Below the pieces are notes generated by a model. It searched no databases. It saw only the letters and a list, made by a program, of their open reading frames with translations, and was not told the origin of the DNA. A stretch of 64,000 bases of DNA. Origin: Eledone cirrhosa. Lineage: Eukaryota. Shown here one piece after another: positions 1 to 64,000 of the stretch (position 1 is the stretch's first letter; every line of letters begins with the position of its first letter). Both the position numbers and the translations under genes were made by a program. The DNA lies in NCBI GenBank assembly GCA_964016885.1, contig OZ024740.1, positions 177,072,001 through 177,136,000 of the forward strand, written 5' to 3'.

Positions 1-107
1 ACTAGTACTGTTTCATTTAGATGAAATCTTCAGGAAGCACAGATGAAATCTTCAGAGCTTCCTGAAGATTTCATCTGAATGAAACAGTACTAGTCCTGTA
101 GAAGCTC
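1..107. ncRNA. Back-to-back minimal hammerhead ribozyme motifs (PLE pLTR-type) in an inverted repeat
   Basis: + strand: GAGCTTC-CTGAAGA(62-68)-TTCA/TGAA stem II-GAAAC(81-85)-AGTACTA-GTC(93-95)...GAAGCTC(101-107). Bases 1-37 are the near-exact reverse complement of 58-94; that copy is cut by the window edge. Confidence 0.7.
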
Positions 108-110
108 ATT

Positions 111-171
<61 letters not shown>

Positions 172-353
172 AACACTTAGAATTTAATATTCTATCATAC
201 TATTTCATTATAATACCATTATAAATTTTAAAGGATTGTAAATAAAACGAGTAAATCAGACAAAGTTGGAATTCCTCTTATTAATATAATCTTCTATACA
301 CAATCATACACACCCGTGTATATTTATATATATATATATATATATATATAAAT

Positions 354-436
<83 letters not shown>

Positions 437-570
437 GGTTTGAGGTTCACCACTGTATAGAGCTGGTCTATTCCGTATGGTCAATCGTAATGTAATAATA
501 TAGAGAGTACTCAACGTAAAGCAGTTCAACCGTCTTTGTTTTTGTAGTTGGTGGTGCTATTACGGAGTTA

Positions 571-845
571 AATATTATAATGAAATGACAGGAGGCTGGA
601 TTTGTGTAAATCCTTGAAAGTGTAAATCCTCGAGGGCGACCGGCTAAGGTAGAGGGGTCAAGATAGCAGTCGCCCTCGGGATTTTCAGCCCCATGGATTT
701 TATCTATTACATTCACGTATTATATTTCGAATACCTGATGATATCACCGGATTCATACGGAACCCGGTCATTGAAATGATCATAGTATAATAAACCTTTC
801 AAGGATTTACACAAATCCAGCCTCCTGTCATTTCATCATAAATAT
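571..845 (+). mobile_element. PLE pLTR-like fragment with inverted terminal duplication and degenerate hammerhead
   Basis: ATGAAATGACAGGAGGCTGGATTTGTGTAAATCCTTGAAAG (~580-620) is inverted at ~796-836. CTGATGA at 735-741 is followed by GGAAC-CCG-GTC (759-769; GAAA mutated), then AATAAA. Confidence 0.55.
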
Positions 846-932
846 ATATATATATATATAGAGAGAGAAAACACTGGAAGGTAATATCCGTAGTGGTAGA
901 GCACTCACTCCATGGGACGAGTTAGGTAGAAT

Positions 933-1056
933 TGGTAACGCAACAGTTAGTTCACCATAGCGAGAACAATTGTTTCACTTTAGCGGATCTTCAGTTGAAG
1001 ATCCGCTAAGGTGAAACAATTGTTTTCGGTATATTGAACTAACTGTTGGGTTACCA
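933..1056. ncRNA. Spacerless palindrome of two outward-facing hammerhead motifs
   Basis: Symmetry centre at 994/995. Minus strand reads CTGAAGA-TCCGCTAAAGT-GAAAC-AATT-GTT; plus strand reads TTGAAGA-TCCGCTAAGGT-GAAAC-AATT-GTT. Confidence 0.6.
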
Positions 1057-1129
1057 CTTATATATATATATATATATTTGATGCAACAAGGGAGCCTCAC
1101 GTCTCAACATTCTATATATATAGATTCTT

Positions 1130-1351
1130 TTTTTCGATCGACTTTCGTCAAATAGGACCGAGGAAACAATGTTTCCGTTGGTCTTTCCAATTGCTAATAC
1201 TATCTACCGTTCGAAACTCCAGGTAGAAGGAGCAATGTGAAATAAGGACATAACTAAAGTGTCTTGCTCAAGGACATAACGCATCACCCGGTCCAGGTAC
1301 TCACAACCTCACGATTGCGAATCCAAATCTCTTACCACGCAGTCACGCACC

Positions 1352-1355
<4 letters not shown>
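1130..1355 (-). mobile_element. tRNA-derived SINE fragment
   Basis: Contains GTGTCTTGCTCAAGGACA..ACGC...CTCACAACCTCACGATTGCGAATCC, a reverse-strand tRNA-head-like segment typical of these SINEs. Confidence 0.45.
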
Positions 1356-1402
<47 letters not shown>

Positions 1403-1452
1403 GTGTGTGTGTGGGGTGGGGGGTGTAAAGAGACCAGAAATGTTATATATAT

Positions 1453-1671
1453 TTATGTTTATACAGGTAACAAAAGCGCTATCTAAGGTTACAGGGCTCG
1501 ATATTGACCATATCTCCAGAATGTTACAGGGATCAAAATTGTGCGCTTTTAAGTGTTTAAGATAAACTCATATAAGCAACTGGGGATAGGTCACAATTGT
1601 GATCCCTTTTACATTCTGAAGATATGGACAATAGTGGGCCTTGAAACCTTGTGTTCCGCGTTTGAACATAA
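1453..1671. repeat. Fold-back (MITE-like) element
   Basis: Imperfect inverted repeat: 1485-1543 (AAGGTTACAGGGCTCGATATTGACCATATCTCCAGAATGT...GGGATCAAAATTGTG) versus 1592-1650. Confidence 0.55.
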
Positions 1672-1690
1672 CTATATAATATAATATAAA

Positions 1691-1800
1691 AATAATTGTT
1701 TCTACTTTTGGCACAAGGCCAGCAATTATCCAGTACATTACTGGTACTTTATTTTATCGACCCCGTGAGGATGAAAGACAAAGTTAACCTCGCCAATCCA
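1691..1800 (-). mobile_element. Cephalopod-type SINE, partial
   Basis: AATAATTGTTTCTACTTTTGGCACAAGGCCAGCAATT...ACTGGTACTTTATTTTATCGACCCC...GGATGAAAG.CAAAGTTAACCTCG recurs at 4814, 8826, 10474 (inverted) and 52961. Confidence 0.75.
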
Positions 1801-1824
1801 AATAATATAATATAATATGTATTT

Positions 1825-1924
<100 letters not shown>

Positions 1925-2240
1925 CCCTTCTACAAGTTCCAGCAGAAGGCAACAGAGGAGCACTGTCCCGATGCGAAATACATATAGGCTGCTTCTGCTG
2001 GAACCCGCTAGACGGCGATGGCCGTCAGCCTTTCAATATTCATAGCTTGGGTTTATTTATTAAACATACCGTATATCATTAGATATACGAAATTCACATA
2101 CATATATCTATATATCTATTTTGAAGCTAAATTTTAATTCTACTTTTAAGTTGAGCCAACTTGTACAGCTTCATATGCAAATGAGGCTAATCAGGCCAGC
2201 AACAGAGCCGAAAATATTATGTATTCTCACCTGCTTTCAA

Positions 2241-2328
2241 GTTCCAGCAGAAGGCAGCAGGAAACACTGTCCCGATGAGAACCATGAAGTTCGAAATACG
2301 TATAGGCAGTTATCCCTCGCTGCTTCTG
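2241..2328 (+). ncRNA. Minimal hammerhead motif (U4C core variant) inside a longer hairpin; partially deleted copy at 1936-2004
   Basis: ACTGTC-CCGATGA-GAAC(CATGAA)GTTC-GAAA-T(ACGT)A-TA-GGCAGT at 2266-2310, enclosed by GCAGAAGGCAGC...GCTGCTTCTG. Confidence 0.65.
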
Positions 2329-2791
2329 TGTGTTTGTAGAATGAACACTTCGGTCGAGAATGACGTATTACCAAGAGGTGTCTACAAAAGCACGTACAAT
2401 GTATAAGTTCACTATGAATGCCAGACACATCGTATATGTTTTCATATAAACATCTATTATGCATTACTTTATGTTATTTGCTACTGGTAATTAATCGTAG
2501 TCAAGTCAAGCAAGTACTACATGCAAATGATCTTCTGCAACTGATGTTTTATGCCCCCAAAAGTATATATGCTATTGCCTATTCTCTCTGTACCGAGTGA
2601 TTAAAAGTCACTGGTGGTCAATTAAAACTTCCTGAAACACAAGTATCAGGTGTTCTCACGTAGTTGCGAAGAGAACTCAAACACGATCACACCTTACAAC
2701 ATTCATAGCGATACTAATATCTATGACATTGTCATAGCGAGGGTTTTATATACATAAACTTTGCTTATATATCTATCTATCTATATATCTA

Positions 2792-2826
<35 letters not shown>

Positions 2827-3028
2827 CACGAGCACTCTATCTCAAAATTATTTTTGAAAAGTATAAGAAATGCGCAACCGGTAAAAATTTAAAACTAAAA
2901 CTGAATACTAACTAATACTTATTACTAATTTATACTTATTCCTAATTAAACTATTTTTCACTGGTAAAAATTTGTCACCATTTTCTTTTCCTTTTTACTA
3001 ATATATCACAACTCGTGTGTCACACCTC

Positions 3029-3130
<102 letters not shown>

Positions 3131-3189
3131 ATGTATGTATGTATGTAAAAGGTAAACAGAATAACAACACAATCGGTACAGTATATGGA

Positions 3190-3497
3190 AGGTATATATT
3201 AGGTTAACGCTTGATATAGCAAGAAGAGGGTCTTAACGTTTCGGACGCTAGTCCTTCATCAGAAGAAAGAATGAGAAATAAAATAGATTAAGGGCACGGG
3301 TGGGATGGAATTGGAAAAAATATCTTTAGATAAAAATAATAGGTCTATTCATGTTGACTTCTCTTGCAAAACTGTTGGTGCTGGCGTTTTGTGTATGATT
3401 TGTTTTTCAGAAAAGTGGATGAAGGCGCGCGTCTACCTGAAAAGAAAAAAAAAACGTTTTGTAAAAAGAGCTATACTTGCGCACGTGCGTATGCATG

Positions 3498-3564
<67 letters not shown>

Positions 3565-4601
3565 ATAGGTCCGTACGAAGCTAAGAAGAAATATGTGTGT
3601 ATATGTGAGTAAAAGAGTGTGTGTGCATGTAAGTACGAAGCTATGAGCAAAGAGGGGGCGATAGGAATTTAGGGATATGATAATGGACGGGGTATTAGAG
3701 AAATTGGGGAGGTGAGTTGAGTCCAAGAGGGGAATAGGACCCAAGACGGTGAATCAGACTTTGTTCAATCCTGGTGCGCGAGGTCTGTGATCCATGATGT
3801 AAAAGGACTCCCAGGACTGAAACATGTAGGGAAGAATGACAAGGAGAACAGAAATGACAGGCGACAGGAGTATCCAAACCGAGTCGTATATCCCTCAAAT
3901 GTTCTGCAAAATTACGGCGTCCCATTTGTCCGATATATAAAGACCAGCAAAGGGAACACCGGAGGGCATAGACGACGTGGGTGGATGTGCAGGTGAAGGA
4001 ATGGCGGATACGGAAAGACCCGTTAGGGCCTGTAAGAGTGGTGAGGGTGGGAATAAAGGGGCAAGTGTTGCAGCGGGAAGGGGAAGAAGGATGAGAGCCG
4101 GGTGGAGTCGTGGGAGAGGACGAAAAAGAACTGCGAACCAGGAGGTCGCGGAGGTTTCGGGCGCGCTTAAAAGCAGTAATGGGTGGGTTTGGAGAAAAGC
4201 GAGAAGTGACGGATCAGAAGAGAGGATAGGGAAGTAACGGAGGATATGTCGCCGGAGTGATAGGGTGATGGGGTGGTAGGTGTGAGGGAATGAAACACGG
4301 GTGTTGGGAGGGCGGAGTGAGGTGAGAGGGATGTGGTGCGGTCTGTTTCACGGGCGCGTGTGTGAGAGCAGCTTGGAACAAGGTGGGGGTGCGGAGGATA
4401 TCCACGCTGGATGAAGCAGGAAGCCATGCGAAGGGAATGGGTTTCGAAATTATCGTCCTGGCTACAGAGTCGACATAGACGTAGGAATTGGGAATAGGGT
4501 ATGGAGTGTTTGGTGTGGGTTGGATGGAGGAGGTGAAGTAGTAATATATTGGGAGTCTGTTGGTTTAATGTAGATGGAAGTAGAGATGGTGTGGTACACA
4601 C
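3190..4601 (-). mobile_element. Penelope-like retroelement, 5'-truncated and degenerate (RT C-terminal part, GIY-YIG and 3' hammerhead)
   Basis: ORF 4167-4601 has HPTHTKHSIPYSQFLRLCRLCS...F..RGYP (PLE RT C-terminal extension). ORF 3695-3925 has RNFAEHLRDIR..PVACHF..HS..EQSLIHRLGSYSPLGLN (GIY-YIG C-half). Confidence 0.85.
3231..3266 (-). ncRNA. Minimal hammerhead ribozyme of the PLE pLTR
   Basis: Minus strand TCTT-CTGATGA-A-GGAC(TAGC)GTCC-GAAACGTT-AAGA. Degenerate paralogues lie at ~9009-9045 and ~58979-59012. Confidence 0.8.
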
Positions 4602-4813
4602 ACAAACATAGTTGGCCTTGTGCCTGAATCAGAAAGCATTATACATAATCATGTCGTATATACCTTCATAAACAACTAGATTATGAATTACGCTATATTA
4701 GTGCTACTGCCAAATCAAGCACTTCTTATGTGTAGAGGAAATTTCTCAGCAGATGTTTTTTACGGAAAAATTAAATAAGCTATAGTTTATTAATCATTCA
4801 GTACCAAGTAAAC

Positions 4814-4995
4814 AATTGTTTTTACTTTTAGCACAAGGTCAGCAATTATCCCAGTGCATTACTGGTACTTTATTTTATCGACCCTGTAAGGATGAAAGGC
4901 AAAGTTAACCTCGGCGGGATTTGAACTCAGATCGTAAAGAGACGTAAATCTATGCTGTAAAGTATGCCGTCAGACCCGCTACCGATTCTGCCAAT
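4814..4995 (-). mobile_element. Cephalopod-type tRNA-derived SINE
   Basis: Family body plus B-box-like GAGTTCAAATCCC on the minus strand. Confidence 0.75.
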
Positions 4996-6013
4996 ATGTC
5001 AATGATGGTGATTTAAAAATCCTGAAAAGTCAGTGTCTCACGTTTTCGCCTGGCTATTAAACTAATATCTATGACATGGTCATAGCGAGGGTTTTATATG
5101 AATATTAAACATAAACACATCCTATGTTAAGCCTATACACCTCTATTATGAATAACACTATGGTAGCTCTCTTGCTAATACAAATACATAATTACACAAA
5201 GTTTTATTAGTTTCGCGCTTCTGGTAAAAAGGAAAATATCATATTTCAACATATCGGACGTCAGACTTGTATCTGGAAAGAGTAAAGTTGGGAGAGAGAA
5301 AGAAAAGGTGAGAGAGTTGAAGAAAAATGTATAGGTTTATCTGGAAGAATGAGGTGTGCATGTTAGCCATCAGGCTCGCGCTGGGATGTGCAGAACTAGT
5401 ATCGGGGAAAATCCGGGTGATAGTATGTATATATAGATGAAATGCAATATATAAGTGTGCGAGTTGTTTTTATATTGTGTTTGTGGATATGTGTGTTGGA
5501 GTTGTGTTTAGTTTGTTCGTGATGGTGTGACTGTTTGTATCTTGTACCTGGATACTTCATTCTACTAAATTCCATTACATTAAACTGGTCGAATGCTATG
5601 AAAGAGCGACTTGCAAATGTTACTGGGCACAAATAAATAATTAAATAAATAAATGCCACTTAATAAAAATATGAAAATCATAAAGTCTTGGTCACAAGTA
5701 AAATATGATGGCGGATAAATAAAGGGAACAGAACTTGAAGCTGAGCAGCAATATGATAAAGAACGAGAAGAAGAAGAAGAAGAAGAAGAAGATGAGGTAG
5801 ATCTCAATGATAATGATGATGATGATGAACAACAACAACCACAACAGCAGCAGCAGCGCCTGTAGCTTTTAAGATGCTCTATATCCTAACCAACCCGTCC
5901 CTACGTGTCATTAGCATACAGCTGCTCGAAGCGCCTTCAATTATCTGTCACGTGACAAGAAGACGCTTGCTAGTTTGCTTATGTATGAGTACATACATAT
6001 ACACCCACACCCC

Positions 6014-6065
<52 letters not shown>

Positions 6066-6073
6066 TGTGTGTG

Positions 6074-6115
<42 letters not shown>

Positions 6116-6175
6116 TATATATATATATATATACATACATAAATATATATATATACATACATTTATTTATATGTT

Positions 6176-6241
<66 letters not shown>

Positions 6242-6718
6242 GGCGTGAAAAAGAGAGAAAAAGAGATAGAACGTTTGTGTACACATGTGCACATGTGTAT
6301 GTTGCTATTTGTTGTGACTTTTCGTATTTCAGTTGAGAGGCACTATGTGGTAGTTGTGATATTATGTTGGTGTGAGTGATTTAACTTCTTTTATATCTAT
6401 TATTTCTCTATGGAAAGGTAGTCCTATCTTTAGACGTGATGTCTACTTTATTCTGTATATTCGTTTATCTTTCTAGCTGTCATTTCGTCGTACTTATGTC
6501 TCTCTCTGCCTTTCTCTGTCTTTACTTTCAGTTGTTTTATTTTTTTAATTGACCACCGTGTTAGTGTTTCCCTCCTGTCTGTCAGCGTCTTTCTATTAGT
6601 CTATATCTCTCTACCTATCTATCAATGCCTTTATCCATCTCTCTTTCTCTTAAATTAGTTGACTTACATAGAGCTCAAAGTATTTCCGACATAACATTTA
6701 TCCTAAATATTTACCTCC

Positions 6719-6890
<172 letters not shown>

Positions 6891-7875
6891 ATATATATGT
6901 TTATGTGTAAATATGTGTATGCTTATATCCCTACACGCGAAGGCAACTATTCGACATGGTCCCTCGGTTTAGGGATTCACAGACACTGAAGAACTGCGTT
7001 GAGAATATAAATAACCGACTGTAATACAATTCCTGGAAAGCTTATCGTCAAACTGAAGAATCTTCTCTGTACCACTAGCTAGCCCAGGAATTTGGAATTT
7101 TTCCATATATCAAGATCACATAAAGAAGGTTATCGTAGTCTCCGCTAACTCTCGACAGAATCACCGTTAACTCCTTTCCCCAGAACGTCGCAGCATCCCG
7201 AATCTCAACGCCCTTTCTCGGCCTACAATAAACCGAGGACTGTAGCTCATTCAAAGAGAAAGCAAACTGTGGGAAAAAATGCAATCCCTAAGTTTTCTCT
7301 TTTTGCCTTTGTAAAATATTATTTGTGTTACATAGAGGTCGTGTATAATGCGGCTTTAGTTTTTTTTAACAAAACTGCTAGGTCTCTTATTGAACATCAT
7401 GAATAAACCTTAGACGCATTTCTTTAGCAAATATGTATTGATAATTAACTAGGTTTTCTGGCTAAATGTTTTCAGCTGTACTATACAATCCCCCTACTTT
7501 CCGTGAAATTCTTTTCGCCACCCTAAAGTTTTGAGAAAAGTCAGTAAAATATCTGATAGAATGAAGATCTGTAGATACACATGCTTTCGTTCATAGACAA
7601 TCGACAGCCATACAATTAAGCTCCTAAATAGGGAACGGCTTGCCTCTTACGTAGTCTAACTTCTAATGCTAAGTCCCATCCTCTATGTATGCCACTTCAA
7701 ATCTATAAATACCTTATACAAATGAAGAATTAACGACAGTTTTTTCTTTGCATAATAGTTCGATAGATTGTGGTCATCGAAAATGCATTGATACGGAACT
7801 TTCCAAATAAATCCCAGTATATAGTGTATTACTTGCATCAACTAATCATACAAACTCCAAATATAGTCGATTATA

Positions 7876-8081
7876 AAGGGTGGGCCAAAAGTCACTTCCT
7901 ATTGAAAAAACATCATAATTTTTTTATTATTAAAAATATATTTTTTTTCTTTCAGATTAAAGTTGAATAAAAACAAGATCCAATGATGGAAAAATAAACC
8001 CTCCAAGAAAAATTAGTTTTGATTTAATTTGTAATGTTTTATTAATAAAAATAGGTAAGAAGTGACTTTTGGCCCACCCTA
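7876..8081. mobile_element. Tc1/mariner-type MITE
   Basis: TIRs AGGGTGGGCCAAAAGTCACTT (7877-7897) and AAGTGACTTTTGGCCCACCCT (8060-8080), flanked by TA. Confidence 0.8.
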
Positions 8082-8495
8082 TATAAGAGTATATCTAATA
8101 CATGATGACCATTCGTGCTACAAATATTTGCTTGTGCGTCTTCCGACATGACATGCTGGGTCACTTCGTCCATTAAATCGGAGTGGTTGTTGAAGATAGA
8201 TGTACTCCTTTATCAAAGGAAGCTTCAGTAACGTAACTAGCGGAAGAGCAAATATATTTTAGATTGATTGGTTATTTCCTGGAGCATTAAAAACAGTCAG
8301 GTGGAAATATAGCATCTAAACAACATATGAGGAGGCCGTCTATCCAATATATACATGTACTTTAATATTTTTCTGTTTCCTCTCTTTCACACACAGTGTT
8401 GACAAACATATCTACTATCCAGATTGTCAATATTTAACAACAGTTATCTACTTCTATCTATCAGTGCATTATATCTACCTTCAGACAATAAATAC

Positions 8496-8593
<98 letters not shown>

Positions 8594-8744
8594 CTATCTC
8601 TCTCAATATATATCCTAATTTTTTTCATATTACCCACTCTAGTACACCATGTATCGAGTACTCTGGTGAGTAATGGCCTAACTGGTTTTTACCACCTCCA
8701 ATCTGATATATATATATATATAAATATATATATATATGTGTGTA

Positions 8745-8783
<39 letters not shown>

Positions 8784-8825
8784 GCACGTGTATGTGTGAG
8801 TGTGTGTGTGTAAAACGTAAACAGA

Positions 8826-8932
8826 AATAATTGTTTCTACTTTTGGCACGAGGCCAGCAATTATCCCAGTGCATTACTGGTACTTTATTTTATTTTATCG
8901 ACCCCGTAAGGATTAAAGGCAAAGTTAACCTC
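8826..8932 (-). mobile_element. SINE 3' fragment
   Basis: Same family sequence as 1691-1800. Confidence 0.7.
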
Positions 8933-9562
8933 GATCAAACAGAAATAATGCAAACGACACAGAACAATGAATAAATATATTAATTTACGCTTGAAATAAT
9001 GAGAAAAGTCTTAATGTTTCGGACACTAGTCCTTCATCATAAGAAAGAATGAAAAATAAAAGATGAGGTAAGAAGAGGCAGGAACGGGAAAAAAAAACAC
9101 ACGGGCGTGTTCAGTCATTTTGATGAGATGCTGGTCAGTGGGTATCTTTGGTATAAGAGAAGTTTATGAAGGGAGATAATCATTGTATATTTAGGGTGGA
9201 TATGTGTATGCGTGCTAGTGTATGCATGCTTGTGTGTCTGCACGCGTGTTTGCACGTTTGTTTGTGCAGAAGTTTGAAGGATGAGCGTTGGACCGTGACA
9301 GGCTATATATCTATATATGTATGTATAAATATATGTCTGTCTATTTACCTACCTATGTGTCTATCTGACCATTTCTCGCTATCTTTCAATCTCCATCTCT
9401 CTATGTATCTACATGTCTGTACACCATTTATCTAAAGAGTTATCTATCGACCTAATCACATATTTAAATATATTTATCAATATTTATCTATCTGTCTACG
9501 GACAAGAACAACAATTTCTAAAACAAAAAAATCACCTAATTCTAGTAACAGTTCGAATATAC

Positions 9563-9648
<86 letters not shown>

Positions 9649-9868
9649 GAATAATCGAGTATCGAAAAATCGGCGCACGAGTTCACGATAAACAAAATTC
9701 GAGATGAGCGGCAGAGGGCTCTATAATTCAAATAAATTAGAGCTATAACTATCGTTAAAATACCGTCACACGTAGAATATGTCTACAATCAACCAAATAA
9801 CCGAAAAGTTCGATATGGAAGATTCGGGACACTCAGATAAATTATCAATAAATCAATAAATGAAATGA

Positions 9869-9906
<38 letters not shown>

Positions 9907-9916
9907 CGAAGGAAAT

Positions 9917-10255
9917 ATGGTAAGGAACCAGATGGACCATAACGCACCAAAGTACTCAATACTTAGGGTAGTAGAGTTGGTAATAGGAACGAATAGTGCG
10001 CCGACGGCTGAGCTCAAGCCGTTTCGACGGCTAATTCTTGAGTCCAGAATTAGCCGTCGAAACGGCTTGAGCTCAGCCGTCGGGGTCCTATATATATATA
10101 TGGGCAAAGAGGAAAGAGTTAGGACCCCGACGGCTGAACTCCGGCTGTTACGGTCGAAACGGCCGGAGCTCAGCCGTCGGAGTCCTGACTTTTTCCTATT
10201 ACTCACTCTACTACCCTAAGTATTGAGTATTCAGGTGCATCATGGTCGCCCTGGG
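9917..10255. repeat. Nested GC-rich fold-back element (family also at ~40658-40720 and 56654-56790)
   Basis: Outer IR ~9945-9989 / 10193-10238. Inner palindromes 10001-10083 and ~10127-10180 are built from CCGACGGCTGAGCTCAAGCCGTTTCGACGGC. Confidence 0.75.
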
Positions 10256-10273
10256 ATCTTAGTACACCCTCTT

Positions 10274-10367
<94 letters not shown>

Positions 10368-10395
10368 TAGATAGATAGCTATAGGGAAAGAGAGA

Positions 10396-10426
<31 letters not shown>

Positions 10427-10473
10427 TGAGAGAGAGAGAGAACATAGGTACATAGATACATGCGTACATAGAA

Positions 10474-10655
10474 CAGAGTCATCGGTAGAGGGTCGGACGC
10501 CATGCTTTGACGCATAGAGTTACGGCCCTTTCCATTCTGAGTTCAAATCCCGCCGAGGTTAACTTTGCCTTTCATCCTTACGGGGTCGATAAAATAAAGT
10601 ACCAGTAATGCACTGGGTAATTGCTGGCCTTGTGCCAAAAGTAGAAACAATTATT
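10474..10655 (+). mobile_element. Cephalopod-type tRNA-derived SINE
   Basis: B-box GAGTTCAAATCCCGCCGAGG, family body and 3' end GTAGAAACAATTATT. Confidence 0.75.
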
Positions 10656-11611
10656 TAGTGGATATATGTTTGATAATGATTAAGTAGATCTGGAAGAATT
10701 ATTATTGAAATTGATTTAGATATCTGTAAACTGAAATACAGTGATAACAGGAGAAACATTAGGGAGAAGGGCACGGGGGTTCGAGGATTCATCTACCTTT
10801 ACATAAAATGTTATAATCAAGGAATTATTAAATTAGTTTTTTGTTCTAAACACCATCATTCTCTGACGGGTACTATATTAGTATAAACTCACACGCATGT
10901 ATGTCTATATGTGTGTATGTATATGTGAGTATATGTGTATATGTACGTGTGTATGGAAGATAATACGCGTGTCTGTATGCATGTGTTGATATTTGTATGC
11001 ATGGAAAGGAAAGGAAACAGAGAGTGACAAGCAGAGGCGAGGGGTGAGGATAGGAGGAAGGTTTGTGAATAGATTGAACATTGGGCGTGGTTATACACAC
11101 ACACACACACACACATACACAGACACATACGCATACACATACACACATACATACACGCGTGAAGAAAACCTTCCCCTTTTCAATATACAGTATTTGTATA
11201 TAGACATTAGTATGAATGGGTATATGTATGCTTGTACGTGATGGTACATATACACATATACACATGCCTACACATATACACACACAAATGCAGATATATC
11301 CATATATATTTTAAAGAAAGGTTAGAAGGAGTTCAGAAGAAGGTTCAAAGGGAGAAAAGGCATGTCAAAGAACCTCGGAGGGCCTGCGAAAGACATGGGC
11401 ACAGCCCCTTAGTCTACACATAAACTTAAGAAAATAATAGGGGGAAAAGTAAGCGAAAGATAAAAAAGAAATTAATATATATAAAGAGAGTATGAGAGAT
11501 AGAGATGGATGATAATGATGTGTTCATATATATATATATATATGTGTATGTGGTGTGTACGTGTGTACTTACGTATATATATATATACATACACACACAC
11601 ACAACATATAC

Positions 11612-11644
<33 letters not shown>

Positions 11645-11774
11645 AATGTATATATATATATATAAATAACAGATTTTAATAAATATTTGCTTTAGGGTTC
11701 TTATATATATATGATATATATTTATCCTTATCGACCCCTCTTTGGATTTTAGTCTTCACATTTATTATTATTAC

Positions 11775-11807
<33 letters not shown>

Positions 11808-11852
11808 TAATTCAAAATATTAACAAAATAGATATTCTTGTGATCAAGTATA

Positions 11853-11915
11853 TTTTATTATACATATTTCAGAGCTACGGAGTTAACTTCAACAGTACGT
11901 CCTCATCAGATAAAA
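11853..11915 (-). ncRNA. Minimal hammerhead motif with extended stem II
   Basis: Minus strand TTTTAT-CTGATGA-[32 nt stem II]-GAAA-T(ATGT)A-TA-ATAAAA; stem I is TTTTAT/ATAAAA. Confidence 0.65.
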
Positions 11916-12963
11916 GAAGATGATGCATGACATACCCTGACATAGTAGATGGTTAAGATTCAGTCATGGTAGTGAGTAATATATGACAAAACTCAATATT
12001 TATATACCTTAATATTGAAACATCAAAAAAAACTACATATAATACATATAATAGAGAGGGTAGGTGTGAGAAAGCTTAAACAATACATAGCAGCAATATA
12101 ACTGTTAGAGATTCAAATAATTTAAATTACTGAAGAAAGAGGAAAGAAAAAAAGGCATAGAGAAAGAAACAGATGAGGGGATAATATAGCTAGTAAGAGC
12201 ATAGAAAGCCAAAGACAGTTGATTACAGAGAGAGAGAGAGATAAAGAGGAATAATTTTTTTAGTGTAATATATAGGGAGATATTAATTTGAACAACATTT
12301 GGGCTTAGCTTTAGGAAAGCAATAAAAATATTTCTGTAGCAATAAAACACCACTCGCTAATTTATTATAAATCTGTAGTTTTCTGTATGTATGTGTATAT
12401 GTGTGTGGACAATTTTTAATGAGGGCTCATATATTCTAAACCATTCATGCGATTTCTTTGAAATTTTTTACAGAACTCCTCTTTGGACAAAACCTGTACA
12501 TGATCTTCAAAGGATTTCAAAAATCGATATTGGGGCCTTTGGAGACATTAAAAAAGTTTCGGTTATTTGTGGGAATTTTCGTGATTAAGTAAGACAAGAG
12601 ATATCTTTCGTAATTCGGCTCATTCGGATTTTAATTTACTCTTTGTACTTGGAAGAGAGAGACTAACAATATCATTTTGTATATTTCACAACCAGCAATT
12701 TCTAGCAGATTACTAAGTTAAGTTATAGATTTGACATTGTATAAGTTATCGTTTCAAGCTTGATGTTCATACATTAAGTGATGTCATAACTTTTACAATA
12801 TTATGCTTAAATTTATCTAAAATTATTTCGCTGGAATAGTGTCTAAGGTATTCATGTTTAGATAAAGTACGTTTTTCTTCTATGTATTCAAATTTACTTT
12901 GTTTACTTTAATGAGCTACATCGAAAGCTACTTAAACCGTCCAAAGGACGGGTAGTTTAGCTA

Positions 12964-13058
<95 letters not shown>

Positions 13059-13059
13059 T

Positions 13060-13910
13060 ATGTATAGTAGCTAACAACGGCTTCTCGCAACCTATCGCTT
13101 ACTCTCCCACTAACGACAGCAATGAGAAAAGAAAGCGTAACAGTGGACAAAATGTCCCGTGCTCTCCTCCCTTCTCAATCAACGTTAAAACCAACGTAGG
13201 CAAAAAATGTCTAGCCCTCTTGGATGGACACTTTCCCATTGGTCATAAATGCCGCTCTATCTTTAACCGACACAAAGTAAAACTAGAAATACTCCTGCGC
13301 TAAGAACATGAAGGCCCACATCACCGACAGCCCTAAGAGCAACACCCCACCAGGGTGCTCTTGCCGTAAGCCCGAAGCTTGTCCCCTTCAACAGCAATGC
13401 AACACTCCCGCTGTAGTTTATGAAGCTGCGGTCACTTCTAACCGACCAAATCAACCACAGGATGTCAAATCCTATGTGGGTATGGCGGAGGGTCGATTTA
13501 AGGAACGCTTCCTGAACCACCAGTCGACCTTTAGGTACCCGGGCAGACGTTCATCCACGAAACTCGCGAGCCACGTATGGTCCTTCAAGCACTCAAGTAT
13601 AGACTACTCCATTCAATGGAAAGCCATCACTAAGTCCAAGCCGTACGCAGGGGGAATTCCGTCGTGTGGACTATATATTGATGAACAAATAAATATTCTA
13701 AAGAGATTACGCAATAGTGATTGCCTAAACAGGAGAAATGATTTCTTCACACGTTGTCCACACGTCTACAAACAGCTCTTACATAACTACAAATCTCCGG
13801 ATTGAATTACAACAACATACAAATTTTCTTATCAACTAGAAACTTTCGAACTTTCGCAGTTATCTCCCTTACACCTCTGACACGCAATTTAGTATTGCCT
13901 CTGTGAAGTG
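13060..13910 (+). mobile_element. Penelope-like element 3' fragment encoding a GIY-YIG endonuclease (ORF 13308-13805)
   Basis: CSCRKPEACPLQQQC..VVYEA..SYVGMAEGRFKERFLNH..STKLASHVW..E..I..LNRRND...CPH; inserted next to (TA)n. Confidence 0.85.
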
Positions 13911-13989
13911 ATGGTTTCTGTGCATGCGCGTTCGTACGGTTGTCCTTCCTGTTCTAGGTGGTTGACTGTTGGAGTCAGTGTATATACAC

Positions 13990-14040
<51 letters not shown>

Positions 14041-14075
14041 CCTATATATATATATACCTATATATATATATATAT

Positions 14076-14785
14076 TGTTATACTTGGGGAGGGTCATATT
14101 TGCGTAATATTGCCAGAAATAATAACAGAACACACTCACTGTTTGGTTGGTTTTCGCTTCTGCATCTTTTATATCTCCATAGTTAATTCATTTGGCCATC
14201 AATGTTTATCACTGACTGAACAACGGTAAAAAATACAGATATAAATATATACATATATATATAGCCTAAGAAAGTTCTTTCGTTGCACATCTGCAACATC
14301 ATTAGTGGTACTATTATCATGTTCCCTCCTATTGTTTTGTGTTTATGCCATTTTTATTTAATTTAAATGAATTAACTATGGAGATATAAAAGATGCAGAA
14401 GCGAAAACCAATCAAACAGTGAGTGGGTTCTGTTATGATTTCTGGCAGTAATATTACAACAATATGACCCTCCCCAAATATAACAATATTTGTTTCGACA
14501 CACGATTTCATATCAAAAACCTCGCAAAACAATTATATATATATATATATATAGCGGCGATGAATTAGTTTTGCGAGGTTTTTTATATGAAATCGTGTGT
14601 CGAAACAGATATTGTTATACTTGGGGAGGGTCATATTTGCGTATATAGGGTCATATAGGACCGAGTAAGTTAGATCGCAGATATAATAAAAGACAGCGAG
14701 AAGCGAAAACCAACCAAACAGTGAGTGTGTTCTGTTATTAATTCTGGCAATATTACGCAAATATGACCCTCCCCAAGTATAACAA
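14076..14785. repeat. Multiply inverted pLTR-like element
   Basis: TGTTATACTTGGGGAGGGTCATATTTGCG... occurs at 14076(+), ~14485(-), ~14612(+) and ~14785(-). 14076-14193 is inverted at 14365-14485, and 14462-14534 is inverted at ~14562-14640. Confidence 0.8.
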
Positions 14786-15001
14786 TATATATATATATAT
14801 AGGTATATATATATATAGGTATGTACGTATACATACATACTTACATTTAAGTATCAGCCGTACTAAGAGTGAGAAATGAAATTTCGTTTCATTCTTTTCC
14901 ATATATATATATATATTACTTCTAAAAAAATCGTTTTTGCTCCCTTTTCTCCACCCCCCCTTTTTTAAAAATGCCTTTCCACCACTCCCCCACACACCCT
15001 C

Positions 15002-15139
15002 GGAACTCTTTCCCTACCCACCTTGCTCCTGATGAAGGGCTTATGCCCGAAACGTCGTTCCCCACCACTCCACTCTCAATAGCGTGAACCTAATAAACCA
15101 CTATTTGTACTGCCTCTCTGTTTTTGTTCCTGTCTAAGA

Positions 15140-15148
<9 letters not shown>
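15002..15148 (+). ncRNA. Canonical minimal hammerhead core in a solo pLTR-like segment
   Basis: CTGATGA(15029-15035)-A-GGGC(TTAT)GCCC-GAAA-CGTC(15056), followed by AATAAA and a (TA)n tract. Confidence 0.85.
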
Positions 15149-15188
<40 letters not shown>

Positions 15189-15228
15189 ACATATATATAT
15201 ATATGTATACATATATATTTTATATATT

Positions 15229-15267
<39 letters not shown>

Positions 15268-15270
15268 GTT

Positions 15271-15360
<90 letters not shown>

Positions 15361-16417
15361 TGCATAAATGTAAAAAGGAAGGATGTCATTTTGAACCGGA
15401 GAGAAAAAACACCACAAAGAATAAAAGCACGCTTTGTGTTCTGTGATGTACACATATTCACACATACACGTATGAACAATTAGAGTGGAAGCACCCCAGG
15501 GATGAATACGTATACATCCATATATGTACGCTCATACATATACGCAAATAAATTGTTAGACTCTAACGCACAAACACACACACACATATAAATTGTGCAC
15601 ATAACACACACATAAAATAGTTAGATATCGAGAGATAGAGAGGTAGATAGTGATAGAAAGAGTGAAAGAAGGATAAATATCAGAAAATCAACACACATTT
15701 ATACGGGTGTGTATGTATTCGTGAATGTGTGTACATGTATACGTGTGCGTTTGGCCATTATAAGTGCGTATACGTGTAATTAAGCGGTCGCTTGTTTGCG
15801 CGTGTCACTAATGCGTTTGAATGTATGTGAATGAAAATGTCATCACGTGCTCCGTAATTGTAGATGTTTGCCTGTGTGTATATGTGTCCCCGTGTGTATG
15901 GGTGTGCGTGTTTGCAAACATTGTTTAACAAAATAATTCTAAGAACTTCCACAATAGTGTCCGTGCCATTGTGGTCGCACACGTGTCAGACCAGCACTTT
16001 ATTTCGCATGGCCAGGCAAAGGATTGTGCGTTTTAACAAATGTCATTGTTGTTGTTCAGCCCCAAGTGAACCTTTGAATGAACAAACTTATGATCAAAGG
16101 CATTCAAGCCATGACCATCAAGTTTTTTTATTTGTTTGGTTTGTTTTTTGTTTATTTTCTGGACTAAATCATTCAATTTATTGTATTTTAAGGGAGTATG
16201 GTATGTTTTGAAGGCCTGTTGGCTACTATTTCTAGCAGGTCAAGTAACCTCATAAAAGATAAACACATTGACACGTATCTGAACATAGGGTTGTGTGTGC
16301 CTGTATGTATGTGTTGATGTGTGAGTATTTGTATATGGCTCAGTATAATGCGTATATGGACTCATATTCTACATGTTTATGTCTAATACATATATATATA
16401 TATAAAAGCATATACAT

Positions 16418-16463
<46 letters not shown>

Positions 16464-16818
16464 TTAAGTATATACATATGAAGCATTTCTGAATGGGTGG
16501 GGGTGGGAAGGTGGGGGGGCATTTTAGTTCTAGTGATTAGTTTAGCTGTTTGCCAGGTTGCCCTGTGGAAAGTGGGCCCCAGGGGCCCAAAGTAGCATTG
16601 GAAGAACCCACAGTAACATTGCAGGGCACACTGTAGTATTTTAGAGACCAATGCTTTGCTTTCAAAAAATACCTGAAATCTAAGAGAAAGAATAAAATAA
16701 AAAAAAATAGTTAAAACAATTAAGTAAAGCATTTGGTCAACCAATTCCTCAGGGAATTACGAGACACCAAAATATATGATAGTGCAAATAGAATGCAAAC
16801 ATAGATATGTAGACACAT

Positions 16819-16865
<47 letters not shown>

Positions 16866-17056
16866 ACATAAACAGAGAAACCTTAAGCGATACTCCAACC
16901 AACTCCATCTCACTCAACAAACATTAGGATATACTTAAGTATTATCCAAACTTAGTGTTTGGGGTGCTAACTAATCAGTATTTCGTGGATAGCTGGTTGT
17001 ATTATTTTATGAGACTTTATTAAATAAATATCTCTTTCCTTCCAGACGGCCGTTTC

Positions 17057-17090
<34 letters not shown>

Positions 17091-17124
17091 TATAATATAT
17101 AATATAATATATAATATATATATA

Positions 17125-17458
17125 TCTTCTATCTTCTATATATATAAAAGCGAGGATGTGTGTGTGTCTGTGTACAAATTTGGATACCTAAGGCTTTTAC
17201 AATTACCAACCGAATTTGACCAAATTTTCTGTGCACGTTGCACAGGTCGCTAAGATGGTCACACGTTGCACGTTGAGCAATAAAAAATCAATATCAAAAT
17301 TAACGGTAGCAAAATTGATGTAAGGGAGATAACCAACTTTATTGACAAAAATATAAACATCAGATTCATTTGAAGATAAATCACTAATATTATTGTTTGT
17401 TTCTTGTTTATTCTTTGTTGCATTTCAAACCCCGTGCAACGCCGGGTAAATTTGCTAG
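17125..17458 (+). mobile_element. Non-autonomous Helitron
   Basis: 5' TC(TTCTATATATATAAAAG), subterminal hairpin CCCGTGCAACGCCGGG (17431-17446) and 3' CTAG; inserted between A and T with no TSD. Confidence 0.8.
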
Positions 17459-17846
17459 TATAATATATATAATATATATATATGAATGTATATATAGTGT
17501 ATTTTGCAATACACTATGCTTAATTAAAAGCATTTTAAGACATTCCGCTATTGTTTTAAAGTAGTGAAAATGTCACTTACTTATATTTTCAGCAAACAAG
17601 GGGAGATGAGCTGACAGAGCTCTGTTTCGTACTTGTTGGTACTTATCAAAGCTCAGCACTCCTCCTGTCAGATGAAAATTATGAATGTTGGATTCTTATA
17701 GAATTCCAGTAATAATCAGGAACTGATTATACAGAGCGGTTGCCGGTCCAGCAAAAATTGAAAATTAGAATTGGTGCTCTAAAATAGCGATATATATATA
17801 TGAATGTATATATAGTGTATTTTGCAATAATAATAATAATAATAAT

Positions 17847-20800
17847 GATTTCATTTGTTAGCCACAAGGGCGGACATGTAGGTGACAATACAAAGACAGG
17901 GACAGTGAAGGTTTACAATAAGGTCGAGTAAAAGTGCACAATGGCAAGACTAATTTAACAATGAAAATATAAAAATATAAAATAAACTATGCATAAATAT
18001 AACAAAATAAATTCCCCTATAGGGGTGGAGGACCCAGGGGTGACTCGGGTACCCCACCAATCCTGAACCACCCTGCGCTTCTAGGGCACCCAGGGAGAGC
18101 ACCACTCTCCTCAAGTTAGCTACCCTATAGGCGCATGGTCAGAGTAGGCCCATTCACACGGGCAACTCTCGCCACATTCATCCACGTTTTAGCAAATGTA
18201 CTGGGGGGGGGGGGGCAGCACTTCTCTCTCCACCCTCACCTTCATTTCCAGGTGAAACTTAAAGAAGTTGATGAGGGATTGGCCGAAGAGTAAAGTGTTT
18301 GTCTTCAGTCCTGCTCTTCCTGACCTAAGGAAGGCGGCGGGTCGATCTTCACTATGGACTCGGTCGATAGCCGGATCCGTTACACACGCGACAGTAGCTG
18401 TTCGACATAACTCCACAAGTCAGTAATGCACGGACATTGGACAAGTGCGTGCAGAACGGTTTCGTCGCTCTGTGCGCAAATTTGGCAGGTCCGTCTTACA
18501 GCACTTCCGTGCCTCTAGAGTTTATCCCGAACCGGCAGTGCCACATGGTAGCATTGCCAAGCGAGGGATTTCTGGAAGTTGTCCATCGTCCCCGGCTCGA
18601 AAGTCCTCCGGTACAGACTGGTCAGTTCGACTTCGTCGAGGCCTAAAGCTTCTCCGAATGCGTCATCGCACTCGCACACCACTAATCCTCTATAGAACTC
18701 GAGAGTGGAAGTTCCACTGATCGCATTGCCCGCTTGGTAGAGAGCTGTGAGTGCCTGGCAACATTCCAGGTGCCAGTCACCAAGTCTCGGTCTCTTCTTG
18801 ACCTAGGACTGCAGGTCAGTCAAAGAAACGAGCTGCGGAAAGGCTCGTCTGATAAATGGCGAACACACCTGTTCACAGTTTATGAGATGTCGCAGCCTCA
18901 GAATATCTGGCATGCCCAGCTCTCCGCGTAGAGGGTGCTGGCAGCAGATGGACCGCCTCACCAACGGAACTTGTCGTTTCCAAAAGAATTTGAAGAGGAA
19001 CCCTTCCAGCTTGATGAGGCGCGGGCGGGGAAAAGGCACGGCGGTCAGGCGGTAGTAGATGACAGACACGATGTACGCATTCGCCACCTCCGCGCGACCT
19101 TTCAGTGATAGCTTCCTCCCAGCCCATTTTTCGGTGAGACTGGCTACTCTGCTCGTTACCTCCTCCCAATTCTTTTCCACCTGGAGGTCTGGTCCGAACC
19201 AAACCCCGAGCAACTTTACCGGTCCGTCTACCAGCGCCCTACGACGCTGTTGGACGGCATAGGCTTGCCTCTCCAAGTTCCAAGCTGCAAGCCCACCGAC
19301 TTTTCCGGGTTAAGTTTGGCTCCTGTCAACCTTTCATATTCCTTCAATAAGGATTTCCGAGGTGTCCAACACCATCACGGTGATGTTGTCCGCATTGGCC
19401 GACACCGCCTTTCCACGTCCCGGTTCGAGTCGGATGCCCTGCAACAGCTCCAGCTTCCGAAGGTAAAGGCTCGAGTGTCAATACGTATAGAAGGGAAGAG
19501 AGAGGGCACCCTTGACGGACCGATCGGAAAAGCCTAAATGGTTCCGAGAGATGGCCATTAACCTGAACACCGAGCGTGTGCCGCTGTGCATTGTAGCGAT
19601 ACAGCTTCTGAAGACAGGGCCGAAGCCAGCTACTTTGAAGACAAACTCCATATACCGATGGTCGACCCTATCGAATGCTTTCGATTGATCTAAATTGATC
19701 AGTGCCCCACCGCAGCTAGGTTTACAACCTACCCTCTCTATGATGTATCGCATGAGGTGGAGATTGTCGTGTATGGACCTGGCTGGGATTGTACAAGTTT
19801 GCGCCTCCCCAACCAAATCCTCGTCGACAAGCGTCAATCTCTTTGCTAACACCTTGAACAAAATCTTAAACTCTGAGTTGAGTTGAGTTATGGGCCTGAC
19901 GTTGTCTAATGTATCCCTCTTGTTCTCGTCTTTCCTTATCAGCGTCACAACTCCCCTGCTCACAGAACTGGGAATACTCCCATTCTGCTGCCAGTTGCAG
20001 TAGAACGCTTCGAGGAGATCGGAGAACAAGTCTGGCATATTTACGTAAAGCTCATAGAGCAGGCCATCCAAACCGGGTGACTTGCGCCTCATGCAACCGA
20101 CAAGGGCGACATGAATTTCGGCTGAAGTAATCGGCCATTCGAAGCGCTCAGCGTCGACCGTGGAGATGCGTGGCAAGCCGTCAAGGTAGGGACTGAAATA
20201 CGCTACTCTCTCTGACTCGCCACTCTCCCCGAACAACCGAACAAAGTGCTGGCGAAAGGTCTCACACATCCCCTTGGAATCGCTTATCTCGTGTCCATCT
20301 CGGTCCGCCAACCACGCTGCGCCTCCGCCACGCGGGCCCATCGAACAGCTTTGGTTCCCTCGTTTCTCAGCGCATGCGCTTAGCTCTGACAATGCAACTT
20401 TCGTGTTTCGCATTGAAGAAATGTTCTAATGCCATTCTCACCGCTAGCACATCAGTTGCAATGCCACTACAAATAGCCTCGTCTAACTTATCTACCAGCT
20501 CCCTCTCCTTTCTATTTTTTCTAACGCTAGTTCTTTGCTGAACTCTATCGAACTTACTCTAATCTCTCTTATGAGAGCCCCCCCCCCCCCCCCCACCATC
20601 TGTTGTTGATAATCCCCGCTGTCAATGTTTGCTTAACTAAATAGTTGACTCGGTCCCTGTAAGCCTTACGTGCCGGAAATGACATGTTCAGCTTCCAGTA
20701 ACCCCGTCCCAACCTACGCGTTTTATCTAGGTCGACTAAACAGATCACAAAATTGTGATCTGAATAGGCGACCGTTTTAAAAATTGGGCAGCCTACACTA

Positions 20801-23800
20801 TTTCAATCTATTTTCCTAATGAAGATCCTGTCTATATACGATCTAGATGACCTTATGCGTTTGGTCCACGTCAACACTGGGTAATTGGGGAAATCTAGTC
20901 GATACCTGTCAGACAGTTGGAACTGGCTGATCAGGTGTTTGAGGCTTTTGCACCCCCCGCTCCTATCTGCAACTCCCACACAATCCCAGCGTGCGTCTAA
21001 GATACCGTTCCAGTCCCCCGCTAACAGTAGAGGGCGAGACGTACCCAGAAAGGTTTCCAGGCGCCTAAAGAAGTCCGGTCGTCCGGCCTTAGTAGGGGTG
21101 TAGACGGCCAGCAGTCTAAAGGCACCACCTTCGCTACTGCTCACATCCAGGACCACCAACTTACCGTCTGGGTCCCGGAAGATCGACCTTACCTCGAGAT
21201 CCAGACCTTTCCTAAACAACACTGCCACTCCACCTCCCATTCCCGGCCTGCTAACAGATCGAAGATCTGATAGTCGTCGAAAATGGGGGCTAGTGCGCGC
21301 GTGTCGGAAATCCTGGTATCGATGACGGCAATCACATCCATTTCCAGATACCTGAGGTCGTTGACCAGGCGACCCTGCTTGCTTCCAGGATGACCCCAGG
21401 CCGCGAACATTTAAACTTCCTACTCTTAATATGGCCATGTTGACAAGCTAAAAGCGAGAGGGAAGGTTTACTTACCTCCCGAGGTATTGTGAAGGCCGGG
21501 TGGTTCGACCTCCATGGTTGGTGGGGTTTCTTTTCGGAACTCCTTTAAAAGTCTTGATGTGGGTTTCACGTTCGGGGTTCCCACGTCTTGAGGAAAGCTC
21601 TCTCGAATTTCTTTGTAGGAATTGAGCGACATTCGCACCAGAAGCAAATATTCTGGCACGCAAAATATGTTTAATCTCCCCCTCTGTTTGGATGTCCTCG
21701 ATTCGTGACAAGCACGAAGTTTTTAATATTTTGTTGGTGTGGTTTTATTTGTTTTCGTTTTGGTGACTGTGGTGGTGATGGTTTTGGTGGTGTTGTTTCG
21801 GGTATGTCTGTGTTTGTTGTGGTGTGGTGTCTGCAATTTCAGGTATCTGTGTGTTTATTTGTTCTTGTGTTTGTTGAGGTTGTTTGCGTTTCGGTGATAG
21901 TGGGGGTGGTGTTGATGTTATTGGGGAAGTGTTTGCGTTAGTGGTGTCTGTATTTGTTGTTGTGTATGTTTTTGTGTTTTGTTGGGGCTTTTTGGGGGCG
22001 AGGTTTCTCTTTTGTTTTTGGCACTTTGGGGTCTCCCTTCATCTTCACTGCTGGAAGACAAAGGGTCTGTGGCTGTGAGTGTATTAGTGTCTGTGAGTGC
22101 ATTTATTGTTGTGTCTATGTGTATAATTGGAGGTGTAGGGGGAGTGGGAGAGCTTTCCTCGTTTTCCCTTGGATTGGTTTCGGTGCTGGTGGTGCTCCGA
22201 CTGTTTTTGATGTTGGTGGGGTTACCCGTGTCATTGTTGGTGTTGTTTTAGGTGGTGGTGGTGGTGCAGCTTTCCGAGCTGACACTGGTGTTGGCAACAA
22301 AGGAGGTTTGCGACCCTCTGCATTTTTGAGCTGAGGGCATTTTTGAGCTTAATAGCAAGCTCCTCGGTTTTGAACAGTACCGAGATGGTACCGAACTGCT
22401 TGGCCCTTGTTTATACTCTATGTCACTTCCGATGCACTTCAAGGCAGCCTTGACCTCTGCTTGGCTGGCAAGTTCCACTTTGCGTGTCTGCATTGAAATG
22501 CATCGAAAGTACCCCGCCCTCCTTTGCATGGCCGCTATTGCCTCGTCCGGGAGCGTCAGGTTTGCCCAGGACTTCTCCCATTTAATTAATCTCCACACCT
22601 GGGCCAACTGTTCGTCTTTATCGCTAATATCAACATTCAATAAGCGCTTTGTTTTCGCTGCTGCCGCTGCAAATGTGGTGCCTCTGTTGCTCTTGTTGTT
22701 GGTGTTGTCGTTCTTGCTGTTGTTGGTGTTGTTGTTGTTTTGTTTGTTGTTGCTGTCTTTCTTTCTTTTTCTTTTGATTCACCTCAGGCGCCTGAGGATC
22801 CTCCTCAGAAGCGCTAGAGATGCGACTGGAAGACGGACTAATTCCTCTAAGGATGTGCCGAGTTGGTGATGGTATCTCTCGATCCCCAATGCAGGGCATC
22901 GTAGCCAGAGGTGTTCTGACGACTCCGCCTATTCACCGCAGAGTGGAGAGCAAAAGAATGTGGGGGGTTGTCTCACCGAATTTTTGCATGGCAGATTTGA
23001 CATCGGCGAATGGAGATCGCTGCAGGACGGATGGTAGCCACGGCATTATTCCCCCGACAGAAGCCACACACGAAGCCTTGAGGACTCTTTTTCTGTATTC
23101 GAGTCAGGCTGCTGCAGATCCTGTGGAAGATACGTCGGCAAGTCGGGCAGGAAATGGGCACGAAGTCTTGTCGGATCATCCTGAAACATCCCGCGCAGGA
23201 TGGGCCAGGCTTCAACTCGACATCACCCACTATGAGAAGTAACTTCCGGAGATGTAGGGCGGGTCTTACAGCTCCGGTTGTCGAAAAAAGAAAAACAAAA
23301 AAACGACGTGTCTCCCACGTCGCATCTCTGGGTGTATATAGATCCGGATTTGACAGATATCCTTTCGGGCATCCGACCGAGCACACAGGACGTCCATGAA
23401 GGCCGCCGCGCGAGTAGGTTCCGGATTCTGGTTTGTGCTCTGTCACCACAGGTGTTATTGTCAATACCGCCGCCGCTGTTGCTACCTCTATTGTTGTTAA
23501 ATGCATCAACATCATCCACTTCTCGACCGCTGCTTGATGACGAAGAGAACGAAATGGTTTTCGCCTGACATTTACTGTGTGGCGCTGACGAAACGAAAAA
23601 GGAAAAGGAAAAGGAAAAGGACGAAAAGGAAAGCGAGACTCGTCGCTGACAGCTGGATTATTATTGTGGAAGTATACACGTCGCAGGAATTCCCGTAAGT
23701 TTGCGATTTTTGTATAGTTCAATTGCGAACGTATTTTGGTGTTGTCTTGTGCAACATCTGCCATCTTCTTGCTTTGCTTCTTTTGGCGCTTCGGTTTTGC

Positions 23801-24261
23801 TTTGATCGTCTACGTCTGGTAAGATGCATATTTAGACGGTCTGGAGGTCGCATCATTAGGAGGTTGAAGTGATAATATCTTTTCTTCCATTATCAACATC
23901 TTTGACATGAGGGCATCAAGTTGAGTTTGCAAGTTAGCGTTTTTCAGTTCGATTTGGGTAAGGTTCAGTTTCAACCGCTCGCAATTACAATTACAGGTCA
24001 GTGACATAACATTGCGAGAAGTTTGGACAGCCGAGCGAGCTCTTGTAGTTGCAGGCATTATTGTGCTTAAAAATGTAAGCACGTTAACGGTTGGAGTTGA
24101 AGAAAAAGAGGGTATAATCCACAAATGCGTGTTTACATTGAGGCTGTCGGTGTTATTGTCGTTGTTGTTCTGAATTGTTGTGGTGGTGGTGTTGGTGGTG
24201 GCGGTGGTGGTGATGTCGTTTTGAGATGATACTCAGAAAAAAGAAAAACAGAATGGAAAAA

Positions 24262-24262
<1 letters not shown>
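17847..24262 (-). mobile_element. Old degenerate Tx1/L1-clade non-LTR retrotransposon (sister family of the two young copies)
   Basis: APE fragment MAILRVGSLNVRGLG..LAGDWNGILD (20803-21438). RT fragments KSPGLDG..RPITQLNSEFKIL..LINLDQSKAFDRVDH (19478-20413). ORF1 remnant FRCISMQTRKVELASQAEVKAAL. The 3' end abuts (AAT)7; the 5' boundary is uncertain. Confidence 0.85.
22973..23270 (-). pseudogene. 2A-like (StopGo) motif followed by a PHD-like finger
   Basis: LRKLLLIVGDVELKPGP (GDVELKPGP at 23201-23227), then CAGC..ISCPTCRRIFHRIC..FVCGFC (C4HC3) and the start of a second finger, CQIC. Confidence 0.65.

Positions 24263-24263
<1 letters not shown>

Positions 24264-24323
<60 letters not shown>
24264..24323. 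repeat. (AAT)n microsatellite between the old Tx1 and the Dong-like element
   Basis: About 20 AAT units seen directly. Confidence 0.95.
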
Positions 24324-26768
24324 GTTTGGACAGCTTGAAGGGAAAGAAAGAGGCAGCGACTTGATCCCTGAGGCGGAACAAACTAAAACATTCTGGAGAG
24401 GAATATGGGAGCAGGATGTTAAACATAATGACCAGGCAGTGTGGATTGAGACAGTACAGAAGGAGATTAGTGAACAGGCACACCAACAAACTGATTTGAG
24501 TATCACAGTTGAAACTCTTAAGGGGCAGGCCAAAACACTAACCAACTGGAAATCACCAGGCCCAGATGGTGTGCAGGGGTATTAGATTAAAAAATATAAC
24601 ATCCCTCCACCCGAAACTGACAACCATGTTCAATGACTGCTTGATGTCAGGTGAGGTACCAGAGTGGTTGACAAAAGGTACCACAGTTCTGATAATGAAA
24701 GACCGAATCAAGGGTAATGATGTTACCAACTATAGACCTATCACATGTCTGTCCGTAATGTGGAAACTGTTGACAAGCATTATGTCTGAGGAAATCTACC
24801 ATCACCTCCACACAAACAACTTGTTACCGGACGAACAGAAAGGATGCCGAAAGAAGTCACGTGGTACAAAGGACCAGTTACTTATTGATAAGATGGTAAT
24901 GAGGAATTGCAAGAGGAGACACACTGGTCTTGCCATGGGATGGATAGACTACAAAAAGGCATTTGACATGGTGCCTCATTCTTGGATCACCAAAAGCCTG
25001 GAGAACTTCAAGGTGGCAGATAACATCAGACAGTTGTTGGGCAAAAGTATGAAGTCCTGGGAAACAGAGTTAACATCAACTGGAGAATCCTTGGGAAGCG
25101 TGAAGAGCAAGAGAGGTATCTTCCAGGGAGATAGTCTGTCCCCTCTGTTGTTTTCCTTGCCCTGATGCCCCTGACCAGTGTACTGCGTAAAGTGAGAGCA
25201 GGATGCAGGTTGGGAAAGGGAGGGCTTACCATCAATCACCTCCTCTTCATGGACGATCTTAAGCTCTTCGGGAAGAGTGAGAAGGAGTTGGATGTGCTTG
25301 TTGACACTGTCCGTATTTTCAGCAATGATATATGTATGCAATTTGGTATTAGTAAGTGTGGAGTCATTGTGATGAAGAGGGGTAAGTTGAGCAGAAGTAA
25401 CGGAATCCCGGTACCAACAGGTGAGATGATAAAGGAAATTGACTCTGAAGAAGGATACAAGTATTTGGGTGTTCTGGAGGCCGATGACATCAAGAACAAA
25501 AAAATGAAGGAATTGATAAGAACTGAATACATTCGGAGAGTAAGGAGCGTATTAAAGTCACATCTGAACAGCAGAAATGCCATAAGTACAGTAAATTCCC
25601 GAGCTGTGTCTATTATTAGGTACAGTGCGGGAATTCTGAGATGGAATGTTGCTGAACAAAAAGAAATGGATAGGAAAACTAGGAAGCTATTGACTATCTA
25701 CAACAAGTTCCACAAGAGGAGTGATGTCGATAGACTCTACTTAAGGCGATTTGAAGGTGGAAGAGGTCTTATCAGCATAGAGGACTGTGTTCAGATCGAG
25801 AAAATCAACCTACACATATACGTGACTGATAGTAAGGAGCCAATGCTCAGAACTGTACTGAAGGCAGGTGACAATAGGCCAGGGGATGTCCAAGGAGGAA
25901 ATAACATCAAGGAGAAAGAGCAGCCTTCAGGAAAAATTCCTTCATAGTACCTTCTTTGAGAAAACTGAATTTAGAGATCCACAGACATGAAACTGGTTGA
26001 AAAGAGGAGACCTTAAAAAGGCTACAGAAGGAATGTTAATGGCTGCGCAGGAGCCGGCCCTCAAAACGAAGTGGTAGAAACACCATATTTACAAGGAGGA
26101 GGTTAGCCCACTGTGCAGGATCTGTGCAGAGAGAGAGAGGAGACTGTGGCTCACATTGTATCTGAGTGTAAACACCTAGCCCAGACTCACTTTAAGGGCT
26201 GGAGACATGATGTGATGGGCAGGGTGATCCACTGGCACCTATGCAAAGTAAACAATCTACCACATTCTGAGAAGTGGTATGAGCATAAGCCAGAGTCGGT
26301 GATAGAAAACGATCAGGTGAAGGTGCTGTGGGATTTTAGGATACAGACGGACAAGAAACTGGAATACAATAGACCTGACCTGGTGGTTGTGGACAAAGAA
26401 AAAAGATCGGGCCTGATTGTGGATGTGGCCTGCCCATTCGACACGAGAGTGCAAGAGAAGGAGAGGGAGAAAATTAACCGACACCAGGACTTAAAGTGGG
26501 AGGTAAAAAGGATTTGGAACTGCCATGAAGTCAAAGTGATCCCAATTGTCATAGGCGCACTAGGGACTATCTCAAAAAGTTTCCAGGGATGGTTAAAGAA
26601 AATTGGCCCCTTCACGCTTTTTGGAACGCTTCAAAAGGCATGCTTGCTGGGAACAGCAAGAACCCTCCGATACGTCCTGAAGAATATCTGAGGCTGCAGG
26701 TAGTGGCTTGATATTCATTTTAACAAACTTTCCAGTTAACTAACATCAATGACTGAGACTCAAAGAAC
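24324..26768 (+). mobile_element. Dong/R4-type non-LTR retrotransposon (RT plus restriction-like endonuclease), 5'-truncated, with stops and frameshifts
   Basis: NWKSPGPDGVQ; NYRPITCL..WKLLT; DYKKAFDMVPHSW; GIFQGDSLSPLLF; HLLFMDDLKL; CCHC remnant ETVAHIVSEC; RHD; RPDLVVVDK..IVDVACPFD..EKEREK (PD-(D/E)xK). Flanked by (AAT)n on both sides. Confidence 0.85.
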
Positions 26769-26807
<39 letters not shown>

Positions 26808-26809
<2 letters not shown>

Positions 26810-29800
26810 TTTCTTTATTAACCACAAGGGTTTACATAAAGTAGACATTAAGGACAGTGCAGGACAATGCAGGACGGTACAAATGGGCATTTCTGCGTGT
26901 AAAAAACAAAAACAGAGGATGTAACAAAAAATAACAATGAAAAATTCCCCAATAGGGGGCAGACTTCGGAGGGACATTTGTGGAGAAAGCCCAGTAAAAA
27001 GCCACAATGACCCTGACCACCAAGGCAAGTGCCCTCTCCCAGTTTTCCACCTTTAATTTACAGATATATACTCAGAGTAGGCCCATTCACTCGGGCCATT
27101 CTTGCTTCTCTCACCCATCTTTCAACAAAATGCTGGGAAGAGAGCACTTCCCTCTCTACTCTGATTTTCCTTTTCAAATGAAATTTGAAAAAGTCAATCA
27201 GAGCATCACCGAAGAGGTAAGTGCTCGTCTTCAGCCCTTTCAAACGTGTCCACCATACTATCTCTTTCACCATGGCCACCAGGCAGATACAAACTGCCTG
27301 CCCTTCCCGGCTAAAGGAGGAGGGCGGGGCAATCCTCACGATGGACTCAGATGATAGCCGGATCCGTCCTAAACGCGACAGCAGGTGTTCGACATAAACC
27401 CACAAGTCAGCAATTTTCAGACACTGGACGAGTGCGTGCAGGACGGTTTCGTCGCCCTGCGCGCATCTCGGACATGCCCGGCTGACGGCACCTCCATGCC
27501 TGTAGAGTTTATCCCGAACTGGCAAGGCTCCTCGGTAGCACTGCCAGGCCAGAGATTTCTGGAAGTTGTCCATAGGCCCTGGCCCGAAAGTTCTTCCGAA
27601 GAGATTGGCTAGTTGATTTTCGTCGACGCCTAGAGTTTCCCCAAGTACGTCGTCGCTCTTCCCCTCCACTAATCCTCTATAGAACGCCGAGGTGGAGTTT
27701 CCACCGATCACATTGCCCGATTGGTCGAGGGCTGTGAGCGCCTGAAAACATTCCAGTCTCCAGGCGCTCCCTCTCGGTCTTCGCTTGACCCAGGACTGCA
27801 GCTCCGTCAAGGAAACGAGCTGGGGAAAAACGCGTCTAGCAAACGGCGACCACACCTGATCACCGTCGAGGAAGAGGTGGAGATGTCGTAGCCTGAGCGC
27901 GTGCCTGCGCATCATCAGCCACGGCATGCCCAGCCCTCCACGTAGCGGGTGTTGACAACAGATGGACCGCCTGACCATCGGAGCACGTCCCTTCCACAAA
28001 AAGCGAAAGAGCAAACGCTCCAGCGCAGTCAGGCGAGGCTTAGGACAAGGTACGACGGTTAGGCGGTAGCAGATGACAGACGCGATGTACGCGTTAGCCA
28101 CCTCCGCTCGACCTTTCAGGGATAGCTTCCTCTCCGCCCATTTCTGGGTGAGAGAAGCCACCCTGCTCGTCACCTCGTCCCAGTTTTTGTCCGTCTGGAG
28201 GTCCGGACCGAATCAGACCGCTAGCAATTTAACCGGTCCGTCCGTCCAGCGTCCGACGACGCTGTTGGACGGCATGGACCTGCCTCTCCAGGTGCCGAGC
28301 TGCAGGCCCACTGACTTTTCCTGGTTGATCATTGCTCCTGTCACCGCTTCGTATTCTCTTAGTGTAGTGCCGATCGCCTCGATGTGTTTGGCGTTCGACA
28401 CCACTACGGTGACATCGTCCGCATATGCTGACACGGATCTTCCGCATCCTAGTTCGCGCGGGACGCCCCTCAACGTCTCCAGTTTGTGCAGTAATGGCTC
28501 GAGAGTCAATACGTACAAAAGGGACGAGAGAGGACATCCTTGGCGGACCGAGCGCATGATGTTGAACGGTTCCGAAAGGTGACCGTTCACTCTCACCACA
28601 GAGCAGATGTCGCTGTGCATGGCAGCGATCCAGCCTCTGAAGACGGGCCCAAAGCCAGCCGCCCTCAGGACTGCCGCTAGGTAACGATGGTCGACCCTAT
28701 CGAAAGCTTTCGACTATTCTAAATTGATCAAGGAACCACCCATGCCGGGTTCCCTAGCTACCCTCTCTACGATGTATCGCATGAGGTCTAGGTTGTCGTG
28801 GATGGATCTGTCGGGAATGGCGCATGTCTGCGCCTCTCCCACCAGATCACCAACGACAAGCGCCAACCTCTTTGCTAGCATCTTGGCCAAAATCTTGAAC
28901 ACTGTGTTTAGCAGAGTTATGGGCCTGAAATGATCTATGTTATCCCCCTTGTTCGAATCCTTTCTCAGCAGTGCCACCGCTCCTCGGCTCACAGAGCTGG
29001 GAATTCTCCCGTTCTGTTGCCAGTTGCAGTAGACGTCCTCCAAGAGGCCTCCGAACAAGTCTGGCATCTGTACGTAAAGTTCATAGGGCAGACCATCCAA
29101 ACCAGGCGATTTACCCCTTGTGCAGACAGTCATTTCCTCCCGTACTTCAGCGGCTGTTATCGGCTTTTCGCAACACTCTGTCTCAGTGGCTGAGAGCCGC
29201 GGCAGTCCGTCGAGGTAGACACTAAAGTCCATCCCTCGATCCGGCCCGCCACTGCCCCCGAACAGTTGAGCGAAGTGTCGCTGAAAAGCTTCACACATTT
29301 GCCCGGGATCGAGTAGCATGCGCCCGTCGTGGTCCACCAAGGACCGGATCGTGGCTTTGTTGCCACGACGCGCCTCCGCCACTCGGGCCCATTGAACGGC
29401 TTTCGTCCCCTCGTGTCTGAGAGCACGCACTCTAGCTCTGAAAACGCAGCCTTCGTGCTTTGCATTGAAGAATTGGTCAAGGGCCAATTTCGCCGCAGGT
29501 ACGTCGGTCGCGATGCCTTTGCAAAGCGCCTCGTCTAATTTTCTAACTAATTCTCCCTCTGCTCTATTTTTCTCTATTGCTAAAGCCTTACTAAACCTAA
29601 TGGACTCTATTCTAATTGCTCTTTTCAGAGCAAACCACCACTTGTTGTTGACGATGGCCCCCATCAACGCCCGCTTAACTAGTTCGCTAATCCGGTCTCT
29701 GTAGGCCTTGCGCGCTGGTAAGGACGCGTTTAGCATCCAGTAGCCGGGTCCTCGTCTATGAAGCCTATCTAAGTCAAGCACACAGATCACGAATTTGTGG

Positions 29801-32800
29801 TCCGTGTAGCTGACTGTCTTGAATTGTGGACAGCCTATGCTAGCCCTATCTATTTCCCTACAAAATACTCTATCTAGATGTGATCTGGATGACCCTATGC
29901 GATTTGTCCAAGTCCACATTGGCACATTCGGGAAATCCAATCGGTAGCTGTCAGACAGTTCAAAACGCCTGAGCAGGTCGGTGAGGCTCTTGCACCCTCC
30001 ACCCCTATCCGCTAATCCCACACAGTCCCAGCGTGCATCTAAGATCCCGTTCCAGTCGCCCACTAACACTAAAGAGCGGGACGTTCCAAGAAAGGTCTCC
30101 AGACGCCGGAAGAAATCAGGCCGCCCTGCTCCTGTCGGGGCATAGACGGCCACTAGCCTGAAAGCTTGTCCGTCTCCGCTGGTCACGTCCAGCACCACCA
30201 ACTTACCCTCTAGGTCCAGGAAGATGGCCCGTATAGCGAGATCTAAACCTCTCCGAAAAAGTACAGCAACTCTTCCCCCCGATCCAGGACGGCTGGGAGA
30301 TGCGTACACATCGTAGACGCCGAAGATCGCTGCGAAGGCCCGTGCTTCGGAGATTCTGGTCTCGCTGATGGCCACTACATCTATGTTTAGTGACCTGATG
30401 TCGTTGAGCAGGTGACTCTGCTTCCATGACGACCCCAAGCCACGCGCATTTATGCTGCCTATTCTGAGTGAGGTCATGTTTAAAATGGAGTGGAAAAGAT
30501 GGGAAAGACCACTTACCGTACTTTTCGTAGAGGAAGGATGGTTTCTCCATCCCTTTTCACTTGATTGTCTCGTGAAGGGACCGTTGAATCGTCCCTTCGG
30601 CTGGTCGTCGGCTCTTCTATTAGTATGTCCGAATATACTCTCCGGTTGAGAGTCCCTCCTAGGTCTCTGAAATCACCAACTGCGTTGGGGAATTTCGTTT
30701 TAATGTTTGTGTATTGTTTCTGTGCTATTTTTACCAGTCTTATGTTCGTTGGCGTTTTGATTGGTGCTGGTATTATGTAATCGTGCTGTGAAATGTCTGT
30801 GTGTTCAATTATGTAAGTCATTAGTTACTTGTTGTGTGTATTTATTGCCGTGCATTTGTTTTTCTGGGGGTGGGGTGTGGTTCTGCTATTTTCTTGTCGT
30901 TGTTGCTGGGTGTGTGTGTTTGGTTGTTGTGTTTGCGATGTTGGTGCTTGTGGTGGTGGTGTTGAAGTTGTTGTTGTTGTTGGCGGTGGGGTTGTCGCCG
31001 GTGGTGATGGTGGTGCTAGTGTGGGTGGTGATGATGTTGGTGGTGTTGCTGCTGTGAGTCTCTTTGCAGTAGCCTTTACCCTTTTTTCATTTCTTTCCTC
31101 CCTTTTCGAAGGCGACGATGCGCTGCCTCTGCGTTTGTACCTTCTTACGACCTTTTGCCATCCCTCTCCCACCTCACACTCCATGTATGATTCTGTGAGG
31201 TCGGGGAGGGTTACCAGCTCCACTCTTTCACTTGTTGTTGTTGGTGATGTTTGCAGTGGAGTCTCTGTTGCAGCTGCATTTGGTATTACTGTTGTTGTTG
31301 TTAATACTTCCACTGCTGCTGCTGGTCTTGATTTCTGTGGCGTGGGTATGGGTGCCACGAACCTATCCTTCCTGGTTGCCGCTTGTCCTGTTGCTGGTAG
31401 CCGTGGAGCCGGTTTCGGAGGGAAGGGGGTTTTCTCCTTTCTCAGGGTCTTCTCGTTGCAAAAGGCCCTGAGGTGAGTCTTCGATCCACAGCGAAAGCAT
31501 TTCGGGCGTTTCCCTTCAACACTTATGGGCAGTTGAGTGCCGTTATCGAAGTCTATCACATCCGGGATAGCTTCGATGCACTCCTGGTTGGTTTGTATTA
31601 ACATCTCAATGGAGGTGCCGACCCAATCTTCTATTACTTTTTTCTGTACTTGCAGTAGAGTTCTTTTGTCCTCGATTCCGACGAGGACAGACGCGGCCAG
31701 CCAAGAAGGGGCCATCCCGGGGGGGGGACGTGGGTCAGTTTGACCCTCACAATTTTTTGCCCGCAGTAGGAGGGCACCAGCACCATTTCCTCGCTCCTTA
31801 GGGTCACTAAGGATTGAGCCTTTGCCTCCTGGAGTGTGGCAAAAAGCACGTCTACGGTGGCATATTTCTTGCCTCGGGTGATATGCGTTTTCCGCTGCCA
31901 CACAGATTCTAAGGCTTTTTGTATTTGAGTCTCTGTGGCTCTTTCAACCCTACGGGATTTTGTGCTTACTGTACGGTACGTGACCGTACAATGCTGTTGG
32001 GTTTCGAAAAAATTTTCGGCTGCCTTGCAGGTTGCTCGGTGTCCGGTTTTCGTCACCATCTTCTTCGGTTCCTGTAATTCCTCATTTGTTATGAGGATGG
32101 TTTCCAGATTCTTTGCGATACCTCCAAACGAGATTGGTTTTTCTTTGCTGTTGTTGTTGTTGTTGTTGTTGTTGTCGTCAGAGCTGCTGTTACTTTTGTT
32201 GTTGCTGCAGGTACTACGACTACTACCGCCGCCGCTGTTGCTGTGGTTGTTGTTGCTGCTGCTGCTGTTGTTGTTGCTGTTGCTGCTAATGCTGTTGTTG
32301 TTTATGCTGCTGATGCTGTTGCGGCTGCTACTGTTGTTTTCCTTGTCACTGTTGCTGCTGCTGCTGTTATTACGGCTGCTACTGCTATTATTCATGACGT
32401 CAGACGAATGAAATGGGTTTTCGTATTTCCCGCACACCTTTTTCGTCGTTGTCGTCGTCGTGGAGAAATGTTGCACTCTTTGCACGTGATTTTTCTTTAC
32501 TGGCGTCGCTTGCGAAAGAGAAGGGAGGGAGAGAGACACATTTAGAGAAGGGAGGGAGAGAGACACATTTAGAGAAGGGAGGGAGAGAGACAATCTTCTC
32601 TCTGGTGTAGTGACGATTGAGGAAGAAGAAGACGGAATGAGTGGGAGTGACCTATGAAAATTCTTTTTCGTAGCCATGTTTTTTTTTTGTTTATAATAAA
32701 TATTGTGCACAAAACCCCAATAAGCGGTTATTTAACCCCGAAGGGCCAAATAACGAGCAGAAAGACCCCTCTCACGAGGAGGAGGGTGTTTTTGTCTACA

Positions 32801-32892
32801 ATTTGGTTAAAGTTTGAAACAATTTACAATTGTTATAGCGGTCAAAATTTACAATACCTTACAGAGCCGAGCCTCCGTCAACCATAGCATTC
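26808..32892 (-). mobile_element. Full-length Tx1/L1-clade LINE, copy A (inactivated)
   Basis: ORF1 is split (31634-32710 and 30825-31901) by +2 G in a homopolymer at ~31719-31727. ORF2 is split by nonsense changes near 28714 (TAG) and 28213 (TGA). Bounded by (AAT)13 and (AAT)17. Confidence 0.92.
27058..30477 (-). pseudogene. ORF2 of copy A: APE endonuclease, RT and C-terminal CCHC
   Basis: Collinear with the 1114-aa ORF of copy B. It retains the intact C-terminus ...RVEREVLSSQHFVERWVREARMARVNGPTLSIYL. Confidence 0.9.
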
Positions 32893-32945
<53 letters not shown>

Positions 32946-33269
32946 TTTCTTTATTAACCACAAGGGTTTACATAAAGTAGACATTAAGGACAGTGCAGGA
33001 CAATGCAGGACGGTACAAATGGGCATTTCTGCGTGTAAAAAAACAAAAACAGAGGATGTAACAAAAATAACAATGAAAATAACAATGAAAAATTCCCCAA
33101 TAGGGGGGAGACTTCGGAGGGACATTTGTGGAGAAAGCCCAGTAAAAAGCCACAATGACCCTGACCACCAAGGCACGTGCCCTCTCCCAGTTTTCCACCT
33201 TTAGTTTACAGATATATACTCAGAGTCGGCCCATTCACTCGGGCCATTCTTGCTTCTCTCACCCATCTT

Positions 33270-36200
33270 TCAACAAAATGCTGGGAAGAGAGCACTTCTG
33301 ATTTTCCTTTTCAAATGAAATTTGAAAAAGTCAATCAAAGCATCACCGAAGAGGTAAGTGCTGGTCTTCAGCCCTTTCAAACGTGTCCACCATACTATCT
33401 CTTTCGCCATGGCCACCAGACAGATAAAAACTGCCTGCCCTTCCCGGCTAAAGGAGGAGGGCGGGGCAATCCTCACGATAGACTCAGATGATAGCTGGAT
33501 CCGTCCTAAACGCGACAGCAGGTGTTCGACATAAACCCACAAGTCAGCAATTTTCGGACACTGGACGAGTGCGTGCAGGACGGTTTCGTCGCCCTGCGCG
33601 CATCTCGGACATGCCCGGCTGACGGCACCTCCATGCCTGTAGAGTTTATCCCGAACTGGCAAGGCTCCTCGGTAGCACTGCCAGGCCAGAGATTTCTGGA
33701 AGTTGTCCATAGGCCCCGGCCCGAAAGTTCTTCCGAAGAGATTGGCTAGTTGATTTTCGTCGACGCCTAGAGTTTCCCCAAGTACGTCGTCGCTCTTCCC
33801 CTCCACTAATCCTCTATAGAACGCCGAGGTGGAGTTTCCACCGATCACATTGCCCGATTGGTCGAGGGCTGTGAGCGCCTGAAGACATTCCAGATTCCAG
33901 GCGCTCCCTCTCGGTCTTCGCTTGACCCAGGACTGCAGCTCCGTCAAGGAAACGAGCTGGGGAAAAACGCGTTTAGCAAACGGCGACCACACCTGATCAC
34001 CGTCGAGGAAGAGGTGGAGATGTCGTAGCCTGAGCGCGTGCCTGCGCATCATCAGCCACGGCATGCCCAGCCCTCCACGTAGCGGGTGTTGACAACAGAT
34101 GGACCGCCTGACCATCGGAGCACGTCCCTTCCACAAAAAGCGAAAGAGCAAACGCTCCAGCGCAGTCAGGCGAGGCTTAGGACAAGGTACGACGGTTAGG
34201 CGGTAGCAGATGACAGACGCGATGTACGCGTTAGCCACCTCCGCTCGACCTTTCAGGGATAGCTTCCTCTCCGCCCATTTCTGGGTGAGAGAAGCCACCC
34301 TGCTCGTCACCTCGTCCCAGTTTTTGTCCGTCTGGAGGTCCGGACCGAACCAGACCCCTAGCAATTTAACCGGTCCGTCCGTCCAGCGCCCGACGACGCT
34401 GTTGGACGGCATGGACCTGCCTCTCCAGGTGCCGAGCTGCAGGCCCACTGACTTTTCCTGGTTGATCATTGCTCCTGTCACCGCTTCGTATTCTCTTAGT
34501 GTAGTGCCGATCGCCTCGATGTGTTTGGCGTTCGACACCACTACGGTGACATCGTCCGCATATGCTGACACGGATCTTCCGCATTCTAGTTCGCGCGGGA
34601 CTCCCCTCAACGTCTCCAGTTTGTGCAGTAATGGCTCGAGAGTCAATACGTACAAGAGGGACGAGAGGGGACATCCTTGGCGGACCGAGCGCATGATGTT
34701 GAACGGTTCCGACAGGTGACCGTTCACTCTCACCACAGAGCAGATGTCGCTGTGCATGGCAGCGATCCAGCCTCTGAAGACGGGCCCAAAGCCAGCCGCC
34801 CTCAGGACTGCCGCTAGGTAACGATGGTCGACCCTATCGAAAGCTTTCGACTGATCTAAATTGATCAAGGACCCACCCGTGCCAGGTTCCCTAGCTACCC
34901 TCTCTACGATGTATCGCATGAGGTGGAGGTTGTCGTGGATGGATCTGTCGGGAATCGCGCATGTCTGCGCCTCTCCCACCAGACCACCAACGACAAGCGC
35001 CAACCTCTTTGCTAGCACCTTGGCCAAAATCTTAAACTCTGTGTTTAGCAGAGTTATGGGCCGGAAATTGTCTATGTTATCCCCCTTGTTCGGATCCTTT
35101 CTCAGCAGTGCCACCGCTCCTCGGCTCACAGAACTGGGAATTCTCCCGTTCTGTTGCCAGTTGCAGTAGACGTCCGCCAAGAGGCCTCCGAACAAGTCTG
35201 GCATCTGTACGTAAAGTTCATAGGGCAGACCATCCAAACCAGGCGATTTACCCCTTGTGCAGCCAGTCATTGCCTCCCTTACTTCAGCGGCTGTTATCGG
35301 CTTTTCGCAACACTTCGCCTCAGTGGCCGAGAGCCGCGGCAGTCCGTCGAGGTAGACACTAAAGTCCATCCCTCTACCCGGCCCCCCGCTGCCCCCGAAC
35401 AGCTGAGCGAAGTGTCGCTGAAAAGCTTCACACATTTGCCCGGGATCGAGTAGCATGCGCCCGTCGTGGTCCACCAAAGACCGGATCGTGGCTTTGTTGC
35501 CACGACGCGCCTCCGCCACTCGGGCCCATTGAACGGCTTTCGTCCCCTCGTGTCTGAGAGCACGCACCCTAGCTCTGACAACGCAGCCTTCGTGCTTTGC
35601 ATTGAAGAATTGGTCAAGGGCCAATTTCGCCGCAAGCACGTCGGTCGCAATGCCTTTGCTAAGCGCCTCGTCTAATTTTTTAACTAGTTCTCCCTCTGCT
35701 CTATTTTTCTCTATTGCTAAAGCCTTACTAAACCTAATCGATTCTATTCTAATCGCTCTTTTCAGAGCAAACCACCACTTGTTGTTGACGATGGCCCCCG
35801 TCAACGCCCGCTTAACTAGTTCGCTAATCCGGTCTCTGTAGGCCTTGCGCGCTGGTAAGGACGCGTTTAGCTTCCAGTAGCCGGGTCCTCGTCTATGAAG
35901 CCTATCTAAGTCAAGCACACAGGTCACGAATTTGTGGTCCGTGTAGCTGACTATCTTGAATTGTGGACAGCCTATGCTAGACCTATCTATTTCCCTACAA
36001 AATACTCTATCTAGATATGATCTGGATGACCCTATGCGGTTTGTCCAAGTCCACATTGGCACATTCGGGAAATCCAATCGGTACCTGTCAGACAGTTCAA
36101 AACGCCTGAGCAGGTTGGTGAGGCTCTTGCACCCTCCACCCCTATCCGCTAATCCCACACAGTCCCAGCGTGCATCTAAGATCCCGTTCCAGTCGCCCAC

Positions 36201-36614
36201 TAACACTAAAGAGCGGGACGTTCCAAGAAAGGTCTCCAGACGCCGGAAGAAATCAGGCCGCCCTGCTCCTGTCGGGGCATAGACGGCCACTAGCCTGAAA
36301 GCTTGCCCGTCTCCGCTGGTCACGTCCAGCACCACCAGCTTACCCTCTGGGTCCAGGAAGATGGCCCGTATGGCGAGATCCAAACCTCTCCGAAAAAGCA
36401 CAGCAACTCCTCCACCCGATCCAGGACGGCTGGGAGATGCGTACACATCGTAGCCGCCGAAGATCGGTGCGAAGGCCCGTGCTTCGGAGATTCTGGTCTC
36501 GCTGATGGCCACTACATCTATGTTTAGTGACCTGAGGTCGTTGAGCAGGTGACCCTGCTTCCATGACGACCCCAAGCCACGCGCATTTATGCTGCCTATT
36601 CTGAGTGAGGTCAT
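33270..36614 (-). CDS. ORF2p: APE endonuclease, reverse transcriptase and Cys-rich C-terminal domain (1114 aa)
   Basis: SINARGL..VAISET..VYAP..VGDWN..SYLDR..TDHK (APE). SPGLDG, RPITLLN, DQSKAFDRVDH, VRQGCPLS, AYADD (RT). CPRC..ETVLHALVQC. An 11-nt deletion near 33298 frameshifts the extreme C-terminus. Confidence 0.95.
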   Translation of the reverse strand: MTSLRIGSINARGLGSSWKQGHLLNDLRSLNIDVVAISETRISEARAFAPIFGGYDVYASPSRPGSGGGVAVLFRRGLDLAIRAIFLDPEGKLVVLDVTSGDGQAFRLVAVYAPTGAGRPDFFRRLETFLGTSRSLVLVGDWNGILDARWDCVGLADRGGGCKSLTNLLRRFELSDRYRLDFPNVPMWTWTNRIGSSRSYLDRVFCREIDRSSIGCPQFKIVSYTDHKFVTCVLDLDRLHRRGPGYWKLNASLPARKAYRDRISELVKRALTGAIVNNKWWFALKRAIRIESIRFSKALAIEKNRAEGELVKKLDEALSKGIATDVLAAKLALDQFFNAKHEGCVVRARVRALRHEGTKAVQWARVAEARRGNKATIRSLVDHDGRMLLDPGQMCEAFQRHFAQLFGGSGGPGRGMDFSVYLDGLPRLSATEAKCCEKPITAAEVREAMTGCTRGKSPGLDGLPYELYVQMPDLFGGLLADVYCNWQQNGRIPSSVSRGAVALLRKDPNKGDNIDNFRPITLLNTEFKILAKVLAKRLALVVGGLVGEAQTCAIPDRSIHDNLHLMRYIVERVAREPGTGGSLINLDQSKAFDRVDHRYLAAVLRAAGFGPVFRGWIAAMHSDICSVVRVNGHLSEPFNIMRSVRQGCPLSSLLYVLTLEPLLHKLETLRGVPRELECGRSVSAYADDVTVVVSNAKHIEAIGTTLREYEAVTGAMINQEKSVGLQLGTWRGRSMPSNSVVGRWTDGPVKLLGVWFGPDLQTDKNWDEVTSRVASLTQKWAERKLSLKGRAEVANAYIASVICYRLTVVPCPKPRLTALERLLFRFLWKGRAPMVRRSICCQHPLRGGLGMPWLMMRRHALRLRHLHLFLDGDQVWSPFAKRVFPQLVSLTELQSWVKRRPRGSAWNLECLQALTALDQSGNVIGGNSTSAFYRGLVEGKSDDVLGETLGVDENQLANLFGRTFGPGPMDNFQKSLAWQCYRGALPVRDKLYRHGGAVSRACPRCAQGDETVLHALVQCPKIADLWVYVEHLLSRLGRIQLSSESIVRIAPPSSFSREGQAVFICLVAMAKEIVWWTRLKGLKTSTYLFGDALIDFFKFHLKRKIRSALFPAFC

Positions 36615-36649
36615 GTTTAAAATAGAGTGGAAAAGATGGGAAAGACCAC

Positions 36650-38764
36650 TTACCGTACTTTTGGTAGAGGAGGGATGGTTTTTACATCCCTTTTCACTTG
36701 ATCGTCTGGTGAAGGGACCGTTGAATCGTCCTTTCGGCTGGTCGTCGGCTCTTCTAAGAGAATGTCTGAGTATACTCTTCGATTGATGGTTCCTCCTAGG
36801 TCCCTGAAATCACCAACTGCGTTGGGGAATTTCGTTTTAATGTTTGTGTATTGTTTCTGTGCTATTTTTAGCAGTCTTATGTTAGTTGGCGTTTTGATTG
36901 GTGCTGGTATTATGTAGTCCTGTTGTGAAATGTCTGTGTGTTCAATTATGTAAGTCATTAGTTTCTTGTTGTGTGTATTTATTGCCGTGCATTTGTTTTT
37001 CTGGGGGTGGGGTGTGGTTCTACTATTTTCTTGTCGTTGTTGCTGGGTGTGTGTGTTTTGTTGTTGTGTTTGCGATGTTGGTGCTTGTGGTGGTGGTGTT
37101 AAAGGTGTTGTTGGCGGTGGTGATGGTGGTGCTAGTGTGGGTGGTGATGGTGTTGGTGTTGTTGCTGCTGTGGGTCTCTTTGCAGTAGACTTTACCCTTT
37201 TCTCATTTCTTTCCTCCCTTTTCAAAGGCGACGATGCGCTGCTTCTGCGTTTGTGCCTTCTTACGACCTTTTGCCATCTCTCTCCCACCTCACACTCCAT
37301 GTCTGATTCTGTGAGGTCGGGGAGGGGTACCAGCTCCACTCTTTCACTTGTTGTTGTTGGTGATGTTTGCACTGGAGTCTCTGTTGCAGCTGCATTTGGT
37401 ATTGCTGTTGTTGTTGTTAGTATTTCCACTGCTGCTGCTGTTTTGGATTTCCGTGGAGTGGGTATGGGTGCCACGGGCCTATCGTTCCTGGTTGCCGCTT
37501 GTCCTGTTGCTGGTAGCCGTGGAGCCGGATTCGGAAGGAGGGGGGTTTTCTCCTTTCTCAGGGTCTTCTCGTTGCAGAAGGCCCTGAGGTGAGTCTTCGA
37601 TCCACAGCGAAAGCATTTCGGGCGTTTGCCCTCAACACTTATGGGCAGTTGAGTGCCGTTATCGAAGTCTATCACATCCGGGATAGCTTCGATGCACTCC
37701 TGGTTGGTTTGGATTAGCATCTCAATGGAGGAGCCGACCCAATCTTCTCTTACTTTTTTCTGTACTTGCAGTACAGTTGTTTTGTCCTCGATTCCGACGA
37801 GGACAGACGCGGCCAGCCAAGAAGGGGTCATTCCGGGGGGGACGTGGGTCAGTTTGACCCTCACAATTTTTTGCCCACAGTAGGAGGGCACCAACACCAT
37901 TTCCTCGCTCCTTAGGGTCACTACTGATTGGGCCTTTGCCTCCTGGGGTGTGGCAAAAAGTACGTCTACGGTGGCATATTTTTTGCCTCGGGTGATGTGC
38001 GTTTTCCGCTGCCACACAGATTCTAAGGCTTTTTGTATTTGGGCCTCTGTGGCTCTTTCTACCCTACGGGATTTTGTACTTACTGAACGGTACGTGACCG
38101 TACAGTGCTCTTGGGTTTTGAAAAAATTTTCCGCTGCCTTGCAGATTGCTCGGTGTCCGTTCTTTGTCACCATCTTCTTCGCTTCCTCTAATTCCTCATT
38201 TGTTATGAGGATTGTTTCCAAGTTTTTCGCAATACCTGCAAATGAGATTGGTTTTTCTCTGCTGTTGTTGTTGTCGTCAGAGCTGCTGGTACTTTTGTTG
38301 TTGCTGCAGGTACTACGACTACTGCCTCCGCCGCTGTTGCTGTGGTTATTGTTGGTGTTGCTGCTGCTAATGCTGTTGTTGTTTATGCTGCTGGTGATGC
38401 TGTTGCGGCTGCTACTGTTGTTTTCATTGTCACTGTTGCTGTTGTTATTACGGCTGCTACTGCTATTATTCCTGACGTCAGACGAATGAACTGGGTTTTC
38501 GTATTTCCCGCACACCTGTTTCGTCGCTGTCGTCGTCGTCGTGGAGAAACCTTGCACGCTTTGCACGAGACTTTTCTTTTCTTTCGTCGCTTGCGAAAGA
38601 GAAGGGAGGGAGAGAGACACATTTAAAGAAGGGAGGGAGAGAGACAATCTTCTCTCTGCTGTAGTGATGATTGAGGAAGAAGAAGACGGAATGAGTGGGA
38701 GTGACGTATGAAATTTCTTTTTCGTAGCCATGTTTTTTTGTTTAAAATGAAATTTTGGGTACAA
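36650..38764 (-). CDS. ORF1p: gag-like nucleic-acid-binding protein with a zinc knuckle (704 aa; likely start MATKK)
   Basis: CFRCGSKTHLRAFC (CX2CX4HX4C), N/S-rich and P/T-rich low-complexity linkers; lies 35 nt upstream of ORF2. Confidence 0.88.
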   Translation of the reverse strand: MYPKFHFKQKNMATKKKFHTSLPLIPSSSSSIITTAERRLSLSLPSLNVSLSLPSLSQATKEKKSLVQSVQGFSTTTTTATKQVCGKYENPVHSSDVRNNSSSSRNNNSNSDNENNSSSRNSITSSINNNSISSSNTNNNHSNSGGGSSRSTCSNNKSTSSSDDNNNSREKPISFAGIAKNLETILITNEELEEAKKMVTKNGHRAICKAAENFFKTQEHCTVTYRSVSTKSRRVERATEAQIQKALESVWQRKTHITRGKKYATVDVLFATPQEAKAQSVVTLRSEEMVLVPSYCGQKIVRVKLTHVPPGMTPSWLAASVLVGIEDKTTVLQVQKKVREDWVGSSIEMLIQTNQECIEAIPDVIDFDNGTQLPISVEGKRPKCFRCGSKTHLRAFCNEKTLRKEKTPLLPNPAPRLPATGQAATRNDRPVAPIPTPRKSKTAAAVEILTTTTAIPNAAATETPVQTSPTTTSERVELVPLPDLTESDMECEVGERWQKVVRRHKRRSSASSPLKREERNEKRVKSTAKRPTAATTPTPSPPTLAPPSPPPTTPLTPPPQAPTSQTQQQNTHTQQQRQENSRTTPHPQKNKCTAINTHNKKLMTYIIEHTDISQQDYIIPAPIKTPTNIRLLKIAQKQYTNIKTKFPNAVGDFRDLGGTINRRVYSDILLEEPTTSRKDDSTVPSPDDQVKRDVKTIPPLPKVR

Positions 38765-38944
38765 AACCCCAATAACAGGTTATTTAACCCCGAAGGGCCA
38801 AATAACGGACAGAAAGACCCCTCTCACGAGGAGGAGGGTGTCTTTATCAACAATTTGGTTCAAGTTTTAAACAATTTACAATTGTTTTAACGGTTAAAAA
38901 TTACTATACCTTACAGAGCCGTGCCTCCGTCAACCATGGCATTC

Positions 38945-38998
<54 letters not shown>

Positions 38999-38999
<1 letters not shown>

Positions 39000-39129
39000 T
39001 TTTCTTTATTAACCACAAGGGTTTACATACAGTAGACATTAAGGACAGTACAGGACAATACAGGACGGTACAAATGGGCATTTCTACGTGTAAAAAAACA
39101 GAGGATGAAATAAAATAACAATGAAAAAT
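38999..39129 (-). mobile_element. Tx1 3'-end stub (heavily 5'-truncated copy of the same family)
   Basis: TTTCTTTATTAACCACAAGGGTTTACAT..GTAGACATTAAGGACAGT...GGACGGTACAAATGGGCATTTCT matches 26808-26940. Confidence 0.9.
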
Positions 39130-39136
39130 AATAATA

Positions 39137-39343
39137 ATACAAAAGATAGTACTAATGGGAACTGCCCATATACTAAGGAAGATTCTGTCAATATAAGTAT
39201 ATCACAGGTCTAAACACCTAAAGAGGCATGTGTGTGTATGTATGTTCTTTCTTGAACATGGCCGACCTTGTTGTCTCTTGAGGTCACTGGTTGTGACTTG
39301 GTGATAACTCGTATGAACATAAAGCAAGATAAATGCAGCTGTA

Positions 39344-39389
<46 letters not shown>
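39137..39389 (+). mobile_element. 3' stub of a second Dong/R4-type element with a (TAA)n tail
   Basis: 39137-39196 translates IQKIVLMGTAHILRKILSI*, homologous to LQKACLLGTARTLRYVLKNI* of the element at 24324-26768. Followed by a 3' UTR hairpin and (TAA)15. Confidence 0.75.
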
Positions 39390-39391
<2 letters not shown>

Positions 39392-39599
39392 TGTGGAGAA
39401 GTAACACACAAGTTGGAATATATATATAGGGAGAAAAAACGATTATTAGGAAGAAAAATATTTTTTTTTCCGTTCTTTTTTTCTTTTTTCTGAGTTAGAA
39501 AATGTTTAAAACAAATTATTTTACTTTCTGTGAAGTGTCAAAGTATTAATTAATTTATTTATTAATTAACAATAGCATTAATTAATTAATTTATTAATT

Positions 39600-40550
39600 T
39601 ATTTATTTAATAATTATCAATTACCGGTTTCAGCATTTTATGCATTTCAAATTATGTGAGTGAGGGAGAGAAAAAGGAATTTGAGCTTGCACAAAATGTA
39701 GAAGAGAAAATATGGTAATGTTAAACGTGTTAAGGAAATGGGAAAGAATGAATGATATTATTTACAAACATAGTTTTTGAAGACAAAATAAGGTGATGTT
39801 AAACATGTTAAGGTAATGGGAAAGAAAGAATAATATTATTTACAAACATGGTTTTTGAAGACAAGCAGTTCAAACATTGTTTTTAGGAAAGATCGCTTGG
39901 AGATGTTCATTCTTGGAGGAGGCAAATGGCCGTCCAGGACTGGATGTGTTTTCCCTTTTTAGAGAATTAACATGCAAGGGAAGGTAATTCAGCGTGGTAG
40001 GGTAGGAGAAAGAGAGGCGAGAGGGTAATTCATTTATAAAAGAAAAAGGAATAGGTAGGGTGTGAGGGAGGTAACTCTTTAGAGAACATAGGGATTTGAG
40101 TCTAGGGTTCATTGTTCATTCTAGTTTTAGTTTAGTCCGAAGTTTAGTCCATTAAGTAGAGGTTGGAATTTGTTAATGAAGTACGTTTCCTTATTAGTAC
40201 GTTGGATGAAAGAAGCGTTGACTATGAATTTGTAAATGGGGAAAATTCTGAAGTTTAGTAGGTGGTTAGGTGCACAGTTGGCGATATGTTCACTAAGAGC
40301 AATCTTACTGCATTCCTGTATTTTGATTTGTGATCTATGGACGGTCATACGTTGTCGGAGGCTGTTTTTCTCTGTCCTATGTAGTGCTTTCGACAACCTG
40401 AGCAGGTCAAAACATAGATTAGGTTTTCAGATGCAACTGTGGTATATGCATAAATCTAATAGAAGGTTCAACATTCCACTTTAAACAAGGACAACATTTC
40501 ACAGTTAAATACAACTTTACATATGCATCTGAAAACTAATCTATGTTTCA
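39600..40550 (-). mobile_element. Penelope-like 3' fragment (GIY-YIG C-half) with a degenerate 3' hammerhead and 5' inversion
   Basis: ORF 40127-40396 has SLRQRMTVHR..ALSEHIANC..E.YFINKFQPLLN. Hammerhead-like AAT-TTGAAA-T-GCAT(AAA)ATGC-T-GAAA-CCGGTA-ATT at 39620-39654(-). IR ~40410-40436 / 40523-40548. Confidence 0.7.
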
Positions 40551-40717
40551 ACGCTTTAAAGACAATATATCTACCCCCAGAGCGTTCAATAACTGGGTAT
40601 GTTATTGGGAAAATGGAGGAGAGAGGGAAGGAATTGTCTTTAAAGCACTGAAATATCTGAGTCCAGAAATAGCCTTCGAAACGGCCTGATCTCTGCCGTC
40701 GGGGTCCTGAACCTTTT

Positions 40718-40769
<52 letters not shown>

Positions 40770-40979
40770 GCCAATCATTGTAAGTTTGAATCTAACTGAC
40801 ATGCAAAAATATATATATAGGAATAAGGTAAGCCCAAATCATAATAGATTCAAATATCAGAGAGAGAGAGGGAGTGGGTGTGGGATATGTGGTGTAACAG
40901 AAATGAAACATGGATTACAGTTTAAAATATAGTCTAGATAGATGTGAAACAAAACGATGATGTAGTTTATGGAACACCC

Positions 40980-41430
40980 AAATGATTTAGAAGTCGACAT
41001 TAAGTAGGAGCAATAAATTAAGAAAGACATGAACGACACCACAACACTTCGTTTTGAAAATTTTGAAAGTAAGTTTATAAATATGAATTTTCGTAAGACT
41101 TTCGTAATTGTCTCCGTGGCCTAGCGGTAGGTACTAGAGATATTGAAGATCGTGGCTTTGGGTTCAATCCTGGTCAAGATTTGCATGTAACCTTTTTCGC
41201 TTTTTATTTTACAACCAACAGAAAAAATTGAAAAGGTTTACCGGGAACCCTACTTCTGACCAGGATCACCACTGTCTATGATTCCTCCAACTAGGCCACC
41301 GGACAGCTACAAAAGTATAATGTATATTGATAATTATAAACCTACTTTCAAAATCAAAGTTAAAAATATGTGGTGTCGTTCATGGCTTTCCTAGAGCTAT
41401 TAGTAATATTTAGGGTCGACTTCTGGTCAT
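40980..41430. repeat. Fold-back element enclosing two convergent tRNA-like heads
   Basis: Arms ~40980-41082 / 41333-41430. + strand TGGCCTAGCGG...GGTTCAATCCTGGTCA (41110-41178). Minus strand GTGGCCTAGTTGG...GATCCTGGTCA (~41257-41305). Confidence 0.6.
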
Positions 41431-41850
41431 TATTGAAAGTTTCTGGATTTCGCAAAATACATATTTTTTATTGGAGGAAGTAAGATATTTTTCCGCAAAG
41501 TTTTGATTGCACTGTTTTGTTTCCACTTGTGTATTTTTCGAAAATATTATTTATTCATTATAAAAATTAAATGATAGCATTCTATATGTAGGTGGGTACC
41601 CTTCATTTCCTGGCAACCAATATTTTTAGACCTAGTTCACCACTGTATATATATATATACATTCATTTATTATGGCTATTGGTGAGCTTTGTTACTCTAA
41701 CGCTTCACCTGTGCACTCACAGGATCACCAGTCTTGTCGGATGAGAACGCAGGAGAGACTCCTGAGTAACAAGGCTTAAGCATAATAAATGAATATTTAA
41801 ACTCTACTTCGGTATTGAGTTTTCATTCGTACGTCCGTCAATAATTCACG

Positions 41851-42187
41851 TACTCTCAGGTGTGAATGATCGTCTCCACCTCTACTTATTAATTTGTCAG
41901 TTATTTTTCCAGCCCCCGTTTTTTAATCCACCCCCAACCCCACACGCTTATTATATTTTGCTAATCTATCTCCGGCGAAATATAATTATTAGTGATCCAT
42001 ATTGATACAGCAGCTTAAACATCTAACAATAATTTTATTTTACATTAAAAAACATTATATATGACAAAAGAAAAACATTATAAGAAATCCCATACTTACG
42101 AACGTACACTATACAATTAGTGATTTTCCAAGACCCCCCCACCGCTCCATTATTGCCACCCTTCCTATTATTTGGGACCCGAGAGTG
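41851..42187. mobile_element. Possible pogo/mariner-type MITE
   Basis: Begins TACTCTC and ends CCTATTATTTGGGACCCGAGAGTG; the TIR match is short and degenerate. Confidence 0.35.
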
Positions 42188-42479
42188 CCACCAAACTCTC
42201 TTTCTCTCTATGTCTATCACACAAAACTCTCTTTTAATCCCCCACTCTGTATCTACTAAATCCAAACTACACCCCTCTCTATATCTACCAGGACACCCCC
42301 TCTCTTATTCCACTCTCTCTATCTCAGACTAATACACTCTCTCACTCTCTATACATATCTACTAATATCTCTCCCAATCCCCCTCTCTATATCGATTAAA
42401 AATAAACTCTCTCCCTCTCTATACCTACTTCACGATACTCTCTTCCTATACCCCTCTCTCTATCAATAAACATCTAAAC

Positions 42480-44880
42480 CAAAGGTTCTCAACCCATTTC
42501 GGCCAAACGCCCCCGTTTGCCCCTCGAAATCACGAAACGCCCCTACCCTTTTTTTCCATTTTTCAATATACTACTGATTTTGATATCAGTAGATTACTAA
42601 AAAATTGATTAACGATATTCCAAAGATACCATTGCTGGCAGTTGAAAGTATAAATACATTCCTTGAAAGGAAGTATATCAATTTCAAAAAAAAAAGGAAC
42701 ATAAATGTTCTTTTTATGAATAAGGAGCAGTTGAATTATATTCCCACCAGGCGAAACCAGCTATTTTGAACATTTATACAAGAGCAACGCTGTCTATCCA
42801 AAGAGTGCTCTTATCTGGAAGAAAGTGGCAATTGTATTATTTCAAAGCTTTCCAATTTTCCCTTTAATGAAACGGACAGAATAAATGTTGATATCTAACT
42901 TGATGTCCCCTCCGCTTTGTGAGCTTAGAGACCACGCAAGAGGGTTTTCATGACTACGTAAGAGGGTATATTCATTAGTAAACGGTAAAATATATACAAC
43001 AAATGAGTAAGTGAATTGTGGTAGATGGTTTCTAGTCCAGTCAGACTGCAACTACAAATAAAAAATTGACTTAAGTTGACCTCGTATCAATGGGTCCCTT
43101 GAGCTTCATGGAGTCTAGCTAACTCTTTGACGTCAGGCCGGATTTTCGTGAGGTGTAGCCGGAGATCTCCACGTGCAATCACATTGTAGCGGTTGCGAGC
43201 CTTACTATGCAGTCTGGAAACAACGCCAAACCCCCTCTCGACTAAGTATGAGCTAGGAAAAGGCAAAGCAAATCTCTTAGCCTCTGCATGTAGGAGTGGA
43301 AATCGACGCTGAATTTCCTCTTGCATCCAAAAAAGGGGTTCACCTATTTTGGAAAATTTAATTTTGATAATGTCATCTGTCTGAAGTTCAATTAATTCTT
43401 CCTGAAATTTAACGTCGAAATCGTCGACGTTAGCTATGAAGGGATCTGCTATCCATATTGGGATATGTCCATCTGCAAAAGGTCGACAAACCGTTCTCTC
43501 ATGTTGTCTTGTAGTGCACGGAGGTGCGCGGTATAAATTTGGAGTTGGTCATCGCTCATAATGTTTTGAGCATTGGCGACACTAGGAAAATTATAGAATT
43601 CCCGTCGACAAAGATTCTTTTCGATGACTTTCAATTTGGCCAGGAATATTTTCACAGAATTCCTTGCTTTAAACAAGGTGATCTTCTCCCCCTGCAAAGC
43701 CATAATGAGGTCATTGCATTTGTCGAAGATGTCGGCGAGGTAGGCGCAGTCTTGCCTCACATCGAGGGTTCTTTTATAGAGTTCTGTGTTGCGTCCTCGA
43801 AGAAACTCAGTGATAGAGTCGAACAGTTCAAAGAAGCGAGTAAGGCACTTGCCCTTTGATAGCTACCTCACTTCAGTATGAAGGAGCAACTCGGCGAATT
43901 CTTCGTCATTATCTTCACACAGTTGCCAGGAAAATTCGTTCATTGAGGGCATGGCGTTTGATATAATTGATGACATCAATGGATATCTGCAAAGACTTGC
44001 TCAGCGGCTCGCTGAGTTTCTTCGCAGCCAAGTTTTGTCCATGAATGACAAAATGAACAGCAAATACAGATGGATTTTCCCTCTTCAGAAGAGAGACGAA
44101 ACCCTTATGTTGGCCGACCATTGCTCTTGAGCCGTCCGTAGCACATGATACAATATTGTTAAGAGGTATCTCTTTTTCTTCGAGGTATCCCTTGACAGAT
44201 TCAATGATGGTGGCACCTTTAGTATCTGTGGCTATATTCAGAGTGAAGAGAAGCTCCTCGTTCATTTCGTTTTGGTGGAAACATCGCACGTATCCCAGTA
44301 GTAAGGACTGATTCCCGGAAAGTGTGCTTTCATCAAGTTGCAAAGCAAATTGTGTCGATTTCAAGATGTTGCATAATTGTTGTTCAACATTTTCCGCCAT
44401 TTCGTCGATGCGTCTCTTTATTGAGTCGTTACTCAACGGAATACATTTCAAGGTCTTTAACGGGTTCTGACGTAGTACTGTTGAAAGAACTTCTGAGATG
44501 ACAGGGGCTACCAATGTTTCACCCAAGGAATGGGGCTTGCTACACTTTGCGATTATGTTGGCAATATTGTAAGATGCGACAAGACCATCAACATTTGAAG
44601 CTTCAACTTTTGAAAAGGCAGAAGAAATTAGTGTTGTTTTCTGGAATTGGTCCCTAAGAGACTGAAAGTATGCTAAATCTTTATATCTCTTATCGGGGTA
44701 CCTCACCTCCAGGTGTCTACTCAAACGCGATGGCTTCATCGCCTCATTCGAAAAGGACTCCTTGCAAATTAAACACATGGGTGACAGGTGGTTCGACGGC
44801 GATGGGATGAATCCGAACCGTAAGTAATCAAGGCTGTACTGCCTGCATTTTTTCTTCATTGCTGAGGCTTTTTTCTGTTT
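42480..44880 (-). mobile_element. hAT (Buster/Charlie) DNA transposon with a fragmented transposase (SCAND3/ZBED5-like)
   Basis: MKKKCRQYSLDYLRFGF..PMCLIC..NEAMKPSRL.RHL; FALQLDEST; CATDG; AYLADIF; FPSSYLVERGF..LRLHLTKIRPD. One TIR-like end, CAAAGGTTCTCAACC, at 42480; the other end was not found. Confidence 0.9.
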
Positions 44881-45879
44881 AGCGAATGTGTTTGGTAAAG
44901 TTACGCAAAGATTTGACTATATAAGCCTAAAATTATGTATAAGGAACTTACTATAATGAGTCCTGTTCCAGTATGATAAAGTTTCAAGTAATGTTCTGGA
45001 ATAACACTTTGTAATAAACAAAACTGCAATGAAAAACACAAATACTGTCATTAATTAACCAAGTCGAGACAAGTTATATATGATGATTAACCAGTCTTTC
45101 ATGTAGGAATAGTAATAACTTAGCTTGAGGGAATTAAGGTGGCAGACTCAATAAAGGATCAACAAGGCAACGAGTTCAAGAGACCTTAATGCAAGAATGA
45201 CTAGTAATGTGCTATTTTGAAATGGAATTCATCAATTAAGCACGTAGTGATAGGACACCATAATACGAAGTTAAGACATTACTTATTAGTCAGAGTTACT
45301 CAAATTATCGCTCTTACCTTAATGCATCACTGTGATATTCTTGTAATGGTGCTGCAATTATAATGGATGACTGTTGAAGACTACAAAAGCACTTCCTTAA
45401 ACCCAAGGCTATAATAAGACTTGATCGTAGTATAAACAGTCAGTTTATATATGAATAGCAACAACCTAGTTATAGAATAAATGATGTGGAAATGCAATGA
45501 AGATAAGATGGGGTCAAGCAAACCGAATGTTAGTAAGAATGAGCTGTAGTATCGAGGTCAAGCCGATCACGGTGATGAACGGGTCAGTGAATAATGTTGC
45601 TTGTTTTGAGGGGTCTCGTTTGCCTTAAAAATGTGAGGGGGACAAAGCAACATTTGTTGGAGCATTTTAGTATTACTTATGGTGTCTTTCCTGAACCCTA
45701 TCACATAAGTAACAATTTCTTTACGCTAATTAAATTTTATATATTCAAATGAAGTTCAGATATTAAAAAAAAATAAGCTTAAAAAGTATTTATTATATCA
45801 AATAAACAAAAAATAAAACATAGACGTTTGAATAAAAATCATATAAAGTAAATTTATTGTCTTTTAGAACTTTCCAAAT

Positions 45880-46975
45880 GTATCATATCTCGCATCATTG
45901 CTGTCAATAAATAATTTAGCAACTTCTTCACAACTAATCTTTTTCAAAACATCTTTATGAACGTCTCATATTAGAATATGATTCAACCTTTGCTGAGTCA
46001 TGGTCGATCGCAACCAAGTTTTGAGTCTCTGCAGAGCGCTACACAAGAACTGGTTGGAAATATTTAAAGTAGCCTGAGCAATCGCTCAACATTTAGAAAC
46101 ATGCGACGGACTTCTGGTTGCATTTCACCGAATATTTTACGATGATCCCCGAGAGATGATCCACTATGATGATTTCTATAAAAAAGTATTTCGTTCCTTA
46201 AAGAAAATTCATCGAGCTCTGGATACTGCATGATCACTTCAGCACAAACATTTCCATTGAGTAAAATATTGCTCAGTTTTTCATAATCTGTTAAATCCTG
46301 TGAAAAAAAATAATCTTTCAAATTTTATATTGCAGTATCCGCTACCTGCAAATACTGCACTCTGTAATGATCCAAAGCAGTGCAGTGTTGATATTTTAAA
46401 CGCATTTCCTTCCTGGTATCTTTTAGGAACTTTTCGTTGCCTGGGTAGCTCCAAATTTTTCTTCACTGCGTAGATTTGTTTAGCTCCTCCTGCACCAGTT
46501 TGACACTATGCAACATGCTACCTAGATTGAAGGTGGTACTTTGAAAAGATTTGTTCAATCCTTCAAGGAATTGAAGTAATGGAACTACAACGTGCAATAC
46601 AATAACACATTGGCCCGGAGAGTGACACGTAAGAATAACATTAGCTCTGGATGCAATGTTGGTGCCAAACTAATTTGTTGCCTCTTGTAAAGAAATAGGG
46701 GCATCTGAATGATTGTCTAGAAGGGCTTTGACTGCAGAAAGTCGTGTAAGCCATCGAGTAGGGCATACAGGTGTTGAAGAAGCGTGGAGACGATACTTCA
46801 TTTTCTTCAACATGTTGTGATAAATACGCTTGCTTAAATTTCCCTGATGTACTATATAGTTTCCGCAATTCATTCACGCAACCTAGAATATTTTTGATAA
46901 GTGAAGCTTGTTGTACAGACTTAGTTATAATAAGTTGAGAAATATGAATGCCGCAGTGCACGTAATGGGCCAAAT
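45880..46975 (-). pseudogene. Second hAT transposase relic (ZMYM1-like family)
   Basis: AHYVHC..H, VCPTRWLTR, LELPRQRKVPKRY, and the dimerisation-domain motif SALQRLKTWLRSTMTQQRLNH at ~45975-46040. Confidence 0.8.
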
Positions 46976-47474
46976 AAAGTTATTTTAGAATCTTTAAAAA
47001 GATCTTTAAAAAATACCCGTACGAATAAAGTTTCAGTCCAAAACAAAAGCAAACAATTTCAAATTATATATTTTTGAAAGATAGACGTGAATGTTCTGAA
47101 AGACTTGATTTCAGTAGAAAAAGCTTTTTTTTTTTAAATTATATATTTCACTGTTAGCTGTTGTAATATTTTGATTGGATAAACAATTCTACAATTCAAA
47201 CTGTAAAGTCAAAATACAAAAGATGTAAAATATGAAGAATTTTTTACCTTTCTCTGAAATCACAAACTCAGGGGAAAAATAGTCCCTTGCAAAATAAAAT
47301 ACCTCGTAGCAAAATAAAATACTTAGCAACGAATGAAGCTTGGAGACAGTGAAAAAGTAGTATCTGTATCCCTTATATATAGATACACAGACACACACAA
47401 ACACACATAGACACGCACGCACGCACACACACACACACACACACATAGACACGCACGCACGCACACACACACAC

Positions 47475-47518
<44 letters not shown>

Positions 47519-47664
47519 ACACATATATATATATATACATACACACACACAAACTTGTGTGTGTGTGTGCCTTGGTTTGGGTACAGAAACAATTTTGTCT
47601 ACAGTTTTTTATTGCCAGGTCAAAGGCCACTGCTCTTTTCAACAACGCCAAATAACAACGCTCC

Positions 47665-47733
<69 letters not shown>

Positions 47734-47820
47734 ATGAAGAGAGAAAGAGGGAGGGACAGAGAGAGTAAGAAATGTGTGTGTGTTTGGTACACATCTATCT
47801 ATCTATCTATCTATCTCCAA

Positions 47821-47872
47821 CAGGGGGCTCATACATGCGGCCCGCGAACTACTTATCTGTGGTGGCCCGTGA
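47821..47872 (+). mobile_element. hAT MITE terminal fragment
   Basis: CAGGGGGCTCATACATGCGGCCCGCG..TGGCCCG, a Charlie-type end. Confidence 0.45.
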
Positions 47873-47915
47873 TAGAACCAATATTTCATAACGCATTATA
47901 ACTGGTGATAATAAT

Positions 47916-48125
47916 AAGGCGGTGAGCTGGTGGAATCGTTAGCACATCTGGCGAAATGCTTAACGTTTTTACGTTCTGAGTTCAAATTCCGCCGATCTCA
48001 ACTTTGCCTTACATCCTTTTGGGGTCGATGAGTTAAGTACCAGTTGTGTACTAGGATCGATGCAATCGACTGAACCTTAAACCCCAAATTTCATGCCTTG
48101 TTCCTATAGTAGAAATGATTATAAT
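47916..48125 (+). mobile_element. Full-length cephalopod-type tRNA-derived SINE
   Basis: GGCGGTGAGCTGG..GAATCGTTAGCA head, GAGTTCAAATTCCGCCG B-box, CATCCTTTTGGGGTCGAT body and AGTAGAAATGATTAT end. Confidence 0.8.
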
Positions 48126-48249
48126 TGGTGAAAATGTTCACCAACCACCACGTTTGACCCACTGTGCCTCTCCTACAGGACGTAATAGCCCTTTTGTGTC
48201 CTTGAGTTTGAGACCCATCTTCTACACACACACACATATATATTTTACT

Positions 48250-48496
48250 TTTTTCTGTCTCTGGACTATGCCCATGCTGGAGCATCACCTTGGTATGTTA
48301 TGGGGACGTCAACAAACCAACAAGCATTGGTGGGAGGGCAAACACAAACGCAAAGACACACACAGACATATATGCATATATACGACGGGCTTCTTTTAGT
48401 TTCGATCTATCAAATCCACTCACAGGGCTTTGGTCGGCCCGGGCAGTGAGACTGAACCTGGAAATATGTGGTTGGGAAACAAGCCTCTTGTCACAC

Positions 48497-48500
<4 letters not shown>
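48250..48500 (-). mobile_element. Second SINE-like dispersed repeat
   Basis: ACGACGGGCTTCTTTTAGTTTC..CAAATCCACTCACAGGGCTTTGGTCGGCCCGGG..GACTGAACCTGGAA, with a reverse-strand tRNA-like head. Confidence 0.5.
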
Positions 48501-48558
<58 letters not shown>

Positions 48559-48908
48559 TGTGTGTGTGTGTAATATATATTACACACACACACACACATG
48601 TATATATATATATATATATATAACCTTACACTCTTAAATATAAATGCATGTATATATACAAATGTATAAATGCATAGCTATATACATACGTCAATGTATG
48701 TATGTAGATTTATATATATATATGTATGTATGTATGTAGATTTATATATATATATGTAAGATGTATGGTAGGTCGTATGTGAATTGCGATTTCACGTCTG
48801 ACCTACCAAATATGTGACGGTAGCTAGTTAAGCTGTATGCGTATAATCAGAGCAGAAATATTAATGAAAAAGAAAAAAGGAACTATTATGACATTATAAC
48901 AAGTTTAT

Positions 48909-48955
48909 TGCCGACAGCCGTTTCGTCCGACCATATGGTGGGACTTTTCAAGGCA
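48909..48955 (-). ncRNA. Hammerhead ribozyme with a U3-A8 covariant core
   Basis: TGCC-TTGAAAA-GTCC-C-ACCA(TA)TGGT-C-GGAC-GAAA-C(GGCT)G-TC-GGCA, followed immediately by AATAAA. Confidence 0.8.
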
Positions 48956-50968
48956 TATAACATGTGATTGTAAGTTCATTATTTACATCAACGTATCACT
49001 TAAGACTAGCAGTTTGAAATTGTGGTATACATCAGCAGCTCCGCTTGTATATTTGTGGTCTATATTCTAAGGGGGCTCTTTTATATTAGTTGTCGGAATT
49101 TTAAAAGGGATGGGTTATGGGGAGTTAAGAGAATTTGAAAATGGCCTGAGAGTCAGGGATTGAATGTTAAAAATTAGATAATTTATAATTTACGCATTAA
49201 AAGTAAAAGACTTGGGATCTCGTAGAAGCACCTTAAAAAATCCCTCAATAAGTGCATAAAGCTTACAAGCCCCAATAAACTTAACAAACTAGAAGAAATT
49301 AAGAGACTAATAAAATAAAAAATAAAAAAATTAAGATATAAAGTTTCCCTAAAAACTATAAAGTTTCCCAAGAAGTTCCTTCGAGAGAAGAAAAAAATTT
49401 TTTTTTTTCGAAAGAAAAAAACCTTCTTCCCCAGAGATCTTGTTAAAAAAATTCAAGCTGGAACCGACCCCTACAACAAACAAAGAGGGGACAGCCCTTC
49501 GCATTTGACCAGTCGCGTGTGTGCTTGGAGTTCGTAGTATACCACCCCAGTCAAATTCACACTGGTTTTTTTACCAATATAGCATGTAAACCAATACATC
49601 CTATGCAGCGAGACCTTGGATTTAGAACCGGCAGCGTGCAATCCCCAAAACTAAAAGATCGAACGGACCACACCCAGCAACCACTAGCTATTTGATCCAC
49701 AGGTACATTTCCCAGAGAGTCCACGCAGCTGATAGTGAATCCCAGTTGATTCGTGAACTCTGAACTTTGAAACAAGACCAAATGTGCCTGGAGCTATGCA
49801 GATGACTACATAGGCATAATGGATATCGCGCCCACAAGGTCACCTGTATTATTTATCCTGCTGTATGTGTGTAAAGTATCCGTGCGTGGGATATCCCTGA
49901 GTACATTTTCTTGACTATCAATTGTTAATTGATTGTTTGTTAATTACGCAGGGGTATACCATTATGTCTTTGTTAATCATATGTGATGCTGTATGGGTGT
50001 AAATTATCCGAGAGCGGGATATCCCTGAGCTAATTTTGCTTGACTGTTAATTGTTTATTGATTTTTTGTTAATTAGGCAGGAATATATTATTATGTCTTT
50101 GTTAATCCTGTATCAATAATTTTATAGTAATTTTTTAATCCTGTATCAATAGTTTTATGATAATTTTGTAATAATTTTATAATAATTTTATAATAATTTT
50201 GTGATAATTTTATAATAATTTTTTGATAGTACATTATTAGATTACTGAAGCTACCTTATACCTTCTTAAAAATACATTTTATAATTATTGTCTTTTTGCT
50301 TATGTATTTTCTTACTTATAATTTCCTTTAATCTTGCCCAACTTGATAAGCTCTTTGAATTGCTCCCTAATTAAATTACTTAAATTACTTAAATTATTTT
50401 ATATATTATACCTAAGTTGTATCTGTTGAAGCAGCCCTTTGAAAATTCCTCGGATATCCCAAATAACTTTTAATGTATAATTTTCCCCAATTCGTTTATA
50501 TATATCCTTAAAGGCTCTCTAAAATTTTAATTCTTCGAAGGGTCTCTCGGAGGAGGTTCCTATTAAAAATATTAAAGGGGCCTTTTCTGAGGGGTTTATT
50601 GAAGGCTTTTTGAATTAACATTTAATTGATTAGTTTCTTTCAACTTAGTAGGGATTATCAAAACTTTGTAAATTTTCTGAAATTTTTTAACAAGATCTCT
50701 GGGGAAGAAGGTTTTATTTTAACAGCAAGTCCAGGTCTCGTTATCATTTATTTTTTATCATTTATTTTGTTTTGACCTGTTTAGCTTGATTTGGTTTTTG
50801 ACTTGGGTGGTTAATGCCTTCTTGACCACCTTTTCAGTTTTGTAGGGCTTCTTAACACATTGTTTAGTTCTGGTTTTTAACTATTATGCACTTTGCCAGT
50901 ATAATTTCTGATTTTTGCGTTTCGCTTCGCTGAATCTTTATTTGTATATATATATATATAAATATATG

Positions 50969-51034
<66 letters not shown>

Positions 51035-51039
<5 letters not shown>

Positions 51040-52812
51040 ATACTTTGGGAGGGTCATGTTGCCAATAAGAAACACACGCACCAGTTGCTTTCACTTCAAT
51101 TTATTATAATAAATTTATAAATTTAGGAATTTATAAATTTCCGGTTGGTTGGTTGGTTCCACAACCAGATGATTGTTTATATATTGTCAAAGTTCTTTCG
51201 TCACACATTCTGTGACCTCTTCAGTGACTGGGGATTCTTTTCTTTGTTTGAGTGCCTCTCATTTGTACTGTCCTACGCCATCTTGTGTTTGTGTGTGTTG
51301 TGTGCTTAGTTTGCGCATGTGTTACATCCGGGTGTCTGTGAGTGTTTATATTTGTTTATTTATTTGTTTATTTACATGTTACTGGTTGGTTGTTTGTTCT
51401 ATGTGCGTGTGTGTTTTCATTTTGTCCTTAATTGTAAGTTGTGATGTTGCTGTTCCATTCATATTTTCTATTTAATTTTGGTTGGAGTTCATTTATGTTT
51501 ATTGCCTCTGTGATTTGTCTAAACATTGTGTTTTTTCTGTGTGTAGATTCTATTTTTATTTCTATGTTCTCTAATTTACCCTTATGTTCTATTTTAGCAT
51601 GTTGGTAGAGTACAGATGATTCTTTACTATCTTGAAGGTCTCGCCAGTGTTCATTTATCCGTTCCCCTATACTACGAGCTGTCTCACCTATGTACACTAT
51701 ATTCTTATCTCTACATTGTCCTTCAGTACATCTTATGCTATATACTACATTTCTAGTTTTACAGTTAATATGGGGGCTTAATTTACAGATTATACATTTC
51801 TTATCTATACAGGGAGGTCTTTGAAAAGGGTATGTATTGCTAATAAGTGTTTTTATGGAGGTACCTGGTCTTTCTACTATCTTAACATTGAGTTTATGTT
51901 TATCTAGGGCCTTTCTAAATTTGTAAGCTAATTCACCTCTAGGGGTTGTATCGATGAACATTACACTCTAGTATTTATTGCTATCATACCATGAGTTTAT
52001 TCTATTAACCTTATTCCTAGTTCTTTCTATTATATTCCAAAATTTGCTCCTATACAAGGGGCAGGTCCCATTTGTGTCATTATTTACCATTTTTTCCCAT
52101 TTGGTTCTGGCTCCTCTATATACTCTGATTTTATCTCTCTGATTGTAACCAGAGAACTGCATACGGTGGATGAAGTGTTGTATGTGTCTCTCTAGTTCTT
52201 CGGGGTTGCACATGCGGGACACGTTTCTCATTACCCGTACCAAATCCGCAATCAGTATGTTGATTTTGGTAGGGTCCGAAACAGCTGAGTTTCGGTGGAT
52301 CAGATATTTGGAAGTCATGGGTTTGGCATAATGGGAATGGAGGATTTGTTTTTTGTTATTAATGGTATCTAACCAGAGCCCTGTGTCTAGTACAGGTAAT
52401 CGTAGTACAGGTAGTACAGTAGACTTAAACTTAAACTTAAAGAACAATTAGAAGACCTGATAATGTACTCCCGCTACGTTGATGATATAAACATCAGTCA
52501 GGAATTAGAGAAAAACAATGGAAAGCATCCAGCAAATAGCTAACTCCATCCACCAGAGTATTAGAGTTACTATAGACTACCCAAGCAAACACCCCAACCA
52601 TCGATAACCTCTACTAGACACAGAGCTCTGGTTAGATACCATTAATAACAAAAAACAAATCCGCCATTCCCATTATGCCAAATATCTGATCTACCGAAAC
52701 TCAGCTGTTTCGGACCATACCAAAATCAACATACTGATTGCGGATTTGGTACGGGCGATGAGAAACGTGTTCCGCATGTGCAACCCCAAAGAACTAGAGC
52801 GACACATACAAC
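51035..52812 (-). mobile_element. Penelope-like element (Naiad-like), RT C-terminus and GIY-YIG, with an inverted 5' segment
   Basis: LPVLDT.LW..HYAKPMTSK.LIHRNSA..K..IL..RVMRN..RMQFSGY; FIDTTPRGEL..VKIVERPG..CIDKKCIIC..CKTRNVVYSIRC..YIGETARS..ER.NEH..RQITEA..LNRKYEW. A TAG separates the two ORFs. 52440-52812 on + carries YSRYVDD and an inverted copy of ~52177-52395. Confidence 0.88.
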
Positions 52813-52960
52813 ATATGTGTGTCTTTATGCATGTTTGTATGTTCATGTATGAATACGTGTGTGTGTCTCTGTTTGTGTATGTTTGTGTGTGTACGCGCGC
52901 ATGTGTGTAAATGTTTAAATGTGAATGTATATGAAGAGCAAATGAAAGAAAGGCTAATTA

Positions 52961-53155
52961 AATAATTGTTTCTACTTTTTGCACAAGGCCAGCACTTATC
53001 CCAGTGCTACACTGGTACTTTATTTTATCGACCCCATAAGGATGAAAGACAAAGTTAACCTCGGCGGGATTTGAACTCAAACCGTAAAGGGCCGTAACTC
53101 TATGATGCAAAGCATGGTGTCCGACTCTCTACTGATACTGCCAATCCACCACCTC
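52961..53155 (-). mobile_element. Full-length SINE (further degenerate copies at ~53270-53400, ~53990-54070 and 54130-54280)
   Basis: Family sequence through to the head TGCCAATCCACCACCT. Confidence 0.8.
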
Positions 53156-53472
53156 AATTAAATAAAACTAATATAAACAGATGTAACGGATTGTGGAATT
53201 ACAATAATTGAAAGATTAATTATCTTGTTTTCCGCCTTTTATTATTGATTTCCAATATAAGCAATAGGCCATCAAGTTTAGGCCAATGGCAAAAATAGTT
53301 TAAATCAAACCCAGGGTTTGGCTGGTACTTTATTTCATAACCCCGTAATTATCAAAGGCAAAGTGGACCTCGCTGGGATTTAAATTCATAATGTAAAGAG
53401 CCTAACATATAACAAGTACAGCATTTGCTACAGGACCTGTTTATTCACGGCTCCGCGCTATATTCTTTACAC

Positions 53473-53819
53473 CAACGGTCGCCAACCAGCGGTCCGCGAG
53501 AAAATGTTGGTGATCTGTAGAAAAATTTGGACATTATTTACAATTTTTACGTTTTGATAATAATAAAACAAAATAATATTCGGTTAAAATATATTTTATA
53601 ACTGTTTCTCCTCCGTAAAAAACTAACATCTATGAAATAATTTTGCACATATGTATCATCTATCGACAATATGACACACGTACGCTTCAGTATTGTTTAA
53701 TAAAATGGAAGTTCTCTGATCATTATTTTACAAATGTATTTATCTTTTTAAACACATTCAACGGGATTTAAAATTATGAATTTAGTAGTCCGTGAGGTCC
53801 GAAAGGTTGGTGACCGCTG
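53473..53819. mobile_element. hAT (Charlie/Buster) MITE with a perfect 8-bp TSD
   Basis: TIRs CAACGGTCGCCAACC / GGTTGGTGACCGCTG; TSD CTTTACAC at 53465-53472 and 53820-53827. Confidence 0.92.
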
Positions 53820-54833
53820 CTTTACACTATAGTATTATACTGTTTTTAGCCATCGTGTCACAATTGAAAAAGAATCAAGTATATGCAAGTATATTTACAG
53901 TATATGCTATATACCCCGCTCTAGCAGACTATATACTACATTCACTGTACTAAACTAATATGGCACTGCCTAAATTAGCCGATTATGTTGACCTTAGTAA
54001 TTTAATTTCATCAATATTGAAAGGTTGAACAGCTAAGTTGAATTCAGTGGGGTTTGAACTCGGAACATAAATTGAATAATTGAAGGCATTTTTTCTGATT
54101 GCTTGATTTGAGTGTATATAGTAATGTTAAACGGTAAATTGGTTGAGTCATTAGAACGCCAGACAGAATGTTTTGCGGTATTCGTTTCGACTCTGTTCTC
54201 TGAGTTCAAATCTCACCGAGGCCAACTTTGCCTTTCATCCAATCGATATCGATAAAGCACCAGTCAAGTATTGGGGTCAATTCTTCCTTTATATTTTTTT
54301 CACTTCCATTCCCCTACTTTATATCCTTCTCTAGAAGAAATCTACTGGGTTCAGACCTGGGGAGGAGATGGGCACCGTCAGGTTTAAAAGAAAATGCTCT
54401 AGAAACGACATATGCCAATACGGCGCCCCTACGATTCTCTTAGGAGATACCGGACCATGCCATGACATAGTAATGATGATGAGAGCAGAGGTGCAGGTGA
54501 TTGTTGTGGTGGTCGTCCTGGTAGTGGTGGTGTTTGTGGTGCTAGTGCAGAGGTAGTTGTGGTGACTAGAGGCTGCTGCGATAGGTCAGCGAAAACTAAT
54601 TCTAGGTGATTCGGTCTTAACCAAAAGCAGCAACAAACACTAGCAATAGAAGCTTCAACAAGAAAATCAACTTCAACAAGGCGCTCACTAATATCACATT
54701 TAACTTTTCCAAAGTAAGCGCCACCACGGTTAATATAAACTTAAATACAATCAAAGTAATAGGCAGGTTGGTCACGATTGGAATAACTGGAACAACTTTG
54801 ATCAGAGGTTTGCTCTATAAGAGTTGAATAATC

Positions 54834-54920
54834 TACTGCTGCTACTACTACTGTTACTACTGCAGTTGCTGCTGCCACTACTACGGCTGCTGCTGCTGCT
54901 ACTACTACTACTACTACCAG

Positions 54921-54983
<63 letters not shown>
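54834..54983. repeat. (ACT)n/(GCT)n compound microsatellite
   Basis: Seen directly. Confidence 0.9.
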
Positions 54984-56153
54984 CCATTTCACATTCTTAA
55001 GAAAAAAATTGAAACAAATTGTACGCGGTATAAATTAATATACAAATTAATATATATATATTTCAGGTTCGAGGTAGCCTGTGTGTTGGTAAATACTATG
55101 GCTAAGGCTTTTGTCAGCAAGTAGTGACGCCACGGTTGGAAGAACGACCTGTTGTTCGCCTAGGGACTGTGCTGGTGTCGAAATCGAAATGAGATATGTT
55201 TCGAATTAATTTGAAAAATTAAACAAAACAAACAGAATTGCAAAGGAATACTGAGACAATATGAACATTGAATACGAAGATGTCGCGGTAACTTTCACAT
55301 ATCCTAATCCGCCATCAGCTGGACATTGCAACTTCGGACATAAAGAAACGATTGCATCATATTCCGCCAAGACTGCACAATGACCAATACACACACACAC
55401 ACACACATATATATAATGTAGAAAAGTGATACGCGAGTTGATATATATAAACAAACAGTAAAAAGGAAAATAATACAGCAGAAAATGCTGCAGGGATTTT
55501 TTCAGTATAATATCAAAACATTTATTTATAAAGTAGGGGGAATCCCTATATATATATGTGTATATATATATATACACAGGAATAATGATCCAAATTGAAA
55601 TCTATAGAGATATTGGGATCTACCTTGCTAACCTTTGTGTAAAACCCATACACTTAGGTGTACATTCGTTATACATTACACTTATTACGTTTGTGTTTAT
55701 TTCGTTTGTTATTTTGAATTCATACAGTGGATTTCCTTAAATTCACTTTTCATGACAATTTGATTGCTAATACTTTTTCTTATTATTTATGTTGTAGCCA
55801 TCATTGTTTTCCTTTTTAAACATTTTTAACTTTTTCCCACGAATATCCTTATTCTCGTATATGTCCATTCAAATGCCATTTTATGATTTTGCTTTATTTG
55901 TTTATTCTTATTCATTGTGTGTTACCGTTGCCCTAACAGAGAGAGAGGGAGAGAGAGCGAGAGAGAGAGCGAGAGGGAGCGAGAGAGCGAGAGAGAGAGA
56001 GAGAGAGAGAGAAATAAGAAGAAAGACAGTGGGAGATAGGGTGAGGCTGAGAGAGAGAAAGATTTTGTGTGTATTATTTTTTATTTTCTCAGTGAAAATT
56101 CATTGCTCTAGTCTACTAAAAGGTAACAATAGCCATACGAATTCACGCCCTTT

Positions 56154-56232
<79 letters not shown>

Positions 56233-56522
56233 GATACATAAATAACCCATTTATTTTTGAATGATTTACTTTAATTAGAGAACTCGAACACTATTCAAAT
56301 TTGTCTTTATCAACCTCAATATTTTAGCTTCTGAAAAGTGTACAGAATAATAAGCGTCAGGCAAAAGAAAGGGAAGAAAGAAAGAAAAAACTGAAACATC
56401 ACTTGAATATAAAACACTAATAAATATTTCCAGTTTTTATTTTTTGTTGTATGGAGAGGACAAGCCTATATGGATACACACTAACCTTTCCCAGAACAAA
56501 CCCATCTCTTTCTCACTCTCTC

Positions 56523-56656
<134 letters not shown>

Positions 56657-56836
56657 AAAAAGTATGACCCCGACGGCAGAACTCAAGCCGTTTCGACGGC
56701 TATTTCTGGACACTTTTTCCTATTTCCCACTCTACTACCCTAAGTTTTGAGTACTCTGGTGCGTTATGGTCCATCTGGTTCCTTACCACAATTCATTTGT
56801 TATATAGATATATATATAGAGATATATATATGTATA

Positions 56837-56955
<119 letters not shown>

Positions 56956-57098
56956 ATATATATACACACACAAACACACATATATATATATATATATATA
57001 TTTATCGATTTGCTCTACGGTTTTATATATTTTATATATATATTATCCTTATCGAGTCCTCTCCGGATTTTAGTCTTCACATTTATCATTATTACTAT

Positions 57099-57239
<141 letters not shown>

Positions 57240-58012
57240 CGAGACATCACAACGGAAAAACAAACCTTCCATCTCAATTTAACTTTTGATAATTATATAA
57301 GTGTGAAACTGGTAAAATAAATAAATATTCTTAAAAGACACACATACGTATGTGTGTGTGTGTATATATATATATATACATATGTATACATATATATACA
57401 TATACATACATACGTGTGTGCTTGTGTGTGTCTTTGTGTGCATACATATATAAATAATTATACGTATGAAATGTTGACCTCAGAATCTCTATCTATCTGT
57501 GGTGCTGTGTCTGTCTATCTGCCTCTGACCCTCTAGCTGGCCCTTTATTAACACACGTACGCAAGCACATATACACACTAAAACACCGACGAACACATAT
57601 GTATCCAAATATATCTCATGGAGTCTAAGCGTATCTCTCTCTCTCTGTCTCTCACTGTACACACACATACACACATACACACCAACACGCACACACACAC
57701 ACATACATACATACATATATATATATATATATCCGCGTCTCTTTCTTCCTGGTCTTTTTTAAATCTCAAGTGTTCAAACCACTATAAACTCAGGCATGCA
57801 TTTAATATATTCCGGCATGTATAAATCCAAATAGATAAAAAAGGAAAAAATATGTTATATATTATACACACACATATATGTATATAAATGTATATATATA
57901 TTTTAGACATACATACTCAATGCGATAGGAAACCGCAGGAAAATAAATAAAAAATAACAACATATATACATTCATATATGTCTGTATTTATTTCTGTATG
58001 TATGTTTGTGTG

Positions 58013-58079
<67 letters not shown>

Positions 58080-58702
58080 GAAATAAACATTAAGGTAAAA
58101 GCATAAGTTTCTGATAGGGGATATTTATTGTGAGCATTGGAAGAAAGCATTGTTTCTTTTGGAGTTAATGTTTATTTGCAACACGTCCAGTTGAATCCAT
58201 TGTTAAGCAAACAATATAGTTTTATATCAAACTGCACACAATGTAACTTTCTTAACTCACGCGTCATATAAAACAAATATAACCGAGCTGGTTACAATTG
58301 TAAAAGAAAAAGAAAACCCATCAACAACTACAAAAATAACATCATTAACAACAACATTGACAGCATCAACATTAGCGACAGTAACAACAACAGAAAACAC
58401 CACAACCACAACAATAAAAATAATAATAAGAAAAACAAGAAAAATGTCTTTATTTGCCATACGGGCAACGTGAACACAAAACATTCAGGACATAAATAGA
58501 AAGTGTACACCCACCAAAAATATTCATACATTCACACACACATACACGCACACACACACACACACATATATATATCATATATGATATATATGTGTACACA
58601 CACACAGACATATATATATATACATATACATTTCAAAACATACTTACTTGTCATCATACTTGCTAAGAATGTAGCTTCTAATTTGAATGGAAGGAGATGG
58701 GT

Positions 58703-58773
58703 GATGTGTTGGTGTAATGGTAGCACAGTGGTCTGGATAACCAAAGATGTGGGTTCGACTCCCATGTACGTCA
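58703..58773 (+). tRNA. tRNA-like cloverleaf (nominal anticodon GGA, short variable loop); probably a pseudogene or TE-borne
   Basis: Acceptor GATGTGT/GTACGTC, D arm GTGT(AATGGTA)GCAC, anticodon arm GTGGT(CTGGATA)ACCAA, T arm GTGGG(TTCGACT)CCCAT; T5 run downstream. Confidence 0.55.
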
Positions 58774-59353
58774 ATACTCATCTTTTTCCATTTCTCTGAC
58801 TAAAATTTCTTTAGTCAAAACATACGGTGAAAGCTTCCATTTTCTAATTTCAAACTTGCTCGCTGTTTCAAAACATACTTACTTATATACATACATATAT
58901 GTTTATATGTATACATATATATAACGGCACAGTACATGGAGAAATATATTAGTTTAACACTTGAAATAACAGAAGAGAGTTTAACGTTTCGGACACTAGT
59001 TCTTTATCAAAAATAGAGTTAGAAATAGAAGATAAATCGGAAGTAAAGAGTGATAAGAGGAAGGAACGGGGAGAAAAAAAAACGCATGTACGTATTCAGT
59101 CGGCCATCTTGGAGAAGTATATATATATATGTGTGTGTGTATATATTTATTTTATTTATATATATATATATGATTCACAAAAATCATACATGACAAATAC
59201 AACGTAAAAAACCTGGGCAAACCCCGATATCGCCAGCCCACTAGTGAACATCATTATGTGATTCGAAAGGTGGAACCATTCAAAACCAGCGTAACAATAC
59301 AAACAAAACGACAAAATATTTTAACAGAGGCCAGAGTGAATATTTTCGTCTAA

Positions 59354-60990
59354 ATCATCATCATCATCATCGTTTGACGTTTATCTTCCACGCTATCATG
59401 GGTTAGCTGAGTTTGCCCACTTGAGGCAGGTTGTGTCAGCTGACTGTGTCTCGCTCATGTAGGATTGTTTCTGGCTGGTTTTCTACGGCTGGATATCTTT
59501 CCTAACGCCAACCACATTTACAGTGTGTGCTGGGTCCTTTTTACCGTGTCTCCTACACGACCACTTTACAGTGTGGGCTGGGTGCTTTTTTCGTGACACC
59601 TACACGACCACTTTAAAATGTGGGCTGGATGTTTTGTGGTACTAACTTTACAGGGTGGGAGGGAGGTGTAGGGGTGCGGTGTATATTGGATTAAGAGGTG
59701 CCTACTGAGTGTAGGTTTAAGTTCGTACGTAAGGTCTTCTGTATTACTGCATAGTGTCAAAGATCTCGATCCTGTGACATTGTCTTAGAGAGGTGCAAGT
59801 GTGCAAGGTCAGCTTTTATGACCACGTCCCAGGTTTTTCTGGGTCTAACTACTCTGTAGCTGCCATCAATTTTAATCGCCCTGCACTTTTTTTATACAGC
59901 TGTCGTCCTTCATGCGCATCACATGACCATACTAACAAAATCTCCTATCAAGTAAACTGCATCTGATCCCTCTTATTCCTAATTTCTCACTCAGTTCGTT
60001 AATGTTTTGCCGTTCCTGTATATTACTATTACACATCAAACGGATGTTCCTTTCAAATCTTCGCAGATCCTCAGCACACAATACCCAGGTCTCACTACCA
60101 TGTAACATTGTTGTTCGTATACATGCATCACACAATCCGCTTTCATTTTTAGAGAGAAACCTTTTGTGGCCAACAGTGGCATTAGCTCTCTGAACCTTTT
60201 CCATCCCGTTCTAATCTGGTTTCAGAACACCCTCCTCCACTCCTGATTTTGTCACCCAGGCAACGGAAAGTGTCAACTATTTCTATAGAATCATCTGGGC
60301 TGTTGAAGGAGCTAGTATCCAGTGGGCACTTTCTACTTACTGCACCTGAGCATTGGCCACTTTGATAGCTGGCCTGTTATCCCACTACATATTTGATGGG
60401 CCCATAGCTTGCATTTGGAACATAGAACGGAATTTTTACCTACGCCTTTCCTAGATACTGAGCAAGGCTATTTCCCAGAGAGCACATGTGCCCTATTTTC
60501 CTTTCTACATAGTACAAGTTTAGTCTGAGAAAAGTTAAATTTAAGGCCTTTTGATTCTATGCCAAGCTTCCTTGTTTGGAATTTCTTCTCTAGTTCTGCC
60601 TTAGATTCAGCTATGAGAGTCAGATCATCTGCATATAGAAGTTCCCATCGGCAGCCAGTCTTAAAAACGGCTGTTATAGCCTGTAGGGCAATAATGAATA
60701 GGAGAGGGCTAAGGACGGAGCCTTGGTGAACAACTACTTTTAGGCTAAATTCTTCATTGTTAATTCTAACCTTGTTCACTGTTCCTCTATACATGGCTTG
60801 TATAGCTTTCACAAACCACTCATCTACTCCTAGTTTTCTAAGGGCCCACCAGATAATGGAGCGAAGGACTCTGTCAAAGGCTTTCTTCAAGTCAACAAAA
60901 GCTAAGTAGAGGAGTTTATTTTTAGTTAGGTTTAATTTTAGCAAGTAAATTGCAAAAGGTTTTTTGTACAACTCAGAGTGCTTCAAATTG
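59354..60990 (-). mobile_element. RTE-clade LINE, 5'-truncated and degenerate
   Basis: LYLAFVDLKKAFDRV..VHQGSVLSPLLF..WELLYADDL (60468-60986); CIRTTMLHGSETW (59932-60204); (GAT)n tail at ~59355-59371; ~50-bp tandem repeats in the 3' UTR. Confidence 0.88.
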
Positions 60991-61118
60991 AAACCGAAAA
61001 GTGTGCAACAAGTTAATCATGTGTAATACTGGAGAGGAAATTAATAAATTCGGTCGTTAATTCTGAGACGAGACAATAGAGATGTTGATAGTAAGATTGA
61101 TGGCATGTGTGTGTGTAA

Positions 61119-61225
<107 letters not shown>

Positions 61226-61281
61226 CGGAAAAAATGAAACGAAATTTCATTTCTCACTCTTAGTACGGCTGTTACTTAAAT

Positions 61282-61914
61282 ATAAGTATGTATACGTACA
61301 TACATATATATATACAGACGTACAGTAGTATGTATATATATATACATACATGCACACATATATATATGTACGTATGGATTCACCGAACATTTATTATAAT
61401 GCTCGATGTGTTTGTAAACAAACATCCCGAATTAAGCCGTACAGTGTCTAGCAACCATCGTTGCTCATTTGTTCAACCCTGACAAAGGAACGCTGTACTA
61501 GTTTCAAGCTTATTATCTATCGTCAGCAACGTTTATCGTTTTCGTTTTCGGTACCCCGGCCGATTAACTCACTCGATATGCAAATTAGGCTGCTCAGCCG
61601 TTAATATGCATAAGGAAAGTATATACTTCCAGACGTTCAATCATCTGGCAGGAAGGTATACGTTGCTGGCTATAGCTAATAAGCTTGAAACTAGTACAGC
61701 GTTCCTTTGTCAGGGTTGAACAAATGAGCAACGACGGTTGCTAGACACTGTACGGCTTAATACGGGATGTTTGTTTACAAACACACCGAGCATTATAATA
61801 AATGTTCGGTGAATCCATACGTACATATATGTATGTGTGCATGTATGTATATATATATATACATACTACTGTACGTCTGTATACATATATGTATGTACGT
61901 ATACATACTTACAT
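61282..61914. mobile_element. Non-coding fold-back element with ~250-bp arms, each starting with an outward-facing hammerhead
   Basis: ~61282-61533 is the near-perfect reverse complement of 61660-61914. Minus strand AACGTTG-CTGACGA-T-AGAT(AATA)AGCT-T-GAAA-C(TA)G-TA-CAGCGTT at 61489-61533. Confidence 0.85.
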
Positions 61915-63743
61915 ATATATATGTGCAAATGAAAGGCAGCGTTAATAACTCATACTGATACCCTGTAATTAACAAGCTCAAAGTATAAATACTGAGCATT
62001 TCAATAATATATGTAGTAATAATTATTTCTATAATTGATCAGTCAGATCTGCATATTAGCAGATCCACTGATCAGCCAGATTTGCATATCAGCAGGCTGG
62101 CCAGTCAGTTTCCTGTATACGAGCGATAAATGGCGGGCTTTGCCAAATTCAAATAAAAACACAAGAGCAAGAATGAAGTATTCATTCTACTGACATGGCT
62201 ATAAAATTGAGCCTTGTTTGCAAAATTGCAAACGAATCGAATGTTATTATTAATGTTCGAAAAACTCAGATTACATTTATATATATGAGATGTTACCAGT
62301 CGGAGTTTAGCTTAAAGCTATCTCTGTTATTGTATTAAATATATATATATATATATACTATGTTACGGTATAAATACATATTTGATATGTATAATGATCA
62401 TGTTTCTCAATAAATAAGCTAAATGGATCTTGGTTCAGAGCATTAATTATTCAAATTTAAAATTTATGTAGTGAGAGAAAGAACAATATATTGTGTGAGA
62501 CACATAGTATTTTGTACAAAAATATAGTGTGTAAATAATATTCAGAAAAATAGACATAATTTCAGGCGGTAAAAAAGTAATTTCTTTCTTTACAGCGCTG
62601 TTTTTTTAGACAAAATGAAGTAAAACTATCGATCTAAGTAATCAACTATCGATTATCAACTATCGATTTTTGTAAGGAAGACATAAAATCATCAGAGAAA
62701 TTGACTTAATATACGTCCCACACTGTACAAAATACTTTTATATCTGTCGAGAGCATCGAGTATTTTCATTCTCTACTCCACATGGTGTCAAAAACGTTTA
62801 ACGACCAGGGTATTTACATACAGGACTGGATGTTGAGGTGGCTAGAAAGAGCTCCAAAGTACCAGTCACGGTTGAAGCAACTCACCAAATTAATAAATTT
62901 GATGTAGTTGTGTCCCGTATAAGAGGACACAGTAGAATTCTTCAGATCGAGGCATTGTAAACGGTCGTTCTACTTCACATGTATAGCTTGCTTGTTTGGA
63001 TGACTATAATTACCTTTGTACATTATGCAGGCGCATACTTACATATATGAATAATTGCAGGTAGAATTGTCCAAGCACAGGTGAACACTATATTGGTATT
63101 TGGCTACACATCTTTAAGTTAGTTTTACATCTTTTTACTTCCTTCTTTCGATAGATATATGTGCACGACAAATACAGGGGAGCAATAGAATCAAGCTAGT
63201 CTGAATCTGTTGTTTCAAAAACAATTGGGCTTTGTAAAGGTCGTACTAGGTTTCGTCAGCTTGTTGAATAAACAGTGTCGGTTGGTAGATTTGATCTGAC
63301 ACCCGGTTCTATACCACTTCCTAGACATTGAGTAAACTTTGCGGAGGCGATTCGGCGGCAATCATTCGAATCTCCAGTTGGGGACATATTCCTCTCTTAC
63401 ACTCTCTATCTCAGAAACCTGAAATTATTCATGGGCACTGTCTTTCCATCCGTCCTTAAACAGAAATGAGAAAAGATGTTTAAAAAGCCAGGTATCTATT
63501 TTAATAAACTGTGAAACACTCGATTAAAACTCTTAATGGATGTCCCCTGTGTGGCCTTAGATCTATGAGTGAGTTACAAATGGGTAAAATCAGAAATGTA
63601 AATAAAAATATAACGTAGATATAAAGATATATACAAAAATTTAGGAGAGCCCAACCTACCTCCCGAAATATTTAAGAGTTTGTTCAAATATATTAGAAGC
63701 TTTCTTCAGACACGCGAACAACTTAAAGAGGAGAAACTATGCG

Positions 63744-64000
<257 letters not shown>

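Follow-up and report, generated by a model that had tools for sequence, protein, structure and literature searches.

In the available parts of PMC4494074 and PMC3812793, three sets of Tx1-clade elements are described as inserting into microsatellites: Kibi into (TC)n, Koshi into (TTC)n, and crocodilian Tx1 families into (TTCC)n or (TTTC)n. An earlier note on the DNA considered here had named TCC and TTC repeats as the Kibi and Koshi targets, which agrees with these papers for Koshi but not for Kibi. The accessible text of PMC3812793 also has Dong, of the R4 clade, targeting TAA microsatellites, and there is a precedent for two unrelated endonucleases acting on one target, namely Keno and Utopia in U2 (excerpts of PMC4494074 and PMC4640811).

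In octopus-type genomes SINEs make up the largest repeat class (PMC8967140, in part), and both Dong-R4 and L1-Tx1 elements are counted as recently active in Octopus vulgaris (Table 1 of PMC13282606, in the portion available). As far as the consulted portions of this literature go, L1-Tx1 elements, Dong-R4 elements and tRNA-Core SINEs are counted in octopuses without their targets being given. The octopus CORE-SINEs OR1 and OR2 are named in the available text of PMC4824008 and PMC4758252. For other CORE-SINEs of molluscs the assigned partner is L2 or CR1; no partner LINE for OR1 and OR2 was found in the portions of the literature searched. Nor did the open literature, in the portions searched (including PMC10294476, PMC3531059, PMC9115989 and PMC5786205), yield an AAT-targeting Tx1 element, a Tx1 partner for an octopus SINE, or sharing of sites between Dong and a Tx1 family. 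Because Repbase, Dfam and closed journals lay outside this search, its negative result is weak evidence of novelty.

Here we describe a Tx1-type family of Eledone cirrhosa by its flanks, its polarity relative to AAT, its target duplications, its clustering and its intact open reading frames. We consider it quite probable that three things hold jointly: that this LINE targets AAT, that Dong/R4-type elements share its tracts in the opposite sense, and that a SINE is likely mobilised by this LINE.

An array of LINEs between AAT tracts

The window, by which we mean the whole 64-kb stretch of DNA that was analysed, carries seven (AAT)n tracts that separate non-LTR insertions. These are its sole tracts of at least four AAT units, all of them read AAT on one strand (none is an (ATT)n), and each lies where the earlier note had placed it between 17826 and 39389. 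The accompanying claim, that six insertions are split only by (AAT)n, holds for those six; a seventh is nested in the old Tx1 copy and has no AAT bounds.

The array begins, with all tracts given on the plus strand, at an (AAT)7 that forms the left remnant of the target tract (17826-17846). It is followed by a decayed minus-strand copy of an older Tx1-type subfamily (17847-24230), about 73% identical to copies A and B over ORF2 and lacking about 490 nt of its 5' end, and by a 32-nt filler at the 5' junction of that copy (24231-24262, plus strand). After a spacer of 19-20 AAT units (24264-24323) comes the plus-strand Dong/R4-type element A (24324-26768), which is 5'-truncated and has both its RT and its restriction-like endonuclease broken. 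An (AAT)13 spacer (26769-26807) leads to Tx1-type copy A (26808-32892, minus strand), which is full length and 94% identical to copy B, with both ORFs broken, and an (AAT)17 spacer (32893-32943) to copy B itself (32944-38944, minus strand), also full length and 98.8% identical to its nearest sampled relative. Beyond an (AAT)18 spacer (38945-38998) there remain a 128-nt Tx1-type 3' stub (38999-39126, minus strand), 90% identical to copies A and B, an (AAT)4 spacer (39127-39138), a 3' stub from another family of Dong/R4 type (39139-39344, plus strand), whose reading ends ...LMGTAHILRKILSI*, and a (TAA)15 that forms the right remnant of the tract (39345-39389).

The nested insertion (about 22720-24130, minus strand) has a PHD-like reading frame and is surrounded by GTT/GGT-rich sequence. 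We considered it as a part of the old Tx1 copy and rejected this assignment, since the same repeat is found elsewhere without Tx1 and other copies join directly across it.

Orientation within the array is as the earlier note had described it. All four Tx1-type 3' ends lie on the minus strand in the same phase, with GATTTC following AAT at 17847, 26808 and 32944 and GTTTTC at 38999, and both elements that it had called REL-type are on the plus strand. Element A gives RT hits, followed by a C-terminus that weakly resembles the R2 restriction-like endonuclease (E 0.009, motif RPDLVV..VDV), so that the Dong/R4 order of RT and then a C-terminal PD-(D/E)xK domain is present by way of this weak R2 match. 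We provisionally take the plus-strand elements to be of Dong/R4 type from their motifs and their target.

The filler is an inverted copy (30 of 32 positions) of 39464-39495 (minus strand), which sits 75 nt into the right flank of the array. A pattern covering filler and source has two matches in the 3.0-Gb genome, both in the array; because it was built from this pair, relatives that have diverged further may have escaped it. We infer that the right flank adjoined the old copy before about 15 kb of later insertions; the old copy was likely the first to arrive, and the later ones would have accumulated in the tract on its 5' side.

Copy B encodes an ORF1 protein of 693 aa with a CX2CX4HX4C knuckle (36650-38731, minus strand) and an ORF2 protein with an APE-RT-zf-RVT arrangement (33270-36614, minus strand), in which Pfam recognises Exo_endo_phos, RVT_1 and zf-RVT. 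Its ORF2 is 1114 aa long, as against 1139 aa in intact copies, because of a short deletion that puts the C-terminus out of frame. The APE domain (35892-36614, minus strand) is intact, as the earlier note had it, and it is the end of ORF2 that is not. The domain layout is that of Tx1, with an N-terminal APE, an RT and a C-terminal CCHC in ORF2 and a zinc knuckle in ORF1. In alignment the catalytic columns of the APE domain are invariant, and its predicted structure reaches a pLDDT of 96 when based on the alignment (38 for a single-sequence fold); the nearest fold to this model is the human L1 endonuclease (Z 29.4, rmsd 2.2, 228 aligned). Since both ORFs are kept in 7 of 44 full-length copies and several copies are more than 99% alike, the family is recent.

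The nearest named relatives are proteins of Argonauta hians (56-67% identity), as would fit an octopod host. In RT trees, which were built without vertebrate L1, Kibi or Koshi sequences, a clade with 100% support unites copy B with the old subfamily and with Argonauta, next to an unnamed sister group at about 40% identity. A quick RT tree joined them in a 98% clade with U2-inserted, Keno-type elements; a careful one gave 81/83 to a wider group including U2-inserted elements and a TX1-named protein, with the bootstrap of its deep nodes unsettled. In homologue searches a TX1-named hit scored 308 bits and human L1 182 bits. From these comparisons the family likely belongs to the Tx1 clade. A second homologue search returned no sequence named Kibi, Koshi or Tx1, a scan of metagenomes found only distant relatives (24-39% identity), of whose 80 loci none had an evident AAT-flanked element, and neither NCBIfam on the ORFs nor Rfam on the SINE described below returned anything useful. 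At one of the metagenome loci (L262) a TAA run lies about 1.2 kb beyond the reading frame.

Genomic flanks, target duplications and a probable cut motif

The young Tx1-type family numbers about 6,000-7,000 copies in the 3.0-Gb genome, nearly all beside AAT and in one orientation. A 37-nt piece of its 3' end has 5,990 exact matches, and genome-wide the 3' end is preceded by ANNAAT in 6,775 cases and by BNNAAT in 388. Flanks were scored in the first 80 of 100 places listed for the 3' piece, taken by position regardless of flank. AAT adjoins the 3' end in 79 of these 80 copies, with at least three AAT units in 72, and all 44 full-length copies of the sample have at least three units at the 5' junction as well; both proportions exceed the 20% of flanks that marks a target preference in the available part of PMC4494074. 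The target is (AAT)n and not a pyrimidine repeat of the Kibi or Koshi kind, (TC)n or (TTC)n. The earlier note had observed that none of the LINEs in the array sits in (TA)n, of which the window has 85 tracts of at least six units; in the sample, too, none of the 80 3' ends adjoins (TA)3. The full-length copies have two unrelated 5' ends (24 B-type, and 20 C-type with another ORF1), and the 30 best hits to the 5' end of copy B all have at least three AAT units on their 5' side.

Because a full-length RNA could bring an AAT head with it, truncated copies are the real test of the target. After four of 36 rows had been dropped as recombinant, internally duplicated or in fact full-length (L060, L097, L103 and L112), at least three AAT units were found at the truncation junction of 14 of the 32 true 5'-truncated copies, followed in 9 of the 14 by unique DNA or Dong. 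Two sets of rows, L117-L119 and L077/L078, represent tandem repeats and count as non-independent. As background, ordinary positions give 0.05-0.6% and loci rich in hubs 1.4%. The other 18 of the 32 have no such tract at the 5' junction, for which later deletions or loss of the target must be assumed; by eye, five or six truncated copies adjoin internal Dong sequence directly and two adjoin (GAA)n. In the old subfamily, at least three AAT units stand at the 3' end in 25 of 30 copies and at least four at the truncation point in 9 of 20.

The earlier note had held that AAT would be a tail and not a target if it occurred at the 3' end only, with random 5' flanks, and isolated as well as 5'-truncated copies were found to carry AAT on the 5' side too. 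We therefore rejected AAT as a mere 3' tail, on the 5'-side AAT and on target duplications ending in ATAAT. In imperfect tracts or unique DNA, the 80-locus sample contains LINE target duplications of 16, 11 and 7 nt, and the off-tract set adds others of 14, 13-16 and about 19 nt with one mismatch; this set comprised 30 loci, of which 21 ran off, and an exact duplication of at least 10 nt was seen in two of the remaining nine against none of 72 controls. All LINE duplications (7-19 nt) end in (A)TAAT. Several full-length copies in imperfect tracts (L057, L088, L092 and L124) show no duplication longer than 3-8 nt.

Since copies outside pure tracts duplicate sequence ending in ATAAT, AAT is the target. 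The AAT-specific targeting put forward in the earlier note thus stands on genome-wide flanks and duplications, with a refinement: off-tract LINE sites and the sites of the SINE described below suggest a short cut motif, ATAAT|purine, in place of a long repeat, with (AAT)n as its densest source. Tract lengths are unequal at the two ends. Among 20 young copies, one of them without a 3' end, the 3' tract has a median of 15 units and the 5' tract of 8, and the 3' tract is longer in 18 of 19. This requires either that nicking favours the far end of the tract or that the RNA brings a tail, and part of the 3' tract may come from the RNA.

Shared hubs and a candidate SINE partner

The 3' end of Dong element A has 2,333 exact matches in the genome. 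All of 30 Dong 3' ends run into AAT-like triplets and an AAT tract precedes 10 of the 13 5' junctions that are visible, so that TAA repeats stand at both ends, as in the Dong/R4 description. Twelve of 31 Dong ends have a young Tx1 end no more than 10 kb away, where 0.79 would be expected, 11 of them in the opposite sense, and in 9 of 30 cases a Tx1 3' end comes directly after the Dong 3' end. The hub of Tx1 and Dong-type elements in opposite sense that the earlier note had proposed for this locus is therefore found genome-wide. Tx1 3' ends also cluster among themselves: 26 of 99 gaps between neighbours are at most 10 kb (1.6% expected), 24 of these on the same strand and many of them one element length. 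Given this genome-wide clustering, the array in the window is typical, not unique.

A SINE of about 186 nt, with a middle part that we take to be CORE-like, recurs at AAT tracts in the sense of the LINE. One 37-nt variant has 25,977 matches in the genome, and the SINE as a whole amounts to about 26,000 copies or more. The window holds a 5'-truncated example at 8825-8933 (minus strand), with a 13-nt target duplication ending in AATAAT, and further copies near 1690, 4810, 10481 and 52960. In the first 30 copies, TAAT precedes the SINE end in all 30, a duplication of at least 10 nt is present in 18 (as against 34 of 866 mismatched pairs), and the base after the duplication is a purine in all 18 scored outside pure tracts. 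The SINE duplications (8-20 nt) end in TAAT and thus carry the same motif as those of the LINE. SINE copies are mostly in unique DNA and LINE copies mostly in tracts, a difference that one endonuclease alone does not explain.

SINE-LINE pairs are usually recognised by a shared 3' tail with a stem-loop (PMC3747384, in the part available). Copy B has a 3'-terminal stem-loop, ACC-CUUGU-GGU (32957-32967, minus strand), 13 nt from its end, which it has in common with the SINE; in both LINE and SINE it lies 13-14 nt from the end, with a stem of only 3-4 bp. Around the CUUGU loop the young LINE has an ACC/GGU stem, the old LINE GCC/GGC and the SINE GGC/GCC, so that the changes are compensatory. The first search for the stem-loop forced the loop and the second did not, and the 80 young ends had been selected by that sequence. 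Over the last 24 nt SINE and LINE share 15 identical positions, a level reached by 4 of 5,978 element windows. Together, the shared stem-loop and the TAAT|purine site suggest a SINE-LINE pair and a short cut motif, and the tRNA/CORE-type SINE is likely mobilised by the Tx1-type LINE. A broader reading, in which this Tx1 lineage is the engine of the octopod tRNA-CORE SINE expansion through the CUUGU stem-loop, the ATAAT|purine cut and hubs that renew themselves together with Dong, seems to us slightly favoured.

Insertion model, rival readings and described relatives

In the mechanism that we propose, the APE domain would set the target specificity, and its nick likely falls at ATAAT|purine on the strand that reads AAT. 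The exposed ...ATAAT 3' end would then prime cDNA synthesis from the stem-loop-bearing end of the RNA, as in target-primed reverse transcription, and a second nick would produce the duplication of about 10-20 nt. Each insertion would split one tract into two new targets, and the 3' junction of the element, ATAAT|GAT, would form the cut site again; that this junction fits the motif would explain head-to-tail runs with spacers of 6-9 units. The Dong/R4-type elements would enter the same tracts from the other strand, presumably by nicking the ATT strand, so that both families feed the same sites.

The preference for AAT might instead be driven by the RNA, if an (AUU)n tail or head acquired from downstream (ATT)n anneals to AAT and a loosely specific endonuclease makes the cut. 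Such pairing would agree with 3' tracts that are about twice as long as 5' tracts in young copies, with a LINE far more bound to tracts than the tail-less SINE, and with 5' AAT in all full-length copies but in under half of the truncated ones. However, at the 3' junction of 388 copies AAT is not followed up by another unit, copies with clear duplications (chosen for imperfect flanks) have target and element adjoining with no AAT added in between, and the purine at +1, being downstream of the nick, cannot stem from pairing of a tail; we regard RNA-driven targeting as unlikely.

Hubs could also be a later product, in which any short ATAAT site is used and tracts are enriched afterwards by selection against 6-kb insertions elsewhere and by unequal exchange. 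Against this, truncated LINE copies of 75-430 nt are tract-flanked too, and among copies at 99% identity every one already lies in a tract. The SINE sites, mostly in unique DNA, and near-identical tandem units with the same tract interruption (L065/L066, L117-L119 and L077/L078) speak for later enrichment, but the array in the window is made up of several families, with differences of 6-27% between members, and we judge it very improbable as the source of the hubs. That the array is an artefact of assembly, with repeat copies chained through AAT tracts, we find scarcely credible. No public contig or read bridges it, and in four public runs compared with positions 20300-40200 of the window no piece does so, which carries no information on long-range structure. 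Against an artefact, the array mixes families and ages, many other loci show junctions of the same types, and the genome-unique filler ties an inner 5' junction to the right flank.

Targeting of AAT by a Tx1-type endonuclease would extend the targets known for these enzymes to an AT-rich one, and the intact, very young copies offer material for testing the recognition of a short repeat by an APE domain. Insertion into AAT explains why LINEs pile up locally. Most AAT microsatellites in such genomes are junctions of elements, a point to heed in designing markers and in assembly. A candidate partner LINE for an abundant SINE makes the expansion of that SINE testable.

The human L1 endonuclease, the nearest solved fold to the Eledone APE domain at about 20% identity, cuts at a T|purine step. 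Human L1 has a poly(A) tail and a loose TTTT/AA preference. Closer in the RT are U2-inserted elements (L223 and L225, 27-31% identity) of the Keno type, the Tx1 elements that target U2 snRNA; they differ in target, and Keno-type copies end in poly(A), whereas the Eledone family has none. The plus-strand elements of the array behave like Dong in targeting TAA, and Dong differs from the Eledone Tx1 family in its restriction-like endonuclease and its opposite orientation.

For the SINE, the nearest parallel is SINEU, assigned to Tx1-Mar of crocodilians by common target preference (PMC4494074, in part). SINEU carries snRNA heads and inserts into a transposon, whereas the SINE here is of tRNA/CORE type and has a 3' stem-loop and a short DNA motif in common with the Tx1-type LINE. 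In its CORE-like middle it may resemble OR1 and OR2, a likeness by description, taken from partial texts. Kibi, Koshi and the crocodilian families are, as the Eledone family probably is, Tx1-clade APE elements that insert into microsatellites; compared by description in the available portions of PMC4494074 and PMC3812793, they occupy pyrimidine repeats in fish and crocodilians, whereas the Eledone family occupies (AAT)n and ATAAT. Microsatellite-targeting Tx1 elements are thus already known, and the additions made here are the AAT target and the likely partnership with a SINE.

Subfamilies and tract composition at the AAT hubs

One quarter of the position-sampled 3' ends of the young Tx1-type family (20 of the 80 loci, among them L059, L061 and L062) belong to a subfamily, C, that has its ORF2 and 3' end in common with copy B, a full-length element of the array, and differs from it in ORF1 and the 5' end. 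Relative to copy B, subfamily C represents a module swap that left the target unchanged. A further element end, …CGTCCGCTTAGACC / …CGTCCGAACAGATC, recurs just ahead of AAT tracts at five sampled loci (L085, L099, L100, L101 and L112); it probably represents the 5' terminus of one more Tx1 subfamily.

Where Tx1-type and Dong/R4-type insertions cluster, the AAT tracts often change to (AAG)n (L062, L071, L073, L091, L092, L107 and L329), and at loci among these the exact AAG/AAT boundary is the site of some insertions.

Repeats within and around the array

Immediately to the left of the array, a direct repeat of about 40 nt occupies positions 17470-17512 and 17790-17830, its second copy continuing into the first AAT tract. 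An independent repeat at 22720-24130 (minus strand; two modules, 168 candidates) is nested in the old Tx1-type copy and includes a frame that is PHD-like, together with the motif GDVELKPGP, which resembles 2A peptides; at several loci its surroundings are GTT/GGT-rich repeats. Outside the array, DNA-transposase-like frame remnants, a GIY-YIG (Penelope-like) frame and a further RT fragment lie at 43087-44916, ~45900-46900, 51428-52447 and 60468-61016, all on the minus strand; the DNA-transposase-like frames were called by eye, and none had a Pfam match. A second SINE family, longer than the ~186-nt partner SINE, is represented at 47914-48115 (plus strand), where ATAATAAT precedes it and its end carries a similar hairpin together with AGAAA..ATT.

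Distant relatives

At three loci (L230, L231 and L248), distant relatives adjoin U1 and U5 snRNA genes. In Patella caerulea, a single contig carries at least 11 neighbouring genes of a relative with 29% identity (the P0029 cluster), an arrangement that suggests another tandem site-specific array.
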